The translations under genes were made by a program, and so were the position numbers. A stretch of DNA of 64,000 nt, from NCBI GenBank assembly GCA_050117845.1, contig JASFLY010000008.1:18108-82107 (forward strand), written 5' to 3'. The notes below the pieces were generated by a model. That model worked only from the letters and a program-made list of their open reading frames with translations, was not told the DNA's origin and made no database searches. This document shows, one piece after another, positions 1-64,000 of the stretch. The DNA is from Candidatus Zixiibacteriota bacterium (GTDB lineage: Bacteria > RBG-13-66-14 > B26-G2 > WVWN01). Within the stretch, counting starts at the first letter, position 1, and each line of letters starts with the position of its first letter.

Positions 1-376
1 AAACGAGGCCGGCGGCGACGCCGCCCCAGCGGCCCATGAGCTTGCGGCCCAGCGCGTACAGAAGGCCGGCCGTCAGCGCCGAGGCCAGGAGCTGGAGGAG
101 CGCTATCGTCCGGAGGTCCCCCAAATCGTTGCCGGAGATTTTGGCGACGGCGGCCAGGAAGTAGGGGTAAGCCGGGCTGGAGTGGAAGTACACGTCGCGG
201 CCCAGGACCTCGCCCGCGAGTATGACGCGGGCGTCGTCGGCGTACTCGACGGTGTCGCCGGTGGGCGCGTGGAAAAGGGGGAAGTCGCACATGCCGGCGA
301 AGTACGCGAGCCGCACGGCCAGCGCCACGGCCACGACGCCGGCGGCCGGCGCGACGCGAAGGAGTCGATTCTTCAT
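1..376 (-). CDS. Partial (runs off window start) GT-C/ArnT-PMT-like membrane glycosyltransferase
   Basis: Manual translation from ATG at 376: MKNRLLRVAPAAGVVAVALAVRLAYF...TGDTVEYADDARVILAG...HSSPAYPYFLAAV...LLQLLASALTAGLLYALGRKL. TM1, acidic loop and PxYP motif are typical of GT39/GT83. Not in the ORF track. Confidence 0.7.
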   Translation of the reverse strand, partial: MKNRLLRVAPAAGVVAVALAVRLAYFAGMCDFPLFHAPTGDTVEYADDARVILAGEVLGRDVYFHSSPAYPYFLAAVAKISGNDLGDLRTIALLQLLASALTAGLLYALGRKLMGRWGGVAAGLV

Positions 377-475
377 CAGGCCGGATTATAAAACAATAAG
401 GCCCCGGCGGCAAGCGGGGCCCCAAAGAAAAAACCGGCCGAAGCCGGTTGTCATGATTTAGGAAAATGTTGCGGC

Positions 476-1093
476 CTAGCCCTGGCCGTTTTTTTTGCCC
501 TTTTCGGCGTCGATACGGTTGGCCAGCACCTCGTCTATTATCCCGTACTTCACCGCTTCCTCGGGCGTCATGAAGTTGTCGCGGTCGGTGTCGCGCTCGA
601 CGGTGGCGATGTCCTGGCCGGTGTGCAGGGAGAGGGTTTCGTTCAACAGCTTCTTGAGGCGGAGGACCTCCCGGGCGTGGATGTCGATGTCGGTCGCCTG
701 GCCGGTGAAACCGCCCGAAACCTGGTGGAGGAGGATGGTGGAGTTGGGCAGGGCGTAACGCTTGCCGGCCGTCCCCGCGGCCAGAAGGACCGCGGCCATG
801 CTGGCGGCCATCCCCAGGCAGTAGGTGGCGACGTCCGAGCGGATGAACTGCATCGTGTCGTAGATGGCGAGGCCCGACGATACCGACCCGCCCGGCGAGT
901 TGATGTACATCAGGACGTCGCGCTCCGGGTCCTCCTTCTCCAGGAAGAGGAGCTGGGCGATGACGAGGTTGGCGACGTTGTCGTCCAGCGGCGCGCCGAT
1001 GAAGATGATGTGGTCCTTGAGGAGCCGGGAGTAGATGTCGTACTGGCGTTCGCCCCGGGACGTCTGTTCGATAACCCACGGAATAAGCGTCAC
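476..1093 (-). CDS. clpP: ATP-dependent Clp protease proteolytic subunit
   Basis: [49 protein letters not shown] start with GGAGG SD. Confidence 0.97.
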
Positions 1094-1151
1094 AGATGAC
1101 CTCCGGCGTAAAAGCCGGCCTCGGAAGGCCGGCCTTGAAACTGGGAAGATT

Positions 1152-1224
1152 TGGAGGTGAGGGGATTCGAACCCCTGACCTTCTGCATGCCATGCAGACG
1201 CGCTTCCAACTGCGCCACACCCCC
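1152..1224 (-). tRNA. tRNA-Ala (GGC), CCA not encoded
   Basis: Reverse complement GGGGGTG...TCTGC-AT-GGC-AT-GCAGA...GGTTCGAATCC...CACCTCCA; 7-bp acceptor stem and T-loop present. Confidence 0.95.
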
Positions 1225-1235
1225 GCAGGTTCTAA

Positions 1236-1264
1236 ATAATATACAAAATCGGCGGCGAAGTCAA
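1236..1264 (-). promoter_or_regulatory. Sigma70-type promoter for tRNA-Ala (possibly also clpP)
   Basis: TTGACT-N17-TATTAT on the minus strand just upstream of the tRNA 5' end. Confidence 0.7.
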
Positions 1265-1282
1265 GTGCAAAGGCCGGGTCTT

Positions 1283-1835
1283 GTAGGGGCGCAACGCGTT
1301 ACGCCCCCGCTCGTAATGGTGGGGTCGGCATTCCTGCCGGCGGGGTAATTCCCTCATTATCTAAAACCTAATGTGGCCGCACCTGAAGGTACGGCCCTAC
1401 GAAAACTACTTGGGGTGGCGTCGGATGTTATGGTTGGTGGGGCCGGCATTCCTGCCGGCCGTAAAAAGGAGGCCGTCAGGTGGTAACACCTGACGGCACA
1501 AAAACCGGGTGCCACCGACATTCCTGTCGGTGTTTAAGATGTAGGGGCCGGTCCAAAGACCGGCCCGTTTACTCGTAATGGTGGCGCCGGCATTCCTGCC
1601 GGCGGGGTACTTCCCTCATTATCCAAAACCTAACGTGGCCGCACCTGAAGGTACGGCCCTACGAAAACTACTTGGGGCGGCGTCGGATGTTACGGTTGGT
1701 GGGGCCGGCATTCCTGCCGGCCGTAATATGGAGGCCGTCGGGCGGTAACACCTGACGGTACAAAGACGAAATAGCGTAGGGCCGTATTTCTGATGATATT
1801 TTAACGGGCCGACCTTCAGCGTTGCGCCCCTAACT
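1283..1835. repeat. Cluster of REP-like palindromes (BIME/REPIN-like) containing a ~190-bp direct duplication (about 1310-1503 and 1572-1765)
   Basis: GTAGGGGCGCAACGCGTTACGCCCCC (1283), GTGGCCGCACCTGAAGGTACGGCCCTAC (twice), GCCGGCATTCCTGCCGGC-type units (four), CACCGACATTCCTGTCGGTG (1513), GTAGGGGCCGGTCCAAAGACCGGCCC (1541). Confidence 0.85.
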
Positions 1836-1911
1836 GTATAACGCGGTGCACCCCCCGGTCGTTGATTTACCCCCGGCCGCGTGTTATATTTTAACCGAAG
1901 GAGTCCAGCCT

Positions 1912-3210
1912 ATGCCCCGAAAAAGAGCCGGCCGCAGCCCGTACGTGCGGGAAAACGTCCTGGCGCTCCGGCGCCGGCGCCGTTTCGTCGAAATCTACTT
2001 CGTCATCGCGCTCGTCATCGTGGCCGGGATGCTCATCCTCCACACCCTCTACGTCATCGAGCGCCTCCGCCACGAGTTCCGCGTCACCAGCCGGGCGTAC
2101 GCCACCTTCCAGATGCTCCTCGCCTCCGACCTCCAGGACCCGGCCATGGACGAGGTCATCATCCTCCTGGCCCGGGATATAGGCCGGACGATGAACTTCC
2201 CCACGGTGGCCACCGACGTGTCGGGCACGCCCCAGGTCTGGTGGCCCGGCTACAACGACAAGCTGGGCCCCGACCCCGACAAGAACCTCGAGATAGTCAA
2301 GGGGTTGGCGAAGGACCTCGACCGCGAGCACGAACCCATACCCATCGTCCGCTATTATATCGACCCGGAAACCGGCCGGCCGGCGGACGAACTGCTGGGC
2401 CACTTCCACTACGGCGAGCCCGGCGGCGTGCGCCTCCTGTACTGGGTGCCGGCGATGGAGCTGGTGCTCATCGGCGCGTTCGCCTTCGCCGGCGTCATCG
2501 CGTACCGGCGCCTCAAGCGGACGGAACAGCAGGCCATTTGGGCCGGTATGGCCCGGGAGACGGCCCACCAGCTCGGGACGCCGGTCACGTCGCTCATCGG
2601 GTGGCTGGAGCATCTGCGGGAGCGAGCCGGCGACGACGAGGCCCTGCGGGAACCGCTCGTCGAGATGGGTGAGGACATCAAACGCCTAGAGAAGGTCGCG
2701 GCCCGCTTCCAGGAGATAGGCGCGCCGTTGCGGTTGGCCGAGGGCGACATCGTGCCGCTGGTCGAGCGCGCGATGGCCTACGGGAAACGGCGGGCGCCGG
2801 CGCAGGCCCGCATCTCCTTCAACGTACGGACGCCCTCCGAGCTCCGCGTCCCCCACAGTCCGGTCCTCATCGAGTGGGTGGTCGAGAATTTCGTCAAAAA
2901 CGCGGTCGACGCCACCAAGGGCCTGCCACCCGGTAAGGGCGAAATATCGGTGGAGGCGCGGGCGGAACGGGATTTCGTGACCATCGCCGTCACGGACAAC
3001 GGCGTGGGCATCGAGTCCGCCGAGATGGGCCTGATATTCACTCCCGGCTACAGCACCAAGGAGAAAGGCTGGGGGTTGGGCCTCTCGCTCGTCAAGCGCA
3101 TCGTGGAGGAGGTCCACCGCGGCCGCCTCGAGGTGCGGAGCGAGCCGGGCCGGGGGGCGACCTTCACGGCCTATATCCCGATAGGCCTTCCGGCCCGAGG
3201 GGGGAAGTAA
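1912..3210 (+). CDS. Membrane sensor histidine kinase (HisKA + HATPase_c)
   Basis: Two TM segments; H-box MARETAHQLGTP; ENFVKNAVDA, DNGVGI, GYSTK..GWGLGL. ATG 1912 follows AAGGAG; the ORF track opens at GTG 1846. Confidence 0.93.
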   Translation: MPRKRAGRSPYVRENVLALRRRRRFVEIYFVIALVIVAGMLILHTLYVIERLRHEFRVTSRAYATFQMLLASDLQDPAMDEVIILLARDIGRTMNFPTVATDVSGTPQVWWPGYNDKLGPDPDKNLEIVKGLAKDLDREHEPIPIVRYYIDPETGRPADELLGHFHYGEPGGVRLLYWVPAMELVLIGAFAFAGVIAYRRLKRTEQQAIWAGMARETAHQLGTPVTSLIGWLEHLRERAGDDEALREPLVEMGEDIKRLEKVAARFQEIGAPLRLAEGDIVPLVERAMAYGKRRAPAQARISFNVRTPSELRVPHSPVLIEWVVENFVKNAVDATKGLPPGKGEISVEARAERDFVTIAVTDNGVGIESAEMGLIFTPGYSTKEKGWGLGLSLVKRIVEEVHRGRLEVRSEPGRGATFTAYIPIGLPARGGK

Positions 3211-3753
3211 ACGACGCGCGCCGTACGTATCGCTACCGGGCGCCGGGGCGCGGCCCGCTTGTGGCCGGCTCTCCTGCCGTTGCTGTTCGCCGCGTGCGGC
3301 GGGGCCCCCGCGCCGGTCGGCGATTTCTCGCTGACGGCCGACAGCCTGGGCGAGATCCCGATGCCGTCGGACGCCCGGCGGCCGGAGAACCTCGCCAAGG
3401 CCCAGGACGGCTCCATGGCGACCCGGTGGACGACCGGCGCGAATATGGAGCCGGGTCATTTCGTGGAACTCGAGTTCCCCGAGCCGCGGCGCGTCGCCGG
3501 ATTGACGTTGGACGCCGGGACCGCGGCCGAGGACTTTCCCGCCCGCTTCGTCGTCGAGGTCTCGGCCGGCGGGACGGACTGGAAAGAGGCGTTCGCCGGG
3601 GGTCCCGACGCGACGAAAGGCGGCCTGACGAGGGTCAAGTTCCGCCGGGCCGAAGAGGTTAAATACATATTGATAACCGTATCCGAGGCCAAAGACCGTT
3701 GGTGGTCGATATACGAGATAGAAGTGGAATATGCGGATGATGAAGAAAAATAA
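3211..3753 (+). CDS. Discoidin (F5/8 type C)-domain lipoprotein; start possibly ACG 3211 (ORF track uses TTG 3259)
   Basis: Lipobox LLFAAC; DGSMATRWTT...FVELEFPEPRRVAGL...WSIYEIEV. Confidence 0.75.
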   Translation, partial: TTRAVRIATGRRGAARLWPALLPLLFAACGGAPAPVGDFSLTADSLGEIPMPSDARRPENLAKAQDGSMATRWTTGANMEPGHFVELEFPEPRRVAGLTLDAGTAAEDFPARFVVEVSAGGTDWKEAFAGGPDATKGGLTRVKFRRAEEVKYILITVSEAKDRWWSIYEIEVEYADDEEK

Positions 3754-4267
3754 TCGGCGTTACGGGGCCGGTTGGTGGAGAACGGCCGGCTACTCGGCTT
3801 TGATATGCGCGGCCGCGGCCCTTCTGGCGTGCGACGGGAACGGCCCCGGCTTCGAATTGGAGGCCGGAAGTACGGGCGAGGACGACATGCCCTTCGAGGT
3901 GCAGCGGCGGGACGAACTCGCCAAGGCGTGCGACGGCGACCCGACGACGCGGTGGACGACCAACGTTCCGATGAGGCCGTGGTTCTATATCGCGATTCAC
4001 CTGAAAGAACCCCGCCGCGTGCGGACCGTCATCCTGAACGCCGAGGGCTCGCCGAAAGACCATCCCCGGCGCTTCCTCGTGGAGGTTTCGCGGGACGGGA
4101 AGGGCATACGCGAAGTCGCCCGCGGCACCAATAAGAATACCAAGAAGGGCATCACGCGCATCGACCTCGACCCGGAGGAAGAAGTCGACCTGATAATGAT
4201 AACGGTACAGGACACGCGGCGTTACTTCTGGTCCATCCACGAGTTGGAAATCGAGTATGCCGATTAG
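3731..4267 (+). CDS. Discoidin (F5/8 type C)-domain lipoprotein, paralog of the upstream gene
   Basis: Lipobox ALLAC; DGDPTTRWTT...WSIHELEIEYAD. Confidence 0.78.
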   Translation: MRMMKKNNRRYGAGWWRTAGYSALICAAAALLACDGNGPGFELEAGSTGEDDMPFEVQRRDELAKACDGDPTTRWTTNVPMRPWFYIAIHLKEPRRVRTVILNAEGSPKDHPRRFLVEVSRDGKGIREVARGTNKNTKKGITRIDLDPEEEVDLIMITVQDTRRYFWSIHELEIEYAD

Positions 4268-6059
4268 GAAGGCCGGCGCGACGCGGGCCGGACGTAATTT
4301 CCTATCGGCGGTCGGGGCGTGGTTCGGCGGCGGCGCCGGTTTCGACGGGGCGCTGGTCGTCCTTTTTGCGGTACTCGCTTATCGGGCGGCGTACGGCCTC
4401 GTCGCCTTCGACTCGATAGCGGTACCCGTTTTCGATTTCTTCGGATTCCGGGACCTGGCGGAGAGCTTCTCGCGGCTCGAGTTGCCCGCCTTTTTCAAGC
4501 GCGGCCCCGGCTATCCGTTCCTGATGGCGCTGTGGCCTTTCAGCTTCGGCGGTGCCGACCGCCTGTTGCAGGGGGGCGAGGTCGTCAGTTATCTGGCCGG
4601 CGTGGGGACGCTGGTTTTCTTATATCGATGGACGAGGCCGCGTTTCGGCCGGGCGGCGGTGCTGGTCGTGGCGACGGCCGCCGGTTTCGCCACCTTCGTC
4701 GAACATACGATCCAACCGCTCTGCGACGTCACGCTCGCCTTCTTCGTGACGGCGGCGGCGGCGGAAGCGGGGAAGGGAAAGGGTTGGGCGTACGTGGCCG
4801 CGGCGTTCGCGGCCGCGACCCGCTACGAGGCGGCGGTGCTCATACCGCTGGTGGCGCTGGCCGATTACAAACACTGGCGGGGCCGCCGGCGTTTGATAGC
4901 GTACGCGGCCCTGGCGGCCGTACCGGTGGGGGCGTGGCTCGCGCTCAGCATAGTCCACTCCGAAGTCGTCAACCCCTACGTCGAGCAGATGCTCGCGCTC
5001 CAGCCGGTGGGGACGGCGTTCCTGGACGTCACGGCCTACGCGGTCTTCACGCCCTGGGTGCCGCACCTCGTGTTCGTGAAATACATTTTCTGCGCGGCGG
5101 CCGTGGCGGGGATAATCGTCGCGGTTATCCGGGGAGGGGCCGGCGCCCGCGTTTACGCCGGCTTCGCGGCCTGCTACGTCGTAATCCACATGCTCTTCCC
5201 CTTCGCCTTCGACCGTTTCGTCGTGCCGTTGATACCGCTTTTGGCCGTGGGCCTGGTGGCCGCGGGGCAGGAAATCGTGCGATGGGCGGGCCGCTGGAAT
5301 CGCGGATGGGTGTGGCTTGCCGCGGGCGTTCCGGCGGTGGCGGTTTGGGCCTCGGGCGTCTTTACGTCCTTTACCGCCCGCCGGGAGGAACCGGCGCTTC
5401 TGGTCTGGGGGGCCGCGCTGCCGCTCCTCATCCTGACGGTCGCGGCGGCGGGCGCGGCGTTCTTCCGGCGGGGCGTGCCCCGGCGGGAGGTGGCCGGCCG
5501 TCTCGGCGCGGCCTTCGTCGCCGTCGCCATACTGTCGTTTTTCGTAAACGGACAGATGAGGTTCTGGGAGTCGCGCTGGTACTCGTACCGCTACGGAGGT
5601 TCGACGATTCGGACGGCGGGCGAGGTCCTGGGGAAGGTGGCCCGGCCCGACGACACCGTCTGTTCGGCGTGGGGAGAGGTGCTTCTGTACTACGCGCGGC
5701 CGACGTCGTTCCATACGATGTTGCCGCGCAATATGAGGCCCGTTAAAACCCGGTTCTTCCCGGGCAAAGCGGCCCGCAGAGGCGTTAATTACATATGTTA
5801 CGATAGCATTTCCGCGGCCGACGCGGACACTTATTTCGGGTCGATAACCGGCGCCGGCCTTCTGGCGCGGTTCGCCGAAGGCCGGAACGTGCCGCCTTAC
5901 GAACATTGGGTGACGCTGCGGCGGGGCTGGGAATACGCTCACCTGTACCGCCGCCGGCCGGGGTGGAAACCGAAATCGGACGGAAACGCGTCCGAGAAAG
6001 GGATAGAAGGAAATGAGTTCAGCGAAGGGACTGAAGGAGAAACTCCCGGACAGGAGTGA
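4257..6059 (+). CDS. GT-C-type (GT39/83-like) polytopic membrane glycosyltransferase
   Basis: Many TM helices; FKRGPGYPFLMAL, QPLCDVT, AAATRYE, HMLFPFAFDRF; C-terminal soluble domain. Confidence 0.65.
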   Translation: MPIRKAGATRAGRNFLSAVGAWFGGGAGFDGALVVLFAVLAYRAAYGLVAFDSIAVPVFDFFGFRDLAESFSRLELPAFFKRGPGYPFLMALWPFSFGGADRLLQGGEVVSYLAGVGTLVFLYRWTRPRFGRAAVLVVATAAGFATFVEHTIQPLCDVTLAFFVTAAAAEAGKGKGWAYVAAAFAAATRYEAAVLIPLVALADYKHWRGRRRLIAYAALAAVPVGAWLALSIVHSEVVNPYVEQMLALQPVGTAFLDVTAYAVFTPWVPHLVFVKYIFCAAAVAGIIVAVIRGGAGARVYAGFAACYVVIHMLFPFAFDRFVVPLIPLLAVGLVAAGQEIVRWAGRWNRGWVWLAAGVPAVAVWASGVFTSFTARREEPALLVWGAALPLLILTVAAAGAAFFRRGVPRREVAGRLGAAFVAVAILSFFVNGQMRFWESRWYSYRYGGSTIRTAGEVLGKVARPDDTVCSAWGEVLLYYARPTSFHTMLPRNMRPVKTRFFPGKAARRGVNYICYDSISAADADTYFGSITGAGLLARFAEGRNVPPYEHWVTLRRGWEYAHLYRRRPGWKPKSDGNASEKGIEGNEFSEGTEGETPGQE

Positions 6060-7392
6060 TTTCCCGGACGTCGATTACTGGGAGGTCCGCCTGGAATCGG
6101 AGGAGCAGACTACCGTAAACGTCAGGGACGGCGACGTCGAAGTCGTCGCCGGTCGGGACGTGGACCGCGGCAACGTTCGGGTACTCGCCCGCGGCGGCTG
6201 GGGTTTCTCGTCGTTCAACCGCCACGCCGACGTGCGGGAACACATCGCCCGGGCGGTCGCCTTCGCCCGCAGCGTGGGCGGCGGCGACGCGTCGGTGCTG
6301 CCGCTCGGGCCCGTGGAAGCCTCGGTTCCGGCGCGCTACGAGCGGCATCCCCGGGACGTTTCGTTCGAGGAAAAACTGGATACCGTCCGGTCTTACGACG
6401 AGATAGTACGGGAACACCCGGCCGTAATTTCGACCACCGTGTCGTACGAGGACACGGTGCGGAACAAGGTCTTCCTGAATTCCGAGGGCCGGCTCGTCGA
6501 GGAGGAGCTGGTATACACCCGGGGCATCGTCCGCGCCACCGGCAAGGCGGACGGCGTCCCGGAAAGCCACTCCGCGAGTTTCCGTTATCACGCCGGCTTC
6601 GAGGCCTTCGTCGAACTACGCGACCGGATCCCGGAGATGCTCGAGGGCCTCGAGGAGCAGCTGGCCGCCGAGGACGCCCGCGGCGGGACGTACGACGTCA
6701 TCGTCAACCCGATGCTGGGGGGCGTGTTCGTGCACGAGGCCTTCGGCCACACCAGCGAGGCCGACCACTTCTACCGCGACGCCGGAATGACCGACGTCAT
6801 GCGGCTGGGGCGGACCATGGGCTCGAAGGCGATAAGCATCGCCGACGACGCGACGCTCTCGCCCAAACACTCCGGCTGCATCGAGTACGACGACGAGGGC
6901 GTGGAGGGGAAGCGGACCGAACTCATGCGCGAGGGCGTTCTGACCGGCCACCTCCACAACCGCACCACCGCCGCCGTACTGGGCGAGGAGTTGACCGGAA
7001 ACGCCCGGGCGCTCCACGCGTCGTTCCCGCCCATCGTCCGCATGACCGCGACGGTGATCGAGCCGGGCGAGGCCACGCTGGACGACTTGTTGCACGAGAT
7101 GGGGGACGGCCTGCTGGTGAAGGACAGCCGCGGCGGCATGGGCGGCGAGAACTTCACGTTCAGCGCCCGCGTCGGCTATCTGGTCGAGGGCGGCAAGTTA
7201 ACGAAACCGGTGAAGAACCTGACGCTCACCGGGAACCTTTTCACCACCCTCAAAAACATCGCCGCGTGTTCGAACGAGCGGGAGTTGTTCAGTTCGGCCG
7301 GAGGCTGCGGCCGCGGCGCCCAATCCCCCCTGCCGGTCAGCTTCGGCAGCCCGCACGTCTTGATTAAAAACGCGCTCATAGGAGGTCGGTAG
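6013..7392 (+). CDS. tldD: TldD family metalloprotease
   Basis: FVHEAFGHTSEAD (HExxxH), YDDEGVEG, LTGHLHNR, GNAR..PPIVRMT, GCGRGAQSPLPVSFGSPHV. Confidence 0.9.
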   Translation: MSSAKGLKEKLPDRSDFPDVDYWEVRLESEEQTTVNVRDGDVEVVAGRDVDRGNVRVLARGGWGFSSFNRHADVREHIARAVAFARSVGGGDASVLPLGPVEASVPARYERHPRDVSFEEKLDTVRSYDEIVREHPAVISTTVSYEDTVRNKVFLNSEGRLVEEELVYTRGIVRATGKADGVPESHSASFRYHAGFEAFVELRDRIPEMLEGLEEQLAAEDARGGTYDVIVNPMLGGVFVHEAFGHTSEADHFYRDAGMTDVMRLGRTMGSKAISIADDATLSPKHSGCIEYDDEGVEGKRTELMREGVLTGHLHNRTTAAVLGEELTGNARALHASFPPIVRMTATVIEPGEATLDDLLHEMGDGLLVKDSRGGMGGENFTFSARVGYLVEGGKLTKPVKNLTLTGNLFTTLKNIAACSNERELFSSAGGCGRGAQSPLPVSFGSPHVLIKNALIGGR

Positions 7393-7393
7393 C

Positions 7394-8677
7394 ATGAGCC
7401 GAGAATATTACGATGTATATCGCGCCGAGGTCGACCGCATCCCCGTCAACTTCGAGGGCGGAGCCCTGACCGAGATCCAGGGCCGCACGAGCGAGTTTTC
7501 AACCTGCCGCTACGTCCGGGAAGGCAAGGTCGGATACTACACGGCCAGCGCCCGGCCCGACGACGAACTCGTGGCCCGGGCCGGCGAGGCGGCGGCTTAC
7601 GGGAACGAGCTGGACGTGGATCTCCCGGCGCCGCAGGACGTGCCGGCCGTGGCCTCCTATTCCGAGACGACGGCGGCCCTCGGAGCGGCGGAGATGGTCG
7701 AGTGGGGCCGGCAAATAATCGAGGGCGTCCGGGAAGGCGTAGGCAAGGACCTCCCGGTCGACGTGCAGCTCGAACGCGAGGTAATAAAGTCCTCTATCTC
7801 GAACTCGAAGGGCGTGGCGTACGAGCACCGGGCGACGTCGATATCGGTGGGGGCCTCGCTGATGGAGGCGGCCGAGGGGGACCTCCACTCCGTTTTCGAC
7901 GTCGAGTACTCGACCGACGCGGAGAACGTCGAGCCCGACCGCATGATCAACTGCATCGTGGATTACTACCGCCGGGGCCTCGAGACCACGAGCGTGCCGA
8001 CGGCCGCCATGCCCGTCCTCCTGCACCCGTTCGCGGTGCCGCTGTTTTTGGTGCCGCTCCTCGCGGGCCTCGACGGCGAGCGCGTCAAGGACAAGACCTC
8101 GCCGCTTATCGGTAAACTCGGGGAGAGCATTTTCCACGAGGCCGTGACGATAGCCGACGACCCCTTCCTCCCCGGCGTCCCCGGGGGCGCGCCGTTCGAC
8201 GGCGAGGGCGTCGTGGCCCGGCGCCGGCCGCTCGTCGAGAAGGGCGTTCTGCGGTCCTTCAACCACACGCTGGAGACGGCCAAGGCCGCCGGCGAAGAAG
8301 CGACCGGCGGCGCCCACCGCGGGGCCGCCGGCAAACCGGCGCCCGGGATATTCAACCTGGTCATGGAGGCCGGCGACACGCCGCACGAGGATATCCTCCG
8401 CTCCATCGACCGCGGCCTCTTCCTCCGGTACATGTCCGGGAGCGGCCAGGGCAACAACCTCGCCGGCGAGTTCCAGATGGCCGTGTACTCCGGCTACCTC
8501 ATCGAGGGCGGCGAGCTGACCAAACGCCTCAAGAACGTCATGGTGGCGGGCAACGTTTACGACGTCTTCCGCCGGGTCGAGGCCGTGTCCTCGGATCGGG
8601 TTCCGGGCTGGGACGACGACTACAACGTGCTGGCCCCTTACGTTTTGCTGGGCGACGTCTCGGTCGCCGGGGGTTAG
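7394..8677 (+). CDS. pmbA: TldE/PmbA family protein
   Basis: PFDGEGV, LVEKGVLRSF, TGGAHRG, GEFQM...GYLIEGGE; lacks HExxxH; directly follows tldD. Confidence 0.85.
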   Translation: MSREYYDVYRAEVDRIPVNFEGGALTEIQGRTSEFSTCRYVREGKVGYYTASARPDDELVARAGEAAAYGNELDVDLPAPQDVPAVASYSETTAALGAAEMVEWGRQIIEGVREGVGKDLPVDVQLEREVIKSSISNSKGVAYEHRATSISVGASLMEAAEGDLHSVFDVEYSTDAENVEPDRMINCIVDYYRRGLETTSVPTAAMPVLLHPFAVPLFLVPLLAGLDGERVKDKTSPLIGKLGESIFHEAVTIADDPFLPGVPGGAPFDGEGVVARRRPLVEKGVLRSFNHTLETAKAAGEEATGGAHRGAAGKPAPGIFNLVMEAGDTPHEDILRSIDRGLFLRYMSGSGQGNNLAGEFQMAVYSGYLIEGGELTKRLKNVMVAGNVYDVFRRVEAVSSDRVPGWDDDYNVLAPYVLLGDVSVAGG

Positions 8678-8716
8678 CGCGGCTCCGGCCGGACGCCGAG
8701 GGCGCGCTTGGATTCG

Positions 8717-10234
8717 ATGCGGGCTACCGTTAAAGGGAGAGGACTGCTTCTCGTTTACGTGGCCGCCGTGCTGGCGTACGGCGGCTTCTGGTGCGCCTTC
8801 ACCTACGTCCCCACGCAGGACGGCCCCGCGCACCTCTCCTCCGCGGTGGTTTTCAACTCCCTCCTCGCCGGGGACGCCGCGTTCGCCGGCAAGTACGACC
8901 TTAACCTGACCGCCGCGCCGTACTGGACCTATCACGCCGTCATGGCGCCGCTGCTCGCGGCGTTCCGTCCCCTCGTCGCCGAGAAGATATTCCTCTTCCT
9001 CTACGTCGCGCTCTTCGCCGCCGCCGGGTGGTTCGCCACGCGGGCCGCCGCCGGAAAGGCCTCGGCGCTCGGCCTCCTGTCCCTCGTCTTCGCCACGTCC
9101 TTCCCCTTCCAGATGGGCTTCTACAATTTCATGGCGGGCGTGCCGCTCTTCCTGCTGGCGGCGTCGTATTACCGGGCGGGCCGGGAGCGGGGGGGCGGCC
9201 GGTTTTGGATTATCCTCAACCTCCTCGTCACGGCCTGTTACTTCTCGCACCTCCTGGCCTGGGGGGCCGCGGTACTCGCGATCATGGTGTTCGCCGCCTG
9301 GCCCGCCGGCCCTCGGGGCCGCGTGAAGTCGCTTTGCCGGGCCGCGCTCTACCTCGTCCCGTCGTACGTCCTGCCGGCGTACTTCCTCCTGACCGTGCCG
9401 AAGGGCGGGGACTTCGGCCGCCATTCCGTCGGGTGGCTCGTCCGGGAGCTGGCCTTCGTCCGGGCGCCGGTCTCCTTCGGCCCGTGGCAGGAAGCTATAT
9501 CGTGGGCGCTGGCGGCGACGTACGCCGTGCTACTGGTCGCGGCCGTCGTGGCCCGGCTTCGCGGCGGGAGGCCCGTATTGCGCCCGGGCGACGCGTTCGC
9601 GGCCGCGGCCCTCGTCTTCGTCGTGGCGTATTTCGCGCTCCCCGGCGAAGCGCCGCCGGGAGTGTACTACATCTCGGAGCGGATGGCGCTCTTCCCCTTC
9701 CTTCTGATAACGCCGTGGCTCGCGGCGAACCTCCCCCGCGGGTGGGGGAGGCCGGCGGCGTGGGCGGCGGTCGTCCTGGTGCTGGCCAACCTCGTGCCGC
9801 TGGGCCTCTACTACGCCCGCGAGAACGAGAAGCTGCGGATCGCGAATTCGGGATACTGCGTCGTGGCGCCGGGACGCTTTCTCTTGCCGATGATAAAGGA
9901 CCCGGTCGCGCGGGAGCGGCGGGTCGAGTCGCTCCGGCACGTGGCCGCTTATTACGTCATCGCCGCCGACGGATGCAACCTGGCGGACATGGCCGCCGCG
10001 ACGTCCTATTTCCCCATAAAATTCGCGGCCGGCGTAACGCCCGCGGCCTACGTCGGCACCTTCAGCAATCTGCGCGTCTACGACGTCGAGGGTTCCCGGC
10101 CGGTCCCCGATTACGTCATTTCGTACAACATCAATCCCTTCATCCCGGCGACACGGCCCGTCTTCGAGCACTACCGGCCGGTCCACTTCCAGGGTCGTTT
10201 AATCATATACGAACGAGGCCGGGACGGCCGGTAA
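8717..10234 (+). CDS. Polytopic membrane protein, probable GT-C-type glycosyltransferase
   Basis: TM1 followed by YVPTQDGPAHL, then PYWTYHAVMA, MGFYNF, YISER; about 10-12 TM segments plus a periplasmic tail. Confidence 0.55.
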   Translation: MRATVKGRGLLLVYVAAVLAYGGFWCAFTYVPTQDGPAHLSSAVVFNSLLAGDAAFAGKYDLNLTAAPYWTYHAVMAPLLAAFRPLVAEKIFLFLYVALFAAAGWFATRAAAGKASALGLLSLVFATSFPFQMGFYNFMAGVPLFLLAASYYRAGRERGGGRFWIILNLLVTACYFSHLLAWGAAVLAIMVFAAWPAGPRGRVKSLCRAALYLVPSYVLPAYFLLTVPKGGDFGRHSVGWLVRELAFVRAPVSFGPWQEAISWALAATYAVLLVAAVVARLRGGRPVLRPGDAFAAAALVFVVAYFALPGEAPPGVYYISERMALFPFLLITPWLAANLPRGWGRPAAWAAVVLVLANLVPLGLYYARENEKLRIANSGYCVVAPGRFLLPMIKDPVARERRVESLRHVAAYYVIAADGCNLADMAAATSYFPIKFAAGVTPAAYVGTFSNLRVYDVEGSRPVPDYVISYNINPFIPATRPVFEHYRPVHFQGRLIIYERGRDGR

Positions 10235-10295
10235 AGGCCGAAAAAAACACTCGCCATCGGGCGAGCGTTTCTTATTCCTCGTAGCGATTCGCGCC

Positions 10296-11972
10296 TTATT
10301 GTATGCCGGTCAGGTACGCGCCGTACACCGTCGCCCGGAGCTTCTGCTGGTCGACTTCGTAGACGACGACGTCCGAGCCCTCCGGCCGGAAGGCCTCCTT
10401 GAACGCGCCCGCCCCGTAGTCTATCCTGACGATGGTAAGTTCGCCTTCCTGCGAATCCATCGGGACCTTCGTCAGGTTCCGGTAACCCCGATACCATATC
10501 GCCCGCAATCCCGGCCGCCGGGCCAGCGCCGCCGGTTCCAGCACGACGTAGCGAACGTCGTAGTCCGTGAGTATGGCCTGAATCTCGCGGATCCCGCCGT
10601 TAGGCCAGTAGAGCGAAGGCCGGTCGTAGTCGTAGAGGAGGTTGATGACGCCGGGCCAGGTTACGACCGCGTCGTCCGCTTCGGTATGTTCGGCGAGCCA
10701 GGCCGCGACTTCGCGCCGCTCCTCGTACGCCGCCCGGTCGTCCTGGGTCAACGTTTGGGCGAAGGGCCTGACCAACGGGATTAGGAGGAATACCACCAGC
10801 GCGGCCGTGGCCCAGAAACGGCCTCGACGGAAGAGCTCCGGGAGGCGCGTCAGGCCGGCGAATCCGAGCGGTATCAATAATAAATAAAAGGGTACGAAGT
10901 AACGGAACAGGCCGAAACCGAAAACGGAAAACGCCAGAAGGTGCGCGAGCAGGGCGATAACCGGGAACGCGAGCGCCCGGCGCCGCCGCAGTATCGGGAC
11001 GGCCACGACCGCCAGAAGGGCGAACGCGACCAGCGGCGCGGCCCGGTAAGGCTCGCTCAGGTGGAGATTTCCGAGGAAGAGGGTCTCCACGCCCCGCCAT
11101 AACCCTCGGCCTATGCGGCCCACGAAGTCGAAGAACCCGTACGACGCGAAGTACCCCGACCAGGTCGGCACGTAACGCTTAATGGCGAATACCTGCTCCG
11201 GCGAGGGCGCGACGACGAACAGTTTCACCCGAGAGTAGAACGGGTCGCCGAACGCGGAGATATTGCGTATCCACCACGGCAGAGAGGCCACGCCGAACGC
11301 CCCGAGCGAAACGCCGGCGGGCGCGAGGCCCCGGCCCCGGTAGACGATGAGGAGCGCCGCCACGTACGCGACGAGCAGAAGAACGCCGTTCAGCCGGCAA
11401 AGGTAAGAAAGGCTTAAAAGAACGCCGACTAAAAGCGGTCTAAGAAGTGTGGGCCGGTCCCGTTCGAAGTCCCCGGCCACGGCGAGCGCGGCGAAGAAAA
11501 GCAGCGCGAAATACGCCTCCGGCATTACCCGTACGGAGAACCAGAGGAACGAGGGTTCGAGCGCCGCCACCGCGGCGCCGGCCAGTGCGATGCCGGGGCC
11601 GAACCAGCGTTTGGCCAACAGGTAAAGGAGGAATAACGCCGCCAGCGACGCCAGCACCGTAACGACGCGTACCGGCGTGGGCGAATCCGCGCCGGCGGAG
11701 AAGGCCGCCGCCGCCACGAGAGGCAAGAGCGGCTGGCGATTGCCCTCGGGATGGACCACGGGGCCCCGTTCGCCGTAGAAATCCCACTTGGCGTAGGTGG
11801 TGTAGCCTCGCCCCTCGGCGAGGTTGTGGCCGACCTCGAGGATATTGCCGGCGTCCGCGTCCGGCAGGGAGTTGTGAACGAAGCACCAGATCCTGGGCGC
11901 CAGGGCGAGCACTAGTATCAATATTAATAATACCGCCTCGGCGCTGCGCGATATCTTGACGTTTGCCATCAT
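10296..11972 (-). CDS. GT39/ArnT-like membrane glycosyltransferase
   Basis: PDADAGNILEVGHNLAEGRGY, HPEGNRQPLLPL, SVRVMPEAYF, YLCRLNG, PWWIRNISAFGDP. Confidence 0.75.
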   Translation of the reverse strand: MMANVKISRSAEAVLLILILVLALAPRIWCFVHNSLPDADAGNILEVGHNLAEGRGYTTYAKWDFYGERGPVVHPEGNRQPLLPLVAAAAFSAGADSPTPVRVVTVLASLAALFLLYLLAKRWFGPGIALAGAAVAALEPSFLWFSVRVMPEAYFALLFFAALAVAGDFERDRPTLLRPLLVGVLLSLSYLCRLNGVLLLVAYVAALLIVYRGRGLAPAGVSLGAFGVASLPWWIRNISAFGDPFYSRVKLFVVAPSPEQVFAIKRYVPTWSGYFASYGFFDFVGRIGRGLWRGVETLFLGNLHLSEPYRAAPLVAFALLAVVAVPILRRRRALAFPVIALLAHLLAFSVFGFGLFRYFVPFYLLLIPLGFAGLTRLPELFRRGRFWATAALVVFLLIPLVRPFAQTLTQDDRAAYEERREVAAWLAEHTEADDAVVTWPGVINLLYDYDRPSLYWPNGGIREIQAILTDYDVRYVVLEPAALARRPGLRAIWYRGYRNLTKVPMDSQEGELTIVRIDYGAGAFKEAFRPEGSDVVVYEVDQQKLRATVYGAYLTGIQ

Positions 11973-12089
11973 AATCGGGGATTTTAGCAAAGGCGGGCCG
12001 TTTAGTAAAGACCCGATTGCGCCTTCGAGTCCCAATCCTGTTGGCATTTGGGCCGGAATGGGTTAAAATTATAGGGTGATATTAAGGTT

Positions 12090-15000
12090 ATGCCAGGCCG
12101 GAACGTAATAAACGTCGTGCGCGGCCTCCGGAAACGCCGGCTTCTCGGCGTGGCGGCGGCTTTCGCGGCGGGGGGCGTCTCGCTCTTCGCGGCCGCGTTC
12201 CTGTTGGCCGTGCTGTTCTCGGCATGGGCCGGGTGGGCCGTTGCGCTCGGGTTGGCCGGGGCGTCGGCCTGCGCCGCCGGCTACCTGTTATGGCGCCTCG
12301 TGGGCCGGGACCTTCGAGCCGAGGCCCGTTCCTCCCGGATAATCGCCGAGGCCGAATCGACGTCGCCGCTCCTCCGGCGGCGGCTGGGGGCGGCCTATTC
12401 CGTGGCCGCCGCCGGGGGCCGGGACGCCGGGACCTCGCCGGCGCTGGCCGCGGCCTTCCTCGACGAGGTGGAACGGCGCCTGCCCTCGCGGCTGTCGGCC
12501 CCCTGGGGCCGGCGGGCCCGCTGGGTGCCGCCGGCCTTGCTCGCGGCCGCGGTCGCGGCGTGGCTGACGGTGGCCCTGGCGGCCCCGGGTTTTCTGGGGG
12601 AACGTTTTACGGCCCTGGCCGAGGCGTCGCCCGGGACGGGCGGCATCATCGCCGAGGTATCGCCCGGCGACGCCAAGGTCGGCGTTGACCAGACTCTGGA
12701 AGTAAACGTGACGCTCCGCCAGGATTTCGCCGGGGAGGCGGCCGTAATCGTCGAGCGGGGCGGCGCCGTTGCGCGGGTGCCGCTTACGAGCGCGAACGAA
12801 CGCGAACTCCGCGCGGCCGTCGCGGCCGGCAGCGAGGACTTCCGCTACCGCGTCGTCGTTGGCGCGGAGAAGAGCCGCAACTTCCGCGTGACGGTGGTCC
12901 CGCCGCCGGTAATCGGCGCGCTCCGCGTCGTCGTCGCGCCCCCGGCGTACGCCGGCTTGCCGGCCCGAGCCCTGCCGCCGGGCGAGGGGGACGTGCGGGC
13001 GCTGGCCGGCGCGACCGTGCGAATCGACGTGGGCGCGGAGGGGGCCGAGGCCGTGGCGGCCGAGGTCCCGGGGGGCACCAAGGAATTTACCCGGGCCGGA
13101 GACGGATACGCCGGCGAATTCACGCTGACGCGCCCGGGCACCTATCGCCTGACGGCGTCGTCGCCCTGGGGCCAGGCCCAGACGCCCTATTACGCGCTCG
13201 ACGTCGCGCCCGACGCCCCGCCGGAAGTGACCATCGTCGAACCGACCCGCGACCTGCTCATTAACGACACGTCCCGATCGCCCCGCTTGCGCTTTACCTG
13301 TTCGGACGACTTCGGCCTGGGGGACGTACGGGTGGTCTATTTTAACGAGGTAACGGGCCGCCGGCTGGAAGGACGCGTCGGCTCCGGCGCGGGCCGGGCC
13401 GAGCTCGAGGGCGACGTGGACCTGTTGCCCGAGGGCCTCGAGCTCTTCCCCGGCGACGTGGTCGCGTACTACGTGGAGGCGTTTGACAACGACACGGTGA
13501 ACGGCCCCAAGGCCGGCCGGTCGGCCACGTACCGCTTCCGCTTCCCCACGACCGCCGAGTTGTTCGAACGGGTGGACGACGAGATGAGCTCCGGCGTGGC
13601 GGAACTCGAGGGCTTGCGCGAGCAGACGCGCCGACTCCGCGAACAGCTCCGGAAGATGGACGCCGTCGGCGACGAGGAGAACGACACGCCGTCGCGGCCG
13701 CAAATCCGGGAGCTGGCCGAGGAGCAGGAGCGCCTGCGGCGCGAATTGACCGAGGCGGCCGAGAAATTGGAGGAGCTGCTGGAGTGCGCCGACGATAACG
13801 TCATCAGTCCGGAACTCGCCGCCAAAGTCTACGAGGCCAACCGCCTGTTGGAAGAGGCGCTGGACGAGGAATCGAAGGAGGCCCTGCGCAAACTCTCCGA
13901 GGCCCTGCGGGAAGTGGACCCGGAGCGCGTCCGTGAGCTAATGGAACAGGTCAAACTCGACCAGGCCGAGATGGAGCGCCGCCTCGAGCGCGTCATCGAC
14001 ATCCTGAAGGACGCCCGGCGCGAGGAACTCCTGCGCAACCTGGCCCTCCAGGCCGAGGAGCTGGCGGCCTGCCAGAGCGATATCCTGGAGCGACTCGAGG
14101 ACGCGGACACCCCGGCGCGGCAGGAGGACCTGGCGAAAGACGTCCCGGCTTTCGGTGAGGACGTGAAGGAGTCGGCGGCGGCCTTCGACGAGGTCGACCC
14201 GGCGTTGGCGGAAGCGTTGCGCGAGCTGGGCGGCGAGTTCGAGGAGGGCAAGGCGCCCCGGGCCGCCCGGAAGGCTTCGCGGGAATTGGCCGAGGGGGAT
14301 CTGTCTGGCGCGGCCGAGGCCGGCGAAGTCTCCGAGCAGGAGCTTGAGGAACTCGCCGAAGCGCTGCGGGGGATGTCGGATAAATACCGGGAGGGCAAGC
14401 GGCAGGCGCTCCTGGCCGAAATGGACAAGGCGGTCGAGCGCGTCCTCGCCGCGTCGCACCGCACCGAGCGGCTCGCCGCCGAGGCGGCTCTGGGGGAGGC
14501 GGGCGCGGGTTTTGCGGGGCGCGGCAAAAGCGTGGCCGCCGAAGTGGCGAGCATCGGCGACGCCGCGACGGAAGCGGCCAGCAAGTCCCTCTTCGTCTCG
14601 CCGGCGATTGGCGAGGCGCTGGGGGATATAGGCGCCGAGATAGAGGCGGGGGCTCGGAACTACGAACTCGGCAACGTCCGGGCCGCGGCGGAGGCCAGCG
14701 CCCGGGCGCTGGCGGGTTTGAACGTCGTCGCCGCGATGCTGTTGGAGGCGCGGGACAACGCGGCCTCGGCCGGGTCGTCGATGGGCCTGGCCGAAATGAT
14801 AGAGCAGATGAAGGCGATGGCGGAGGGCCAGCGCCAGCTCAACCGCGAGGGCAAGGCGACTATGTCCATGATGCCCGGGATGTCGCCGAGCGAACTCGGC
14901 GCCGCGCTCGAGCGGCTGGCCGCGGAGCAGGAACGCATCCGCCGGGGGATGGAGGAACTCGAGCGGCGGGGCCGGGGCGGCGAGCGCGCCGGGGAGATGG

Positions 15001-15326
15001 GCGGTATGGCCCGGGACATGGAGGAGCTGGAAGGGGAGCTCCGCGCCGGCAATCTGGACGAGCGGATAATCGAGAAACAGGAGAAGCTGTTGGATCGGAT
15101 GTTGTCGTCCACGCGGGCCCTGCGGGTTCAGGGGCGTTCGAGCCGACGGCGGGCCGAGCCGGCGCGGGAATACGCGCCGGCGGTGGTGGCCCCCCTGCCC
15201 GGCCGCCTGACGGCGCCGAGGCCCGAGGCCGAGCCGGCCAGCGGCGCCCCCGCCGAGGGCTACGTGCCGGCCGACCTGCGCGGCCCCCTGGCCGACTACT
15301 ACCGCCGGATGGCGGGAAGCGAGTAA
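12090..15326 (+). CDS. Large DUF4175-like membrane protein (N-terminal TMs, Ig-like region, long coiled coil)
   Basis: DAPPEVTIVEP...CSDDFGLG...PGDVVAYYVEAFDNDTVNGPKAGRS, followed by heptad-rich helices. Confidence 0.7.
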   Translation: MPGRNVINVVRGLRKRRLLGVAAAFAAGGVSLFAAAFLLAVLFSAWAGWAVALGLAGASACAAGYLLWRLVGRDLRAEARSSRIIAEAESTSPLLRRRLGAAYSVAAAGGRDAGTSPALAAAFLDEVERRLPSRLSAPWGRRARWVPPALLAAAVAAWLTVALAAPGFLGERFTALAEASPGTGGIIAEVSPGDAKVGVDQTLEVNVTLRQDFAGEAAVIVERGGAVARVPLTSANERELRAAVAAGSEDFRYRVVVGAEKSRNFRVTVVPPPVIGALRVVVAPPAYAGLPARALPPGEGDVRALAGATVRIDVGAEGAEAVAAEVPGGTKEFTRAGDGYAGEFTLTRPGTYRLTASSPWGQAQTPYYALDVAPDAPPEVTIVEPTRDLLINDTSRSPRLRFTCSDDFGLGDVRVVYFNEVTGRRLEGRVGSGAGRAELEGDVDLLPEGLELFPGDVVAYYVEAFDNDTVNGPKAGRSATYRFRFPTTAELFERVDDEMSSGVAELEGLREQTRRLREQLRKMDAVGDEENDTPSRPQIRELAEEQERLRRELTEAAEKLEELLECADDNVISPELAAKVYEANRLLEEALDEESKEALRKLSEALREVDPERVRELMEQVKLDQAEMERRLERVIDILKDARREELLRNLALQAEELAACQSDILERLEDADTPARQEDLAKDVPAFGEDVKESAAAFDEVDPALAEALRELGGEFEEGKAPRAARKASRELAEGDLSGAAEAGEVSEQELEELAEALRGMSDKYREGKRQALLAEMDKAVERVLAASHRTERLAAEAALGEAGAGFAGRGKSVAAEVASIGDAATEAASKSLFVSPAIGEALGDIGAEIEAGARNYELGNVRAAAEASARALAGLNVVAAMLLEARDNAASAGSSMGLAEMIEQMKAMAEGQRQLNREGKATMSMMPGMSPSELGAALERLAAEQERIRRGMEELERRGRGGERAGEMGGMARDMEELEGELRAGNLDERIIEKQEKLLDRMLSSTRALRVQGRSSRRRAEPAREYAPAVVAPLPGRLTAPRPEAEPASGAPAEGYVPADLRGPLADYYRRMAGSE

Positions 15327-15329
15327 GCG

Positions 15330-15920
15330 ATAAACGGGATCAAAATATTCTCATTTTTAATTGCGGCGGTTCTGGCCGCGGGAACGGCCGCCGGGGCGTC
15401 GCTTCACGACGCCGCGGCGCAGCTCGATGCCGGCGAGACGAAGGCCGCCGTCAAGGAATTGCTGGCGTACGGCCGCGGCGAACCGACCGCGCCGCTGGCG
15501 AACCAGGCGCTCGACTGCGTCCTCCTACTCAATCAGAAAAAAGTGGTCCCGGCGGTCCTGGCGCCGTACGTCGAGACGCTGGCGCTGTTGGCGGACGGCT
15601 ACGCGACGACGGCGGACGCGGCCTTCCGCGAAATGACCGTAGACGACGGCCTCCCCTGGGCCATACGGGGCCGGGCGGCCCTCCTCGCCGCCGACCTCAA
15701 CACCTACGGCGACCGGGTGGAGATACTCGAGGCGGCGTGGCGCGACTGTGACGACGACACGGCGCGGCTTCTGGGCGTCGCCCTCGCCGAGGCCTATAAC
15801 GACGAAGGCCGGGCCGACGACGCCCGGGCCGTGCGCGACGCGTACGCCCGGCGTTTCCCCGGCGACGCCGGCCTTAAATATTTCGACTACCTGTCGGAAA
15901 CGGAAGACGAGGAGAAATGA
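15330..15920 (+). CDS. Exported all-helical (TPR-like) hypothetical protein; signal peptide only formed if start is ATA 15330 (ORF track starts TTG 15459)
   Basis: Open frame from 15330: INGIKIFSFLIAAVLAAGTAAGA|SLHDAAAQL... Confidence 0.55.
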   Translation: MNGIKIFSFLIAAVLAAGTAAGASLHDAAAQLDAGETKAAVKELLAYGRGEPTAPLANQALDCVLLLNQKKVVPAVLAPYVETLALLADGYATTADAAFREMTVDDGLPWAIRGRAALLAADLNTYGDRVEILEAAWRDCDDDTARLLGVALAEAYNDEGRADDARAVRDAYARRFPGDAGLKYFDYLSETEDEEK

Positions 15921-16597
15921 ATCGAGTGCGCCGCGACGTTTTCGTAGTAATTGACGCCGGCCCGCTGGCCGAGCTCCTCCTGGCGCGTAAGGGGAAGGCG
16001 CTGCTGCCGACCCTCTCGTACGGCGTGGCCCGCCTCGCGTACAGCCGGGGCATGGCCGACGACGTGCGGCGGCGGTGGGAAGAGCGGGGCCTCGGCGCCG
16101 ACGAGGTCGCGCGGCTTTCGGACGTGCTGTGGCGCGAGGGAACCGAGATCCAGCCCGGCGACGAGGTCGAGGCCTACGAGGACCCCGCCCGGGACGAGGG
16201 CCTGCGGCTTGCCGTCGCGGCCCGGGCCCGGATTTACCTGACCGAGGACGAGAGCCTGCTGGAACTCGGCGAGTGGAAGGGCATAACTATAGTGGGCGAC
16301 GCCGACGGCGTGGACCGCGTGCTCCTTTCGCCCGAGGCCACGGCGGTCGTCTTCCGGGCCCGGTCGGAGGGAGAGGCTATCCGCGTCGCGGACGCCTTGC
16401 GCGAGGCCGACGTAGACGCCCGCGTCATATCGCAACAGGTCCCCTGGTACGACGGCGTCCTGGTCATGGGCCAGGGTTACTGGGGCGAAATTATGGTATT
16501 CGAGAAGGACCGCGCCGAGGCCGAGAGGATAATCGAACGCCTGCTTTCAAAGGCCGGCGGCGGCCCCATCGACGGGCCTATAGGCGACCGCGAGTAA
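15917..16597 (+). CDS. PIN-like domain fused to a DUF2007-like domain
   Basis: N-terminal VVIDAG...EDPARDEGLRLAVAARARIYLTEDESLLELGEWKGITIV (PIN_3-like); C-terminal EAIRVADALREADV...GEIMVFEKDRAEAERII. Confidence 0.55.
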   Translation: MNRVRRDVFVVIDAGPLAELLLARKGKALLPTLSYGVARLAYSRGMADDVRRRWEERGLGADEVARLSDVLWREGTEIQPGDEVEAYEDPARDEGLRLAVAARARIYLTEDESLLELGEWKGITIVGDADGVDRVLLSPEATAVVFRARSEGEAIRVADALREADVDARVISQQVPWYDGVLVMGQGYWGEIMVFEKDRAEAERIIERLLSKAGGGPIDGPIGDRE

Positions 16598-16618
16598 CGC
16601 GGCCGCTGCGAATTCCCA

Positions 16619-17371
16619 ATGGACGAAACCGTAGTATTGATCCAAGCCCGCATGGGCTCGACGCGCTTGCCCGGCAAGGTGCTGTTGCCCCTCGGCGGCG
16701 CGCCGGTCCTGGCGCATGTCGTGGAGAGGTGCGGCACGGCCCCGGGCGTCGGCGCCGTCGTCGTCGCGACGACGGACGAACCGGAGGACGACGCCCTGGC
16801 GGCCTGCGCGGCCGACCTCGGCGCCGGCGTCTTTCGGGGTTCGAGCGCCGACGTGCTGGGCCGTTTCGCCGGCGCGGCCGCGGCCTTCCCCGCCGCGCAT
16901 TATATCCGCATCACCGCGGACTGTCCGCTGGCCGACCCGGCGGTCGTCGGCGCCGTCCTCGCCGCCCATATGGACGGGGGGCGGGATTATTCCTATAATG
17001 ACGTACCCGTCGGTTTCCCCCGCGGCTACGACGTGGAGGTCGTGCGGGGCGCTACCTTATTATGGCTCGCGGAGAACTGCCGCGACGCCGCGTCGCGCGA
17101 ACACGTTACGCCCTATCTCCGGGACCACGCGGCCGACTTCAACGTCGAGAAGGTTATGGGGCCGCCGAGCGCGGACTTTTCCGGTTACCGGCTGGTCCTC
17201 GACGAGGAGGCCGATTACGAGCTGCTTAAGATTATCTACGAAAGATTGGGGGATAAAGGCCCGTTCGGCCTGAACGACGTCCTGGCCCTACTCGCCGCCG
17301 AGCCGGCGCTGGCCGAGATAAACCGCGACGTGCGGCAGAAGGACAGGCCGCCGACGCCCGGGGTCGGGTAA
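16619..17371 (+). CDS. SpsF/PseF-like acylneuraminate cytidylyltransferase
   Basis: IQARMGSTRLPGKVL, RGSSADVLGRF, RITADCPLADP, REHVTPY. Confidence 0.9.
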   Translation: MDETVVLIQARMGSTRLPGKVLLPLGGAPVLAHVVERCGTAPGVGAVVVATTDEPEDDALAACAADLGAGVFRGSSADVLGRFAGAAAAFPAAHYIRITADCPLADPAVVGAVLAAHMDGGRDYSYNDVPVGFPRGYDVEVVRGATLLWLAENCRDAASREHVTPYLRDHAADFNVEKVMGPPSADFSGYRLVLDEEADYELLKIIYERLGDKGPFGLNDVLALLAAEPALAEINRDVRQKDRPPTPGVG

Positions 17372-17402
17372 AACAAAAACGGTTCACGGATTGTATTGAT
17401 AA

Positions 17403-17432
17403 GAAACGAGCGCCCTCGCGGGCGCTTTTATT
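17403..17432. terminator. Bidirectional intrinsic terminator between convergent genes
   Basis: AAACGAGCGCCC-TCGC-GGGCGCTTTT hairpin. Confidence 0.6.
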
Positions 17433-17937
17433 CTTCTGTGGAGCCGCTGGGCCGGGCCGTAACGACGATGGGGATCTCGCGGCCGTCCCGGGCGAGTGTT
17501 TCCGGGCGTTCCGGCCCGAAGCCGTTTCGGGCGAACACGGCTCGCGAGGCCTGGTTATCCTCTCTTATCCGCGCGACTATCCGGCGGAAGCCGAGTTCGC
17601 GGCTGGCGTAATCGCAGGCCGTCGCCAGCAAACGTCGGCCCACTCCACGGCCGCGCCCTTCCGGGGCGACGATGATGTGGACCTCGGCCTCGCCCGGCGT
17701 CAGCTCGTCGAAGCGCACGACGCCCACCGGCCGGTCGCCCTCGTATCCGAGGAGGATATGACGGCCCTGCCGGCCCAGGGAATCACGAAACCAGGCGGCG
17801 TGCTCTTCCTCGGAGATTTCCTCCGGGCTGAAGGAGGCCGCCCTCGTGGCCGGGTCGTTCCGCCATTCGAGGAGCAAGCGCACGTCGTGGCCGTCGTCGC
17901 GGACCGGCCGCAGCGTAATGGCGGGGCCAGCGGTCAT
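17428..17937 (-). CDS. GNAT N-acetyltransferase (PseH-like)
   Basis: LLEWRNDPATRAASF...EEHAAWF...VGVVRFD...RGRGVG...NQASRAVF. Confidence 0.8.
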   Translation of the reverse strand: MTAGPAITLRPVRDDGHDVRLLLEWRNDPATRAASFSPEEISEEEHAAWFRDSLGRQGRHILLGYEGDRPVGVVRFDELTPGEAEVHIIVAPEGRGRGVGRRLLATACDYASRELGFRRIVARIREDNQASRAVFARNGFGPERPETLARDGREIPIVVTARPSGSTEE

Positions 17938-19025
17938 CAGTCGAAGTCCCCTTCAAGAATGCCGTCGCCGGCCGGGATGTCCCGCGTCGCGCGGCGGCCC
18001 TCGACCCGGCCTATCTCGAAGGGGTTCATCCCCGGCGGGTTCTTCCCGGGACGGAGGATGTCGACGTTTTCGCCCTCGCGCAATACGTCGCCGGCGGCGA
18101 CGCGGCGGATGGCCTGGATGCCCCGCACGCCGTAGTGGCGAAGCTCCTCCTCGGCCTCCTGGGTTTTCTTCTCGCCGGTCCCGCGCATCTTCTCCACTTC
18201 CCGGATAATGCGAACCATGGCGGCCAGCTCGTCCGGCTCGACGGCGTATGCGTGGTCGGGGCCGGGGAGGTTGCGGTCGAGGGTGAAGTGCTTCTCGACG
18301 ACGCGGGCGCCGAGGGCGACGGCCGCGGCCGGCGCGGCCAGGGGGTCGCGGGAATGGTCGGACAGGCCGGCCTGAACGCCGAACATCTCGGCCAGCCGCG
18401 GGATGGCGCGCACGTTCACGGCCTCGGGCGGCGCGGGGTAGGCGGCGGTGCATTGCAGCAGCGCGATGGGCGCGTCGGACGACGCCCGCACGAGATCGAC
18501 GGCCCGCTGGATGTCGGCGTATGTGGCGGCGCCGGTCGACATAATGAGGGGTTTGCCGGTCGTCGCCAGGAACTCGAGAAGGCGGAGGTGGTTGAGTTCG
18601 TACGAGGCGGTCTTGTGGACGCGGACGTACGGATCGACCGCCCGGGCGTCGGCCACCGAGAAGGCGGTGGCCATGAACTCCAGGCCCCGCTCGGCGGCGC
18701 GGGAAGATAGGCCCGCAAGCATCTCGTACGGTATCTCGAGGCCGCCGATGATGTCGAGTATGTCCTCTTTGATGCCGGCCTCGGAGAGGTAATCGCTCGT
18801 TCCCGCCCCGGGGGCATATATGGTCTCGGCCCGGAACACCTGAAACTTGACGGCGTCGCAGCCCGCCCCGGCCGCGACGTCTATGAGCTCGTAGGCGCGC
18901 TCTTCGTCGCCGCCGAGGTTGCCGGCCCGCCAGTTCGACCCGGCCTCCCCGATTATGAAAACCGGCCGGTCCGGCCCGAAGGGGGCCGCGGCGTCCGGCC
19001 GGGCGTCGTTATTCCGTTGGTCCAT
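17937..19025 (-). CDS. N-acetylneuraminate synthase family (NeuB/PseI/SpsE) with C-terminal SAF domain
   Basis: DAVKFQ, HKTASYELNH, KPLIMSTG, LLQCTAAYP, GLSDHS, VEKHFTLDRNLPGPDH. Confidence 0.92.
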   Translation of the reverse strand: MDQRNNDARPDAAAPFGPDRPVFIIGEAGSNWRAGNLGGDEERAYELIDVAAGAGCDAVKFQVFRAETIYAPGAGTSDYLSEAGIKEDILDIIGGLEIPYEMLAGLSSRAAERGLEFMATAFSVADARAVDPYVRVHKTASYELNHLRLLEFLATTGKPLIMSTGAATYADIQRAVDLVRASSDAPIALLQCTAAYPAPPEAVNVRAIPRLAEMFGVQAGLSDHSRDPLAAPAAAVALGARVVEKHFTLDRNLPGPDHAYAVEPDELAAMVRIIREVEKMRGTGEKKTQEAEEELRHYGVRGIQAIRRVAAGDVLREGENVDILRPGKNPPGMNPFEIGRVEGRRATRDIPAGDGILEGDFD

Positions 19026-19029
19026 TTCC

Positions 19030-19806
19030 TTATTTGATGCCGAAATCCTTGAGGCCCGTCGCGATGCCGACGAGGTCGAGTTTTTCCGGCTCCTCGGTGA
19101 TGGCGGTCATGGCGCCGGAGTCGCCGTAATCCACGAGTTCCAGCGTTCCCTTCTCGTGCTCGGAGTACGCGATGCCGAAGACGGGGACGTCCTCACAGGC
19201 GTACGCGTAGCCGACCTCGCGGCCTCCCTTTTTGAGGATCAGCTTCTCGCAGGCGATTTTTTTGCCGCTCAACGTGTCGTACTTGACCGCGCCGGCCTCC
19301 ACGGCGTCCACGTCCGAGCCGCCGCCGAAGACCTCGTTCAGGTCCGGCCCCTGGCCGACGAGTTCGAGCGCCTCCTGCAAAAGCTGCAACTCCTGGAGCG
19401 GGAGTTCGACCGCCCGGTCCTCCCCGACTTTCACGATGAAGCGTTTCGATTCCTTCGTCAAGTCCTTGCCGCTCTCGAGGAAGGAGACGCGGTCGAGTTG
19501 GGGCACGAGGGCTTTGGAGATGACTTTGCGTTCGTCGCGTTCGGCTACGACCTCGAGCCAGAAGTACGTATCGCCCGAAACGTTCTCGCTCCCGGTCAAC
19601 GCGACGAAGACCTCGGACTCCTTGCCGCCCCGACTCATCAGGCGGTACTCGCACCAGCGGCCGACCTCCCACTGTCCCACGGCCTCGGTGAGAACTTCCT
19701 CGATCGGCGTGGGGGGCGGGAGTTCCTCCCCTTTATCGCAGGAACTGCATCCGGCGTAAATGAAAAGGGACGCCGGGATAACGAGTGCCAATAAGTAGCG
19801 GGTCAT
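19030..19806 (-). CDS. Hypothetical lipoprotein
   Basis: ATG 19806 after GGGAGG; MTRYLLALVIPASLFIYAGC lipobox. This is the 3' part of ORF-track 19030..20748. Confidence 0.75.
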   Translation of the reverse strand: MTRYLLALVIPASLFIYAGCSSCDKGEELPPPTPIEEVLTEAVGQWEVGRWCEYRLMSRGGKESEVFVALTGSENVSGDTYFWLEVVAERDERKVISKALVPQLDRVSFLESGKDLTKESKRFIVKVGEDRAVELPLQELQLLQEALELVGQGPDLNEVFGGGSDVDAVEAGAVKYDTLSGKKIACEKLILKKGGREVGYAYACEDVPVFGIAYSEHEKGTLELVDYGDSGAMTAITEEPEKLDLVGIATGLKDFGIK

Positions 19807-19823
19807 AATACCTCCCGGATTAT

Positions 19824-20825
19824 TTAACCGACGCCGAACACGTAGTGGCCTATGTAGAAACAGATGGCGCTTATTATCGCCGCCCCGGGGATCGTTAAAA
19901 ACCAGGTGATGACTATCTTGCGGGCCAGTGCCCAGCGGACGGCGTTGATGTTGGAGGTCGCGCCCACGCCCATGATGCCGGTCGCGATGACCTGGGTGGT
20001 GCTGATGGGGGCGCCGAGCCAGGAGTTGACGAATATGACCAAGGCCGACGCGGTCTCGGCGCTGAAGCCGTGAACCGGCTGCAGGCGGACCATTTGCGTG
20101 CCCATGGTTTTGATGATGCGCCACCCGCCGATTTGCGTCCCCAGACCCATGAAAAGCGCCGAGCCCAGTATGACCCAAACCGGAACGGCGAAGTCGGCCT
20201 GGATACCGGCTATCACGAGCGCCGCCGTTATCACGCCCATCGCGTTTTGGGTGTCGTTGGAGCCGTGGGTAAACGCCATGGCCGCGGCCGAGAATATCTG
20301 CGAGACGCGGAAGAACTTGTGGGCCTTCCGCGGCACCGCCCGGCGTGAGAGCCACATCACCCCCACCATGAAGAGGTACCCCACGACGAAGCCGGCGATG
20401 GGCGAGAGGACCATCGCCAGGACTACTTTTTTTATGCCGCCCCATTGCCAGACGCCGACGCCGTACGAGGCGGCGGCCGCGCCCATAAGGCCGCCCACCA
20501 TGGCGTGTGTGATGCTTATCGGTATCCCGAGGTAAGAGCACGCCGCGGACCACGTTATGGCGCCGATGAGGGCGAAGAGGAGGATCCAGAGATTGATTTC
20601 GGCCGGGTCGACGATGCCCTTGCCGATGGTCTTGGCGACGGCGGTCGTGAGGAACGCGCCCAACGTATTGAAGGCGGCGGCCATGAGGATCGCCTGCCAG
20701 GGCTTGAGGGCGCGAGTCGAGACCGTGGTCGCGATGGCGTTGGCGCAATCGTTTACGCCGTTAACGAAATCGTACGCCCAGGCCAGGACAATTATTACGC
20801 CGAGGAGGATATAGGTTTCGAGCAT
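19824..20825 (-). CDS. pit: Inorganic phosphate transporter, PiT family
   Basis: DFVNGVNDCANAIAT, HGSNDTQNAMG, GAPISTTQ. Confidence 0.93.
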   Translation of the reverse strand: MLETYILLGVIIVLAWAYDFVNGVNDCANAIATTVSTRALKPWQAILMAAAFNTLGAFLTTAVAKTIGKGIVDPAEINLWILLFALIGAITWSAACSYLGIPISITHAMVGGLMGAAAASYGVGVWQWGGIKKVVLAMVLSPIAGFVVGYLFMVGVMWLSRRAVPRKAHKFFRVSQIFSAAAMAFTHGSNDTQNAMGVITAALVIAGIQADFAVPVWVILGSALFMGLGTQIGGWRIIKTMGTQMVRLQPVHGFSAETASALVIFVNSWLGAPISTTQVIATGIMGVGATSNINAVRWALARKIVITWFLTIPGAAIISAICFYIGHYVFGVG

Positions 20826-20855
20826 CCGTTTTGGTTATTAATATAAAGGGAAGGG

Positions 20856-21485
20856 TTAGGCGTTTTTTACGATAACGCCGTCGACGATGTTGGCCACGTC
20901 CTCGCAGCGGTCCGTGGCGCCCTCCAGTACCTCGAGAATTTCTTTGTATTTAATTATCGTAACCGGGTCCTTCTCGCTGTTGAGGAGGTTGGCCAGGGCG
21001 TTGCGGCAGAGGTGGTCCGCCTCTTCCTCGATGCGGTTGATTTCGAGGAGGTGGGGTTTGACGTCGGGGAATCGCCGCAGACTTCGGACGGCCTTCTCCA
21101 CGTTCTTGGTCGCCTCCAGGATAAGCTCGGCCACGACTATGACTTCGTGGCGGAGGCCGTCCAGTTCGTAGAGGCTGATTTTATGGCCGGCGACCTCGAT
21201 GTAGTCGATTATCTCGTCCAGCGCGCAGGCGAGGGCGTGAATGTCGCCGCGTTCGATAGGCGTCACGAAGGAACGGTTGAGCGTGTCGATTATGCCGTGG
21301 GTGACGTCGTCGCCGCGGTGCTCAAGCGCCTTTATCTTGCGCGCGGTATGGGCGGCGTTGGGGATGTCCTTCACGAGGTTCGTAAGCTCGGCCGCGGTCT
21401 CGACGGACAGCGACGCGAGTTCGGTGAACATGTCGAAGAACTGCTCCTCGCGCGGCACGATTTTAAAGAGTCTAAAACGCATCAT
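20856..21485 (-). CDS. DUF47 / PhoU-like phosphate transport regulator
   Basis: LEHRGDDVTH, FVTPIERGDI, IEEEADHL, ATDRCEDVA; upstream of pit. Confidence 0.9.
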   Translation of the reverse strand: MMRFRLFKIVPREEQFFDMFTELASLSVETAAELTNLVKDIPNAAHTARKIKALEHRGDDVTHGIIDTLNRSFVTPIERGDIHALACALDEIIDYIEVAGHKISLYELDGLRHEVIVVAELILEATKNVEKAVRSLRRFPDVKPHLLEINRIEEEADHLCRNALANLLNSEKDPVTIIKYKEILEVLEGATDRCEDVANIVDGVIVKNA

Positions 21486-21502
21486 GGGACCCCGGTAATG
21501 GG

Positions 21503-22039
21503 TTAGAGAAGATGGCCGGCTTCCAATTCGCGGTAGAGCTTGCGGAAGCGGTCGCACACGAACTTCCGTTTAAGCCGGGAAAGGTGGTCGATGAACAGGA
21601 CGCCGTTGAGGTGGTCGATCTCGTGCTGGAGCGCCCGGGCGGCCATGCCCTCGGCCTCGAATTCCCGTTCCCGGCCCTTGGTGTCCACGTAGCGGACGAC
21701 GACCCGCGACGGCCGGGCCAGCGGCGCGGCGACCGACAGGAGGCTCAGGCAACCTTCCTCCTCCGTCTCGGTTTCCTTGGAGCACTCGACTATCTCGGGG
21801 TTGAGTAGTACGGTGTCGGCGCCTTCGGGCAGGATGGAGGGGTGGATGATGATAATGCGTTTCAGGACGCCGATTTGCGGCGCGGCCAGGCCGGCGCCGC
21901 GGTGGGCGATCATGACCTGGGCCATCGCCTCGACGACGCGGGCTTCGTCGGGGCCGAACGCCTCGACGAGGGCCGATTTCTCACGCAAGACTTCGTCGTC
22001 CAGGTAGCACAGCTTCCGTTTTACTTCTTCTTCATCCAC
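21503..22039 (-). CDS. def: Peptide deformylase
   Basis: GAGLAAPQIG, EEGCLS, QHEIDHLNG. Confidence 0.95.
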   Translation of the reverse strand: MDEEEVKRKLCYLDDEVLREKSALVEAFGPDEARVVEAMAQVMIAHRGAGLAAPQIGVLKRIIIIHPSILPEGADTVLLNPEIVECSKETETEEEGCLSLLSVAAPLARPSRVVVRYVDTKGREREFEAEGMAARALQHEIDHLNGVLFIDHLSRLKRKFVCDRFRKLYRELEAGHLL

Positions 22040-22106
22040 CGTTGCCGAAGGATAGCACGCCCCCGCCGGGGGGTCAAGGCGTAACGTTTGGGGCCGGCGG
22101 GACGGT

Positions 22107-22928
22107 TCAGGGGAGGAGTTCCAGCCGGTCGAGGCGGAACTCCCGGCGGCCTTCGCTCTCGTGGCAGTACGCGACCACGTAGCATTTACCGCCGCGGGCT
22201 TTGAATTTGAGGGGTGTTATGGAGCGCTCGGTCTCGCCCCGGCTTCCCCGATAGCGCACCGGCCGGCTCTCCCCGGCGGCGGCCGCCCACTCCAGCGCGA
22301 CCACGGCCGCGGCGTCCACGTCCGGCGAGGCCGGCATGCCCCGCGAGAGTAGCGCCAGGTCGCCCACGGTCTCGGCCTCGCGCCGTTCCCGGGCGGCCTC
22401 GAGAAACGTCAGGAGGAACTGGCTCTCCACCGCGACGTCGCCGAGCGAGCGATGGGGCGCGGGGTTGGAGACGGCGAACGCGTCCGCGAGGCGGCCCAGG
22501 CTGTGGCTGCGCTGTTCGGGGTAGAAGTGGCGGGCCAGGCCCAGGAGGTCGACGGTGGCGCTGGGCACCGGCGGCAGACCGAGTTCGGCCGCCGCGGCCA
22601 CGACGAACGACATGTCGAAGGGGAGGTTATGGGCGACGAGGACCGCGTCGCCGGCGTAGTCCAGAAAAGCGGGGAAGGCCTCGGCGAGGGGGGGCTCGCC
22701 GTAAAGGTCGCCGTCCGTGAGGCCGTGGACGGCGGTCGCCTCCGCGGGCACCGGGACGCCGGGGTTCACCAGCGTCAGGAAGTGGCCGGTGGGCCGGCCG
22801 CCCCGGAGCGTCAAGGCGCCTATCTCGACGATGCGGGCGCCGCGCGCGGGTTTGAGGCCCGTGGTCTCGAAGTCGAAGACGACGAAGGTCGCCTCGGCCA
22901 GCGGCGTGTCGTACGGCGCGGAGGGCAT
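22107..22928 (-). CDS. DEDDh 3'-5' exonuclease (DnaQ-like) fused to a C-terminal WYL domain
   Basis: VFDFETTG, AHNLPFD, HRSLGD; C-terminal VRYRGSRGETERSITP...VVAYCHESEGRREFRLDR. Confidence 0.85.
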   Translation of the reverse strand: MPSAPYDTPLAEATFVVFDFETTGLKPARGARIVEIGALTLRGGRPTGHFLTLVNPGVPVPAEATAVHGLTDGDLYGEPPLAEAFPAFLDYAGDAVLVAHNLPFDMSFVVAAAAELGLPPVPSATVDLLGLARHFYPEQRSHSLGRLADAFAVSNPAPHRSLGDVAVESQFLLTFLEAARERREAETVGDLALLSRGMPASPDVDAAAVVALEWAAAAGESRPVRYRGSRGETERSITPLKFKARGGKCYVVAYCHESEGRREFRLDRLELLP

Positions 22929-22967
22929 AAAAAAGGCCCGGCGGAACCGGGCCTGCTCGGGAGTTAT

Positions 22968-25127
<2,160 letters not shown>

Positions 25128-25291
25128 CTACTTTGTCGTATTATTTGCTTCGAGGCGTTTTTATTACGGAATTATAAGATATTTACGGTGAAAAAGCAAT
25201 TAAAAAGCCGGCGAAACCCGGCCGAATTGCGCGCCGTAATTTACTGATAATATTATATTAATGGAGACTCGCGTATTCCGCGGGAGGGCGT

Positions 25292-26404
25292 TTACGGGGC
25301 TGGGGGCCGCGGGGCCGTTTCGGCGCCCCGGATCCGGCCTTCGGATATATTTATCGTGACGTCAGGTTTTAGCCACGGGGGGATTGTGGTCGCCGTGAAC
25401 CAGGTCTGGCCGGCCCCGGCGAGGACCCGACCCAACCGTTCCCGGCGGCCGGAGTCGAGTTCGGAGCCGACGTCGTCGAGGAGGAGGAGCGGCGGGTCGT
25501 CTCCCCGTTCCCGGGCCTGGAGGCGGTACTGGGCCACGCGGAGCGAGAGGGCCGCCGTCCGTTGCTGGCCTTCGCTCGCGAAGCGCCGGGCGTCCCGCCC
25601 CTTGACGGCTAACGCCAGGTCGTCGCGGTGGGGGCCGACGAGCGTCAGGCCCCGGCGCCGCTCGTCGTCGCGGCGGCGGCCCAACTCCTCGTGGTACGCG
25701 GCGGCGACGTCCTCATCGTCGCCCTCGGCCGGAACGCCCGGCTCGTACGACACGTCGAAGGCTTCCTCCTGGGGCGCGAGGTCGCGGTAGGCCGCGGCGG
25801 CGGCCGGCCCCAGCGTCGCGGCCCCGCGGGCCCGAAGGCCCGTCAGGTGCGCGCCCGCCGCAACGAGCTCGTGGTCGAAGGGCTCTACCTCGGCCGAGGG
25901 GGCCCCCCGGGCCAACAGCGCGTTGCGTGAGCGGAGGACCGCCGTGTAGCGCTGCAGCGTGAACAGATAGTCCCGGCTCTGCTGGCCCAGCCATACGTCC
26001 AGGAAGCGGCGCCGCGCGGACGGGTCGCCCTTGACGAGACCTAGGTCCCCGGGCGAGAAAGAGACGACCGCCAGCGTGCCGACGTAATCGATAAGGCGGC
26101 CGAAGGTTTCGCCGTTGACGGCCACGCGCTTGCGGCCGCCGTCGTATTCGAGCTCAAAGGTGCGTTCGCCGTCGGGGGCGCCCGCTTCCGCGCGGACGGC
26201 GAGGGCGTCCTCGCCCCGGCGGACGAGGTCGCGGTCGCGGCTGGTGCGGAAGGACCGGCCCAGCGCGAGGAAGAAGAGGGCTTCGAGGAGGTTGGTCTTA
26301 CCGGCGCCGTTGGGGCCGGTTATCAAAATCAAACCGGGCGGCGCCTCGACGGTCGCCTCCCGGTAATTGCGGAAATTTTTTAAGTATAGCTCGGTAACGA
26401 ACAA
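25292..26404 (-). CDS. recF: DNA replication/repair protein RecF
   Basis: NFRNY, GPNGAGKTNLLEA, GPHRDDL, SEGQQRT, LLLLDDVGSELD. Confidence 0.95.
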   Translation of the reverse strand: MFVTELYLKNFRNYREATVEAPPGLILITGPNGAGKTNLLEALFFLALGRSFRTSRDRDLVRRGEDALAVRAEAGAPDGERTFELEYDGGRKRVAVNGETFGRLIDYVGTLAVVSFSPGDLGLVKGDPSARRRFLDVWLGQQSRDYLFTLQRYTAVLRSRNALLARGAPSAEVEPFDHELVAAGAHLTGLRARGAATLGPAAAAAYRDLAPQEEAFDVSYEPGVPAEGDDEDVAAAYHEELGRRRDDERRRGLTLVGPHRDDLALAVKGRDARRFASEGQQRTAALSLRVAQYRLQARERGDDPPLLLLDDVGSELDSGRRERLGRVLAGAGQTWFTATTIPPWLKPDVTINISEGRIRGAETAPRPPAP

Positions 26405-26424
26405 CCCGGCTCACCGGCCCGCCG

Positions 26425-27519
26425 TTATAGCTTTATCGGCATCAGGATGCAGTAGTGGTTCTCGTCGCCGCTGCCGCGGAACGCCCCCTGCTTGGCCGGG
26501 TCGTTGAGCTGGTAGATTATGTCGTCGCCCTCGAGGGTGGCCGCGATTTCGTGGACGAAGGCCGGGTTGTAGCTAACCTTGAACTCCTCCCCCTCGTAGA
26601 TGCAGGGGAGCGGTTCGCGGGCCTCGCCGACCTCGGCCGTCTTGGCCTCGACCTCGAGTTGGTTCTTGCCGACGGTCATGATGATCTGACGGTTGTTATC
26701 GTCGCACATCAGCGCCATACGGTCGACGACGTCGAGGAAAAGACTCCGGGCCACACGCACTTCCTTCTCGAAGGATTGCGGCACGACCTCGCGGTAGGGC
26801 GGGAACTTGCCCTCGGCCTGGCGGGTGACGAAGCGGAAGCGGCCGCAGTCGAAGGAGATGTGATTCTCGCCGAACGCTATCTCCACCGGGTCCTCGGCGT
26901 CCAGCACCTTGGACAGCTCGCCCGCCGCCTTGCTGGGCAGGATAACGTCCACAACGCCGCCTATCTCTATCTCGGTCTTGAGGGAGGTATAGGCCAGGCG
27001 GTAGCCGTCGGTGGCGACGAAGCGGACCTCGTTGCCCTCGGCCTGGATGCAGATGCCGTTGAGCGCGTAGCGCGTGACGTCCTCGGCCGCGGCGAAGAGC
27101 GTTTTCTTGATGAGGCTCTTGAGCGTGTCCTGTCCGAGCGTCAGCGTGTGCTCGGGCGCGACCTCCGGGAATACCGGGTAGTCGGAGGCGTCGAGGCCCA
27201 TGAGTTTGAACGTGGCCCGGCCGCCCTTGACGGTGGCCTGCGTGCCCTCGACCGATACCTCTACCTCGTCGGCGTCGAGGTGGCGCGCTATCTCGACGAA
27301 ACGTCTCGCCGGCAGCGTTAGCGACCCTTTGTCGGCCACGTCGGCGGCGACCCGCGTCCGGGCCCAGAGGTCGATATTGGTCCCGGTCAATTCGACGCCG
27401 TCGGCTTCGGCGACGAAGAGGAGGTTTCCTAAAATGGCGAGAGTGCTTTTGGGCGGGACGGCGCTTTGGGCGATGCCCAGGGCGTCCACCAATTCCTTGC
27501 GGTCACAGCTAAACTTCAC
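26425..27519 (-). CDS. dnaN: DNA polymerase III beta sliding clamp
   Basis: LTGTNIDL, VATDGYRLA, GKFPPYREVVP, YCILMPIKL. Confidence 0.96.
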   Translation of the reverse strand: MKFSCDRKELVDALGIAQSAVPPKSTLAILGNLLFVAEADGVELTGTNIDLWARTRVAADVADKGSLTLPARRFVEIARHLDADEVEVSVEGTQATVKGGRATFKLMGLDASDYPVFPEVAPEHTLTLGQDTLKSLIKKTLFAAAEDVTRYALNGICIQAEGNEVRFVATDGYRLAYTSLKTEIEIGGVVDVILPSKAAGELSKVLDAEDPVEIAFGENHISFDCGRFRFVTRQAEGKFPPYREVVPQSFEKEVRVARSLFLDVVDRMALMCDDNNRQIIMTVGKNQLEVEAKTAEVGEAREPLPCIYEGEEFKVSYNPAFVHEIAATLEGDDIIYQLNDPAKQGAFRGSGDENHYCILMPIKL

Positions 27520-27612
27520 CGTGGCCTCCCATCGGATATTGAAAGGATTAACGCGTACGTCGGATTGACTGAAAATACTAACACTTATCCGCTTCTATTG
27601 TCAAACGAATTG

Positions 27613-28491
27613 TTAAGGTTTCGCGCCGTGGAGTACCGCGGCCGTGAGGTCGTCCACGGCTTTGGTCAGCGCCTCGGTCACGTCGTCGTCCCGCTCCACC
27701 TTCAAGCGGCCCCTCAGCGCGTCCATGGCCCGCATATCGCCGATGGCCGCGAGGCTCTCCGCCGCGGCGATTCGGATCTCCGGCTTCTTGTGGTCCAGAG
27801 CCTCGCACAGCGGCCGCACCGCCCGGTCGTCCGTGACGACGCCCAGCGCCTCCGCCGCCGCGAGACGGACCTTCCACTTCTTGTCCTCCGTGAGACGCGC
27901 TATAAGGGGCTCGACCGCGGCCCGGTCGCCGTAGGCCGCCGCCGCGGCGCAGGCCCGAACGCGGACCTCCTCGGCCTCGTCGCCCAACGCGTCGAGCAGC
28001 GGCCGGAAGGCCGCGTCATCCCGCAGGCGCCCCAGCGCGTAGGCGGCGGTCGCCCGGCGCCGCGACTTCTTGTCGCCGGACAGGACCTCGACCAGTCGCT
28101 CTCTGAGCGCATCCGATTTAAACGGAAGTAACGCGTCGGCGGCGGCCCAACGCACGTCGTCGTCCCCCAGGACGGTCAGGAAGCTCGCGGCCGCGCGGGA
28201 GTCGCCGGTACTCTCCAGCGCCCGAATCGCCGCCACGCGGACGGCCGCGTTCAGGCCGTCGTTCTCGACGGCGCCGGACAGCGCCGCGAACGCGACCTCG
28301 CTGCCCTCGAGTCGGGCCAGGGCCCCCGCCGCCTCGACGGCGTACGCGGTGTCGTCGCTCGTAAGGGCCGCGGCCAGCCGGTCGGCCCCCCAGCTCGGGT
28401 CGGGCGGGCCCCCCTGTCCCCAGGCCGCCGTTGCCCCTAATACCCCGAAAAATATAGTCGTTACGCGTTTCACTTCCATCACCGGCCGCAT
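27613..28491 (-). CDS. Exported HEAT/PBS-lyase repeat protein
   Basis: Signal-peptide-like N-terminus; repeats of VRxAAAxALG. Confidence 0.8.
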   Translation of the reverse strand: MRPVMEVKRVTTIFFGVLGATAAWGQGGPPDPSWGADRLAAALTSDDTAYAVEAAGALARLEGSEVAFAALSGAVENDGLNAAVRVAAIRALESTGDSRAAASFLTVLGDDDVRWAAADALLPFKSDALRERLVEVLSGDKKSRRRATAAYALGRLRDDAAFRPLLDALGDEAEEVRVRACAAAAAYGDRAAVEPLIARLTEDKKWKVRLAAAEALGVVTDDRAVRPLCEALDHKKPEIRIAAAESLAAIGDMRAMDALRGRLKVERDDDVTEALTKAVDDLTAAVLHGAKP

Positions 28492-28626
28492 TGTGGCAAT
28501 ATTTCGCGTTCAAGTCAAGCGGAACGTGGCCCCGGCGGTTTTTATGGGAAATCGGCGCTGGCCGCGCGGGGCCTGATGTCGTATAATATTAATATTGAAA
28601 CCCGTACGGCCCGGAAAGGAGCGACA

Positions 28627-29523
28627 ATGACCCCTAAAAACGACCTCGAAAAGAGGCTGCATCCGCACCTTTCGTTCATACTGAAGTACCGGCCTCCCGA
28701 TATGAAGAGGGGCGCGCCGCGGCCCAAGGAGCCCACGCCCCGGGGGCCGGACATGGTCCGCGCCGCCCGGGCGATAAGCAAGGCCGTGGCCGCGGGGGAC
28801 CTGTCCTACCGCGAGGCGGCCGAGTACCTCGCCGCCCACGAGAACGCCGGCGTCCGCTTCGTCGGCGCGATAGTACTGGCGCTGGGCGGCCCCGTCGAGG
28901 CGTGGAAGTGGCACGTTGACCTGGCCGCGCTCCTCGCCGACGATGATAACTGGGAGGTGCGGGAGGCCGCCGTCTCCGCGCTACGGCCCCTCGTCGAGAC
29001 GGATTACGGCCGGGCGGTGAAGCTGTTCCGTCGATGGGCCCGGGGTAAGAACGTCAACCTCCAGCGCGTCGTCGCGCTCGGCGTAATGGTCGCGAATAAG
29101 CGGCCGTGGCCCGGGCCGATCGGCGACGTCTTCGATATCCTGGAGCCCTTGATGGCCGTGCGGGCGGAGTACGTGCGAAAGAACCTGGGGCCCTTCGCCA
29201 TCGGCTCGAGCATAGGCCGGCACTACCCGGGTGAAACCGTGGCCTTCCTCAAACGGATGATGCGGGCCCAGGAGGAACAGACCCGCTGGAACGTCGCGAT
29301 GGCGTTCAACCAGTCCTTCGGCGTCCACAATCCGGAACTGGCGCTGCCGTTTCTGGAGAAGCTCGCCGCGGACGAGAGCAAGTACGTCCGCACGGCGGCG
29401 GCGTCCTCTTTGCGGAACATAGGCCGGCGTCACCGGCGGCTGGTCAAACCCCTACTGAAAAAGTGGGCCGGCGACCCGAAGCGCCGGGAAGTGGCGGAGC
29501 GCGTAACCAAATTCTTAAAATAA
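28627..29523 (+). CDS. HEAT-like repeat protein, AlkC/AlkD DNA-alkylation-repair-like
   Basis: DDNWEVREAA, EYVRKNLG, DESKYVRTAAASSLRNIG. ATG 28627 after AAGGAG. Confidence 0.6.
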   Translation: MTPKNDLEKRLHPHLSFILKYRPPDMKRGAPRPKEPTPRGPDMVRAARAISKAVAAGDLSYREAAEYLAAHENAGVRFVGAIVLALGGPVEAWKWHVDLAALLADDDNWEVREAAVSALRPLVETDYGRAVKLFRRWARGKNVNLQRVVALGVMVANKRPWPGPIGDVFDILEPLMAVRAEYVRKNLGPFAIGSSIGRHYPGETVAFLKRMMRAQEEQTRWNVAMAFNQSFGVHNPELALPFLEKLAADESKYVRTAAASSLRNIGRRHRRLVKPLLKKWAGDPKRREVAERVTKFLK

Positions 29524-29541
29524 ATAAACGTCCAATATCCG

Positions 29542-29570
29542 AACGCCGCCCCCTCGGGCGGCGTTTTTTT
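29542..29570 (+). terminator. Intrinsic terminator
   Basis: AACGCCGCCC-CCTC-GGGCGGCGTT followed by a T run. Confidence 0.75.
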
Positions 29571-29663
29571 ACGAAAATACGAAAATAAATAAAAATAATC
29601 CACGCATATGCTTGACGGCAGTTCGCATATGGTGCTATATAATTAGGAGAAGGAGGCAACGCG

Positions 29664-30647
29664 ATGGGAACGGATAAAATACGACGTTTGTTGCTTGCGG
29701 CCGCGGCCGGGGCGTTGTTGGCGTCCGCCGCCGCGGCGTCATCTTACAATTACGAAGGAAAATGGCAGGAGTATTTGGGAGTGGCCGATTGGGAATTCGA
29801 GATAGGACCCATTTCCGGGGATGATTCCAAGGTAGCGGTGCCTTATATTTGCGCGTCGAGTATCGCGGCGATAGATGTTGGATGCAGGTTATTCGACGCG
29901 AACGGTGCCTATCTCGGTTATTGTAAATATTTTTTAAGCTCGTACGATCATTACGAAAACGGCGGGATTTACGGGTGCGCTGCGGTAGGCGAAGGCGCGG
30001 TAACGACCTTCACCGTGCATTATTACGATTTGAGCGAGGAAATATATAAAACCGAAAGCCATTTATCGTACGGTCCGAACCCAAGTTGGGATATTAAGGA
30101 GGACGGGTGGGGCCGCTTCAAAGCCCTGGCGCGGACTCCCGACGGCCAGAGTTTCTATTGCTACCGGTTATATTCCGGCGATTACAGGATATGTAAAATG
30201 ACGGTCGCCGGGACCGTAACGAGTTATTTCACGCCTTTGGCCGTGCCGGACGATATGGCGGTGGACGCCTCGGGTAATATATATGGTTTATCGGGGGGGT
30301 GGGTATTTAAATACGACGCTAGCGGTTCTTTAATAACGTCGTGGGATACTCCGGTCACGCTTAACGACGTATGCGTCGACGCTAACGACCGGATATTGGG
30401 TTTCTCGAATAGTAATATGTACACGTACGTCTTTAGCGACGCGGGTTCCCTCTTGGGCAGCTTCACCGCGCCGTACGAGTCTATCACAAGGCACGGCAGT
30501 ACCGGTCCGGACGGGAAATATTTCGTCGCATGTGAAGCCTGGGATCAGGAGATTTTTATATGTTTCGTTGAGATGTACCGGTTCGCCCCCGTTCCGACCA
30601 ACATCGTCCCTACTAGTTTGGGTAAAATAAAGGCCATGTACCAGTAA
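29664..30647 (+). CDS. Secreted beta-propeller-like (NHL-like) protein with conserved C-terminal tail motif
   Basis: Signal peptide ...LLASAAAA; PDDMAVDASGNIY repeats; ends NIVPTSLGKIKAMYQ. Confidence 0.8.
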   Translation: MGTDKIRRLLLAAAAGALLASAAAASSYNYEGKWQEYLGVADWEFEIGPISGDDSKVAVPYICASSIAAIDVGCRLFDANGAYLGYCKYFLSSYDHYENGGIYGCAAVGEGAVTTFTVHYYDLSEEIYKTESHLSYGPNPSWDIKEDGWGRFKALARTPDGQSFYCYRLYSGDYRICKMTVAGTVTSYFTPLAVPDDMAVDASGNIYGLSGGWVFKYDASGSLITSWDTPVTLNDVCVDANDRILGFSNSNMYTYVFSDAGSLLGSFTAPYESITRHGSTGPDGKYFVACEAWDQEIFICFVEMYRFAPVPTNIVPTSLGKIKAMYQ

Positions 30648-30664
30648 GGGAGGGTAACGGCCTG

Positions 30665-30692
30665 ACGCCGCCCTTCGGGGCGGCGTTTTTTA
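30665..30692. terminator. Intrinsic terminator between convergent genes
   Basis: ACGCCGCCC-TTCG-GGGCGGCGT followed by a T run. Confidence 0.75.
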
Positions 30693-31310
30693 TTCCTCGG
30701 CCGGTCTCGCTTTTCGCCTCTCCCGGGCCAGGTGCCACCACCGCTTAACGTAGGCCGTGGAATAGAACCTTCCCGAGACGACGCATATCCCGACGAGTAC
30801 GCCCCAGGCCGCGCCGCCCAGGACGTCCCCGGGGTAGTGCACGCCGACGTATATGCGGGAGTAGCAAACCAGCAGCGCCACGCCGAAGAGCGCCGCGCCG
30901 ACGCGCTTATATTCCGTGAAGACGACGAAGGCGAAGGCGAACGTGTTGGCGGCGTGGGCCGAGGGGAAGGCGGGGGAGTTCGCCTGGTGCGGCAACAGCA
31001 GGCGCACCGTCTCGAGGGCGAAGGGCGGCCGGACCCGGCCGAAGAGCGGCTTGAGGAGGCGGGCCGTCGTGACGTCGACCAGCGCCACCGCCACCGCCCC
31101 GGCGATGACGCAGTATATGCCGGCGCGCCGGTACCGCGCGGGAAGGTATATCGCCGCCAGCGCCGAGACGCCGATGTAGAAAAACTTGTGCGTGATTATA
31201 AGGAAGACGCCGTCGAGGTAGGGGCAGGCCAGCGTCTGGTTGAAAAAGGCGAACAGCGCCCGGTCTATTTCGCCGAGAACGCCCCAGTCGATGCCGGCGA
31301 GGAAGTCCAC
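30690..31310 (-). CDS. PAP2-family phosphatase (undecaprenyl-pyrophosphate phosphatase-like)
   Basis: KPLFGRVRP, FPSAHAAN, SRIYVGVHYPGDV. Confidence 0.9.
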   Translation of the reverse strand: MDFLAGIDWGVLGEIDRALFAFFNQTLACPYLDGVFLIITHKFFYIGVSALAAIYLPARYRRAGIYCVIAGAVAVALVDVTTARLLKPLFGRVRPPFALETVRLLLPHQANSPAFPSAHAANTFAFAFVVFTEYKRVGAALFGVALLVCYSRIYVGVHYPGDVLGGAAWGVLVGICVVSGRFYSTAYVKRWWHLARERRKARPAEE

Positions 31311-31312
31311 GG

Positions 31313-33541
31313 TTACCGGTCGCCCCTCAGCGCGGCGAAGGCCGCGTGGGCCGCGTCGTCGTACGGGTCCAGCGCGAGGGCCTGCTCGGCCGCGTACGCC
31401 CCGGCGGCCGCGTTGCCCGATTCCAGCTCGAGCCAGGTCAGGCCGTCCCAGGCGCCGACGAGGCGCGGGCAGAGCTCGAGGGCCCGGATGAAGTTCTCGC
31501 GGCCGGCGTCCATCTCCTTGGCCTGATAATGCTCGACGCCGGCGTTGTAATATTCCAGCGCCCGGTCGATGTCCTCGTACACCTTAACGGAGAAGTCCTC
31601 GTCGTAGTAGCCGTCCTTCTCCGCCGGGCCCGCGAACAACGGCGACGGCGGCCCGAGGTCCGGCCCCTCCCGGCCGGGAACGCCCACCAGGAAGACCCGC
31701 CACGATACCGTCTCGAAGACCGGCGCGAAGTGCTCGAGCTCGGCCGGTTCGAACTGCATTTTATAGGCGCACGAGTCCGCCCGCACCCGCGTTATCGCCC
31801 GGGCGTAGCGCATCGAGTCGGGATCGTTTTTAACGATATAGGCGGCGTGGTAGGCCACGTACGTGACGTCGTATTTCTCGCATACGCCGTAAAATCCTTC
31901 CTCGTCGCCGTAAAGCGCCTGGTAGCACTCGTTGACCTTGGCTCGCATCCCCGGGGCCTCGTATATGGGGTGGAGTACGATGGGCGTGCCGGCGAAGGCC
32001 AGAAGCGCCGCCGAGGCCGGGAAGGGCCCCAGGACCGCCGTCTCCGTCCGGTCCGGCTGGAAGCCGAACCATCGGATGATCCGCCATTCCTCGTCGCCGA
32101 CGTTGGAGGCGTAGCCGCCCTCGCCGGACGCGGCCGCCTCCAGCAGGGCGGTCCAGGGTTGGGGGCGGCTCTCGTACCGGGCGGCCTTGATGCCCTCGAA
32201 AGGCAATAGCACCGCCGGGATGAGGAGCCACGCCAACGCCCGGCGGCCGGGGCGGGCCAGGCCGGCGTACCCCGCGGCCCAGGCCGCGACGAAGAACGCC
32301 AGCACGACCATGAAACGGGTATACCCGGAGAAGAGCAGCGCGAAGACGACGGAGAAAACGATCGTGGCCGCGCCGAAGGCCCCGGCGGCGGGGTCGCGCA
32401 GGCCCCGCAAGAATTCCTTGACGTATTTGACGAGCGGCGGCAGGGCGATAACGAGCGGCAGCACCAGCACCGCCGCGGCCGAGGCCCACGTCGGCGAGTT
32501 GGCCGGCCCCGTCCATATCTCCCGGGCCGCGAGGGGGAGCAGGTTCGGGTCGGCCGGCTTGACGCCCATGTACCGGATCTTGTAGAAGATCATCGTGTAG
32601 ATGTGGGAGTACTCGCCGGCGGCGGCGAAGGGCCGCCCCGCGCCGTAAGCCACGCCGAAGATGACGCCCAGCGCCACCAGCCGCTGCCACCACTTGAGCC
32701 GCCACTTCCAGGCCGCGAGCGCCGTGGCCGCCACCGCGCACGCGAGCGCGAACGACGGCGACGCCAGGAAAACTTTCTCGCGCAGGGCCGGGTGGATATA
32801 GGCGACGAGGGCCGCGGCGCCGAGCGCGGCGGCCGCCCGCCCCACGCCCCGGCTGTCCTTCGAGACAAGGACCGTCGCCGCCAGCGGCAGCGTCGCGAAG
32901 AAGTAGAGGAAGGACGACGCGTGCCAGCTGATGAGCGCGAGCGCGAAGGCCGCGACCGCCGGCGGTATCCAGCGCCAGCTTCCCCCCTCGACGAGGCGGG
33001 TCTGGCAGTAGAGCGCGAAGAAGAAGACCGGCAGGACGAAATCCTCCCGGAGGTAGTTGCCGCAGGTTCTAAGGTAGATAACGAGGGAGAGGCCGTATAC
33101 CAGCGCGGCCAACAGGCCCCCCGGCCTGGACCTGAAGGTCCGCCGGCCCCACAGGTAAACCAGGAAGAGCGTGAGCGAACTCCACAGCGAAACGTGCCAG
33201 CGCAGGAAGTTCTGCGGTTGCATCTCGCCGAGGAGGGGTCTGAGGATGCGGTACGATACGCCGATGAAGGCGTCCTGCGTCAAGAAAAACGCTCGCCGCA
33301 CGTCTACGCCCTCGGGCCACTGGGCGGCGCGGTCGAGCGCCGGGATCTCTTCGCCCAGCGCATACATCCGTACGTAGCGGAAGCGGAAGGCCGGGTCGGA
33401 CGCGAGGTACATGTCCGGCGGCCAGTGGTACAGCTTCAGCGAGACCACCGCGACGTATAGCGCCACGAGCGCGACGCCGGTGTAAAGCACCGGCCGGCGA
33501 GAGAGGAATTCCCGTATGGCTGCGAGTCGGCTCAAAATCAT
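31313..33541 (-). CDS. GT-C glycosyltransferase of the STT3/DPY19 superfamily with C-terminal TPR; resembles DPY19
   Basis: ASDPAFRFRY, YLREDFVLP, SWHASSFLY, PIVLHPIYEAPGMRAKV, HFAPVFETVSWRVFLV, then TPR helices. Confidence 0.7.
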   Translation of the reverse strand: MILSRLAAIREFLSRRPVLYTGVALVALYVAVVSLKLYHWPPDMYLASDPAFRFRYVRMYALGEEIPALDRAAQWPEGVDVRRAFFLTQDAFIGVSYRILRPLLGEMQPQNFLRWHVSLWSSLTLFLVYLWGRRTFRSRPGGLLAALVYGLSLVIYLRTCGNYLREDFVLPVFFFALYCQTRLVEGGSWRWIPPAVAAFALALISWHASSFLYFFATLPLAATVLVSKDSRGVGRAAAALGAAALVAYIHPALREKVFLASPSFALACAVAATALAAWKWRLKWWQRLVALGVIFGVAYGAGRPFAAAGEYSHIYTMIFYKIRYMGVKPADPNLLPLAAREIWTGPANSPTWASAAAVLVLPLVIALPPLVKYVKEFLRGLRDPAAGAFGAATIVFSVVFALLFSGYTRFMVVLAFFVAAWAAGYAGLARPGRRALAWLLIPAVLLPFEGIKAARYESRPQPWTALLEAAASGEGGYASNVGDEEWRIIRWFGFQPDRTETAVLGPFPASAALLAFAGTPIVLHPIYEAPGMRAKVNECYQALYGDEEGFYGVCEKYDVTYVAYHAAYIVKNDPDSMRYARAITRVRADSCAYKMQFEPAELEHFAPVFETVSWRVFLVGVPGREGPDLGPPSPLFAGPAEKDGYYDEDFSVKVYEDIDRALEYYNAGVEHYQAKEMDAGRENFIRALELCPRLVGAWDGLTWLELESGNAAAGAYAAEQALALDPYDDAAHAAFAALRGDR

Positions 33542-33667
33542 TTTCCTAAATCAATAGGCGGAGTGTAGCATAGTGGCATGGCGCCTTCAAGGCGGCAAAT
33601 CCCGCCGGCCTCCCCCCTCCCCCCCCCGGGCCCCGCGGCCCATCGGCCCGGGGGCGGCGATTAATGG

Positions 33668-33696
33668 TTGACACCGGCCCGCCGCCAACATATTAT
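33668..33696 (+). promoter_or_regulatory. Sigma70 promoter for trxA
   Basis: TTGACA-N17-TATTAT. Confidence 0.75.
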
Positions 33697-33763
33697 AGGG
33701 GAAAGCTCCATCGCAACCAGGCACGACGCGGCCTGATTTTAGCCGCGCAGGAGGTATACCAGC

Positions 33764-34090
33764 ATGGCGGATAATATCCACGAATTCACGGACGGAAACT
33801 TCGACGGCGAAGTGTTGCAATCCGACAAGCCGGTCCTTATAGATTTCTGGGCGGAGTGGTGCGTTCCGTGCAAGATGATCGCTCCGGCCATCGAGGAAGT
33901 CGCGAACGACAACGCCGACGCGCTGAAAGTCGGCAAGGTCAACGTCGACAACAGCCCGGCGATCGCGTCCAAATACGGCATCCGGTCCATCCCGACGGTC
34001 ATGATATTCAAGGGCGGCCAGGTGGCCGAGAAGGTCGTCGGCGCCGTCTCGAAGGACACCATCCAGGAACTGGTCGACAAGGTCAAGTAG
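33764..34090 (+). CDS. trxA: Thioredoxin (WCVPC active site)
   Basis: DFWAEWCVPCKMIAP, YGIRSIPT. Confidence 0.95.
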   Translation: MADNIHEFTDGNFDGEVLQSDKPVLIDFWAEWCVPCKMIAPAIEEVANDNADALKVGKVNVDNSPAIASKYGIRSIPTVMIFKGGQVAEKVVGAVSKDTIQELVDKVK

Positions 34091-34128
34091 GCCCGGCCTC
34101 TTCCCGGCGATAATACCGTAGCCACAAT

Positions 34129-34158
34129 CCCCGTCGCTGCCAAAGCGGCGGGGTTTTT
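34129..34158 (+). terminator. Intrinsic terminator after trxA
   Basis: CCCCGTCGCT-GCCAA-AGCGGCGGGG followed by TTTTT. Confidence 0.7.
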
Positions 34159-34421
34159 GTTGTGTGGGTGGGTTGGCGTAAATTATAGGTTAATATTTTT
34201 TTATACCAAACCGAAGGGCGTTGTGATATTTTACCTTTGGGAAGGTGGAAGGTGACAGAATAATAAACGAGACCCGACGCTCGCCGTGCCCCTGATGGGG
34301 GACGGGCGGCGGGGGTTTAGGCTAACTCCGTTTCGCGCGTTGTTTAAATAATAGGCTGGCGCGGTCGATTAACAAGGAACCAGTTAGGAACCCACGGCGG
34401 GAAATACCGGAAGGACGAGAT

Positions 34422-36290
34422 ATGCGGGTAACCGAATTCCGTATTAAGAATTACAAGTCGATAATAGACACCGGGTGGTGCGAATTAGCGAAAGATATCA
34501 CGGTTTTAGCCGGGAAGAACGAAGCCGGAAAGACAGCCGTTTTAGAAGCGTTGAGGGATTTCGACCCGAGGATAGAAGAAATAAGCGCTGAAGCATACCC
34601 TAAGCACAGGCAAGGGGTGCCGGAAATAGGAATTAAACTCGAAACGGGGAGAGAAGAAATCGATAGAATATTAAACGGGGCCGATCTGAACGTCGATTAT
34701 AAAGCAGCGAAAGAAATAGCGGCCAAAGGGATAGTAATCTGCAGAGACCCGGACGGTTATTATTTAACTAACGATACTATTATTGGGGGGCTTTCCTTTA
34801 AGGAAGAGCACGAAAACAGTGCTTATAGAGACAGTATCCTTAGTTTGACTAATCTGATTAATTCTATTTATAGTAAATACGGTAGGCATTTCGAAATAGA
34901 ATTAGGTGAAACGAAAGAAGAAGCCAGGAATGCGGTTACTCAAACAGTATTCCCTTTAAAAAGCCAGTTGACTATCATACCTGATATAGGGGAAAGAAAT
35001 CGCGCGAATATTCTATTCGAAAAACTCGAAGGTTTCCTAGATACCAAAGAAAGCGAAAACGAAGACGCGCACGGAAAATTCGCGACGGCGGTAGCAGAAA
35101 ATATCCCTAAGGTCGTATTCTTTAGTACCTTCGACGATATTTTGCCCGATGAGATAAGCTTGGAAAAAGCCTCTAATACCGAAATTGTATTAGATTTCGC
35201 AAAAATTGCTGGGCTTGATTTCGATTCGGTTAGAAGAACTGACGACGCCCAAGATAAGCGTAATTTATTCAGCAAGGCTTCGGCAAAATTGTCCGGTTAT
35301 TTCGGGGGTTTTTACACGCAAAGCAATGTAGAAATAACGGCAGAGTTAGAAGTCGATACTATAAGGTTTTGGGTAGTGGAAGAGGGTGGCCCTACGCATT
35401 ATAAAACCACGCAACGGAGTAAAGGTTTCCAGTGGTTTTTATCTTTCTTCTTACGTTTGCGCGCGAGAGGAGGCGAAGATAATATGATATTAATCGATGA
35501 GCCGGGTTTATATCTCCACGCGAAAGCTCAACAAGACGTTTTAAAAGTACTAACGAAAACCGCTACTAACGGCCAATTAATATATAGTACGCATTCGCCC
35601 TATCTCATCGACGCAGGCCGCTTAGATAGGGTTAGATTATTGGTTAATAAGAAAGATATTGGTTCTGAAATAATAAACGAAATACATAAAGAAGCGGACC
35701 AAGAAACTCTAACGCCAATTTTGACTGCGATAGGCTTAGATTTAACTTTCGGTTTGAATTTATTCGGGGATTTCAACGTAGTTACTGAAGGCCCGTCTGA
35801 TTATTATTACCTATTGAGTTTCAAGAACATCCTTAAAGAACGGGGGGATTTTAGTATTATACCCTGTATGGGTGGTACTAAGACTCCTCATTTAGTATCG
35901 CTTTTAATAGGATGGGGTTTTAATTATTGTGTTGTATTGGATAACGATCCAACCGGCAAGAGAGTTAGTAACCAGATGCAGAAAAGACTCCCCGTTGAAG
36001 GGGAACGATTCGTATTCGCTGGCCCGATTGTAGGTGATTCGATAGAAGATTTATTCGCTATTGAAGACTTTAAAAAATACGTTCTCGAGGACGATACCGT
36101 TAAAATCGCGAAAGGTAAAATATCTGGATTCCTGAAAGCTAGCAATATAAAAAAAGTCTTAATTGCAAAACGGTTTTTCGAAAAAACATTAAAAAACGGC
36201 CGTAAAATAAAACTTACACAAGAAACGAAAGCGAACTTCGCCGGCCTCCTGGGTCAGGTCCTCGCGGTAAAGAAAAAGTACAAACGTTGA
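34422..36290 (+). CDS. OLD-family ATP-dependent endonuclease (ABC ATPase + TOPRIM), AT-rich, probable anti-phage gene
   Basis: LAGKNEAGKT, SKGFQWF, LIDEPGLYLH, YSTHSP, TOPRIM VTEGPSD and VLDND; strongly A/T-rich codons compared with flanking genes. Confidence 0.85.
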   Translation: MRVTEFRIKNYKSIIDTGWCELAKDITVLAGKNEAGKTAVLEALRDFDPRIEEISAEAYPKHRQGVPEIGIKLETGREEIDRILNGADLNVDYKAAKEIAAKGIVICRDPDGYYLTNDTIIGGLSFKEEHENSAYRDSILSLTNLINSIYSKYGRHFEIELGETKEEARNAVTQTVFPLKSQLTIIPDIGERNRANILFEKLEGFLDTKESENEDAHGKFATAVAENIPKVVFFSTFDDILPDEISLEKASNTEIVLDFAKIAGLDFDSVRRTDDAQDKRNLFSKASAKLSGYFGGFYTQSNVEITAELEVDTIRFWVVEEGGPTHYKTTQRSKGFQWFLSFFLRLRARGGEDNMILIDEPGLYLHAKAQQDVLKVLTKTATNGQLIYSTHSPYLIDAGRLDRVRLLVNKKDIGSEIINEIHKEADQETLTPILTAIGLDLTFGLNLFGDFNVVTEGPSDYYYLLSFKNILKERGDFSIIPCMGGTKTPHLVSLLIGWGFNYCVVLDNDPTGKRVSNQMQKRLPVEGERFVFAGPIVGDSIEDLFAIEDFKKYVLEDDTVKIAKGKISGFLKASNIKKVLIAKRFFEKTLKNGRKIKLTQETKANFAGLLGQVLAVKKKYKR

Positions 36291-36367
36291 GGTTATCGAT
36301 TAATCGGTTTAAATACGGCTCGAAGGGGCCCGCGAGTTAGCCTAACTGCACGATTAGGTAATCCCTC

Positions 36368-36913
36368 GTATTCGACCGCCACAAACACCACCGCCGGTCC
36401 GTCCGCCTCCGCGGTTACGATTATTCGTGGCCGGGGGCGTATTACGTGACCATCTGCACCTACGGCCGGGAATGCGTGTTCGGCGCCGTCCGCGGCCGAG
36501 CGGCCCGGTTGAACGAATACGGCCGCGTCGCCCGCGACGAATGGTTGCGTTCGGCGGCGGTGCGGGATGAAATCGAATTGGACGCGTTCGTGATAATGCC
36601 GAACCACGTCCACGGCATCGTCATCATCACCGGCGACCCGGTGGTAGGGGCGACCGGCCGGTCGCCCCTACATGATACCGCCGGCCGACCGCGGGGGCCG
36701 GCCAAACGTTCGTTATCGTCGTTCATCGGCGGATACAAACCCGCCGTCACCCGCCGCGTCAACGCGCTACGCGATTCGCCGGGGGCGCGGGTGTGGCAAC
36801 GCAATTATTACGAACACATAATCCGGGACGACGACGAATTAGGCCGCATCCGCGGTTACATGATAACGAACCCCGGCCGCTGGGCCGACGACGAATATTA
36901 TATAAATACGTAG
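36368..36913 (+). mobile_element. REP-associated tyrosine transposase (RAYT, IS200/Y1 HUH family); conserved N-terminus lies upstream of the first GTG (36446)
   Basis: FDRHKHHRRSVRLRGYDYSWPGAYYVTICT, IMPNHVHGI (HUH), WQRNYYEHIIRD...YMITNP; GTAG-REP palindromes inside the gene (36644-36671) and at the stop (36910-36937). Confidence 0.88.
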
Positions 36914-37004
36914 GGACGCACCGCCGTGCGCCCGTACAATATAATGCCCCGCGAATTTTTGATTGCGCCCGTCCGGGCGTTTTATTATTATGCAATATCC
37001 GACG

Positions 37005-39347
37005 ATGAACGCGAATAAAGAAAAACAGGCTATCCTGGCGCAGTCGGCGGTCCTGGCGCGGCGGTGGGGTTTGCGGATCGACCCGGAGGAACTCGCCCGG
37101 GTGTGGGAACTGCTGGACCGTCCCCCCACCAAGGTGGAGGGCTACCTCTTCGACGTGGCCTGGTCCGAGCACTGCTCGTACAAATCGAGCAAGCGCATAC
37201 TCCGCCGCTACCTCCCGACGCGCGCGCCCAACGTCGTCTGCGGCCCCGGGCAGGACGCCGGCATCGTCCGCGTCTTCCGGGAGGGCGGCAAGTCGTACTG
37301 CGTGGCCGTCGCGCACGAGAGCCACAACCACCCGTCGCAGGTCCTCCCGCTGGAGGGCGCGGCCACGGGCATCGGCGGCATCGTCCGGGACGTCTATTGC
37401 ATGGGGGCCGAGGTCGTGGCGGCGCTGGACCCCCTGCGCTTCGGCTCGACGAAGGGCGATAACGCCAAACGCAGCCAGGCCATCGCTCGCGGCGTGGTGG
37501 AGGGCATCTGGCGCTACGGGAACGCGATAGGCGTTCCCAACGCCGGCGGCGACGTCTACTTCGATTCCGGCTTCGACGAGAACTGCCTCGTGAACGTCGT
37601 GGCGATAGGCGTGGTCGAGGAGGACGCCGTCGTCCCGAGCAGCGTCCCGCCCCAGGCCCGCGACCAGCACTACGTCATCATCCTCGTCGGCAAACCGACC
37701 GACGACTCCGGCGTGGGCGGCGCGTCGTTCGCCTCCGCCGTGCTGGACGAGGAAGAGGACGTGGAGAACAAGGCCGCGGTGCAGGTCCCGGACCCCTTCC
37801 TGAAACGGGTCCTCGCGGTCGCGATGAAGGAAATGTTCGGCCGTGCCCGGGAGAAGGGCGTCGCGCTCGGCGTCAAGGACCTCGGCGCCGGGGGCCTCGG
37901 CGGCGCGGCCTCCGAGCTATGCGCGGCCGGCCGCATCGGCGGCACCATCGACCTCGACAAGGTCCCCCGGGCCATCGAGGACCTCGACCCGGCCATAGTC
38001 GCCGTGGGCGAGACGCAGGAGCGCTACGTCATCGCCGCGCCGGCCTTCTTCGCCGACGAAATCCTGGCCATTTTCAACGACGAATTCGAGATCCCGCGGG
38101 TCTTCCCGGGCGCCCAGGCCGTCGTCATCGGCGAGGTCATGGAGGAGAAATACTTCCGTTTGACGTCGCGGGGCGAGGTCGTGGCCGAGGTCCCGCTGGA
38201 GGTCGTGTCCACCGCGCCCAGCTACCGCCGGGAGGCCCAGGCGCCGGCGGCCCCGCTGGAGTTCGTGCGGCTCAAGCCCCCGCAGTACCTGGCCGAGACC
38301 CTTCTTAATCTGCTCGAGGCGCCGAACGTCTGTTCGCGCCGGCCGCTCTACGAGCATTACGACCGCAACGTTCAGGGCCACACCGTCGTCGAGGCGGGCG
38401 AGGCCGACGCCGCGGTCCTCGCGCCGTGGCCCGGCAAGAGCGCCGGCATCGCGCTCGCCTGCGACGGCAACCCCTATATCGGCGAACTCGACCCCTACGC
38501 CGGCGGGGCCCACGCCGTGCTCGAGGCCTGCCGCAACGTCGTCGCCGTGGGCGGCACGCCGGTCGCGGTAACAGACTGCCTCAACTTCGGCAACCCCGAG
38601 GACCCGAAGGTCTTCTGGACCTTCGAGGAGGCCGTCCGCGGCATCGGCGACGCGTGCCGGGGGTTGGGACTGCGCGGCACCGACGCGCCCCTTCCGGTCG
38701 TGTCCGGGAACGTTTCCTTCTACAACGAGTCCGCCCGCGGCGTCGCCATCAAGCCGTCGCCCATAGTGTGCGTTATAGGTTTCCTGGAGGACTACGCCCT
38801 CGCAGTAACGTCGCAGTTCCAGGAGGCCGGGAACCCGGTCTACCTCGTGGGCCGGCGATGGGGCGAGCTCGGCGGCAGCCAGTACTACCAGCTCCGCGGC
38901 CGACTGGGTTGGCCGGCGCCGATGCCCCGCTTCGGCGAGGAACGCCAGATGCATGAGGCGGTGCTGGAGCTTATCGAGACGAAGTGCCTGGCCGCGGCGC
39001 ACGACATCGCCGACGGCGGCCTGGCGGTTTGCCTGGCCGAGATGGCGGTCCGCCCCACGGAAGGGCCGGGCCTCGGCTGCGAGGTCGACATAAGCCCGGC
39101 CATGGGCTCCACGCCGCCGGACGGGGTGCTCTTCTGCGAGAACGGCGGCTTCGTGCTCGAAGTGCGGCGCGGTTCCGTGGAGGCGGCGGAACTCATCCTG
39201 AATAACGCCGGCGTCGACTGGTGGCGCGTGGGCGAGGTCAAGACCGAACCCAAGCTGACGATACGCGAACGAGAGGCCGTCTTCATCGAGCTGTCCACGG
39301 CCGACGTGGCCGAGGCCCGGGGCGAAGTCCTTAAAGGATATTTTTAG
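37005..39347 (+). CDS. purL: Phosphoribosylformylglycinamidine synthase subunit PurL
   Basis: WSEHCSYKSS, ESHNHPS, GAATGIGGIVRD, DCLNFGNPE, VSGNVSFYN, HDIADGGL. Confidence 0.95.
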   Translation: MNANKEKQAILAQSAVLARRWGLRIDPEELARVWELLDRPPTKVEGYLFDVAWSEHCSYKSSKRILRRYLPTRAPNVVCGPGQDAGIVRVFREGGKSYCVAVAHESHNHPSQVLPLEGAATGIGGIVRDVYCMGAEVVAALDPLRFGSTKGDNAKRSQAIARGVVEGIWRYGNAIGVPNAGGDVYFDSGFDENCLVNVVAIGVVEEDAVVPSSVPPQARDQHYVIILVGKPTDDSGVGGASFASAVLDEEEDVENKAAVQVPDPFLKRVLAVAMKEMFGRAREKGVALGVKDLGAGGLGGAASELCAAGRIGGTIDLDKVPRAIEDLDPAIVAVGETQERYVIAAPAFFADEILAIFNDEFEIPRVFPGAQAVVIGEVMEEKYFRLTSRGEVVAEVPLEVVSTAPSYRREAQAPAAPLEFVRLKPPQYLAETLLNLLEAPNVCSRRPLYEHYDRNVQGHTVVEAGEADAAVLAPWPGKSAGIALACDGNPYIGELDPYAGGAHAVLEACRNVVAVGGTPVAVTDCLNFGNPEDPKVFWTFEEAVRGIGDACRGLGLRGTDAPLPVVSGNVSFYNESARGVAIKPSPIVCVIGFLEDYALAVTSQFQEAGNPVYLVGRRWGELGGSQYYQLRGRLGWPAPMPRFGEERQMHEAVLELIETKCLAAAHDIADGGLAVCLAEMAVRPTEGPGLGCEVDISPAMGSTPPDGVLFCENGGFVLEVRRGSVEAAELILNNAGVDWWRVGEVKTEPKLTIREREAVFIELSTADVAEARGEVLKGYF

Positions 39348-39384
39348 CTAACGTTCCCCGCGCGGCGGGTTAAGGAATAATATA

Positions 39385-40167
39385 GTGTCACCACGTAAAA
39401 AGCCCAAGATAGCGGTAGTCCAGTTCCCGGGCGTGAACTGCGAGTTCGAGACGGCCCGGGCGATAGAGGCCGCCGGCGGCCTGGCGGAGGTCGTGCGCTT
39501 CAACCTCCCCGCGGAGGAGATACGGCGCTACGACGGCTACGCCCTGCCCGGCGGCTTCGCCTACGAGGACCGCGTCCGCGCCGGGGCCGTCGCCGCCAAG
39601 GACGCCGTCGTCGACGTCCTGGCGGGGGAGGCCGGCCGGGGCAAACCGCTGCTCGGGATTTGCAACGGCGCGCAGGTGCTTGTCGAGGCCGGCCTGGTGC
39701 CGGGGCGCCAACCGGGCCACGTCGAGATGGCGCTCGCCCACAACCGCCACCCCTACCATACAGGCTTCCTCAACCGCTGGGTATTCTGCCGGCACGAGGA
39801 GTCGGGCGACGTGCTGCCGCTCCCCATCGCGCACGGCGAGGGCCGCTTCGCCTGCGGCGACGACGATACGCTGGCCGCGGTGGAGGAGGGGGACAAGGTT
39901 TACCTCCGCTACGTCGACGAGGCCGGCGATACGGCCGGCGGGGAAGACAACCCCAACGGCTCGGCGCTGGACGCCGCCGGCATCAGTTCGTTCACGGCCC
40001 CGGCGATAGCGATAATGCCCCACCCGGAGCGCGCGAGCTGGCTCTTCCAGCTGCCGCGTTACCTGGAGGGGCCCTGGGGCCTCAAGCGCCGCCGGGCCGC
40101 CGGCAAGGAATTGCTCGAGGCGGGGCCGGGGCGTCGCGTTTTCGAAGACTTTTTAAAGCTCGTCTAA
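39385..40167 (+). CDS. purQ: Phosphoribosylformylglycinamidine synthase subunit PurQ
   Basis: FPGVNCE, LGICNGAQ, IAHGEGRF, NPNGS, MPHPER. Confidence 0.95.
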   Translation: MSPRKKPKIAVVQFPGVNCEFETARAIEAAGGLAEVVRFNLPAEEIRRYDGYALPGGFAYEDRVRAGAVAAKDAVVDVLAGEAGRGKPLLGICNGAQVLVEAGLVPGRQPGHVEMALAHNRHPYHTGFLNRWVFCRHEESGDVLPLPIAHGEGRFACGDDDTLAAVEEGDKVYLRYVDEAGDTAGGEDNPNGSALDAAGISSFTAPAIAIMPHPERASWLFQLPRYLEGPWGLKRRRAAGKELLEAGPGRRVFEDFLKLV

Positions 40168-40184
40168 GAGAAGAGGTAAGGATT

Positions 40185-41123
40185 ATGAGAGCGCTGGTTA
40201 CGGGCGGTGCGGGGTTTATAGGCCGCCACCTGGTCGGCTGGCTGTTGGGCCGAGGGTGCGACGTACTCGCGCTCGACAACCTGTCGAACGGCTCGGCCGG
40301 CAACCTGGAGGAGTTCGGGGGCGAGGCCGGGTTCGCCGGCCTCCTCGAGGGGGACGTGTGCGACGAGGACATCTGGGCCAGCCTGACCGGCCAACGCTTC
40401 GACAGCATCTACCACCTCGCGGCCGCCATCAACGTCCAGGACTCCATCGACGACCCGGCCCGGACGTTCAACTCCGACGTCGTCGGGACCTTCCGGGCCC
40501 TCGAGTTCGCCCGGGCGCAGAACAGCCGCTTTATCTATATCTCGACCTGCCTGGTTTACGCGCCGGCGGTGGACGGCACGCCCATCACCGAGCGTTACCC
40601 CACGCGCCCCGCTTCCCCCTACGCCGCGGCCAAGCTGGCGGGCGAGAACCTGACCCTCTCCTATTACCACGCTTACGGCCTGCACGCCCTCATCCTTCGC
40701 CCTTTCAACACCTACGGCCCCTACCAGCGGACCGACGGCGAGGGCGGCGTCGTCGTAACGTTCCTGAATCAATACTTGAAGGGCGAGCCGCTGGTCGTCT
40801 TCGGCGACGGCCGCCAGACGCGCGACCTCCTTTACGTCGACGATTGCGCCGACCTCATAGGCAGGGCCGGCGAGTCGAACGCCGCCGGGTCCGTCATCAA
40901 CGGCGGCCTGGGTCAGGAAATAGAGATTCGCAACCTGGCCCGCAAGATAGCGGGGAACGAGGACGGCGTAAAATTCGCCGCGCATCCCCACTCCCAGGCC
41001 GAAGTGTGGCGGCTGGTTTGCGACAACGCCAAGGCGGCCCAACTCCTCGACTGGCGGCCCACCACCTCCCTCGACGAGGGCATCGCCAGGACGCGCGCGT
41101 GGATGGAAGAGCGTATAGGCTGA
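40185..41123 (+). CDS. NAD-dependent epimerase/dehydratase (extended SDR)
   Basis: VTGGAGFIG, YAAAK, RPFNTYGP, GDGRQTRDLLYV. ATG 40185 lies inside ORF-track 39660..41123. Confidence 0.92.
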   Translation: MRALVTGGAGFIGRHLVGWLLGRGCDVLALDNLSNGSAGNLEEFGGEAGFAGLLEGDVCDEDIWASLTGQRFDSIYHLAAAINVQDSIDDPARTFNSDVVGTFRALEFARAQNSRFIYISTCLVYAPAVDGTPITERYPTRPASPYAAAKLAGENLTLSYYHAYGLHALILRPFNTYGPYQRTDGEGGVVVTFLNQYLKGEPLVVFGDGRQTRDLLYVDDCADLIGRAGESNAAGSVINGGLGQEIEIRNLARKIAGNEDGVKFAAHPHSQAEVWRLVCDNAKAAQLLDWRPTTSLDEGIARTRAWMEERIG

Positions 41124-41194
41124 TTCCTATCCTATTCCGATAAATGACGCCGGCGCCCGTGGGGCGCCGGTTTTTTATGCGTATTCGACGGGTC

Positions 41195-41328
41195 GTGGGG
41201 GCGACTGGCCAGTCGCCCCTATCCCGATCGGTTAAAAACGGCGGCCTAAAGGCCGCCGCTTCGATTATTATATGAGTACCACCGACATTCCTGTCGGTGA
41301 TTAAGGTTCACCGGCAAGAATGCCGGTG
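41195..41328. repeat. REP-like palindromes between convergent genes; the last copy lies inside the pta 3' end
   Basis: GGGGCGACTGGCCAGTCGCCCC (41198), CACCGACATTCCTGTCGGTG (41280; identical to 1513-1532), CACCGGCAAGAATGCCGGTG (41309). Confidence 0.8.
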
Positions 41329-42323
41329 CCACGTTGCGTCGCCGTTATCGCGACGACGTCGACGATATCGTCGGTCTTGGCGCCGCGGCTGAGGTCGTTC
41401 ATCGGTTTCGCCAGGCCCTGCGTAATGGGCCCCACGGCCCGGGCTCCCGCCAACCGTTCGACCAACTTGTAGCCGATGTTCCCGGCGTTAAGGTCCGGGA
41501 AGATGAGGACGTTGGCCCGGCCGGCCACCGGCGAGGCCGGGGCCTTGCGCTCCGCGACCGACGGGATGACGGCGGCGTCCAGTTGCAGCTCACCGTCGAC
41601 GTCGAGGTCCGGCGCCTTCTGCCGCGCGATTTCGACGGCCCGGCGGACCTTGTCCACGGACTCGTGTTCGCCCGAGCCCTTGGTGCTGAACGACAGCAGG
41701 GCGACGGCCGGGTCGGTGCCCGTCAGTTGCCGGAAGGAGCGGCCTGTGGTCGTCGCGACGTCGGCCAGCTGCTCCGCGTTCGGCTCCACGAGAAGGGCGC
41801 AGTCGGCGAAGAAAATAACGCCCTTCTCGCCGAACTTCGGGTTGCCGGTTATCATCGCGAAGAAGGTGGAGAGGGTATCGACTCCGGGGGCGAGGCCGAC
41901 GAGGTGCAACGCGGCCCGCATAACCGTCGCGGTGGCCGTGGCGGCGCCGCCGACGACGGCGTCCACGTCTCCCCGGCGCAGAAGGTACGCGCCGAAGAAC
42001 ATCGGCTCGAGGACCGTGGCGGACGCCTCTTCCGGCGTCAGGCCCTTGTGTTTACGGAGTTCGAAGTATTCGCCGGCGGCCTCCTCGCGCAGGGGGTCCT
42101 CGGCCGGGATCACCAGCGTGAATCGGCTCAGGTCGGCTTGGCATTTGGCGGCGGCGGCTTCCGCGGACGGGAGGTCGCGCGTAATCAGCGTCACTTCCCG
42201 GGCGAAACCGGCGTCGAGGGCCCGGGCGCCGGTGGCGACGATGCGTTCGTCGTGGCCCTCCGGCAGGCAGAGGCGAATAGGCGCTCGGGCGGCTTTCTCG
42301 CGTATGTGACTTAGAAAAGGCGT
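41301..42323 (-). CDS. pta: Phosphate acetyltransferase; apparent ACG start
   Basis: (M)[27 protein letters not shown]..., [41 protein letters not shown]. Confidence 0.93.
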
Positions 42324-42399
42324 AGTCGACCCTCCTCGGGATTGGAAGGTAAAAAGAGCGGGTTAAGCATTATTCAAAGAACGGACAGGGCGGGGCGGC

Positions 42400-44478
42400 C
42401 TAGAGGACTTCCGCGCCCGCCGGGAGGTCGCCGTCGACGACCAGGATTTTTACCACGTCGTGATGTTGGGCCGCGAGGAGCATACCCCGCGATTCCTCGC
42501 CCCGTATCTTGGCGGGCTGCATGTTCTTCACGATGATTATCTTCCGACCGGCCAACGCTTCGGGTTCGTACCAGGGCGCGATGCCGGCTACGACCGGCCT
42601 TTCTTCGCCGCCGAGGTCCACGGTCATCTTGAGGAGCTTGTCCGCCCCGGCGACTCGTTCACACGTTTTCACTTCGGCTACTACCAACCCCAATTTCTTA
42701 ACGTCGTCTATAGTTACGTACGTTTCGGTCATATCCTCCTCCGGCGGTTTACCCGATTCTTCGGCCGCGGTTTTTTCCTTTGTGTTTTCCTCGGCCGGCG
42801 TCCCGTCGCGTTGCTGTAGCGCGGCCACGTGGGATTCGACGCGGCCTTCGTCTATTTTCTCGATCAGTATTTTAATCTCGCCCAGGGGCGCCCCTTCCGG
42901 GATGGCCGGCGTTTTGGCCTGCTCCCAGGTAAGCGGCGCCGCGAGGGAAAGCATCCTTCTTATCTCTTCGGCGGCGAGGGGCGTGAACGGCTCGAACGCG
43001 GTCGCGAGAGAGGCGGCCAGGCGGCAGGACACGTTCAATATGGCCTCGGCCCGCGGCCTGTCCGTCTTGCGCCGGGCCCAGGGCTCCTCGTCGTTGTAAT
43101 ACTTATTGGCCGCCCGGGCGATTTCGAGCGCGGCGGCGAGAGCGGCCCGCATCTCGTATTTCTCGATGTGCGCGGCCTCAACCTCGAGTTGCCGGCTCGC
43201 CGTCGCGAGAAGGGCCTCGTCGCTTGCGGTTAACGCGCCGGCCCGCGGCACCTCGTTGCCGAGGTAGTTTTTGATAAAGGTGAGCGAGCGGTTGACGAAG
43301 TTCCCGAAGATGTCGGCCAGCTCCGAGTTCACGCGCGTCGCCATATCGGCGAAGGAGAAGTCGGCGTCCTTCGTCTCGGGCGCGTTGGCCGTCAGGTAGT
43401 AGCGCAGCGCGTCCACCTGGAAGTCGGCCACCGCGTCCTCGGCCCAGACGGCCCAGTTGCGGCTGGTCGAGATCTTGCGGCCCTCGAGGTTGAGGAACTC
43501 GTTGGCCGGAATCTGGAAGGGGAGGTTGTAGTTTTCCGGCTGGCCCATGAGCATCGCCGGCCAGACGATGGCGTGGAAGACGATATTGTCCTTGCCGATG
43601 AAGTGGACGACCTTCGAGTCCGGGTCGAGCCAGTAGTCCCGCCACTTCTCCGGTTCGCCGCGTTTCCGGGCCCACTCGATAGTCGAGCTAACGTAGCCGA
43701 TGGGGGCGTCGAACCAGACGTAGAGGACCTTGCCCGCGGCCTCTTCCAGCGGCACCGGGACGCCCCAGTCGATGTCGCGGGTGATGGCCCGGTCGGCGAG
43801 GCCCTCGTCCAGCCAGCTCAGGCAGAACTTGCGGACGTTGTCGCGCCAGTGGGTATTGGCGGCCAGCCACTCCCGCAGGCGGGCGGCGAACTTCGGCAGC
43901 TCGAGGTACCAGTGGGTCGTCTTCCGGGCGACCGGGGGGCCGTCGCAGATTTTGCAGCGGGGGTCTTCGAGTTCGGTCGCGGCCAGCCAGCGGCCGCAGC
44001 TCTCGCACTGGTCGCCGCGGGCGTCGGGACAGCCGCAATGGGGGCAGGTACCCTCGACGTAACGGTCCGGCAGGAAGCGGCCGCAGTTCTCGCAGTACAG
44101 TTGTTCCGTCTCCCGGGCGGTGATGTAGCCGCCGCGGTACAGGTTCGTGAAGAACTCCTGCGCCCGGGGGTAATGTATATCCCGAAGGGTCGTGCGGCTG
44201 TAATTGTCGAAGGTGAAGGCAAAGCCGTCGAAGGCTTTCTGCATCGCCTCGTGGTAGTGGTCGACGAGTCGTTGCGGGGACACGCCCCGGCGTTCCGCGC
44301 TGACGGTTATGGGGACGCCGTGTTCGTCGGACCCGCAGATATAGACGACGTCTTTCCCGGCGAGGCGGAGGTAGCGGACGTACGAGTCGGCCGGCATGTA
44401 CGCCCCGGCGAGTTGGCCCACGTGCAGGGGGCCGTTGGCGTACGGCAGGGCGCTGGTTACCAGATATCTTTCGGCCAT
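42400..44478 (-). CDS. metG: Methionyl-tRNA synthetase with C-terminal tRNA-binding domain
   Basis: LPYANGPLHVGQ, CGSDEHG, Zn knuckle CPHC..CESC, YVWFDAPIGY, KISTS. Confidence 0.96.
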   Translation of the reverse strand: MAERYLVTSALPYANGPLHVGQLAGAYMPADSYVRYLRLAGKDVVYICGSDEHGVPITVSAERRGVSPQRLVDHYHEAMQKAFDGFAFTFDNYSRTTLRDIHYPRAQEFFTNLYRGGYITARETEQLYCENCGRFLPDRYVEGTCPHCGCPDARGDQCESCGRWLAATELEDPRCKICDGPPVARKTTHWYLELPKFAARLREWLAANTHWRDNVRKFCLSWLDEGLADRAITRDIDWGVPVPLEEAAGKVLYVWFDAPIGYVSSTIEWARKRGEPEKWRDYWLDPDSKVVHFIGKDNIVFHAIVWPAMLMGQPENYNLPFQIPANEFLNLEGRKISTSRNWAVWAEDAVADFQVDALRYYLTANAPETKDADFSFADMATRVNSELADIFGNFVNRSLTFIKNYLGNEVPRAGALTASDEALLATASRQLEVEAAHIEKYEMRAALAAALEIARAANKYYNDEEPWARRKTDRPRAEAILNVSCRLAASLATAFEPFTPLAAEEIRRMLSLAAPLTWEQAKTPAIPEGAPLGEIKILIEKIDEGRVESHVAALQQRDGTPAEENTKEKTAAEESGKPPEEDMTETYVTIDDVKKLGLVVAEVKTCERVAGADKLLKMTVDLGGEERPVVAGIAPWYEPEALAGRKIIIVKNMQPAKIRGEESRGMLLAAQHHDVVKILVVDGDLPAGAEVL

Positions 44479-44579
44479 ATTCCTTCCCGGTTTGGGGTCT
44501 TGTCGCGGAGTCTAACACAGGTGGCGCTGGACGGTCAAACGTTATTAGCCGGGGCCGCGCCCTCGGTGGCATAAAGAAA

Positions 44580-44602
44580 CAGGGGAGCCGGAAGGCTCCC
44601 CT
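44580..44602 (-). terminator. Intrinsic terminator for the 44630-45292 gene
   Basis: CAGGGGAGCC-TTCC-GGCTCCCCTG followed by TTTCTTT on the minus strand. Confidence 0.7.
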
Positions 44603-44629
44603 GGTACGTGCTTTTTAGCCTTGTTTCGC

Positions 44630-45292
44630 TTAGAAGTAAAGCGCTTTTACGCGGCCGATGCTCGAAGGAGAGACAGCCGGGTTGTTCTCGTTGTCCATTA
44701 CGACGCGCATCATGATGTTGTAGTAACCCGTGCTGTTCGAGTTCGGGGACCAGGTGCCACCGTAGTAAACCCACGAGTGGTTGAGGAAGGTCGGGTTGTT
44801 GTCGACGACGTGCGGGTCGCAGTTCGGGTAGTTGTAGTACTGCTCCATGGCCGGCACGAAAGCCTTGAGGCCGGAGGGGAGTATCCAACCGACGGGGATT
44901 TCTTTCCAACCGTTCGAACCGGTCGGTACGTACCATTCGGGGCCCCAGAGCATCGAACCCGGGACGCCGCCGGAGAAGGAGTATACGCCGACACGGAAGC
45001 CGTCCCATACGCCGTTCGGCCAGCTGGGATAGCAGTACAAACGGATCGTGCGGATGTACGGGTAGCTCTTGACGGTGCTAATGTTGAAATCGTTACCGAC
45101 ATACGTCCCGGCACCGGTGTACCAGGCGATACCGTAGGAACTCGAGCCCGAATCCCAGGACAACTCTACCGTAGCGTCGTTCGCGGGTTCGTTATTCGAG
45201 AACTCGGGGGGGGCTTTATCGACGGCCATGTCAGCCGCCCAGGCACCGGCTACTAAAGCTAACAGGCCGGCAAACAAAGCAAAATTCTTCAT
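44630..45292 (-). CDS. Secreted beta-rich hypothetical protein with conserved C-terminal tail motif
   Basis: MKNFALFAGLLALVAGAWA signal peptide; ends AVSPSSIGRVKALYF; AGGAGG SD. Confidence 0.85.
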   Translation of the reverse strand: MKNFALFAGLLALVAGAWAADMAVDKAPPEFSNNEPANDATVELSWDSGSSSYGIAWYTGAGTYVGNDFNISTVKSYPYIRTIRLYCYPSWPNGVWDGFRVGVYSFSGGVPGSMLWGPEWYVPTGSNGWKEIPVGWILPSGLKAFVPAMEQYYNYPNCDPHVVDNNPTFLNHSWVYYGGTWSPNSNSTGYYNIMMRVVMDNENNPAVSPSSIGRVKALYF

Positions 45293-45505
45293 TGGCAAAG
45301 ACCTCCTAATTTATCTTCCGCCGGCTCAGGGGCCAGCAACGATTTGGAAAATTTCCCCCGGCGGTGCACGCCGAGGCTCCTAAAGTAATATTTAACATTG
45401 TAGACGCCTAAATGTCAAGGGAAAAATGGGAGAAGGCGCTTTTTTCGCCGTTCATACCTTGATAATACCTCGCCTGAAAGGCGATTCGCCCGTCCCGGAG
45501 GAGCC

Positions 45506-46909
45506 TCAGGCACCCCCGGCGCCAACTCGCCTTTTCCACCTGACACCCTCGGCGGTATCCTCGAGGACTATACCCATCGCGGCCAGGCGGTCGCGGATTT
45601 CGTCGGCCCGGGCGAAGTTTTTCTCCTTTCGGGCCTCTTCCCGGTCGGCGATAAGCTTCTCGATTTCAGCGTCCAGTACGACCGGCGCCGGGTGGAAAAC
45701 GTCCAGAATCCTGTCAAACGAATCGAGCGCTTCGATGATTTCGCTACGGCCTATCCCCGATAGCCGCCCCTCGTCCATGGCCCGATTGGCCTCCGTAACG
45801 AGGTCGAAAACGGCCGCCAGCGCTTCGGCTACGGCCAGGTCGGCGTCGAGCGCCGCTTCGAACTCGGCCGCGGCGTCTCGAATTTGCTCGGCCAAATCGT
45901 CCGGGCCTTCCCCGTCGTATTCGGTGACGCGTCGGTAGAAATCGCTGAGGCGCGTTACCGAGGCCGCCGCGGCGCCCAAGCCGTCGAGCGTAAAGTTCAA
46001 CTGCCTCCGGTAATGCGTCGAGATGAGCAGATAGCGTATGGCCAGCGGATCGTTGCCCTGGGCCAGGAGGTCGGGCAGGGTGTAATAATTGCCCAGCGAC
46101 TTCGACATCTTCTGGCCCTCGACGATGAGGTGCTCGGAATGCATCCAGAGGCGCGCGAACGGTTTCCCCGTCGCCGCCTCGCTTTGGGCTATCTCGTTCT
46201 CGTGGTGGGGGAAGATGTTGTCCACGCCCCCGGTATGGATGTCGAAAGTCTCTCCCAAGTACTTCATCGACATGGCCGAGCATTCGATGTGCCACCCGGG
46301 GCGCCCCGGCCCCCAGGGGGAATCCCACGAAGGTTCCCCTTCGCGGGCGGTCTTCCACAACGCGAAGTCGCGGGCTTCCTCTTTGGCGTATTCGTCCACG
46401 TCGACGCGGGCGCCGGGCTGGAGCGAGTCGGGGTCCATCCCGGAGAGTTTGCCGTACTCGGGGAACGTCGAAATGCGGAAATAAACCGCGTCCTCCGAAG
46501 TGTACGTGTGGCCCGCGGCCTCGAGCTTTTGGGTCAACGCCACCATTTCGGGGATGTGCTCCGTCGCCCGCGGGTAGTGTTCCGCGCGCTGGATGCGGAG
46601 CGTATCGAGGTCTTCGAAGAAAGCGTCGACGTAGGGTCGCGTGTACTCCGCGAGCGGCACGCCCTCCTCCCGGGAGCCGCGTATGGTTTTATCGTCTATG
46701 TCCGTCAGGTTCATAACCTGGAGGACCTCGAAACCTTTCCACGCGAGGTAGCGCCGGAGGAGGTCTTCGAACATAAAGGTGCGGAAGTTGCCGATGGTGG
46801 CGTGATCGTACACCGTCGGGCCGCAGGTATACATCCGAACCTTCCCGGCCTCGAGGGGCTCGAAAGGCTCCATCTGCCGGGTCATCGTGTTGTAAAAATT
46901 TATAGCCAT
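45506..46909 (-). CDS. cysS: Cysteinyl-tRNA synthetase
   Basis: MYTCGPTVYD, DFALWK, GRPGWHIECSAM, HTGGVDNIFPHHENE, KMSKS. Confidence 0.97.
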   Translation of the reverse strand: MAINFYNTMTRQMEPFEPLEAGKVRMYTCGPTVYDHATIGNFRTFMFEDLLRRYLAWKGFEVLQVMNLTDIDDKTIRGSREEGVPLAEYTRPYVDAFFEDLDTLRIQRAEHYPRATEHIPEMVALTQKLEAAGHTYTSEDAVYFRISTFPEYGKLSGMDPDSLQPGARVDVDEYAKEEARDFALWKTAREGEPSWDSPWGPGRPGWHIECSAMSMKYLGETFDIHTGGVDNIFPHHENEIAQSEAATGKPFARLWMHSEHLIVEGQKMSKSLGNYYTLPDLLAQGNDPLAIRYLLISTHYRRQLNFTLDGLGAAAASVTRLSDFYRRVTEYDGEGPDDLAEQIRDAAAEFEAALDADLAVAEALAAVFDLVTEANRAMDEGRLSGIGRSEIIEALDSFDRILDVFHPAPVVLDAEIEKLIADREEARKEKNFARADEIRDRLAAMGIVLEDTAEGVRWKRRVGAGGA

Positions 46910-46999
46910 ACGCTATTCCCCGGATTTTTAGGGGCGCCATATTAACAAAAAAAAGCACCCGATTAAAGCGTAAAAAACGATTTTCCGCCGTCCCACGGT

Positions 47000-47028
47000 T
47001 TGACCGGGGAGCAGAAATTATTTATAAT
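47000..47028 (+). promoter_or_regulatory. Sigma70 promoter for grpE-dnaJ
   Basis: TTGACC-N17-TATAAT. Confidence 0.75.
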
Positions 47029-47072
47029 AGCGTTTATCGGACCCACGCTCGATCAACCGGAGTTGTCAAACT

Positions 47073-47642
47073 ATGAAGAATAGAAGAGATAGGGTCGAGA
47101 TACCTATCGGCGACGACGAGCCGGAAGGACGGCCCGCCCCGAAAGACGAAATTGAAGAACGGCTGGTCCGGGCTGAAGAGGAGGCCCGGGCGGCGAAGGA
47201 CGAGCTTCTCCGCCGAATCGCCGACCTCGACAACACGCGCAAGCGCCTCGCCCGCGAGCACGACCGGGCTTGCGCCGCCGCGGCCCAGGGGATAGTGGAG
47301 CAGCTCCTGCCGGTGCTCGACGACCTGACGCGGGCCATCGACGCCGCGGACGCCGACGAGGCCGTCCCCCAGCACCACGTCGATTCCATCCGCATGCTGG
47401 ACCGGAAGATCTACGAGGTCCTGCGCAACGAGGGCCTGGAGGTAATCCGCGCCCAACGCGGCGACCCGTTCGACCCGGAGGTCCACGAGGCCGTGGCCGC
47501 GGCCTGCGACCCCGAGTTGCCCGAAAACGCCATCGTCGCGGCCTGGGACCCGGGCTACAAGTTCAAGGGCGTCCTCTTAAAACCCGCCCGGGTGGAGGTC
47601 TGCGTGGCGCCGCGCGAAGGGGGCGAGGGGCCGGCGGCTTAG
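47073..47642 (+). CDS. grpE: Nucleotide exchange factor GrpE
   Basis: RRIADLDNTRKR, LLPVLDDL, FDPEVHEAV, GYKFKGVLLKPARV. Confidence 0.92.
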   Translation: MKNRRDRVEIPIGDDEPEGRPAPKDEIEERLVRAEEEARAAKDELLRRIADLDNTRKRLAREHDRACAAAAQGIVEQLLPVLDDLTRAIDAADADEAVPQHHVDSIRMLDRKIYEVLRNEGLEVIRAQRGDPFDPEVHEAVAAACDPELPENAIVAAWDPGYKFKGVLLKPARVEVCVAPREGGEGPAA

Positions 47643-47660
47643 GCCGCTTTGCGTACCGGT

Positions 47661-48773
47661 ATGGCGGACAACAAGGATTTCTACGCGACGCTCGGCGTGC
47701 CCGAGAAAGCTTCGGACAACGACATTAAAAAGGCTTATCGCCAGCTCGCGATGAAGTACCACCCCGACCGCAACAAGGAGGACGGCGCGGCCGACAGGTT
47801 CAAGGCCATCAACGAGGCCTACCAGACGCTGTCCGACCCCAAGAAGCGCCAGGAATACGACATGCTCCGCAAGTACGGCGGCGCGTTCACCGGGCCCGGC
47901 GGCCCGGGGGCCGGGGGTTTCGACTTCTCGCAGTACGGCCAGCCGGGCGGCGGCCAGTCCGTCGAGTTCGACCTGGGTGACCTCGGCGGCCTGGGCGGCC
48001 TCTTCGACCAGATTTTCCGAGGGGGCGGGAAAGGAGGTCGGCAGGCCGAGCCGACCACGAATAACGACATCGAGATGAACATCGACGTGCCGTTCTCGAC
48101 CGCGGTCAAGGGCGGGACGGCCAAGATAAACCTGGGCCGGGAGGAACCCTGCCTGACGTGCGCCGGCACCGGCGCCGCCCCCGGGACCCAGCCGCGAACC
48201 TGCCCTCAGTGCGAGGGCCGCGGCACCGTCGTCATGGGGATGGGGAAGTTCGGCGTAACGCGGGCCTGCCCCACCTGCGCCGGCAAGGGCACCGTCGTCG
48301 ACACCCCCTGCCCGGACTGCAAGGGAAAGGGCTCCCGCCGGGCCAGGCGGCCGCTCAAGGTCCGCATCCCGTCCGGCATCAACGACGGCGGCGTCATCCG
48401 TGTCAAAGGAGAGGGGAACGTCGGGCCGGGCGGCCTGCGCGGCGACCTCTATATCACCGTTCGCGTGAAGGAGGATAAGCACTTCCGTCGCGAGGGGCTG
48501 GACACCTACGGCGAGGTCGAGCTGAATTTGTCCGAGGCCGTGCTGGGAGCGAAGAAGGAAGTCGAAACGGTTCAGGGTAAAGTAAAAATAAAAATACCGG
48601 CGGGGATTCAGGCTGGGAAGAAGATACGCATAAAGAAAAAGGGCGTCCGCGACGAGCGGACGGGCCGCGTCGGCGACCACTACGTCCTGGTGAAAGTGGA
48701 CGTTCCCAAGAAGATGACGCGGGAGCAAAAAGAGCTCTTCGAGAAGTACGCCGCGGCCATGGGGTGGACCTAA
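47661..48773 (+). CDS. dnaJ: Chaperone DnaJ (J domain, G/F region, four CxxCxGxG repeats)
   Basis: KYHPDRN; CLTCAGTG, CPQCEGRG, CPTCAGKG, CPDCKGKG. Confidence 0.95.
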   Translation: MADNKDFYATLGVPEKASDNDIKKAYRQLAMKYHPDRNKEDGAADRFKAINEAYQTLSDPKKRQEYDMLRKYGGAFTGPGGPGAGGFDFSQYGQPGGGQSVEFDLGDLGGLGGLFDQIFRGGGKGGRQAEPTTNNDIEMNIDVPFSTAVKGGTAKINLGREEPCLTCAGTGAAPGTQPRTCPQCEGRGTVVMGMGKFGVTRACPTCAGKGTVVDTPCPDCKGKGSRRARRPLKVRIPSGINDGGVIRVKGEGNVGPGGLRGDLYITVRVKEDKHFRREGLDTYGEVELNLSEAVLGAKKEVETVQGKVKIKIPAGIQAGKKIRIKKKGVRDERTGRVGDHYVLVKVDVPKKMTREQKELFEKYAAAMGWT

Positions 48774-48774
48774 C

Positions 48775-49866
48775 GTGCCGCGTGGGAGGCCGAGTATGGG
48801 GAGAGGACCCGGGAGGGGAAGGCTGTACCTGGCCGCCGTGGCGGCGGCTGTGTTCCTGGCGGCCGGCGTCGCTGGCGCGTGGATCGTCGAGGACGTTCCG
48901 TACGAACCCGCGAAGATAGCGAACAAGGACTTCCAGCGGGGCATGACGTATTTCCCGGTCGACCGGATGTTCGACCCGGGGTCGAAACAACTTAAGAACG
49001 TCGACCGCATGCTCGCCACCGGCGCCGAGTGGGTGGCGCTTGTGCCCGTCTGGTACCAGCGGGACAAGTCCGCCACGGCCATAAGGCCGGACTCGATTAA
49101 AACTCCCTCCGATAAATGCGTGCGGACCGTCATCCGCTATCTCCACGAAAAGGGCGCCAAGGTGATGCTGAAGCCGTACGTAGACAGCCACGACGGCACC
49201 TGGCGCGCGAAGTTCGAGCCCACGAGCACCTTCGCGTGGTTCAATTCGTACCGGGGTTTTATGAACCACTACGCTGACATGGCGGCCGAGGAGGACGTGG
49301 AACTCCTCTGCGTCGGCTGCGAGTACAGTTGGTGCGACGAGGCCGAGTACGATTCCTGGGAAGTCGTCATGGATTCCGTGCGCTCGCGCTACGACGGCGA
49401 GATAACGTACGCGGCGGACTGGAAGAACTACCGGGACGTTTGCTTCTGGGAACTCGTCGACTTCGTCGGCGTCGACGCCTATTTCCCGCTCTCGGATGAG
49501 GACGACGTCGCGCTCTCGGATCTGGTGAAGACCTGGGACTACCGACTGGGCCGGATGGGCGATTGGCGCCGCGACGCCCGGTTGACCGATAAAAAGATAA
49601 TCCTCACGGAAGTTGGTTATCAATCGCGGCCGGCGTGCTGGAAGACGCCAGCCTTCACCAAGGACGAACGGCCGGACGCCAAGGCCCAGGACGTCTGCTA
49701 CCGAGCTCTCCTCATGACGGCGCCGGGCCGCGCCTGGCTGGCCGGCATTTACGTCTGGTCCTGGGACAACTGGAGCCCCAACTCCGGCGGCCTCAACGAC
49801 AACAAGTGGACGCCCAAGGGCAAGCCGGCCGAAAAAACCCTCTCCGATTTTTACAAAGGCGACTGA
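48775..49866 (+). CDS. Exported glycoside hydrolase, GH113-like TIM barrel
   Basis: Signal/TM segment; VMLKPYVD, LCVGCEY, ITYAADW, GVDAYFPL, ILTEVGY. Confidence 0.75.
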   Translation: MPRGRPSMGRGPGRGRLYLAAVAAAVFLAAGVAGAWIVEDVPYEPAKIANKDFQRGMTYFPVDRMFDPGSKQLKNVDRMLATGAEWVALVPVWYQRDKSATAIRPDSIKTPSDKCVRTVIRYLHEKGAKVMLKPYVDSHDGTWRAKFEPTSTFAWFNSYRGFMNHYADMAAEEDVELLCVGCEYSWCDEAEYDSWEVVMDSVRSRYDGEITYAADWKNYRDVCFWELVDFVGVDAYFPLSDEDDVALSDLVKTWDYRLGRMGDWRRDARLTDKKIILTEVGYQSRPACWKTPAFTKDERPDAKAQDVCYRALLMTAPGRAWLAGIYVWSWDNWSPNSGGLNDNKWTPKGKPAEKTLSDFYKGD

Positions 49867-49884
49867 CGCCGCACCGGGAACTTA

Positions 49885-51822
49885 ATGGAAGAAGCGGGCG
49901 AAGCCGGGAAAGGCCGCCGCGGGCCGGCGCTAATGCTGGCCGCCGCCGCGGCCGTTTTGTTCTTCGTCCTCTACGCCCGGACGGCCTGCCCCGGGGCTTA
50001 CTGGCAGGACTCGGGCATATACGTCCGATCCGTTTGCCTTCTGGGCAACTGCTATCCCCCCGGTTACCCCGTTTACCTCTGCGCCGCCCACCTCTTTACC
50101 GCCATCCCGGCCGTTGACGCCGTCGCGGGCCTTAACCTCTTCAGCGCCGCCGCGGGCGCCGCTGCGGCCTTCTTCGTGGTCCTTCTTTGCCGGCGGCTCT
50201 TCCCGGCGGACGGCTGGGGTGCCGTCGGCGCGGCGGTCGCCGCGCTCGCGCTGGGCGCGGCGCCGGCGGTCTGGGCGCAGGCCACCGTGGCGGAGGTCTA
50301 CACGCTAAGCTTGGCGCTGGCGGCCGCGACCGCCTATCTTCTCGTGCGTTGGGGCGGGGGGCCGGACGGCAGGCCGCTTCTCGCCGCGGCCTTCGTCTAC
50401 GGCCTGGCCTGCGGCGTTCACCCCCAGCAGGCCGCGTTCCTCCCGGCGTACGTCGCGTACGTCCTGTGGGCGGGAGGCCGGCGCGCGTTGTCGCCCCGGC
50501 TCTTGTGCGGGATGGCGGCCGCCTTCGTCCTAGCATTCTCCGCTCATTTATATCTACCCATCCGTTCGGCCGCGGGCGTGGCGGCGGATTGGGGAAAGCC
50601 GGACACGCTGCGAAACTTCTTCTACCACCTGACGGGGAGGACCTACGGCCGGGAGCTTTTCTCGGCCTCGGCGGCGCTGGTCGGCGCCCGGGGCCGCCTG
50701 GCCGCGGACCTGTTCCACGGCCAGTTCGGCTGGCTCGGCCTCGTCGCCGGGGCGGCCGGCGCCGTCTGGCTTTTCGCGCGGCGCCGGAAGGCCGCTGTCC
50801 TCGTCTTCGGCGCGGGGGCATTGGCGGCCGCGTTTATCCTGAACTACTACTCCGCCAACTGGCGCAGCTGGTACGTCGCGCTCTACATGGCCTGGGCGCT
50901 CGGGTGCGGCGCGGCGGCGGCCTGGCTCTGCGGAAGGGCGGCGGCCTGGAGAAGGCCGGCCGGCGTAGTCCTCGCGGCCGGGGCTATCGTCTTGGCCTCG
51001 CTGCCGCTCGCGTCCCGCTTCGGTCCCGCGGACCGTTCGGATTACCCCTACGCCGACGACGCGGCCGGGAACGCCCTCCGGCTCGTCGGGCCGCGAGCCA
51101 CTTTTATTACGAGTTACGAGGGCAGCGCGCTGGTTGGGCCCGTGGCGGCGCTCGTCACGGCGCGCTACGGCCGGCCCGACGTCTACTTCGTTGACGGCGC
51201 GGGGACGCGCCTCTTCCACGACTTCTTCGAACTCATGGCCGCCGCGGATCGGGACGTGGGCGCGACGGTACCGACGGACCGCTACGTCGAGGCTTTTCTG
51301 GCGCTCGTCGGCGACCGCTCGCGCGATTACTATATGCTCTACCCGTTCACGCCGCTCCGTTCGTACGGTTACGGGTACGAGAAACGCGCGCGGCTGTGGC
51401 GGCTCGTCCCGCCGGGCGGGGGCGTGGTGGGCCGGGACTGGTGGGCGTTGTACCGGCGCCGGGGCCTGGAACCGGAGCCTCCGGCGTACGTCGACTACTG
51501 GGGCGGCACCATCCTCGCGTCCCAATATATAGACGAGGCGGGCGAGCGACGCGCCGCGGGGGACGAAGGCCGGGCCGTTTTCTGCCTCGCGACGGCCGAA
51601 CATCTGGGCCGCCGGTCGGAGAGCGGCCAGTTAAAACTCGGCGTATACGCGGAATTGCGGGGCGACCTCGACGCGGCGCTCCCGCACTACCGCCGGGCCG
51701 TCGCGCTCGACCCCACGTTCCGGGGCGGCCGGGAGAACCTGGTGCGGGCGTACGAGGCGACGGGGGACGAAGGCCGGGCGGCCGAGGAGGCCGCGGCCCT
51801 CTCGGCGCTCTACCCGGAGTGA
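49885..51822 (+). CDS. DUF2723 (TMEM260-like) GT-C membrane protein with C-terminal TPR
   Basis: WQDSG...YPPGYPVY, WAQATVAEVYTL, HLYLPIRS...DWGKPDT. Confidence 0.82.
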   Translation: MEEAGEAGKGRRGPALMLAAAAAVLFFVLYARTACPGAYWQDSGIYVRSVCLLGNCYPPGYPVYLCAAHLFTAIPAVDAVAGLNLFSAAAGAAAAFFVVLLCRRLFPADGWGAVGAAVAALALGAAPAVWAQATVAEVYTLSLALAAATAYLLVRWGGGPDGRPLLAAAFVYGLACGVHPQQAAFLPAYVAYVLWAGGRRALSPRLLCGMAAAFVLAFSAHLYLPIRSAAGVAADWGKPDTLRNFFYHLTGRTYGRELFSASAALVGARGRLAADLFHGQFGWLGLVAGAAGAVWLFARRRKAAVLVFGAGALAAAFILNYYSANWRSWYVALYMAWALGCGAAAAWLCGRAAAWRRPAGVVLAAGAIVLASLPLASRFGPADRSDYPYADDAAGNALRLVGPRATFITSYEGSALVGPVAALVTARYGRPDVYFVDGAGTRLFHDFFELMAAADRDVGATVPTDRYVEAFLALVGDRSRDYYMLYPFTPLRSYGYGYEKRARLWRLVPPGGGVVGRDWWALYRRRGLEPEPPAYVDYWGGTILASQYIDEAGERRAAGDEGRAVFCLATAEHLGRRSESGQLKLGVYAELRGDLDAALPHYRRAVALDPTFRGGRENLVRAYEATGDEGRAAEEAAALSALYPE

Positions 51823-52053
51823 GAATAGGGCCGGGCCGGCCGTTTTGACTTGTAAAGGGTCGCGCGAACGGTTACAATATAAGCGCCCGGTAGGGCGTAA
51901 AATGCCCTTCCGGAGGATATAATCGGAATCGCGTCGGCGAACGATTCGCGACGCGTTAAAGACCGGCGGCGCCAAGCACTCGGCGTCGCCGTCCCGCCGG
52001 AACGTAAACGTTTCCCAAAAAGGTATAATCGTTCATACTAGGTTCTTTGTGCT

Positions 52054-53370
52054 ATGAAAATACTAACGCTTAACTGCGGCAGTTCGTCGCTCAAGTATTT
52101 GTTCTTCGACGCCGCCGAGGAGCGCGTTATTGCCCGTGGCGCCGTGGAGCGCATCGCGGTCGGGGGCGCATTCATTCTGCACCGCTCCGAGGGAGCGGCC
52201 GGGGAGAAGCCTATTCGCCGGGAGTGCGATTGCCCCTCGCACCGGGAGGCCATCGACCTCGTCCTGGAAACGCTGACGAGCGGCGGGGGCGCCGTCATCG
52301 GCGACCTCGAGGAAATCGCCGCCGTCGCGCATCGCGTCGTCCACGGCGGGGAAGAGCTGAACCGGTCCGTCCTTATCGACGACGGCGTTTTGAAAATCAT
52401 CCGCGACTGCATCGGCCTGGCTCCCCTGCACAATCCGCCGAACATCGCCGGCATCGAGGCCGCCCGGTCGCTGTTGCCGGACGTCCCCCACGTCGCCGTC
52501 TTCGATACCGCCTTCCACCACACGATGCCCGACTACGCGTACATTTACGCCCTGCCGTACGAGTGGTACTGCGACCTGGGCCTGCGGCGCTACGGCTTCC
52601 ACGGCACGTCGCACCTCTACGTCTCCCGGCGGGCCGCGGCGCTTCTGGGAAAGGAACCGGGCGAGGTCAACGTCATCACGCTCCACATCGGCAACGGCGC
52701 CAGCGCCTGCGCGGTGCGGCAGGGCGTCTCCGTCGATACGTCGATGGGCCTGACGCCGCTCGAGGGCCTCGTCATGGGTACGCGTTCGGGCGACGTCGAT
52801 CCGGCGATCCCGTTCCAGGTCACCAAGGACCTCCCCCTCGCCCCGCCGGAGGTATACAGCATCCTCAACCGCCGCAGCGGCATCCTGGGCCTGACGGGGA
52901 TGTACGCCGACCGGCGGGACGTGATGGAACACTACAAAGAGGACGCGGCCTGCACCGACGACGATTCCGAGGAACCCGGCTCGGCCTACCGCTGCAAGCT
53001 GGCTTTCGAGGTGGAGAGTTACCGCCTGAAGAAATACGTGGGGGCGTACGCCGCGGCGCTGGGCCGGGTGGACGCCATCGCCTTCACCGCCGGCGTGGGC
53101 GAGAACTCGCCGGAGGTGCGGGCGCTCGCGCTCGAGGGCCTGACGGCCATGGGCATCGAGGTGGACGCTGACCGGAACGACGAGGCCCCGCGCGGCGCGG
53201 AGGTCGAGATATCGTCCGCGGCCTCGGCCACGAAGGTCTTCGTCATTCCCACCGACGAGGAGCGCGTCTTCATCGAGGACACCGTGGCTCTGTTGAACGG
53301 CACGTACGACCTGCCGGACCGCTTCGTGTACTCCTTCCAGAAGGCGGACTACCGCGTCGGCGCGAAGTAA
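52054..53370 (+). CDS. ackA: Acetate kinase
   Basis: LNCGSSSLK, AHRVVHGG, APLHNPPN, YGFHGTSH, HIGNGAS, MGTRSGD, FTAGVGEN, PTDEE. Confidence 0.97.
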   Translation: MKILTLNCGSSSLKYLFFDAAEERVIARGAVERIAVGGAFILHRSEGAAGEKPIRRECDCPSHREAIDLVLETLTSGGGAVIGDLEEIAAVAHRVVHGGEELNRSVLIDDGVLKIIRDCIGLAPLHNPPNIAGIEAARSLLPDVPHVAVFDTAFHHTMPDYAYIYALPYEWYCDLGLRRYGFHGTSHLYVSRRAAALLGKEPGEVNVITLHIGNGASACAVRQGVSVDTSMGLTPLEGLVMGTRSGDVDPAIPFQVTKDLPLAPPEVYSILNRRSGILGLTGMYADRRDVMEHYKEDAACTDDDSEEPGSAYRCKLAFEVESYRLKKYVGAYAAALGRVDAIAFTAGVGENSPEVRALALEGLTAMGIEVDADRNDEAPRGAEVEISSAASATKVFVIPTDEERVFIEDTVALLNGTYDLPDRFVYSFQKADYRVGAK

Positions 53371-53390
53371 CTGCTATATATCGTAGATTT

Positions 53391-53417
53391 AAAAGCGGCC
53401 CCGCGGGGCCGCTTTTT
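53391..53417 (+). terminator. Intrinsic terminator after ackA
   Basis: AAAAGCGGCCCC-GC-GGGGCCGCTTTT. Confidence 0.7.
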
Positions 53418-53562
53418 ATTTTGGGGAAATCCGCCCGTCCGGCCGCTGCGGCGGGGACACGTTGGGGCTTGATTTTCCGGCGCCGGGAGGGTATTAATAA
53501 AGGGTGAGCGGCCGGCGGGCGCGGGCCGCATCGATAACGCACTCCCGCGAGGAGGATAGGTT

Positions 53563-54213
53563 ATGCTCAAGCGTTTGGCGCTTTTCGCGGCGGCCGCGGC
53601 ACTGCTGTTCCTGGTCGTCTCCTGTTCGGAAGACGAAGAGGAAAACGGCGGGGGCGGAACGCCGCCTCATAACGAGAAGGAGACCAGCGTCGTCTTCGTC
53701 GGCGCCTCCATCACCGAGGCCTGGAGTTTCAGCACCTACTTCAACGGCTACAACTTCCACAAGGTCGTTCACTACGACTGGGTGAAGAGCGACGCCTGGA
53801 ACGAGGTCCCGCCCCACAGCCCCAAGATTGTGGTGGTTAAGGAGTGCGCGGCCTATTTCGACCTGGGCGGCGATACGCCCTTCAACGAATTCTACGCCGA
53901 GATCCGCAAGATGGTGGGCCTTATTCAGGGCATCAACGCCACGCCGGTCCTCGCGACGACGGTCCCGGTGGACCCGGGCTTCGGCGGCTGCACGCAGGCC
54001 CAGCTCGACGACATCCGCGAGTTCAACGACTGGATACGGAATTATTGCACGGCCCAGGGTTTCGTTTGCCTCGACCTCGCGGCGGCCATCGAGGACGGCC
54101 AGGGCCAGCTCCCCCGCGACTGCCACGACGGCGACGGCCTGCACCCCAACGAGAAGGGCTACAACACGCTCAGCCCCATCGTCCTCCCGGCGCTCCGGGA
54201 CGCGGGGCTGTAA
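53563..54213 (+). CDS. SGNH/GDSL hydrolase-family lipoprotein
   Basis: Lipobox VVSC; VFVGASITEAW; DGLHPN. Confidence 0.8.
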   Translation: MLKRLALFAAAAALLFLVVSCSEDEEENGGGGTPPHNEKETSVVFVGASITEAWSFSTYFNGYNFHKVVHYDWVKSDAWNEVPPHSPKIVVVKECAAYFDLGGDTPFNEFYAEIRKMVGLIQGINATPVLATTVPVDPGFGGCTQAQLDDIREFNDWIRNYCTAQGFVCLDLAAAIEDGQGQLPRDCHDGDGLHPNEKGYNTLSPIVLPALRDAGL

Positions 54214-54232
54214 CCCCCCCCAATATGTAATG

Positions 54233-54261
54233 AAGAAGCCGGCCTGCGGGCCGGCTTTTTT
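54233..54261. terminator. Bidirectional terminator between convergent genes
   Basis: AAGAAGCCGGCC-TGC-GGGCCGGCTTTTT. Confidence 0.7.
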
Positions 54262-54286
54262 ACCTTTATTCGTCCTGCGAAGGCGG

Positions 54287-54982
54287 CTACTTCCAATTAA
54301 TAAAGAAATTCATCTGAGGGTAGAAGTCGTCGCGGGCGAAGACGTAACCGACATTGTCGCCTTCAGCGTCCACTATTTTAAGAGGGTAGTTGCAATCTAT
54401 ACGGCCTAAGGACGCCGGGGCCGTTACGGTGAACGTCGTGAACGCGCCGCCGAGACCCCAGAAACGTTCCTTCCCTAAGAGGTACGTGAACGTCGAACCA
54501 GTCGTCGGTTGTTCGTATTGAACCCGGACCTTCGTCTCAACCCGGGCCGCCGCGTGAACGTCGAACGCTATCTTTTTCTTTTTCCACTCGAACGTGATTT
54601 CTTCGCCGGCGCCGTCGGCCACGCTTACGTTCTCCGCCGGGCCGAGGCCGCGGCCTTCCCCGAATGGACAGGCCGCCGCGAAGGTTTTCGCTTTGTCGGC
54701 GTCATTGAGGAAGACGTACTCGGCGGATACTGCTACGCGGCCATCGTATACGGCGATGTCGACGGATTCCTCGGCGAGTCGGAACGTCGCGTCCGGGACG
54801 ACGACGCTCAAACCGTAAGCGGCGTAAGTCGCGGCGGCGGTAATGCCGAGTACGATCGCGGCTGTACCGAGGAGTAAAGCCCAACCCCAACCTTCGAGGC
54901 TGTCGCCCTGCGCGTAGGAGGGCGACGCCGCGAAGGTTAAAACTAAAACCACGATTAACGCCAATTTGCAATACTTGTCCAC
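54287..54982 (-). CDS. Exported/membrane hypothetical protein (DUF4424-like beta domain)
   Basis: Signal peptide plus TM segment; FRLAEESVDIAV...VSAEYVFLN. Start uncertain. Confidence 0.55.
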   Translation of the reverse strand: MDKYCKLALIVVLVLTFAASPSYAQGDSLEGWGWALLLGTAAIVLGITAAATYAAYGLSVVVPDATFRLAEESVDIAVYDGRVAVSAEYVFLNDADKAKTFAAACPFGEGRGLGPAENVSVADGAGEEITFEWKKKKIAFDVHAAARVETKVRVQYEQPTTGSTFTYLLGKERFWGLGGAFTTFTVTAPASLGRIDCNYPLKIVDAEGDNVGYVFARDDFYPQMNFFINWK

Positions 54983-55166
54983 TAAAGGGATTTTATTACG
55001 GAAAGGGTAAATTCGCAATAGGCCGACGCTATAAATCACGCGGTACGAGATAACCAGTATTGGTATGTGAATAGTTTCGGTTATAAAACCCGCCCTTTAT
55101 TTTTCGGGCGGCTTTTTTTATAATGGGCGGGATAGAAACCAACCGCTTTTCCGGGAGCCGGTACTT

Positions 55167-57662
55167 ATGGAAGAATACTTCTCGAATCGCGCCCAGGAGG
55201 CCGTACGCTCCGCGCAGGAGACGGCCAAGGCCCTGGGCGCCGGCCAGATTGGAACCGACCACCTCCTCGTCGGCATCGCCCGCGACCGCGGCTCCATCGC
55301 CGCCCGGGCCCTCGGCGCCGTCGGCCTCGACTTCGACCGCCTGACCGCCGCCGTCCAGCAGCTCGCGCCGTCAAGGCCGGGAGCGGAGCCGGGCGCCGTC
55401 ATCGAGTTCGCCCCCGACGCCAAGCGCGCCATCCAGCACGCCGTGGACGAGGCCCAGCGCCTCAAGGCCCAGCTCGTCGGGACCGAACACCTGCTGCTGG
55501 GCGTCCTGCACGAGACCGCCGGGGCGGGTGTCAAGGTCCTCGTCTCCTCCGGCGCGGACCCGAAGGTCGTCGCCGACAAGTGCTACGAACTCATGGGCGC
55601 GACGCCTTCCGGCGCGTTCGGCGCCGACGCCGACTCCAAGACGCCGGCGCTCGACGCCTTCGGCCGGGACCTGACCGCGCTCGCCCGCGACGGCAAGCTC
55701 GACCCCGTCATAGGCCGGGACAAGGAGATAGAGCGCTGCATCCAGATCCTCTCCCGCCGCACCAAGAACAACCCCGTCCTCATCGGCGACCCGGGCGTGG
55801 GGAAGACCGCCATCGTCGAGGGCCTGGCCCAGGCCATAGCCGGCCGCCAGGTCCCCGAGATCCTGGTGGATAAAAAAGTAATCCAGCTCGACCTCGCCGG
55901 CCTCGTGGCCGGAACGAAGTTCCGCGGCGAGTTCGAGGAACGCCTGAAGAGCGTCGTCGACGAGATAATCGCCGGCGGCGACGTCATACTCTTCATCGAC
56001 GAGATGCACACCCTCGTCGGCGCGGGGGCGGCCGAGGGCGCCATCGACGCCGCCAACATCCTCAAGCCGGCGCTGGCCCGGGGCGAGCTCCAGGCCGTGG
56101 GGGCGACCACCCTCGACGAGTACCGCAAGTACGTCGAGAAGGACGCCGCGCTCGAGCGCCGCTTCCAGCCCGTCATCGTCGACGAGCCGTCGGTAGATGA
56201 GACCATCGCCATCCTGGAGGGCCTGCGGGACCGCTACGCCGCCCACCATCACGTGACCATTTCGGACGAGGCGCTGGCCGCGGCGGCCCGCCTCTCCGCC
56301 CGCTACATCGCCGACCGCTTCCTCCCCGACAAGGCCATAGACCTCATCGACGAGGCCTCGGCCAAGGTCCACCTGGCGAATCTCACCATCCCGCCGGACC
56401 TCGCCGCCACGCAGGCCGAGGTCGACCGCCTCAACCGGGAGAAGGAGGAGGCCATCGCCCGCAACGACTTCGAGGCCGCGAACCAGGCCCACGTCAAGGC
56501 GCTGGAACTACAGGCCAAGCTGGACGGCGCCCGGGCGGAGTGGGAACGCGTCAAGGCCGAGAAGCAGGAAGAGGCGGTCGTAACGCGGGAGCACGTGGCC
56601 GAGGTCCTCTCCAGCTGGACGGGGATACCCGTGTCCGAGCTGACCGAGGAGGAACAGGCGCGGCTCCTTCGGATGGAGGATGAACTGCACCGCCGCCTCG
56701 TCGATCAGGAGGAGGCCGTACGGACGGTGTCGCAGGCGGTGCGGAGCGCCCGGGCGGGGCTAAAAGACCCCAACCAGCCGGTGGGGACCTTCATCTTCCT
56801 GGGACCCACGGGCGTGGGCAAGACCGAACTCGCGAAAGCGCTGGCCGAGTTCCTCTACGGCGACGAGGAAGCCATCATCCGCATCGACATGTCGGAGTAC
56901 CAGGAACGCCACACGGTCTCGCGGCTCGTCGGCGCGCCGCCGGGGTACGTCGGCTACGAGGAGGGCGGCCAGTTAACGGAGCGCGTGCGGCGGCGTCCCT
57001 ACTCCGTTATATTGTTGGATGAAATAGAAAAGGCTCACCCCGACGTCTTCAACATCCTGCTGCAGGTGATGGACGACGGCCGCCTGACCGACAGCCACGG
57101 CAAGACGGTGGACTTCAAGAACGCCCTGCTCATCATGACCTCCAACGTCGGCGCCGACCGGATAATGAAGCTCTCGGAGCGGGCCCAAGTGGACAAGGAA
57201 GCGGCCCTCTACGAGAAGATGAAGGAGGAGGTCTTCGAGGAGGTCAAGGCGGTATTCCGGCCCGAGTTTATAAACCGCGTCGACGACGTCATCGTCTTCC
57301 ACGCGCTGAGCCGCGAGGACCTGGTGCAGATAGTAGACCTGTTGGTGGCCAAGGTGCGGCGCCGGCTGGCCGACCAGGAGATGGACCTGGAGGTCTCGCC
57401 GGAGGCCCGGGAGCACCTGGCCGAGGAGGGTTACGACCCGGCCTTCGGCGCCAGGCCGCTGCGCCGCCTCATAACCCGCGTGCTGGCCAACCCCATCGCC
57501 AACCGCATCCTCAACCGCGACTTCGGCCCGGGCGACACCATCGAGGTAGGCTTCAAGGACGGCGAGCTAACGTTAAATAAAAGTAAAACGAAGAAGGCCA
57601 AGGTAGATACTAAGAAGGAAGCGGACGGAGAGGAAGTCATCGAGGGCGAAGTGGTGGACTGA
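55167..57662 (+). CDS. clpC: ClpC-type AAA+ chaperone
   Basis: Two Clp_N repeats, GDPGVGKT, short UVR-like middle domain, [26 protein letters not shown]. Confidence 0.9.
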
Positions 57663-57698
57663 GGTAGTCCGCCGGATAATCCGAAGGGGGTACGAACG

Positions 57699-58289
57699 AT
57701 GCGTATAGTAATCGCGGTAGCGGCGGCGTGGGCCGTCGCGGTAGGCGTGGGGACGGCCAAGGATTTCGTGAACGAGGATTTCGAAGGGACGTTTCCCCCG
57801 CCGGGGTGGACCACTTTCTACGAGGGCACCGGCGACGCCAGTTGGTCGCTCGCTTACGGCGGGCCGGGGGGCCGGTACGCCCTCGGGGGGACCTCCAGTT
57901 GGGAGCAAGGGTTGGTCCGGGCCACGTTCATGTCTCCCGAATTCGAAGTCAAGGCCAACACGCGCGTCTATTACCGGTTCGATTACGACCACCACGAGAA
58001 CGGCCACAGCGGCGGCGGGGCCGATTTTTATATTACGTACGTCCAACCGTCCCAGGGCAACCTGGTTTACGTGCCGCTGGAGTCGACGTCCGATTGGGAG
58101 GAGCGCAGCGGAGACCTCAAAAACGACCTCAACGCGACCGCGAAGGCCTGCTGGCGGGTATGGACGACCAATTACTGGCGCTACCATTTCTCCTTCCTCA
58201 TGGTCGACGGCGTGATTATCTCGGACGACGCGCGCTACCCGGGCGTGGAGCCGAATTCGCTGGGCCGGGTCAAGGCGCTGTTCCGGTAG
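57699..58289 (+). CDS. Secreted beta-sandwich protein with conserved C-terminal tail motif
   Basis: Signal peptide; FVNEDFEGTFPPPGW; ends GVEPNSLGRVKALFR. Confidence 0.85.
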   Translation: MRIVIAVAAAWAVAVGVGTAKDFVNEDFEGTFPPPGWTTFYEGTGDASWSLAYGGPGGRYALGGTSSWEQGLVRATFMSPEFEVKANTRVYYRFDYDHHENGHSGGGADFYITYVQPSQGNLVYVPLESTSDWEERSGDLKNDLNATAKACWRVWTTNYWRYHFSFLMVDGVIISDDARYPGVEPNSLGRVKALFR

Positions 58290-58373
58290 GGAGAAGTCCG
58301 AAAGAAGAGGAAGCAATCCGCCCGGGGGGCCGCGGCGGGAGGTTAAACGTAACGAAATCGAAGGGGGAACGAG

Positions 58374-58946
58374 ATGAGGCGGGGAAAAGTATTAACGGCG
58401 ATCGTGGCGTCGGCGCTGGCGGCGGGTGCCGCCTCGGCTACGACGTACCTGGACGAGGACTTCCACGCGAACCAGATGCCGACCGGATGGTCGGCCAAGA
58501 CGAGCGGAAGCGGATCCGTCGCTTACGGGTTTATCTACGAGGAATATACGGCGTCAGTTCTGGTAAACGACGGGCAAGCCGGTACGGTGGAGTTAACGTC
58601 GTTCGAGATGACGGTGCCCGCGGGCACTTTGTATTACTCGTTCGAATACTACTCGTACGCCATGGGCTCGGGCACTATCCGGGGGGAGTTCGCCGCGGAA
58701 TACGCGGGGACCTCGACCGAAATCTACCGCGACTCGTTGTCCGGCGGCAGCCGGCACGTCGAGGCCGGGTCGTTTTACGTCGCCGAGCCGGGGACGATAG
58801 TAGTGGTCTGGGTATACCGCGGCGGCGCGGCTCCGGGGCGGTACGCGGAAGGCGAGATGTTCATGGATGACGCCGTCATAACGGACGTGCCGAACGCGGG
58901 CGTGGACCCCAGCTCGCTCGGCCGCGTCCGGGCGCTGTTCCGGTAA
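58374..58946 (+). CDS. Secreted beta-sandwich protein (distant paralog of the upstream gene) with conserved C-terminal tail motif
   Basis: Signal peptide; YLDEDFHANQMPTGW; ends GVDPSSLGRVRALFR. Confidence 0.85.
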   Translation: MRRGKVLTAIVASALAAGAASATTYLDEDFHANQMPTGWSAKTSGSGSVAYGFIYEEYTASVLVNDGQAGTVELTSFEMTVPAGTLYYSFEYYSYAMGSGTIRGEFAAEYAGTSTEIYRDSLSGGSRHVEAGSFYVAEPGTIVVVWVYRGGAAPGRYAEGEMFMDDAVITDVPNAGVDPSSLGRVRALFR

Positions 58947-58995
58947 GCGGTGGCCGAAAGCACTTTCATTAATCCCGGGTTCCAAGGAGGAATCA

Positions 58996-59649
58996 ATGGC
59001 CGACTACGACACGGAGCAGGTGCATAAGGACACCATCGAGTATTATCGGCTGACGCTGGCCCAGCACGAGAAGGACCCCCACGCCGTCGAGACGGCGAAG
59101 GCCGACCGGGCCGTCCTCGAGATGGTCCGCGAGACCCCCGGCGTCGTCGAGATGAACAGCAAGATGATGGAAGGGGGCCTCGCGTTCGCCGTCGCTCGGG
59201 CGATGTCGGTGGACGGCGCCAACTTCCAGGCCGACGTATACGAGGAACTCGAGGAGGGGCCGTTGGCCGAACGCTGGCGCGCTCGCGCCGGGGCCCTGGC
59301 GGCCTCCGGCGACATGAACGAGCTCTACGCTATCTCCGAGAAGATGGACGCGGAGGAAGCCCCGACCAAGGAGAACGAGAGCCGGGCCAAATCGCTCATC
59401 CCGACGATTATCGAGAAGCTGCTTTTGGTGGAGGCGAGCCCGCCCGGCACCGGCCTCGACGAGCAGCCGATGACGACGCTCACGGCCTCGCTCGACGAAC
59501 TGGCCCAGCGGTTCCCCGGCGTTCGCTTCCCGGACGCGCTCGACCTGCCGCGCTTCCGTACCCGGCTGGTCTATTCCGATGGGCAGATTAAAAGGCTGGT
59601 CGAGCTGTTCGAGAAAGTCAATGCCGAACGGCTGGGGGGGCGGTACTAA
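58996..59649 (+). CDS. Helical hypothetical protein
   Basis: AAGGAGG SD; GC3-biased codons; TAATG overlap with the next gene. Confidence 0.75.
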   Translation: MADYDTEQVHKDTIEYYRLTLAQHEKDPHAVETAKADRAVLEMVRETPGVVEMNSKMMEGGLAFAVARAMSVDGANFQADVYEELEEGPLAERWRARAGALAASGDMNELYAISEKMDAEEAPTKENESRAKSLIPTIIEKLLLVEASPPGTGLDEQPMTTLTASLDELAQRFPGVRFPDALDLPRFRTRLVYSDGQIKRLVELFEKVNAERLGGRY

Positions 59650-61154
59650 TGGATCCGGGCGTGAAGCAGATGATCGACGGCCTCAAGATGGGAGTGGACG
59701 CCCAGTCCTCGATGGTCAGCGACAAAAGTAGGTTGGACGACGTTCGGGCCGTAATAGGCCGGATGGAAGAGGTCGCCGCCGAGCCGGGCATGGATATGAT
59801 GAAGTTCCAGGAGCGCATAAACGCCGAGGGCCTGATGGATAAATACGGCCAGGCCATGGCCGCCCTCAGCGAGGTACAGGTCGCGGCGATGGACCAGAAG
59901 ATAGAGGAGATGGAGGATTACGCCGCGGAAGCGAAGCCGATCGACCTCGAGACGCTGGACATCACCGATATCGAAATCGTCCTCGGCCCCCACCGCCAGG
60001 TATACAACACGACCGTGAAGGACAACGATACGCTGCCGCACCAGAAGGCCGCGTACGAGGCGTTCTTCGCGCTGGGGAAAGAGTGCGCGACCATTCCCGA
60101 GTTCAACCGCCGGTCCAAGGCCGAGGGCTACCAGGACCAGCTGGGCCTCGCCGGCGTCTGGGACGGCAATTACAACACCTTCCGGCTGGAGGTGACGCAC
60201 AAACAGCCGGACATGATAACGTACGGCCTGGACGCGCTCACCGCCGTCGGCGATTACCCTTCCCCGGAAATGCTGGCCTACGCGCTCAACCGCCTCGCTC
60301 TTCTCAACGAGCGGACCCTCGCGCGGCGGGCCAGTCTCTTCGAACCGTTCAACGGCTTCGGCGGCGAATTGTCGTCGTACCTCATCCTCGTACATACGGA
60401 GGAGCAGCGGCAGAAGGTCGTCAACATGTACGGCCTGCAGGAGGAGTTCACCGGCCTCGATTTCGACGCGGCGACGTACCATCCCTACTTCCGCCAACTC
60501 CTGGTGCTGGACGACGCCCGCCAGCGCGGCGAGCTGGGCCCCGACTACCTGGGCGTCATCCCCTTCCTCCGGGCCGGCTGGTTCACCGACGCCTGCCTCT
60601 CGCCCGAGGAGAAGAAGGCCTTCGCGGATAAGAAAGAGATCCCTCGGCCTCCCGCCCTCCGCTACCCGTATCGCACCGGGCCGGTGGGCGGCGTCAACGT
60701 GACGCTGGCGGAACCGCCGTTCGCGAACCCCTTCGACTCGCCCTTCCCGGCCCGCGTGACCATAACGAACAAGGCCGCCGAGGGCCGGCCCCTGGATACG
60801 ACCAAGGGCCTGCGCATGTGGGTCTTCACCGAGGACGGCGCCGAGGCAAAGAAGGTGCCGGTGGAGCTGCCGGCCGAACTCGCGCCGGGGGCCTCGGAGA
60901 CGGTCGAGGGCGACCTCTTCGCGTGGGGCCTGCCGCAGGAGGAGAAGCTGTTCATGGTGGCCTTCGACGTCGGCGTAGAGGGCAACCACAAGTGCGACCT
61001 GGCCGAGAAGTACGGCAATCCGGAGGGCCTTACGCCGCCGATGATTCCGGACTTCTTTTTGGAGCCTTTCGAAGGCGGCGCCGCGACCGAACCGGCCTTC
61101 GTAATGCCGCACCGGCCCGTCCCGGCGTACCCGTTCCCGATGCCGATAGAGTAG
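59649..61154 (+). CDS. Hypothetical protein (helical repeats plus C-terminal Ig-like region)
   Basis: 501-aa ORF with GC3 bias, translationally coupled to the upstream gene. Confidence 0.8.
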   Translation: MDPGVKQMIDGLKMGVDAQSSMVSDKSRLDDVRAVIGRMEEVAAEPGMDMMKFQERINAEGLMDKYGQAMAALSEVQVAAMDQKIEEMEDYAAEAKPIDLETLDITDIEIVLGPHRQVYNTTVKDNDTLPHQKAAYEAFFALGKECATIPEFNRRSKAEGYQDQLGLAGVWDGNYNTFRLEVTHKQPDMITYGLDALTAVGDYPSPEMLAYALNRLALLNERTLARRASLFEPFNGFGGELSSYLILVHTEEQRQKVVNMYGLQEEFTGLDFDAATYHPYFRQLLVLDDARQRGELGPDYLGVIPFLRAGWFTDACLSPEEKKAFADKKEIPRPPALRYPYRTGPVGGVNVTLAEPPFANPFDSPFPARVTITNKAAEGRPLDTTKGLRMWVFTEDGAEAKKVPVELPAELAPGASETVEGDLFAWGLPQEEKLFMVAFDVGVEGNHKCDLAEKYGNPEGLTPPMIPDFFLEPFEGGAATEPAFVMPHRPVPAYPFPMPIE

Positions 61155-61219
61155 GGAAAAACCGCCTAAAAAGCGTAACGGCCATCCCCGGCCGGCAACT
61201 AATAAGGCACCGGTCAAGG

Positions 61220-61775
61220 GGGAAATAGAATCGTCCGCTTCCGGTAAAAAAGCCGCCCCGACGGGGGCGGCTTTAATAAAACCGAGTTAATCCACGTTAA
61301 TTTAACGAGGCCGACGTTAGTAGCGGTGAATAAGGGAGGTTCGCGTTACGAAGTATCTATTAATGGGATTACCTATCGCACTTATCGCTGTACTGATATC
61401 CTCTTGTGATGGGCCCACTTACGTTTACGCACGGCCCAGTATCCAAAGCGTTAGCGAAAACGGAGGAACCATCGAGGTCAGTTGGGAAGCGTTTAACACG
61501 GTACAATCTATTAAACGATATAGTTGGTGCGAACTTAAAGGAGGATGGGATTTCGATTTCGAAGACGCCGTTAAAAGCAGCATGTACTACGTAGACGATT
61601 CTAATTTAGTGCCCGGTACGACGTACGGGTATACCGTCTACGACGGGATTGAAGAATCGGGATTGAGGAGTATTAATTACAGAGGACCGAGGGCCGTTAA
61701 GGATGACACCAACCAAGGGAAATAGAATCGTCCGCTTCCGGTAAAAAAGCCGCCCCGACGGGGGCGGCTTTAATA
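61220..61775 (+). repeat. 59-bp perfect direct repeat (61220-61278 and 61717-61775) containing a stop codon and terminator hairpin
   Basis: GGGAAATAGAATCGTCCGCTTCCGGTAAAAAAGCCGCCCCGACGGGGGCGGCTTTAATA occurs twice. Confidence 0.9.
61348..61725 (+). CDS. Small AT-rich lipoprotein (Fn3-like beta-rich); start probably ACG 61348 (ORF track ATG 61363)
   Basis: (M)KYLLMGLPIALIAVLISSC lipobox; GGGAGG SD 8 nt before ACG. Confidence 0.7.
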   Translation, partial: TKYLLMGLPIALIAVLISSCDGPTYVYARPSIQSVSENGGTIEVSWEAFNTVQSIKRYSWCELKGGWDFDFEDAVKSSMYYVDDSNLVPGTTYGYTVYDGIEESGLRSINYRGPRAVKDDTNQGK

Positions 61776-61848
61776 TTGGGACAGGGCGGCGTTAGAAGCA
61801 AAACCGCCCCCTCGCGGGGGCGGTTTACGCTAAAGAGGTGATCGTGTA

Positions 61849-62601
61849 TTATCGGAACAGCGCCTTGACGCGGCCCACGGACGAGGGCGTTACGCCCACG
61901 CCTTCCTCTAGCATCGTCGACCGGGCTTGCTTTACTTCCTTCCCGGTCTGGTCCTGAACGAAGACCGAGACGCCGAGGTTGGCTGCGTTCCAGGTCGGGT
62001 CCAGCGCGAAAGTTGTTCCGATTTCCTCGGTCTCGTTGGCGGACGAGACCGTCACGTCCTTGGTTGCGAAGCGCCGCTCGACAAAGCGATAATGGCCGCC
62101 TACCTGGTCCTCCCATAATACGAAGTGGCAGACGTGGCCTGCGGCCAGGGCTTCCTCGAGGGTAAGCTTAACCATTACCGAGGCCTTGTTATCGCCGTAG
62201 CTCTTGTGGACGAACTCTATCGTCAGCGGACTGGCGGCGAAACGCCGGATGTTGAATGAACTCATGTACCAGGTGTACATTTCGTCGTTGTTGGTGTACG
62301 CGCCGCGGTGCGACAAGACGCCGTCGAACCAGGTCCAGGGATATGCGTTCACGCCGTAATAACCGGCGCGTGCCTGGGCTTCCGGCGTTACGTACAAACT
62401 CCCGCCCCTGCTATACCAGGATACGGGAGCGAACTTATCGGGGCCCTGCTCGTCGTAGATCCTACCCATCGCGTATTCTGCGAAGGGACAGTAGCCTCAA
62501 TTCGTGCCCGTGAAGAACTCGGCCACGACGCCCCGTTCGGCGGCCAACGTCGGCAGCGATGCCAGCAAGAGGAGTGCGATAATCCCAAACGTCTTTTTCA
62601 T
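61849..62601 (-). CDS. Secreted Omp28-like thioredoxin-fold selenoprotein (UGYC; in-frame TGA 62497-62499) with C-terminal tail motif
   Basis: ATG 62601 after AAGGAG: MKKTFGIIALLLLASLPTLAAERGVVAEFFTGTN*GYCPFAEYAMGRIYDEQGP; the TGA aligns with Cys of the paralog's TWCGYCP; ends GVTPSSVGRVKALFR. Confidence 0.85.
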
Positions 62602-62646
62602 CGTTCGGCTCCTTCGTTTGAGTAATTACTACCGTTTCTCTTATAT

Positions 62647-62676
62647 ATAATAAACTGTTTTAACTCCCGAAGTCAA
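62647..62676 (-). promoter_or_regulatory. Sigma70 promoter for the selenoprotein gene (a second candidate, TTGTCG-N17-TATAAT, lies at 62780-62808)
   Basis: TTGACT-N18-TATTAT on the minus strand. Confidence 0.6.
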
Positions 62677-62862
62677 GCGCAATCGGCCCGTGCGGCGGCC
62701 GTCCCTCCACCGTCGCCGCTACCGAGGTAAGGGGCCGGATACGGCGCAGGTAGCGCCTCGACGTCCAAATTCCGGATATATTATAACCGAAATAGTCATT
62801 GACGACAAGTTGTGGGCGATGTAAATGATTTAAAGGGACTTCGCGGTTCTGCTCGAGCCGGT

Positions 62863-62940
62863 AAAAGAGAGGGCCGCCCAAAAGGACGGCTCTCTCGGTT
62901 TAGGGAGGGAGGGTTCTCGGTCGGGCTAATCTCCTCCTTG
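62863..62940 (-). ncRNA. Candidate ~80-nt small RNA (own promoter and terminator, no ORF)
   Basis: TTGACT-N17-TAATAT (62974-62946), short transcript, then GAGAGAGCCGTCC-TTTT-GGGCGGCCCTCTC-TTTT terminator. Confidence 0.45.
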
Positions 62941-63025
62941 CTTATATATTATCAAATTGGTCATATAAAGTCAAGGAAAAAAGCGCGATCCCGAGTTATA
63001 TTCTTAAACCCCGTTTCCCGAAAGG

Positions 63026-63050
63026 AAACCGCCCCCAAAGGGGCGGTTTC
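63026..63050 (-). terminator. Intrinsic terminator for the 63076-63840 gene
   Basis: GAAACCGCCCC-CAAA-GGGGCGGTTTC hairpin. Confidence 0.6.
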
Positions 63051-63075
63051 CATAACGGAGGAGACTCGATCAATC

Positions 63076-63840
63076 TTAACGGAAAAGGGTCTTTACTTTA
63101 CCGAGGGACGTCGGCACGACGCTGACGCCCTCCTCGAGCATTTTGGCCCGGGCCTGTTTTATCTCTTTAGTCGTCGGGTCCTGGACGAATACCGAGATGC
63201 CGAGGTCCGCCGTCTTCCAGGCGCCGTCGAGCGTGAACGTTACGCCGATTTCCTCGGACTCGTTGGCGGCGCTTACCGTGACGTCCTTCGTTTCGAGTTT
63301 ACGGGATACGAAACGATAATCATGGCCGCCGTAGGACAGGTTGTCTTCCCATAGTACGAAGTGGCAGGCGTGGCCCGCGGCCAGGGCTTCCTCGAGGGTC
63401 AGGTTAACCATGACCGAGGCCTTACCCTCGCCGTAACTGAAGTGGACGAACTCGATGGTGAGGGGGCTGGCGGCGGCCCGCCGGATGTTGAACGAACTCA
63501 TGTACCAGGTGTACATCTCCTCGTTACTCGTGTACGCGCCGCGGTGAGAAATGCTGCCGTCGCACCAGGCCCACGGGTAAGCGGTAACACCATAATAACC
63601 CTTCCGCGCCTCAGCATCGACCGTATACCACATTCCGCTCGAGGAGGCGTGCCAGGCTACGGGGGCCCACTTGTCGGGGCCCTGTTCGTCGTATATGCGG
63701 TTCAAAGCGTAGTTCGCGTACGGACAGTATCCGCACCAGGTAGCGGTGAACAGTTCCATTGCGACGCCGCGTTCCGCGGCGTAAAGCGCCGGGGCGCTGA
63801 GGGCCAGCGCCACGAGGATAAAAATAACTTTCCGCGCCAT
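63076..63840 (-). CDS. Secreted Omp28-like thioredoxin-fold protein (CGYC) with C-terminal tail motif
   Basis: Signal peptide; MELFTATWCGYCP; HFVLWEDN..YRFVSR; ends SVVPTSLGKVKTLFR. Confidence 0.88.
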   Translation of the reverse strand: MARKVIFILVALALSAPALYAAERGVAMELFTATWCGYCPYANYALNRIYDEQGPDKWAPVAWHASSSGMWYTVDAEARKGYYGVTAYPWAWCDGSISHRGAYTSNEEMYTWYMSSFNIRRAAASPLTIEFVHFSYGEGKASVMVNLTLEEALAAGHACHFVLWEDNLSYGGHDYRFVSRKLETKDVTVSAANESEEIGVTFTLDGAWKTADLGISVFVQDPTTKEIKQARAKMLEEGVSVVPTSLGKVKTLFR

Positions 63841-64000
63841 TACGGCTCCTTTCGTAATTCATTACGGGAGCTTGGCGCGGCGGCAAGGCCGGCTCGCGGG
63901 CCGGCGTCATTCTCTAATGATCAACGCCCACGCGCCAACTCCTAAGGGGTCCGGGTACCGTCGTCGTACGAGTCCGTACGATTGTCCGCGGTGCCGTACC

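Follow-up and report, generated by a model that had tools for sequence, protein, structure and literature searches.

In Escherichia coli and its relatives, infC, the gene for initiation factor IF3, and pcnB begin with a conserved noncanonical AUU codon that serves translational (auto)regulation. To our knowledge, translation table 11 does not list ACG as a bacterial initiator. Some initiation at ACG takes place in E. coli, mostly with methionine, at ~0.01–1% of the level of AUG, and among the annotated starts of 34 well-annotated genomes the codon does not occur (bioRxiv 10.1101/063800). Noncanonical starts are proofread by IF3 (PMC9723500, PMC5499595). Our literature searches turned up ACG starts in eukaryotes, viruses, and organelles only, and no description of one occurring naturally in bacteria. 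The present study suggests, with somewhat better than even confidence, that ACG (ATA or ATC in one gene) is a true initiation codon of unedited mRNA in the lineage of an uncultured wetland bacterium related to Candidatus Coatesbacteria, and that the ACG of pta is selectively maintained as a weak or regulated start. Besides pta, two or three further genes of the window (the whole 64 kb stretch of DNA analyzed) probably start at ACG or ATA.

Results

An earlier note had listed five genes with an odd codon where a Shine–Dalgarno (SD) sequence would place the initiator, and all five codons and SD spacings were found in the sequence as described. The clearest case is pta, which encodes phosphate acetyltransferase on the reverse strand (41301..42323; 340 codons counted from ACG). 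Its ACG (42321..42323, reverse strand) aligns with Met1 of full-length homologues and is preceded at a distance of 7 nt by the SD GAGGAGG (42331..42337, reverse strand). The upstream neighbor is metG (42400..44478, reverse strand), and metG–pta synteny is conserved in the clade. Counted from ACG, Pta residues 3–328 match positions 2–319 of the PF01515 profile and residues 4–330 match positions 2–318 of NF007233; that is, position 2 of the Pfam and NCBIfam models falls at residue 3 or 4 if ACG is residue 1. From the preceding stop onward, the frame contains no ATG, GTG, or TTG until GTG 42194, its first canonical codon, 43 codons past the ACG. The reading frame is unbroken and encodes a full-length domain in which the catalytic regions are conserved. 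Judged from the sequence, the evidence for ACG as the predicted start of pta is very strong.

The same codon occupies the pta start in 11 of 12 related lineages (64–78% amino acid identity): the window, L001, L003, L006, L093–L097, L103, and L108 all have GGAGG (GAGG in L108), 7 nt, and ACG. In the remaining lineage (L102/L106; GCA_036448695.1) the codon is GCG, and in the outgroup L104 it is GTG. The start is never ATG in the 12 lineages, and its C is invariant in all of them. Within the 40 nt preceding the ACG, nine lineages share a single invariant block, GGAGG, at a constant distance of 7 nt. In an alignment of nine lineages, just 16% of the third positions of codons 2–50 are invariant, and the Thr codon at position 5 is variously ACG, ACT, ACC, or ACA; the start ACG does not vary. 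Conservation of the odd codon at pta thereby appears to exceed the neutral expectation. In L095 an in-frame TGA lies one codon 5′ of the ACG. The sister strain X2 (~95% identity) also has ACG, and its differences from the window are synonymous third-position changes after this codon and out-of-frame changes, including an indel, before it; the coding sequence reaches 5′ beyond every canonical codon. In some lineages (L094, L103), codon 3 or 7 is TTG, a potential alternative pta start there. A pta-profile search of genome contigs returned, among the matches listed, relatives of at most 54% identity and none from the clade. The taxon was assigned by synteny with the complete relative CP070633.1.

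RNA contigs from three metatranscriptomes (X3, X10, and X11), representing two lineages, have ACG at the pta start, at a depth of 2–5 at which contigs hide minority variants and DNA contamination is possible. The metG–pta spacer is covered by RNA contigs as well. Together, the ACG in 11 of 12 lineages and in RNA argues for a genuine, selected start codon. A programmed −1 frameshift, with slippage on the T-rich run past the ACG (T TTT TTA in L001), was considered and rejected: a conserved upstream start in another frame was absent, and so was a slippery heptamer in the window. No conserved RNA structure was found around the pta start (RNAalifold covariation term −0.05), where single-sequence folds differ from lineage to lineage.

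A probable ACG start (3211–3213) was also found for a discoidin (F5/8 type C) lipoprotein gene on the forward strand (3211..3753; PF00754). This ACG directly abuts the TAA (3208–3210) of an upstream histidine kinase gene, inside the end of which lies the SD-like GAGGGGGG (3197..3204, forward strand), 6 nt ahead of the ACG. In the ortholog of L009, GAGGAGGA plus 6 nt plus GTG aligns with the window's GAGGGGGG plus 6 nt plus ACG. The only canonical alternative, TTG 3259, is present in the window strain and is TTC in sister strain X2, which retains ACG ACG at 3211. A search for RNA cover at 3211 found none. We regard the evidence for this putative ACG start as good.

At 15330..15920 (forward strand) lies a gene for a secreted 196-aa protein without a canonical start. 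Its ATA at 15330 is placed 3 nt past an upstream TAA, and the ATG of the Coatesbacteria ortholog L107 lies 4 nt past the upstream stop; orthologs carry ATG “MRR...” signal peptides. In the signal-peptide region, X2 and X4 differ from the window at 15341, 15344, 15350, and 15353, each time synonymously and at a third position. A noncanonical start is required here, although ATC 15339 could serve instead of ATA. At pta, 3211, and 15330, then, the predicted start is noncanonical and SD-defined, and no canonical codon would give the full-length protein.

The case of the small lipoprotein gene at 61348..61725 (forward strand) is less clear, as the possible ACG start competes with an ATG at 61363, 5 codons downstream. 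The upstream sequence reads GGGAGG (61334–61339), 8 nt, and ACG, and no canonical codon occurs in any frame 5–10 nt past this SD. Translation from ACG would give a signal peptide of 20 aa with a K, and translation from ATG one of 15 aa, uncharged; in three homologues signal peptides have 16–20 aa with K/R. This agreement in length and charge with three homologues constitutes the evidence for an ACG start, which is moderate. The fifth codon, GTA 36368, falls in a REP-associated tyrosine transposase-like ORF (36362..36913, forward strand; NF047646, 57 bits, below cutoff) and is unsupported as a start. No near-cognate of AUG was found 5′ of the conserved HRRS motif in this ORF, and a paralogue fragment has ATG where the window has TAA; the ORF is probably a start-less transposase relic. 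A search for sister-strain sequence at 61348 and 36368 found none. An epimerase gene at 40185 was considered as a sixth case and rejected, a normal ATG being present in another frame.

To treat all five sites as equivalent, as the earlier note did, is too strong: the observation holds at four of them, namely pta, 3211, 15330 (at ATA or ATC), and, with moderate support beside its ATG, 61348, and it is unsupported at 36368. Comparison with relatives also divides the sites, with ACG kept at pta in 11 of 12 lineages but GTG in the ortholog of 3211 and ATG in that of 15330, so that the latter two appear to lack the conservation beyond neutral expectation seen at pta.

Among the 54 genes of the window, 36 start with ATG, 9 with GTG, 4 with TTG, 3 with ACG, and 1 with AUA or AUC, and 1 is unresolved. 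In a motif count over the window, SD plus ACG before ORFs was no commoner than SD plus other GC-rich codons, and about half of the intergenic GGAGG motifs were orphans without a gene; support for the individual starts is comparative. The check for an excess of odd starts, covering the 64 kb window and ~80 kb of relatives, yielded 3 ACG and 1 AUH in 54 genes with an unenriched motif count. Scans for tRNAs and searches for infC in the window and the clade loci revealed neither tRNA-fMet nor infC; the sole real tRNA is a tRNA-Ala, which was also the only Rfam hit. A 90-nt tRNA-Ile(TAT) call in L006 falls within a coding gene and was set aside as a probable false hit.

Discussion

The reading that we favor is that a strong SD at 6–8 nt places the 30S subunit at pta, 3211, and 61348, and that the initiator tRNA pairs with the near-cognate codon (ACG or AUA). 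At 3211 and 15330, where the stop of the preceding gene is 0–3 nt away, coupling of initiation to termination may contribute as well. We infer that fMet-tRNA decodes the ACG, and does so with low efficiency and to regulatory effect. The pta ACG would be old, having taken over from GTG or ATG after the split between the clade and the outgroup, and its retention since then points to a start kept deliberately inefficient or fidelity-sensitive so as to set or regulate the level of Pta, comparable to the AUU of infC. Deliberate down-tuning, one of the explanations offered in the earlier note, is the best fit for pta, as ACG is fixed while one transition away from ATG and nearby third positions have mostly changed. 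The other sites may be younger replacements of canonical starts, given their GTG or ATG orthologs, that the lineage tolerates. Against this reading stands the GCG of L102/L106, which a normal initiator tRNA would be expected to read less well still; this variant fits better with editing or with an initiator carrying a CGU anticodon, or else may represent a deleterious variant or a shifted start.

Sequencing or assembly error, or a pta pseudogene, can be dismissed with near certainty: nothing beyond the oddity of the codon speaks for an artifact, and against it the codon is identical in independent runs, samples, and assemblies, the pta frame is unbroken and encodes the full-length domain with its catalytic regions conserved, and its start region is covered by RNA contigs. 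Assembly error, the alternative that the earlier note had kept in view, is refuted, with the source run (depth ~12), the ~95% sister strain, and other lineages from unrelated samples agreeing at pta. The ACG of the sister strain and of three metatranscriptome contigs that rules out such error also argues against efficient C-to-U editing, by which ACG would be turned into AUG and GCG into GUG ahead of translation, as happens in plant organelles. A single C-to-U change would make any of the proposed C-containing starts (ACG, GCG) canonical, and the start C is invariant at pta in 12 lineages, as editing would have it. However, the comparison of RNA with DNA that had been proposed for pta shows the C retained in the RNA contigs of X3, X10, and X11 (two lineages, depth 2–5), and ATA 15330 is beyond repair by C-to-U. 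No site-specific cytidine deaminase or editing factor was among the Pfam matches of the window, our literature search found no bacterial C-to-U mRNA editing system, and we know of none. Editing, which the earlier note had raised as its most speculative option, is accordingly disfavored and appears very improbable.

Two further explanations accept an unedited ACG. An altered initiation machinery, which the earlier note had proposed in the form of a variant IF3 or initiator tRNA, would make ACG (and GCG) an efficient, regular start, in which case the pta start would not be weak. The alteration could be a second tRNA of the initiator type whose anticodon is CGU, an initiator tRNA without the three G–C pairs, or an IF3 variant that proofreads less strictly. 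For it speak the 3 ACG in 54 genes of the window versus none among the annotated starts of 34 well-annotated genomes, the absence of visible repair pressure, given that ACG never becomes ATG in 12 lineages, and the ACG/GCG swap at pta, which mirrors the first-position wobble of AUG and GUG. Moreover, ACG is more numerous than near-cognates that are stronger in E. coli; that a codon of the weakest near-cognate class there outnumbers AUH/CUG starts 3 to 1 in the window hints at something specific to ACG. On the other side, 49 of the 54 genes still use ATG, GTG, or TTG, the raw SD plus ACG count is unenriched, and usage looks sporadic because sister lineages have GTG or ATG in their orthologs of 3211 and 15330. 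We consider such a change unlikely, if worth keeping in mind, and extend the same limited credence to its broader form, in which Coatesbacteria-related bacteria would have an expanded start set with NCG codons (ACG, GCG) efficiently decoded by a changed apparatus, for instance one with an initiator-type tRNA that reads ACG or with a permissive IF3 or 16S P-site. Somewhat less probable still is that pta alone has a real, gene-specific regulatory ACG, the other genes being decaying or misdelimited and recurrence no property of the genome. This would accord with the ATG 5 codons downstream at 61348, the TTG 3259 of the window strain, the apparently start-less RAYT-like ORF, an SD plus ACG pattern not above chance, and the restriction of deep conservation of the odd codon to pta. 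It is harder to reconcile with the sister strain, which lacks TTG 3259 and yet keeps the 3211 ORF and ACG ACG, with the synonymous-only change in the 15330 signal-peptide region, where a canonical start is absent, and with ortholog starts that fall exactly on ACG 3211 and ATA 15330.

If ACG is a true, unedited initiation codon at pta, as we favor, then its natural use in 11 of 12 sampled lineages would offer a clean bacterial system in which to study start-codon fidelity, bearing on how IF3 and the initiator tRNA handle a second-position mismatch and on why selection retains ACG on a central acetate-pathway enzyme. Standard gene finders overlook this start: gene callers shorten Pta by 27–97 residues in more than 20 database clusters of the clade and cut the signal peptides off at least two secreted proteins of the window, which distorts metabolic and localization predictions for candidate phyla. 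Were the start set indeed expanded, a few per cent of genes would start at codons outside gene finders and NCBI table 11.

Among known systems, the ACG starts of eukaryotes and viruses (AAV VP2 and others) resemble the start proposed for pta in that ACG sets a low product stoichiometry, but they are reached by scanning under eIF1/eIF5 control, whereas initiation here is bacterial and SD-directed. Plant organelles, where ACG is edited to AUG (PMC12548569), share a genomic ACG at a conserved Met position and differ in that pta RNA keeps ACG, in a bacterium with SD-led mRNA. The E. coli reporters of Hecht et al. (bioRxiv 10.1101/063800) demonstrate that ACG can initiate and give a Met N-terminus, but on an artificial construct rather than as a natural start in 11 of 12 lineages. 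The closest likeness is to the AUU of infC: in both, a codon other than AUG, GUG, or UUG stands at the SD-defined start and is conserved though one mutation from canonical, which implies selection for an inefficient, fidelity-sensitive start. The two differ in the mismatch, at the second position in ACG and at the third in AUU, and in the product, as infC encodes a translation factor and pta a metabolic enzyme at which no feedback loop is evident.

Results

An ACG at the start of pta

The pta gene lies on the minus strand and stops at 41301-41303; Met1 alignment and the Pfam PTA_PTB and NF007233 models place its start at ACG 42323-42321. Full-length Pta homologues begin M-D/E-x-L-x-x-I-R...LCLPEG, and the ACG aligns with their Met; numbered from the ACG, position 2 of PTA_PTB falls at residue 3 and position 2 of NF007233 at residue 4. 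The frame runs for 56 codons after the upstream in-frame stop without ATG, GTG, or TTG, and its earliest canonical codon is GTG 42194. Between the Shine-Dalgarno (SD) motif, GAGGAGG, and the ACG are 7 nt, and codons 2-4 are A/T-rich (GAT TTT TTT) in a 65% G+C genome. The ackA gene (52054-53370), 10 kb away and not in one operon with pta, has a normal ATG start without an SD; throughout the clade the linked neighbor of pta is metG instead.

More than 20 protein-database entries of close Pta relatives (65-79% identity) are 248-313 aa long and called from internal V or M. When the DNA of such loci was read, GGAGG, 7 nt, and ACG at the Met1 position were found in the window and in L001/L098, L003-5, L006-8, L093, L094, L095, L096, L097/L099, L103, and L108 (AGAGG in L108). 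Of 12 sampled lineages, 11 have ACG at the pta start and none has ATG there; L093-L099 came from a metagenome pattern search on coding sequence 17 codons downstream, which was blind to the start codon. In a nine-lineage alignment, GGAGG supplies the only invariant bases within 40 nt upstream. The start ACG does not vary either, in contrast to the third positions of codons 2-50, just 16% of which are the same in all nine; for the Thr at position 5, each of the four codons occurs. An in-frame TGA stands one codon ahead of the ACG in L095. The outgroup L104 (66% identity) starts with GTG, 7 nt past the metG stop. One lineage, represented by two records possibly from the same sample (L102:1483-1485 and L106; GCA_036448695.1 and GCA_044240365.1), carries a putative GCG variant with SD and spacing intact, for which the NCBI annotation (MEE8639928.1) places the start at ATA, codon 7. 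In-frame TTG codons occur shortly past the conserved ACG in L094 (codon 3) and L103 (codon 7); gene callers adopt them as the start (entries P0143 and P0006), but their distances to the SD are 13 and 25 nt.

The earlier note had offered assembly error and mRNA editing among its explanations. The ACG is present in contigs of the source run X1 (depth ~12) and in the sister strain of run X2. Past the ACG, the changes in X2 (42318, 42309, and 42306) all fall on third positions and are synonymous; upstream this strain differs at 42327, 42337 (GAGGAGG to AAGGAGG), 42365, 42367, 42370, and 42387, with a 1-nt insertion at 42388, and these changes show no reading-frame pattern. A metatranscriptome contig (X3) spanning 42250-42400 reads ACG, and for the L097 lineage two soil metatranscriptomes (X10 and X11) show ACG with no difference, all in RNA contigs of low depth that may include contaminating DNA. 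Together, these data exclude assembly error and make efficient C-to-U editing unlikely.

Other candidate sites

The ACG at 3211, proposed as the start of a discoidin lipoprotein gene, directly abuts the histidine kinase TAA and lies 6 nt past GAGGGGGG. Its status is strengthened by a 77% identical ortholog on a syntenic contig (L009), in which GAGGAGGA-TAACGG-GTG matches GAGGGGGG-AAGTAA-ACG position for position. Homologues carry 16-19 residues and an RRR motif ahead of the hydrophobic core, as does the ACG-started form. TTG 3259, the only plausible canonical start, is TTC in X2, where ACG ACG is unaltered. ATC 3229, without an SD, is a possible alternative.

For the secreted protein at 15330, no ATG, GTG, or TTG occurs before 15459, yet what is encoded there is a typical signal peptide. 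In sister strains (X2 and X4), the substitutions at 15341, 15344, 15350, and 15353 are each synonymous and in third position; conservative I-to-V and A-to-V changes occur as well. Nearly all orthologs are 191-196 aa with an ATG start, "MRR..."; the ATG in L107 (CP070633.1) lies 4 nt past the upstream stop and the window ATA 3 nt past it, which makes ATA 15330 its positional homologue. The absence of a canonical start stands; the initiator may instead be ATC 15339 (ATT in sister strains). The gene lacks a good SD, so initiation is likely coupled to translation of the upstream gene. The in-frame ATC codons near the 5' ends of both signal-peptide ORFs (3229-3231 and 15339-15341) are ATT, a synonymous change, in sister strains; they could be alternative starts, ATT being the better near-cognate.

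At 61348, found in run X1 only, GGGAGG is followed by 8 nt and ACG, and no canonical codon lies 5-10 nt past the SD in any frame; the alternative, ATG 61363, is 23 nt from it. Three homologues have lipoprotein signal peptides of 16-20 residues that carry K or R close to the N-terminus. Starting at the ACG gives 20 residues, a K among them; starting at the ATG gives 15 and no charge. We rate the predicted ACG start as moderately supported.

The proposed GTA start at 36368 was not supported. The ORF (36362-36913), a weak match to REP-associated tyrosine transposases (RAYTs), has no AUG near-cognate in the 10 codons ahead of its conserved HRRS motif, and the ATG of a paralogue fragment (ATG-AGC-CTT-GAC) stands opposite TAA in the window (TAA-TCC-CTC-GTA-TTC-GAC). 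We read it as a relic that appears to have no start. It adjoins a 44% G+C island (34422-36290, against 65% for the genome) encoding an OLD-type AAA_15 and TOPRIM nuclease weakly similar to PtuA/retron effectors; the gene was probably acquired and has an anti-phage role. The stretch from tRNA-Ala to the histidine kinase gene contains two direct repeats of 196 nt (93% identical, 262 nt apart; 1310-1767), dense with CGGCATTCCTGCCG hairpins. The hairpins recur at 41283-41296 and 41312-41325 and number 10 in the window, where 1.1 would be expected. They resemble REP-like elements, and the RAYT-like gene lies in the same window.

Genomic setting

The 64-kb window (~65% G+C; 54 genes mapped), of wetland metagenome origin, is present in its entirety in X1, and the X2 strain is ~95% identical. 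Its gene order (discoidin proteins, TldD/PmbA, PMT_2, a 1070-aa protein, a 193-aa protein, DUF2007, NeuB, PHO4, PhoU, def, RNase T/WYL, and gyrB) is common to the 2.35-Mb genome CP070633.1 of a "Candidatus Coatesbacteria bacterium", which makes the organism a relative of this candidate phylum. In that "complete" genome (L107:17662-18460), the annotated gyrB is a fragment of 98 aa and the annotated AdoHcyase has 133 aa, which suggests indel errors or pseudogenes and thus caution in its use as a reference for start-codon counts. The window gyrB (22968-25103, minus strand), in a dnaN-recF-gyrB cluster where dnaN neighbors a HEAT-repeat gene and not dnaA, encodes a Lys/Ala-rich, histone-H1-like N-terminal extension of ~90 residues ahead of the conserved ATPase start.

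Discussion

Within the window, SD plus ACG precedes ORFs as often as SD plus CGG, CGC, or GCC, and about half of the GGAGG motifs between genes are not associated with one. Taken by itself, the sequence pattern is no proof; the case rests on orthologs, on the way substitutions are distributed, and on conservation. Two other ideas for the pta start, frameshifting and a conserved RNA structure, were checked and dropped. The simplest account is that the SD directs initiation straight to ACG or AUA and that the RNA is not edited. In Escherichia coli, the efficiency of ACG as a start is ~0.01-1% that of AUG, and Met is the usual first residue (10.1101/063800); at pta, the strong SD and A/T-rich codons 2-4 may compensate for so poor a codon. 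A more radical reading, in which the initiator tRNA or IF3 has changed specifically in this lineage, may also apply, given that the window has three ACG starts and that ACG and GCG interchange at pta; neither gene lies within the window or the examined loci of relatives.

The literature found on ACG starts concerns only eukaryotes, viruses, and organelles, and none was found on start codons in Coatesbacteria. A bacterial ACG start would, in our estimation, join the known class of noncanonical bacterial start codons. The AUU start of infC is a known case of a poor start codon that is selected. Since pta has ACG in 11 of the 12 sampled lineages and ATG in none, although ATG is only one transition away, conservation argues that here too the poor codon itself may be maintained by selection, in the manner of infC AUU.

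What the first reader, a model, noticed from the sequence alone, without database searches (positions are those of the whole stretch)
31313..33541. Bacterial GT-C resembling the eukaryotic DPY19 tryptophan C-mannosyltransferase
Seen in sequence, compared with my recollection of DPY19 motifs: YLREDFVLP vs PLRESFxYP; SWHASSFLY vs PWQFAQFVL; AVLGPFPASAALLAFAGTPIVLHPIYEAPGMRAKV vs AVFAGxMPTMASVKLSxxRPIVNHPHYEDAGLRART; KYDVTYV vs KLKVNYY; HFAPVFETVSWRVFLV vs HFTTVFQNSVYKVLEV. An acidic residue in the first external loop (ASDPAF) lies where GT-C catalytic acids sit. The STT3/PglB WWDYG motif is absent. A TPR is appended. Established: DPY19 (GT98) C-mannosylates WxxW/C in animals and apicomplexans using a lipid-phosphate-mannose donor. 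Inference: a bacterial protein-modifying GT-C, possibly a C-glycosyltransferase. Its substrate is unknown; WxxW occurs in two exported proteins here (WRVW in 57699, WDNW in 48775) but is not obviously enriched.
Basis: partly seen in the sequence, partly recalled or inferred. Interest (0 to 1): 0.78.

Follow-up and report, generated by a model that had tools for sequence, protein, structure and literature searches.

The report
Bacterial DPY19-like glycosyltransferase with TPR tail
This gene from an uncultured wetland bacterium encodes a membrane sugar-transferase that is a true relative of the animal enzyme that attaches mannose to tryptophan (DPY19); it belongs to a large, unstudied bacterial family lying between DPY19 and the N-glycosylation enzyme STT3, but what it glycosylates is unknown.

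Summary

**Relationship to DPY19**
- Pfam Dpy19 matches above its gathering score.
- C. elegans DPY-19 is the best solved-structure match by sequence profile (E 2.7e-10).
- hhalign against animal DPY19s gives E 1e-30 over 544 columns, from the first external loop to the end of the luminal dome.

**Relationship to STT3**
- By fold, DPY19 and eukaryotic STT3 tie (E about 4e-17). DPY19 has the better TM-score (0.73). AglB and PglB are far behind.
- Over the N-terminal half, the bacterial family matches both DPY19 (1e-12) and STT3 (1e-10). Those two do not match each other (0.34). The family is a sequence bridge between them.

**Residues**
- Five of the six residues reported essential for CeDPY19 in the papers read are conserved: E71, R211, E220, R471 and E579.
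- The Trp(+3) clamp K473, the Trp(0) aromatics Y395 and F401, and the disulfide cysteines are not conserved.
- OST hallmarks are absent: WWD in 0 of 105 sequences, and no first EL2 acid.

**Conclusion**
It is most likely an active, DPY19-type, metal-independent glycosyltransferase facing the periplasm, with a TPR module that recruits a protein acceptor. C-mannosylation of tryptophan is possible but unsupported. The family has at least 150 clusters at 50% identity and no description in the literature I searched.

The parts
31313..33541 (-). Whole gene: 742-aa DPY19-like GT-C glycosyltransferase with a C-terminal TPR module
   Evidence: ORF; Pfam Dpy19 above its gathering score; hhalign E 1e-30 against animal DPY19; AF2 model with pLDDT 92.4 and pTM 0.91
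32174..33541 (-). Membrane GT-C core, residues 1-456, about 13 transmembrane helices
   Evidence: Helix layout of the model; aligned to the CeDPY19 transmembrane region; the topology itself is inferred from DPY19 and STT3
33371..33406 (-). First external loop motif LASDPAFRFRYV. D49 (33395-33397) is the putative catalytic acid, equivalent to CeDPY19 Glu71
   Evidence: hhalign pairs D49 with E71. The position is acidic in 105 of 105 family members (E 91, D 14). The role of E71 is from PMC10154233
33308..33334 (-). EL1 motif DRAAQWPEG. D70 is Asp in 103 of 105 and P76 is Pro in 105 of 105. D70 aligns with DPY19 D98 and Q74 with E102
33038..33070 (-). EL2 motif R158-x5-L-R-E166-D-F, the DPY19-type 'Rx6LRE' with one residue less spacing
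   Evidence: R158 pairs with R211 and E166 with E220. Both are essential in CeDPY19 (PMC6801728). R is present in 104 of 105 and E in 104 of 105. L164 sits where STT3A has the metal-binding D167
32921..32926 (-). W206-H207. W206 is equivalent to CeDPY19 Trp262, which H-bonds the donor phosphate
   Evidence: W in 104 of 105
32489..32626 (-). Long external loop EL5 (residues 306-351) with family-specific motif YSH..(7)..K...G.KP.DP..LP..AR..W. H313, K321 and W343 are invariant or nearly so
   Evidence: H313 pairs with H375 and K321 with K383. W343 is Trp in 105 of 105. The DPY19 Trp(0) aromatics Y395 and F401 are not matched
32315..32317 (-). R409, equivalent to CeDPY19 Arg471 (salt bridge to the donor phosphate; essential)
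   Evidence: R 101 plus K 4 of 105
31622..32173 (-). Periplasmic alpha/beta 'dome' domain, residues 457-640
   Evidence: Aligned to the CeDPY19 luminal dome through its last strand; strands and helices in the model
31937..31972 (-). Active-site loop HPIYEAPGMRAK (524-535), equivalent to the CeDPY19 loop H575-R584 (HPHYEHVGIR)
   Evidence: E528 pairs with E579, which is essential (PMC8433626). Y527 pairs with Y578, and P525 with P576, which contacts the Trp(0) indole
31316..31609 (-). C-terminal TPR module (residues 645-742, five helices), predicted to be periplasmic
   Evidence: TPR hits; helices 648-739; TPR families hit in 44 of 60 family members
30690..31310 (-). Co-transcribed PAP2 lipid-phosphate phosphatase (206 aa). 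Its start lies 2 nt after the GT-C stop codon
   Evidence: Pfam PAP2 E 2e-21; LpxE 6ebu E 7e-13; undecaprenyl-diphosphatase models SepP and YbjG matched below their cutoffs; junction TAA-CC-GTG; adjacency kept in a homolog at 59% identity
30664..30687 (.). GC-rich hairpin between the end of the PAP2 gene and the convergent gene. Likely the end of the two-gene operon
   Evidence: 10-bp stem, 8 GC pairs

Best explanation
The gene encodes an active, periplasm-facing GT-C glycosyltransferase of the DPY19/STT3 class. It has about 13 transmembrane helices, an alpha/beta dome and a TPR tail. It belongs to a large, uncharacterised bacterial family that is closest in sequence to the eukaryotic tryptophan C-mannosyltransferase DPY19.

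Proposed mechanism:
- The donor is a polyprenyl-monophosphate sugar. Its phosphate is held by R409, R158 and the indole of W206, without a metal.
- The acid at position 49 in the first external loop (Asp here, Glu in most of the family) acts as general acid/base.
- E166 and the dome loop HPIYE...R (524-533) complete the active site.
- The acceptor is an extended stretch of a periplasmic or secreted protein. It lies in the groove between the external loops and the dome and is recruited by the TPR module.
- The co-transcribed PAP2 phosphatase handles the lipid carrier.

Shown here: homology, fold, conservation of the catalytic and donor-binding residues, the operon structure, and the size of the family.

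Inferred: the donor type, metal independence, that the acceptor is a protein, and the roles of the TPR and PAP2. The modified amino acid and the sugar are unknown.
For: - Pfam Dpy19 scores 40.5 bits against a cutoff of 27.2. 58 of 60 diverse family members hit Dpy19, and only 3 hit STT3.
- The profile search of the PDB puts CeDPY19 first (E 2.7e-10), with a single alignment of query 109-569 to chain 163-622.
- hhalign against 14 animal DPY19s gives probability 99.85%, E 1.1e-30 and 544 columns (reproduced locally at 3.6e-31).
- Foldseek gives CeDPY19 TM 0.69-0.73, the highest of all targets in both models.
- Residues shown by mutation to be essential in CeDPY19 are conserved: E71 to D/E49 (105/105), R211 to R158 (104/105), E220 to E166 (104/105), R471 to R409 (101 R + 4 K), E579 to E528 (99/105). 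The phosphate-binding W262 corresponds to W206 (104/105). Sources: with roles.
- The OST metal-site acid is replaced by Leu (L164 aligns with STT3A D167), and no EL5 acid is invariant. This matches the metal-independent DPY19.
- A luminal TPR after a GT-C core is sufficient for acceptor-peptide binding in human TMEM260. 44 of 60 family members carry TPRs.
- Genomes of this lineage carry two or three divergent paralogs, as expected for enzymes with different protein clients.
- The PAP2 gene starts 2 nt after the GT-C stop codon, and the adjacency is kept at 59% identity.
Against: - There is no experimental or expression evidence. Only DNA metagenome runs hold the sequence.
- No donor-synthesis gene (GT2 polyprenyl-phosphate sugar synthase) was found next to any family member examined or among the ORFs I scanned in the window, which were not all of them.
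- The PAP2 partner resembles undecaprenyl-diphosphate phosphatases. That would fit a pyrophosphate-linked donor, as in OST, better than a monophosphate donor. It is also missing next to the distant paralogs.
- By fold, STT3A ties with DPY19.
- The window's own clade has Thr at position 519, where 94 of 105 family members and all 14 aligned DPY19s have Arg.
- A protein acceptor is inferred only from kinship and the TPR. GT-C enzymes with lipid or glycan acceptors also exist.
Confidence: 0.55

Rival explanations
1. It is a genuine bacterial tryptophan C-glycosyl (C-mannosyl) transferase. It works as DPY19 does, transferring a hexose from a polyprenyl-phosphate sugar to C2 of a Trp in an extended peptide, but with a sequon different from WxxW.
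For: It shares all the catalytic and donor-side residues of CeDPY19. The dome loop that stacks on Trp(0) is kept: P525 pairs with P576, position 527 (Y578) is aromatic in 100 of 105 sequences, and E528 pairs with E579. R158 pairs with R211 (one side of the Trp(+3) clamp), and a small V/I sits at the L474 floor position. An invariant Trp343 in EL5 lies one residue after the position aligned with F401, and in the alignment next to Y395.
Against: K473, whose Ala mutant is nearly inactive in CeDPY19, is M, S, E, G or A here. Y395 and F401 have no aligned aromatic counterpart. WxxW/C is not enriched in the window (9 observed, 9.4 expected). [quoted passage not shown] The conserved residues are equally those shared with STT3, which makes an N-glycosidic bond, so they do not specify C-glycosylation.
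Confidence: 0.15
2. It is an oligosaccharyltransferase-like enzyme. It transfers a glycan en bloc from undecaprenyl-diphosphate to a protein (N- or O-linked), and the co-transcribed PAP2 recycles the released undecaprenyl-diphosphate.
For: Foldseek E-values tie STT3A with DPY19 (3.7e-17 against 4.3e-17). The N-terminal third is significantly similar to STT3 (E 1.6e-8; hhalign 1.4e-10). The window clade's EL1 motif S-D-P-A-F-R-F-R resembles the STT3 motif F-D-P-Y-F-N-Y-R seen in the sequences. The PAP2 partner is closest to LpxE and to undecaprenyl-diphosphatases. A nonulosonic-acid gene set lies in the same window (NeuB, cytidylyltransferase, GNAT).
Against: The window protein gives no Pfam STT3 hit even at E <= 10, and only 3 of 60 family members hit it. 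WWD is absent in 105 of 105 sequences. The first EL2 metal-binding acid is Leu. No invariant EL5 acid exists. Sequence similarity to STT3A stops after about residue 241, apart from a 29-residue stretch, whereas similarity to DPY19 runs through TM7-13, EL5 and the dome. PglB and AglB, the prokaryotic OSTs, are much more distant (E 3e-8 and 5e-11). PAP2 is not adjacent in the distant paralogs.
Confidence: 0.12
3. It glycosylates a non-protein acceptor (lipid A or LPS core, a cell-wall or capsular glycan, or a lipid-linked intermediate), as ArnT, the Emb/Aft enzymes or the ALG enzymes do. In this reading the TPR mediates assembly with envelope machinery rather than substrate capture.
For: Many bacterial GT-C enzymes act on lipids or glycans. 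ArnT, AftA and ALG12 appear as weaker fold hits. The PAP2 partner's best solved relative is the lipid A 1-phosphatase LpxE. Family members sit next to fatty-acid synthesis or MreBCD/PBP2/RodA genes in some genomes.
Against: The two closest families by a wide margin, DPY19 and STT3, both modify unfolded polypeptides. The dome loop that contacts the peptide in DPY19 is among the best conserved segments. ArnT, Aft and ALG fold scores are 10 or more orders of magnitude weaker. TPR tails in the related GT-C enzyme TMEM260 bind acceptor peptides.
Confidence: 0.18

Closest known systems
DPY19 family tryptophan C-mannosyltransferases (CAZy GT98, Pfam PF10034); reference C. elegans DPY-19, PDB 7ZLG/7ZLH/7ZLI
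   Same: The Pfam model matches above its threshold. Profile-profile E is 1e-30 across the transmembrane core, EL5 and the luminal dome. The TM-score is the best of all targets (0.73). Shared features are the EL1 catalytic acid, R-x5/6-LRE in EL2, Trp in EL3, His and Lys in EL5, Arg in EL6, and the HPxYE...R dome loop.
   Different: It is bacterial and only about 15% identical. It has a C-terminal TPR tail that DPY19 lacks. It lacks the DPY19 EL1 insert (Ce 142-160), all the conserved cysteines, the Trp(+3) clamp Lys473, the EL5 aromatics Tyr395 and Phe401, and the Pro of 'Rx6P' (F416 here). The EL2 spacing is one residue shorter. The catalytic acid is Asp in this clade. Its activity is untested.
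STT3 catalytic subunit of eukaryotic oligosaccharyltransferase (GT66, Pfam PF02516); human STT3A, PDB 6S7O/9N9J
   Same: It has the same 13-helix GT-C fold with an alpha/beta dome, and Foldseek E-values tie with DPY19. The N-terminal third is significantly similar. R158 aligns with R160 and E166 with E169. The EL1 'DPxFxFR' motif resembles the STT3 'DPYFNYR' motif.
   Different: There is no WWDYG motif (0 of 105). The first EL2 acid is missing (Leu in place of D167). No conserved EL5 Glu exists. The window protein has no Pfam STT3 hit. Sequence similarity is lost after about TM6, except for a short dome segment. The prokaryotic OSTs AglB and PglB are much more distant.
TMEM260 and TMTC1-4 protein O-mannosyltransferases (GT-C core, luminal domain and TPR)
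   Same: The domain logic is the same: a polyprenyl-phosphate-sugar GT-C core followed by an extracytoplasmic alpha/beta domain and a TPR module. In TMEM260 the TPR is a five-helix unit that is sufficient to bind the acceptor peptide.
   Different: Those enzymes have 11 transmembrane helices and belong to the PMT clan, whereas this protein has about 13 helices. PMT-type structures are weak fold hits (Pmt4 E 5e-5). No TMEM260-like or DUF1736 Pfam hit was found. A separate true TMEM260-like gene lies elsewhere in the window (49867-51822).

Membership tests
DPY19 / GT98 (Pfam PF10034) | Matches the curated Pfam Dpy19 model above its gathering score | tested here: met
   40.5 bits against a cutoff of 27.2; 58 of 60 diverse family members hit it, best E 1e-29
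DPY19 / GT98 (Pfam PF10034) | Homology extends over the whole enzyme (transmembrane core, EL5 and luminal dome), not only the generic GT-C N-terminus | tested here: met
   hhalign E 1.1e-30, 544 columns, query 45-623 against Ce 64-683; hmmsearch against 7zlg aligns 109-569 to 163-622
DPY19 / GT98 (Pfam PF10034) | 13-helix GT-C fold with an alpha/beta luminal dome, closest to the CeDPY19 structure | tested here: inconclusive
   CeDPY19 has the best TM-score (0.71-0.73) and rmsd (5.3 A), but STT3A ties on E-value (3.7e-17 against 4.3e-17)
DPY19 / GT98 (Pfam PF10034) | EL1 catalytic carboxylate (Glu71; Asp in HsDPY19L4) | tested here: met
   D49 is aligned with E71; the position is acidic in 105 of 105 sequences
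DPY19 / GT98 (Pfam PF10034) | EL2 'Rx6LRE' motif (R211 and E220 essential), as opposed to the STT3 'Rx6DNE' | tested here: met
   R158-TCGNY-LRE166 carries LRE exactly, with spacing x5 instead of x6; motif definition from PMC6801728
DPY19 / GT98 (Pfam PF10034) | Donor-phosphate ligands Arg471 (EL6) and Trp262 (EL3) | tested here: met
   R409 (101 R + 4 K of 105) and W206 (104 of 105). The Pro of 'Rx6P' is not kept (F416; P in 11 of 105)
DPY19 / GT98 (Pfam PF10034) | Dome loop His575-Arg584 (HPHYE...R) with the essential Glu579 | tested here: met
   H524-P-I-Y-E528...R533; E in 99 of 105, R in 100 of 105, aromatic at 527 in 100 of 105
DPY19 / GT98 (Pfam PF10034) | WxxW sequon pocket: Lys473 cation-pi clamp, and the Tyr395/Phe401 groove for Trp(0) | tested here: not met
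   K473 corresponds to M411 (family S/E/G/A/M/T). Y395 corresponds to P336 (P/S) and F401 to I342 (L/M/F). The invariant W343 next door could substitute, but that is unproven
DPY19 / GT98 (Pfam PF10034) | Conserved luminal cysteines and disulfides (for example the one tethering the dome to EL5) | tested here: not met
   None of the DPY19-invariant cysteines checked (C142, C156, C397, C481, C621, C630, C650) is conserved or aligned
DPY19 / GT98 (Pfam PF10034) | Catalyses alpha-C-mannosylation of Trp from a polyprenyl-phosphate mannose donor | not testable with these tools
   This needs an enzyme assay or glycoproteomics
STT3/AglB/PglB oligosaccharyltransferases (GT66) | WWDYG motif in the extracytoplasmic domain | tested here: not met
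   WWD is present in 0 of 105 family members
STT3/AglB/PglB oligosaccharyltransferases (GT66) | EL2 DxD/DNE metal-binding pair and a catalytic EL5 Glu | tested here: not met
   L164 aligns with STT3A D167, and only E166 (aligned with E169) is kept. No EL5 acid is invariant (E310 in 36 of 105, D331 in 74 of 105)
STT3/AglB/PglB oligosaccharyltransferases (GT66) | Matches Pfam STT3 (PF02516) | tested here: not met
   The window protein has no hit at E <= 10; 3 of 60 family members hit it
PMT-clan GT-C with TPR (TMTC1-4, TMEM260) | 11-helix PMT-type core with the DUF1736 or TMEM260-like signature | tested here: not met
   The model has about 13 helices before the dome. The window protein has no such Pfam hit. 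PMT structures are weak fold hits
PMT-clan GT-C with TPR (TMTC1-4, TMEM260) | Extracytoplasmic C-terminal TPR module after the catalytic core | tested here: met
   Five TPR helices at 648-739. That the tail faces the periplasm is inferred from the DPY19/STT3 topology

The most novel reading that the evidence does not exclude
Bacteria of this and related uncultured lineages C-glycosylate tryptophan (or make another unusual amino-acid-sugar bond) on periplasmic or secreted proteins using these DPY19-like enzymes. In that case protein C-glycosylation would not be a eukaryotic invention, and DPY19 would descend from a prokaryotic family that also links it to the oligosaccharyltransferase STT3.
Probability: 0.13. 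Interest if true: 0.9.

Novelty: new variant of a known kind. Interest (0 to 1): 0.62.

Why it matters
Tryptophan C-mannosylation and its enzyme DPY19 are treated as eukaryotic. The reviews I read list animals and apicomplexans, and report no activity in E. coli or yeast.

This work shows a large bacterial family with four properties:
- It has at least 150 clusters at 50% identity.
- It is homologous to DPY19 over the whole enzyme.
- It keeps the residues proven essential for DPY19 catalysis.
- It is also significantly similar to STT3, although DPY19 and STT3 are not detectably similar to each other over the same region.

That gives a concrete intermediate for the long-assumed common origin of C- and N-glycosylation machinery. 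It also offers bacterial proteins as possibly more tractable models for DPY19. DPY19L2 mutations cause globozoospermia, and the Arg involved corresponds to the conserved R158 here.

The family also points to an unexplored protein (or envelope) glycosylation system in FCB-type uncultured bacteria. The same window carries several other GT-C genes, one of them TMEM260-like with a TPR region.

Tried and rejected
- **PDB search with the single sequence or the full-length profile.** The TPR tail swamped both and showed no GT-C. The fix was to cut the alignment at residue 640 (A2).
- **Exhaustive representative search.** I ran it with the TPR still in the profile, so the lower tiers (151,329 hits at E <= 1e-3) are TPR noise. 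Only the top tier of full-length matches is usable.
- **Full-length STT3 set.** The search returned only fragments of 303 aa or less. The STT3 profile comparison is therefore limited to the N-terminal half.
- **Genome-contig scan.** It used narrow peptide patterns and reached only the window's own lineage. The taxonomy of the wider family is still unknown, and the listing of cluster members gave no taxon names.
- **Conserved donor-synthesis or substrate neighbour.** Eight family contexts gave nothing recurrent. SurA-like rotamases lie nearby in two of them, which is too weak to use.
- **Residue mapping.** My first parse of the hhalign output mis-numbered residues after an insert (second half). 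One search corrects it.
- **Overlapping plus-strand ORFs (for example 31346-32209 and 32603-33460).** I rejected them as high-GC artefacts. Only the minus-strand frame has the coding GC3 signature and homologs.
- **RNA evidence.** No RNA runs hold the sequence.


Full report
**1. The observation**

The window has one long ORF at 31313-33541 on the minus strand. It is 742 aa with an ATG start. Its codon-position GC (0.66, 0.48, 0.90) is that of a real gene in this 65% GC genome. The overlapping plus-strand ORFs have no such signature and no homologs.

**2. Is it related to DPY19?**

- Pfam's Dpy19 model matches above its gathering score (40.5 against 27.2 bits). The only other hits are weak TPR matches, and STT3 does not appear even at E <= 10. 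NCBIfam has no model for the protein.
- Searches with the full-length protein against solved structures were swamped by the TPR tail.
- After I cut the alignment at residue 640 (A2), the best solved relative is C. elegans DPY-19 (7zlg, E 2.7e-10). A single alignment runs from residue 109 to 569.
- Human STT3A follows (E 1.6e-8) but only over residues 68-241 plus a 29-residue piece of the dome. STT3B follows at 5e-3. No AglB or PglB appears.
- I recovered full-length CeDPY19 and animal DPY19L1 proteins and compared profiles. hhalign gives probability 99.85%, E 1.1e-30 and 544 aligned columns, from the first external loop (query 45) to the last strand of the dome (query 623).

**3. Fold**

- The first AlphaFold model (20-sequence alignment, pLDDT 80.8) ranked the three CeDPY19 structures first (E 8e-15 to 2e-14, TM 0.69-0.73). 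Eukaryotic STT3 was just behind (3e-14 and weaker) and PglB scored 2e-6.
- A much better model from a 60-sequence alignment (pLDDT 92.4, pTM 0.91) gives a tie on E-value: STT3A 3.7e-17 and CeDPY19 4.3e-17. DPY19 keeps the best TM-scores (0.71-0.73 against 0.64-0.70) and rmsd.
- Further down come AglB (5e-11), PglB (3e-8), AftA, Pmt4, ALG12 and ArnT.
- The fold therefore places the protein in the DPY19/STT3 class of 13-helix GT-C enzymes with an alpha/beta dome. It does not separate the two.

**4. A bridge family**

The exhaustive HMMER search shows that all 150 listed clusters (50%-identity representatives) score at least 300 bits, most of them over nearly the full length. Of 60 diverse members, 58 hit Pfam Dpy19 (best E 1e-29), 3 hit STT3 and 44 carry TPRs.

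Over matched N-terminal halves:

| Comparison | hhalign E-value |
|---|---|
| bacterial family vs DPY19 | 1.1e-12 |
| bacterial family vs STT3 | 1.4e-10 |
| DPY19 vs STT3 | 0.34 (not detectably similar) |

The bacterial family links the two eukaryotic families in sequence space. The window's own clade shows this in miniature. Its EL1 motif S-D-P-A-F-R-F-R-Y looks like the STT3 motif F-D-P-Y-F-N-Y-R. Its EL2, EL6 and dome motifs are of the DPY19 type.

**5. Residues**

Roles come from Bloch et al. 2023 (PMC10154233), Albuquerque-Wendt et al. 2019 (PMC6801728) and the review PMC8433626. Family counts are from 105 sequences.

Conserved:

| CeDPY19 | Role | Window residue | Family |
|---|---|---|---|
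| Glu71 | catalytic acid/base | D49 | acidic in 105/105 (E 91, D 14) |
| Arg211 | essential; phosphate and Trp(+3) contact | R158 | 104/105 |
| Glu220 | essential | E166 | 104/105 |
| Trp262 | H-bond to donor phosphate | W206 | 104/105 |
| Arg471 | essential; salt bridge to phosphate | R409 | R 101, K 4 |
| Glu579 | essential | E528 | 99/105 |
| Arg584 | end of the active-site loop | R533 | 100/105 |
| His375, Lys383 | EL5; no role assigned in what I read | H313, K321 | 101 and 97 of 105 |

The EL2 motif is R-x5-L-R-E. That is the DPY19 'LRE' form rather than the STT3 'DNE' form. L164 sits where STT3A has the metal ligand D167. No EL5 acid is invariant, and WWD is absent in 105 of 105 sequences. 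These points favour a DPY19-like, metal-independent reaction with a monophosphate donor over an OST-like one.

Not conserved:
- The Trp(+3) clamp Lys473 (M here; S, E, G or A in the family).
- The Trp(0) aromatics Tyr395 and Phe401 (P/S and L/M/F). An invariant Trp343 lies one residue after the position aligned with Phe401.
- The Pro of 'Rx6P'.
- The EL1 insert at Ce 142-160.
- The DPY19-invariant cysteines (seven checked).

The catalytic machinery is therefore kept, and the WxxW-specific acceptor pocket is not.

**6. Surroundings**

- A 206-aa PAP2 phosphatase starts 2 nt after the GT-C stop codon (TAA-CC-GTG). A strong hairpin follows it.
- The PAP2 protein is closest to Aquifex LpxE (6ebu, E 7e-13) and to the undecaprenyl-diphosphatase models SepP and YbjG, below their cutoffs.
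- In a homolog at 59% identity the order thioredoxin, GT-C, PAP2, paralogous ~320-aa proteins, HEAT, dnaN is kept.
- PAP2 is not adjacent in the distant branches. Those sit beside fatty-acid synthesis genes, FHA and secretion genes, EF-P, or MreBCD/PBP2/RodA.
- No GT2 donor synthase recurs.
- Genomes of the lineage (MAGs labelled Zixibacteria or Coatesbacteria) hold two or three divergent paralogs each. The window holds only this one.
- The sequence comes from wetland and sediment metagenomes, and no RNA runs were found.

**7. Mechanism**

I propose the following, and none of it is shown directly.

- The protein is N-in with about 13 helices. EL1, EL2, EL5, the dome and the TPR face the periplasm.
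- A polyprenyl-phosphate monosaccharide binds with its phosphate on R409, R158 and W206.
- D49 acts as general acid/base.
- An extended peptide lies under the HPIYE...R loop.
- The five-helix TPR recruits the client protein. In human TMEM260 a luminal TPR behind a GT-C core is sufficient for acceptor-peptide binding.
- The PAP2 partner would serve lipid-carrier turnover.

Confidence levels:

| Claim | Confidence |
|---|---|
| Homolog of the DPY19/STT3 class | about 0.97 |
| Closer to DPY19 than to STT3 | about 0.8 |
| Catalytically active | about 0.85 |
| Acceptor is a protein | about 0.55-0.6 |
| Bond made is a Trp C-glycoside | about 0.13-0.15 |

**8. Known or new**

In the library searched, no paper describes prokaryotic DPY19 homologs. 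Sources name these proteins 'hypothetical' or 'TPR repeat protein'. Precomputed Pfam hits to PF10034 exist for them, so databases already file them under Dpy19 implicitly.

From my own memory, and not checked here, CAZy GT98 lists eukaryotes only.

I rate the finding a new variant of a known kind. It is a bacterial, TPR-fused branch of the DPY19-type GT-C enzymes, and what is notable is its intermediate position toward STT3.

Noticed in passing
window 34326-36913: A low-GC island (GC 0.44 against about 0.65 around it). It carries a solitary OLD-family AAA ATPase/TOPRIM nuclease (34422-36290; PADLOC Old E 2e-24, with AriA, PtuA and GajA also matching) and an IS200-like Y1 transposase fragment (36446-36913). 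In the syntenic relative L001, purL directly follows thioredoxin, so this block is an insertion and probably a mobile defence gene.
   Followed up: partly
window 49867-51822 (+), with 48718-49866 (+): A second GT-C (651 aa) that matches Pfam TMEM260-like (E 9e-18) and PMT_2. Its only match to the TPR-containing family profile is weak (26.5 bits), which suggests a TPR region. It is a bacterial relative of the human protein O-mannosyltransferase TMEM260. It sits directly after a GH113 (beta-mannanase family) gene.
   Followed up: partly
window 10296-12062 (-) and 1-385 (-): Two further PMT_2-type GT-C genes, the second cut by the window edge. The 64-kb window therefore holds at least four GT-C glycosyltransferases.
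   Followed up: no
window 16598-19106: A nonulosonic-acid gene set: a CMP-sugar cytidylyltransferase (16598-17371), a GNAT acetyltransferase (17428-17952, minus strand) and a NeuB-family synthase (17937-19106, minus strand). It lies next to a 1083-aa protein with no family hit (12075-15326).
   Followed up: no
window 29664-30647 (+); L001 11611-14600: An exported ~327-aa protein with only a weak SGL/beta-propeller hit lies convergent to the GT-C/PAP2 operon. The relative L001 has three tandem paralogs at the same place. This is a lineage-specific neighbour and a possible client, but it has no WxxW motif.
   Followed up: partly
window 31985-31987 (residue T519): The window protein and its close relatives have Thr where 94 of 105 family members and all 14 aligned animal DPY19s (R570) have Arg, just before the active-site loop. 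The functional meaning is unknown.
   Followed up: partly
L005 6060-7946; L031 517-2700: SurA-like peptidyl-prolyl isomerase (rotamase) genes lie next to or near two distant family members. This hints at a link with handling of unfolded periplasmic proteins, but two cases are too few to count.
   Followed up: no
window 6007-8677: A PmbA/TldD metallopeptidase pair (6007-7392 and 7382-8677), followed by a 518-aa membrane-like ORF with no family hit (8678-10234).
   Followed up: no

Follow-up and report, generated by a model that had tools for sequence, protein, structure and literature searches.

GOS_C, a selenoprotein family that Zhang & Gladyshev predicted in 2008 on the basis of Global Ocean Sampling reads (PMC2398784), appears in a 2026 review of the prokaryotic selenoproteome as "Hypothetical protein GOS_C" with the motif UxxC (Table 1 of PMC13188914) and corresponds to the NCBIfam model NF045500, "Omp28-related selenoprotein." Its members are secreted-looking proteins with a thioredoxin-like fold, and a bacterial SECIS-like hairpin follows shortly after the UGA codon for selenocysteine (Sec). 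Selenoproteins of the thioredoxin, DsbA-like, and thiol:disulfide interchange groups also contain UxxC, with Sec as the N-terminal, attacking residue and a SECIS element in the coding region. By structure, the nearest described protein is HBP35 of Porphyromonas gingivalis, which is exported and surface attached and has one thioredoxin motif and measured thioredoxin activity (PMC2907840). In the literature, we found nothing joining Omp28 with selenoprotein or Coatesbacteria with selenocysteine.

Here, we describe a gene in a 64,000-nucleotide stretch of DNA, hereafter the window, whose product shares the above traits of GOS_C and of the Sec thioredoxin/DsbA-like group. Positions 61849-62601 of the minus strand very likely encode an exported 250-residue selenoprotein, an oxidoreductase whose UGA is recoded via SelB and tRNA-Sec under the direction of a hairpin. 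The match to NF045500 (E = 1.3e-19; profile positions 38-268) scored 70.8 bits, far below the cut-off of 200 bits, and five other members of the clade scored 43-73 bits. Thus, judged by sequence, the protein is not of a new kind but is related, distantly and below threshold, to the predicted GOS_C/NF045500 selenoprotein family. Sec falls at the same aligned position in both (FTGxN-U-xYCP). When the target was compared by BLASTP with the GOS_C read JCVI_READ_1092961114687, the two were 33% identical over 86 residues (E = 4e-9), with U on U (FTGLN-U-PYCP in the read, FTGTN-U-GYCP in the target).

The target has 250 residues as opposed to the 377 positions of the NF045500 profile and, unlike GOS_C/NF045500, ends in a PxSxGRVKALF tail. 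Its clade comes from Coatesbacteria-like metagenome-assembled genomes (MAGs) of wetland, sediment, and groundwater, whereas GOS_C comes from the surface ocean. Sec forms greatly outnumber Cys forms in the clade, in contrast to 74 Sec and 312 Cys forms in GOS_C, and the CxxU variants described below are a further difference. The Sec thioredoxin/DsbA-like group differs in other ways: the target has no significant sequence match to the Pfam families of that group and carries an extra beta-sandwich and the tail.

The mechanical list of open reading frames (ORFs) splits the gene into one ORF of 206 aa (61849..62469, minus strand) and a separate one of 34 aa (62497..62601, minus strand; MKKTFGIIALLLLASLPTLAAERGVVAEFFTGTN). 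The two lie in one frame, and their sole separator is the TGA at 62499-62497, codon 35. The sequence-only reading of this locus had noted that both active site and signal peptide are lost with a start at ATG 62469, and that ATG 62601, preceded by the Shine-Dalgarno sequence AAGGAG, opens a signal peptide followed by FFTGTN-TGA-GYCP. The ORF list and the DNA agree with it on both counts. The sequence right after the TGA is GYCPFAEYAMGRIY (GYCPFAEYAMGRIYDEQ when read onward to the TAA), and the peptide around codon 35 is GVVAEFFTGTN-U-GYCPFAEYAMGR. Read through in this way, the frame agrees in length with the Cys paralog and the orthologs. The tandem paralog at 63076-63840 reads ...ELFTATWCGYCPYANYAL..., and the alignment places the TGA of the target in the column of the first Cys of its WCGYCP motif, also as claimed. 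The signal-peptide pattern recurs in all orthologs by reading of their sequences, and residues 1-20 are disordered in the AlphaFold2 (AF2) model of the paralog. The coordinates of the features are collected in Table 1.

Table 1. Features of the predicted selenoprotein gene and its surroundings
Feature	Position	Strand	Basis or remark
Complete gene of the predicted selenoprotein	61849..62601	(-)	250 codons including Sec35; TAA stop at 61849-61851
Putative sigma-70-like promoter, TTGACT-18-TATTAT	62647..62676	(-)	Consensus match only, 10/12; upstream of gene
Shine-Dalgarno sequence, AAGGAG	62609..62614	(-)	7 nt before ATG 62601; read from sequence
Predicted signal peptide, MKKTFGIIALLLLASLPTLAA	62539..62601	(-)	A-x-A-type cleavage site before ERG; read from sequence
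In-frame TGA, codon 35, predicted to be read as Sec	62497..62499	(-)	Direct reading and conservation
Redox motif U-G-Y-C, equivalent to CxxC of the thioredoxin fold	62488..62499	(-)	Alignment with paralog and paralog AF2 model
SECIS-like hairpin, CCCUUCGC/AGAAUAC/GCGAUGGG	62465..62487	(-)	Folding, RNAalifold, covariation
Possible lower-stem extension of hairpin	62461-62491	(-)	Folding
Thioredoxin-like domain, about residues 22-122	62236..62538	(-)	AF2 of 68%-identical paralog, Foldseek
Beta-sandwich domain, about residues 123-232	61906..62235	(-)	Near-invariant G-H-x-C-H motif; AF2, alignment, Foldseek
C-terminal tail, VTPSSVGRVKALFR	61852..61893	(-)	Common to five other signal-peptide proteins in the window
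Terminator-like hairpin, CCGCCCCC-GCGA-GGGGGCGG, then TTTT	61800..61823	(-)	After stop codon; read from sequence; absent from the list of the consensus scan
Tandem Cys paralog (CGYC)	63076..63840	(-)	68% identical; without the hairpin; 475 nt upstream

We next consider how widespread the in-frame TGA is. A search of 5.8 billion proteins returned only 38 relatives. Thirty-four of them, 181-209 aa long, are called from just past the CxxC motif, like the truncated call of the target; only four, the window paralog among them, are full length with CGYC. The DNA of the relatives was examined by tblastn in 185,579 species genomes and in JGI metagenomes, and every fetched locus that includes the N-terminal region was counted. 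Each of the 29 distinct sequence contexts (with the window) had one in-frame TGA within CxxC, located at the first Cys in 27 contexts (U-x-x-C) and at the second in two (L004 and L024; C-P-Y-U). Nine further distinct TGA genes were found as tandem paralogs in the flanks of the loci, giving a total of 38 distinct TGA genes, 36 with UxxC and 2 with CxxU. Thus, the presence of TGA in CxxC goes beyond chance. The encoded proteins are 32-62% identical to the target, and, as the sequence-only reading had proposed for this gene, both sides of the TGA are conserved in frame, with no other in-frame stop. Before the TGA, the signal peptide and the RGVVAELFTxT strand are conserved at the protein level. 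Cys forms (CGYC) were limited to three, P0002, P0004, and P0008; since Cys-containing homologs exist, the family presents a Sec/Cys pair.

The genes come from the complete 2.35-Mb chromosome CP070633.1 of Candidatus Coatesbacteria, on which three or more of them lie, from MAGs assigned to Zixiibacteriota, from other MAGs, and from metagenomes. Same-strand tandem arrays of two or three TGA paralogs are common (L001, L006, L019, L020, L002, L003, and L026), and in many genomes such an array of two or three TGA copies is not accompanied by any Cys copy. In locus L040, the gene calls consist of three split pairs of 48+172, 34+209, and 33+165 aa. When 1.84 billion cluster representatives were searched with a profile, 1780 relatives were returned at E <=0.001, only 14 of which had E <=1e-30. 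The clade is therefore a small one within a large, mostly multidomain superfamily. Many of the distant profile matches are called proteins in which the domain begins within residues 1-10, suggesting further calls truncated at a TGA.

These data bear on the simplest alternative, a nonsense pseudogene in which a recent change of TGC or TGT to TGA inactivated one duplicate while the adjoining Cys paralog kept the function. The Cys paralog does lie only 475 nt upstream, and TGA is one mutation away from either Cys codon. However, a recent mutation is at odds with TGA at the same codon of 38 genes at this level of divergence, with conservation over the full length, and a Cys copy is missing from the many genomes with tandem TGA copies. 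The gene is also transcribed in situ, as indicated by a wetland metatranscriptome contig that is 100% identical over 62015-62261. The comparative data effectively refute the pseudogene reading, the probability of which we regard as negligible. The sequence-only reading had named a TGA unique among Cys-containing orthologs as the outcome that would speak against it; the tblastn search for orthologs retaining TGA or Cys yielded the opposite pattern.

An error of sequencing or assembly at the TGA is just as improbable. The window comes from a metagenome assembly with a depth of only ~9x, but an independent Logan contig of the source run X1 is identical across the TGA site, and the same codon occurs in dozens of unrelated assemblies, which leaves an error with next to no probability.

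Recoding of UGA in bacteria is directed by a hairpin, and a candidate is present downstream of codon 35. Measured from the UGA, the stem begins at 9 nt and the apical loop at 17 nt; the second base of the loop is G62478, and the stem contains one U-U mismatch. The sequence-only reading had described a stem-loop with the loop AGAAUAC and G in second place, and the segment does fold as described; the distance of 17 nt given there is, however, that to the loop and not to the stem. The excised hairpin has a folding energy of -9.5 kcal/mol, or -12.6 kcal/mol with the lower-stem extension. The constraints on bacterial SECIS elements quoted in PMC13188914 comprise a loop of 3-9 nt, an upper stem of 4-16 bp, G as the first or second loop base, a UGA-to-loop distance of 16-37 nt, and a minimum free energy of <=-7.5 kcal/mol. 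The hairpin lies within all of these limits, with a loop of 7 nt, a stem of 4 bp + 3 bp, G in second position, a spacing of 17 nt, and the energy of the excised form. Its loop bases are G-A, as opposed to the commoner G-G/U of bacterial SECIS elements.

Taken alone, the hairpin is at chance level: in its 76-nt context z = -0.62, and an equally long perfect stem is found in 48% of equally wide windows of the same GC-rich gene. These single-sequence statistics were discarded as evidence, and covariation was used instead. Searching Rfam, at the gathering score and with E up to 5, gave no SECIS family.

The comparative data are stronger. RNAalifold, applied to 13 orthologs, independently gives the same helix. 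Across 22 distinct sequences of three paralog types, aligned with the codon register kept, 93.9% of cells are paired, and compensatory changes across paralog types occur at three of the six pairs: 15:33 (CG 11, GC 7, UG 2, AU 1), 17:31 (GC 10, AU 8, UA 1), and 18:30 (CG 12, GC 10). The covariation score is 0.49 as opposed to 0.15 +/- 0.035 after shuffling; none of 500 shuffles reached it, and slid registers gave <=0.10. Thus, the hairpin conservation among the 22 sequences exceeds chance. Pair 15:33 couples the synonymous third position of a Pro codon to a position, five codons on, at which a change alters the residue; such a link is not predicted by protein constraint alone.

In the two CxxU genes, where the UGA is three codons further, an 8-bp hairpin of their own, CGGCGAUC-AGGAC/AGGAA-GAUCGCCG (-13.2 kcal/mol), starts 13 nt past the UGA. 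Thus, the structure travels with the codon. The Cys forms are less uniform. The equivalent segment of the window paralog reaches only -2.6 kcal/mol (z = +0.4), and the hairpin is lost in the Cys paralogs P0002 and P0004 (-2.6 kcal/mol) but kept in the Cys ortholog P0008 (-10.9 kcal/mol). A rule that Cys forms lose the hairpin, which holds for P0002 and P0004, fails for P0008 and is used as weak support. Since P0008 keeps the hairpin, coding constraint could explain part of its conservation. The distant L007-type subgroup yielded no convincing common hairpin: the stem in register has just 3 bp, and RNAalifold gives another, weak fold.

The split call could also be taken at face value, as a 34-residue secreted peptide and a cytoplasmic 206-residue protein made from ATG 62469. 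That ATG is present, and public annotations call the gene so. Among the relatives, however, the residue that gene callers take as the "start" after the TGA is M, L, or F; it is Phe (TTC) in L003, L005, L022, and L023, and in other groups it is variable. Thus, it is not a conserved initiator. No Shine-Dalgarno-like purine run precedes 62469, and the ATG lies within the 3' arm of the hairpin. The Cys forms have the complete fold, whereas the 206-residue form would be left without its strand 1, active site, and signal peptide. We consider two separate products very improbable and return to a single selenoprotein.

A more serious competitor accepts translation through the UGA and questions the residue: UGA might be reassigned to Trp or Gly throughout the lineage, or Trp or Cys might be inserted by near-cognate read-through. 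Bacteria show low-level read-through of UGA by tRNA-Trp or tRNA-Cys. No Sec machinery was seen in the DNA covered: the only tRNA of the window is tRNA-Ala, the tRNAs in the fetched loci are Thr, Tyr, and Gly only, and a Pfam scan of the 20 larger ORFs of the window gave no SelA, SelB, or SelD. A motif scan of the window for other selenoprotein genes with in-frame TGA gave only out-of-frame noise and adjacent genes. Reassignment is countered by the use of TGA as an ordinary stop: of the 53 window ORFs with 350 aa or more, 18 end in TGA, as do the homologs L028 and L035. Moreover, the in-frame TGA is confined to the redox Cys position, and where it has shifted, in the CxxU variants, a new hairpin accompanies it. 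The covarying hairpin lies at a distance appropriate for SelB, and the related NF045500 is curated as a selenoprotein. Another reading of UGA is thus improbable, although less so than the alternatives discussed above. Conservation, normal TGA stops, and the Logan and metatranscriptome contigs together make a pseudogene, an assembly error, a split gene, and reassignment very unlikely. The comparative sequence data support a genuine, mis-annotated selenoprotein gene.

The protein had been called an Omp28-like Sec oxidoreductase in the sequence-only reading. The selenoprotein assignment, the signal peptide, and the thioredoxin-like fold all stand; the likeness to Omp28 is remote and sub-threshold. 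Pfam Omp28 (PF11551) matched residues 186-230 only, with E = 2.9e-4 and 21.2 bits against a gathering score of 34.9, and the Omp28-family lipoprotein model NF033782 of NCBIfam gave E = 3.6e-6 and 26.4 bits against 150. The signal peptide of the target has no lipobox Cys. Pfam Thioredoxin_3 was likewise below threshold (E = 0.022), and DUF1223 (PF06764) matched weakly in the paralog and in the third tandem copy (13.2 bits against a gathering score of 30.7). A PDB profile search by sequence gave nothing, and matches came only from comparison of folds.

The fold was modelled with AF2 on the Cys paralog, which is 68% identical to the target. The model has a mean pLDDT of 84.5 and a pTM of 0.82, with low confidence in the tail. 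It shows a strand (26-32), CGYC (36-39), and a helix (39-53), followed by an all-beta sandwich. In a beta-alpha-beta core, the CxxC thus follows strand 1 and opens helix 1, as expected of a thioredoxin-fold thiol-disulfide oxidoreductase. An invariant Pro precedes strand 90-93 and would adopt the cis conformation.

The top PDB matches in Foldseek were HBP35 (5y1a; E = 9e-12, TM 0.64/0.53) and the DUF1223 protein AGR_C_4864 of Agrobacterium (2axo; E = 3.7e-10). HBP35 is only 16% identical in sequence, but both proteins have an N-terminal thioredoxin-like domain with CxxC (UxxC in the target), followed by a beta-sandwich, and HBP35 is exported, as predicted for the target. They differ in that HBP35 has Cys, binds hemin, and ends in a C-terminal domain of ~80 residues for type IX secretion (T9SS), whereas the target has Sec and a tail of 14 residues. 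DUF1223 proteins share the thioredoxin-like domain and the beta-sandwich; they have Cys in place of the Sec of the target, and their function is unknown. By analogy with HBP35, one may speculate that the G-H-x-C-H motif of the sandwich domain could bind metal or heme.

The C-terminal tail noted in the sequence-only reading is present and recurs in five further window proteins with a signal peptide (Table 1). It probably sorts the protein to the cell envelope or surface. NCBIfam and Pfam gave no match to a domain of the Por_Secre_tail or TIGR04183 type, the mark of T9SS cargo. Hints of a T9SS come from further proteins encoded in the related loci L039 and L040, namely a faint match to Por_Secre_tail and a Peptidase_C25.

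In the mechanism that we propose, translation would begin at ATG 62601, and SelB with Sec-tRNA(Sec) would decode the UGA at 62499-62497 as Sec, directed by the hairpin 9-31 nt past the UGA with its loop 17 nt after. The Sec translocon would then export the pre-protein, with cleavage following LAA. The predicted product consists of a cleavable signal peptide, a thioredoxin-like domain, a beta-sandwich domain, and a short C-terminal tail, with the first helix starting at the active site U35-G-Y-C38. U35 would attack and C38 would resolve, as expected of an extracytoplasmic or envelope thiol/selenol-disulfide oxidoreductase. A putative oxidoreductase role is the most likely one.

Whether the Coatesbacteria-type clade is a distinct subfamily or the fringe of GOS_C is a closer call. 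We entertain the former tentatively, at somewhat less than even chances. On this reading, the subfamily would be marked by a near-constant use of Sec, tandem Sec arrays, a move of Sec from UxxC to CxxU accompanied by a new SECIS element, and routing to the surface by the tail. PxSxGRVKALF would then be a previously undescribed sorting tag, one that many exported but otherwise unrelated proteins of the lineage have in common.

Among the database entries of the clade, about 90% are cut short at the TGA and have lost both signal peptide and active site; an example is the hypothetical protein JSU81_01875 from the complete chromosome of Coatesbacteria. These entries are not recovered by the curated NCBIfam model, which is too narrow. 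The finding opens no new category of biology. Specialists may be interested in the predominance of Sec, the tandem Sec arrays, the switch from UxxC to CxxU with a relocated SECIS element, and the shared tail. The UxxC and CxxU variants, along with the Sec/Cys tandem paralogs, provide a natural data set on a coding-region SECIS element that co-evolves with its protein. The data imply that Coatesbacteria-like bacteria decode Sec and spend it on several exported thioredoxin-fold proteins per genome. If the clade is indeed a distinct subfamily, these proteins would give an uncultured phylum a redox layer at its cell surface that depends on selenium.

Five of the homologous loci drawn from other genomes and metagenomes (L001, L006, L019, L020 and L040) carry three paralogs in tandem on the same strand, and the CxxC motif of every copy contains an in-frame TGA (see the table). 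A tRNA-Thr/Tyr/Gly cluster lies directly upstream of the array in L001, L003, L004 and L005. In the window's array, the Cys form has arisen at the middle copy. Just past the window edge (>64000), upstream of the Cys paralog, lies another tandem copy, the third, which encodes 251 aa and gives a weak DUF1223 match.

The Sec residue is not fixed at the first position of the motif. In one gene each of L004, L024 and L020, it occupies the second position (W-C-P-Y-U-P-P), and a different, stronger hairpin, CGGCGAUC-AGGAC/AGGAA-GAUCGCCG, is found 3' of the shifted UGA. The beta-sandwich domain contains a G-H-x-C-H motif (AGHVCHFVLWED), which is near-invariant in the main clade and may bind a metal or heme. 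The subgroup typified by L007 has GHFIH at this motif, without the Cys.

Promoter-like sites in the scanned region (61600-64000) numbered five in total versus 1.0 ± 0.9 expected. Within the spacer between the window paralogs, the promoter at 62974-62946 and the sole terminator-like site could bound a short transcript, roughly 80 nt long, for which no Rfam match was found.

The same C-terminal tail, [VI]-x-P-[TSN]-S-[LIV]-G-[RK]-[VI]-[KR]-A-[LM]-[FY]-x-stop, closes six window proteins, all of them with an N-terminal signal peptide; the four outside the selenoprotein paralog pair had no match in Pfam or NCBIfam. A scan with patterns that included the tail motif gave matches in 364 stretches of genomes and over 600 of metagenomes, the majority of which encoded no relative of the selenoprotein. 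The tail has the appearance of a C-terminal sorting signal that belongs to the lineage and has yet to be described. Synteny is also kept beside the selenoprotein array, between 55167-61154 (+) of the window and 13454-18912 (-) of L040. The shared order begins with a ClpC/ClpB-type ATPase; a protein of about 193 aa that bears the tail comes next, followed by proteins of 217 and 501 aa, neither with a Pfam family, whose abutting coding regions in the window have one base in common.

Coordinates of features in the window, the homologous loci and the adjoining contig
Feature	Location	Strand	Remark
Tail-bearing protein	29664-30647	+	
Tail-bearing protein	44630-45298	-	
Tail-bearing protein	57699-58289	+	
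Tail-bearing protein	58374-58946	+	
Tail-bearing selenoprotein	61849-62601	-	
Tail-bearing Cys paralog	63076-63840	-	
217-aa protein	58996-59649	+	stop included
501-aa protein	59649-61154	+	
G-H-x-C-H motif	about 62120-62140	-	G155, H156, C158, H159 of protein alignment A1
Inter-paralog spacer	62602-63075	-	474 nt
Sigma-70-like promoter	62974-62946	-	promoter scan
Sigma-70-like promoter	62808-62780	-	promoter scan
Sigma-70-like promoter	62676-62647	-	promoter scan
Intrinsic-terminator-like site	62890-62873	-	
Third tandem paralog	744-1499, contig of JGI sample 3300042731		from its protein call
CxxU variants	L004 1144; L024 1612; L020 788		
L001 array	1539, 2367, 3519		TGA positions
L006 array	421, 1253, 2153		TGA positions
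L019 array	776, 1603, 2766		TGA positions
L020 array	788, 1603, 2806		TGA positions
L040 array	9000-11790		

Gene calls for this clade in public records begin 3' of the TGA, and the signal peptide and active site are thereby lost. Such starts were found in the protein records P0003, P0005-P0007 and P0009-P0038 and at JSU81_01875 of the Coatesbacteria chromosome CP070633.1 (L002/L039), and the fragments upstream of the TGA (33-48 aa) are annotated as tiny genes of their own. Many long multidomain relatives (roughly 600-800 aa; among the distant superfamily matches, for example, P0062, P0067, P0091, P0098, P0102 and P0108) lack the CxxC region as called, since the homologous domain begins at residue 2-10. 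This pattern in the called sequences suggests that the wider superfamily holds more selenoproteins whose calls have been cut at the TGA.
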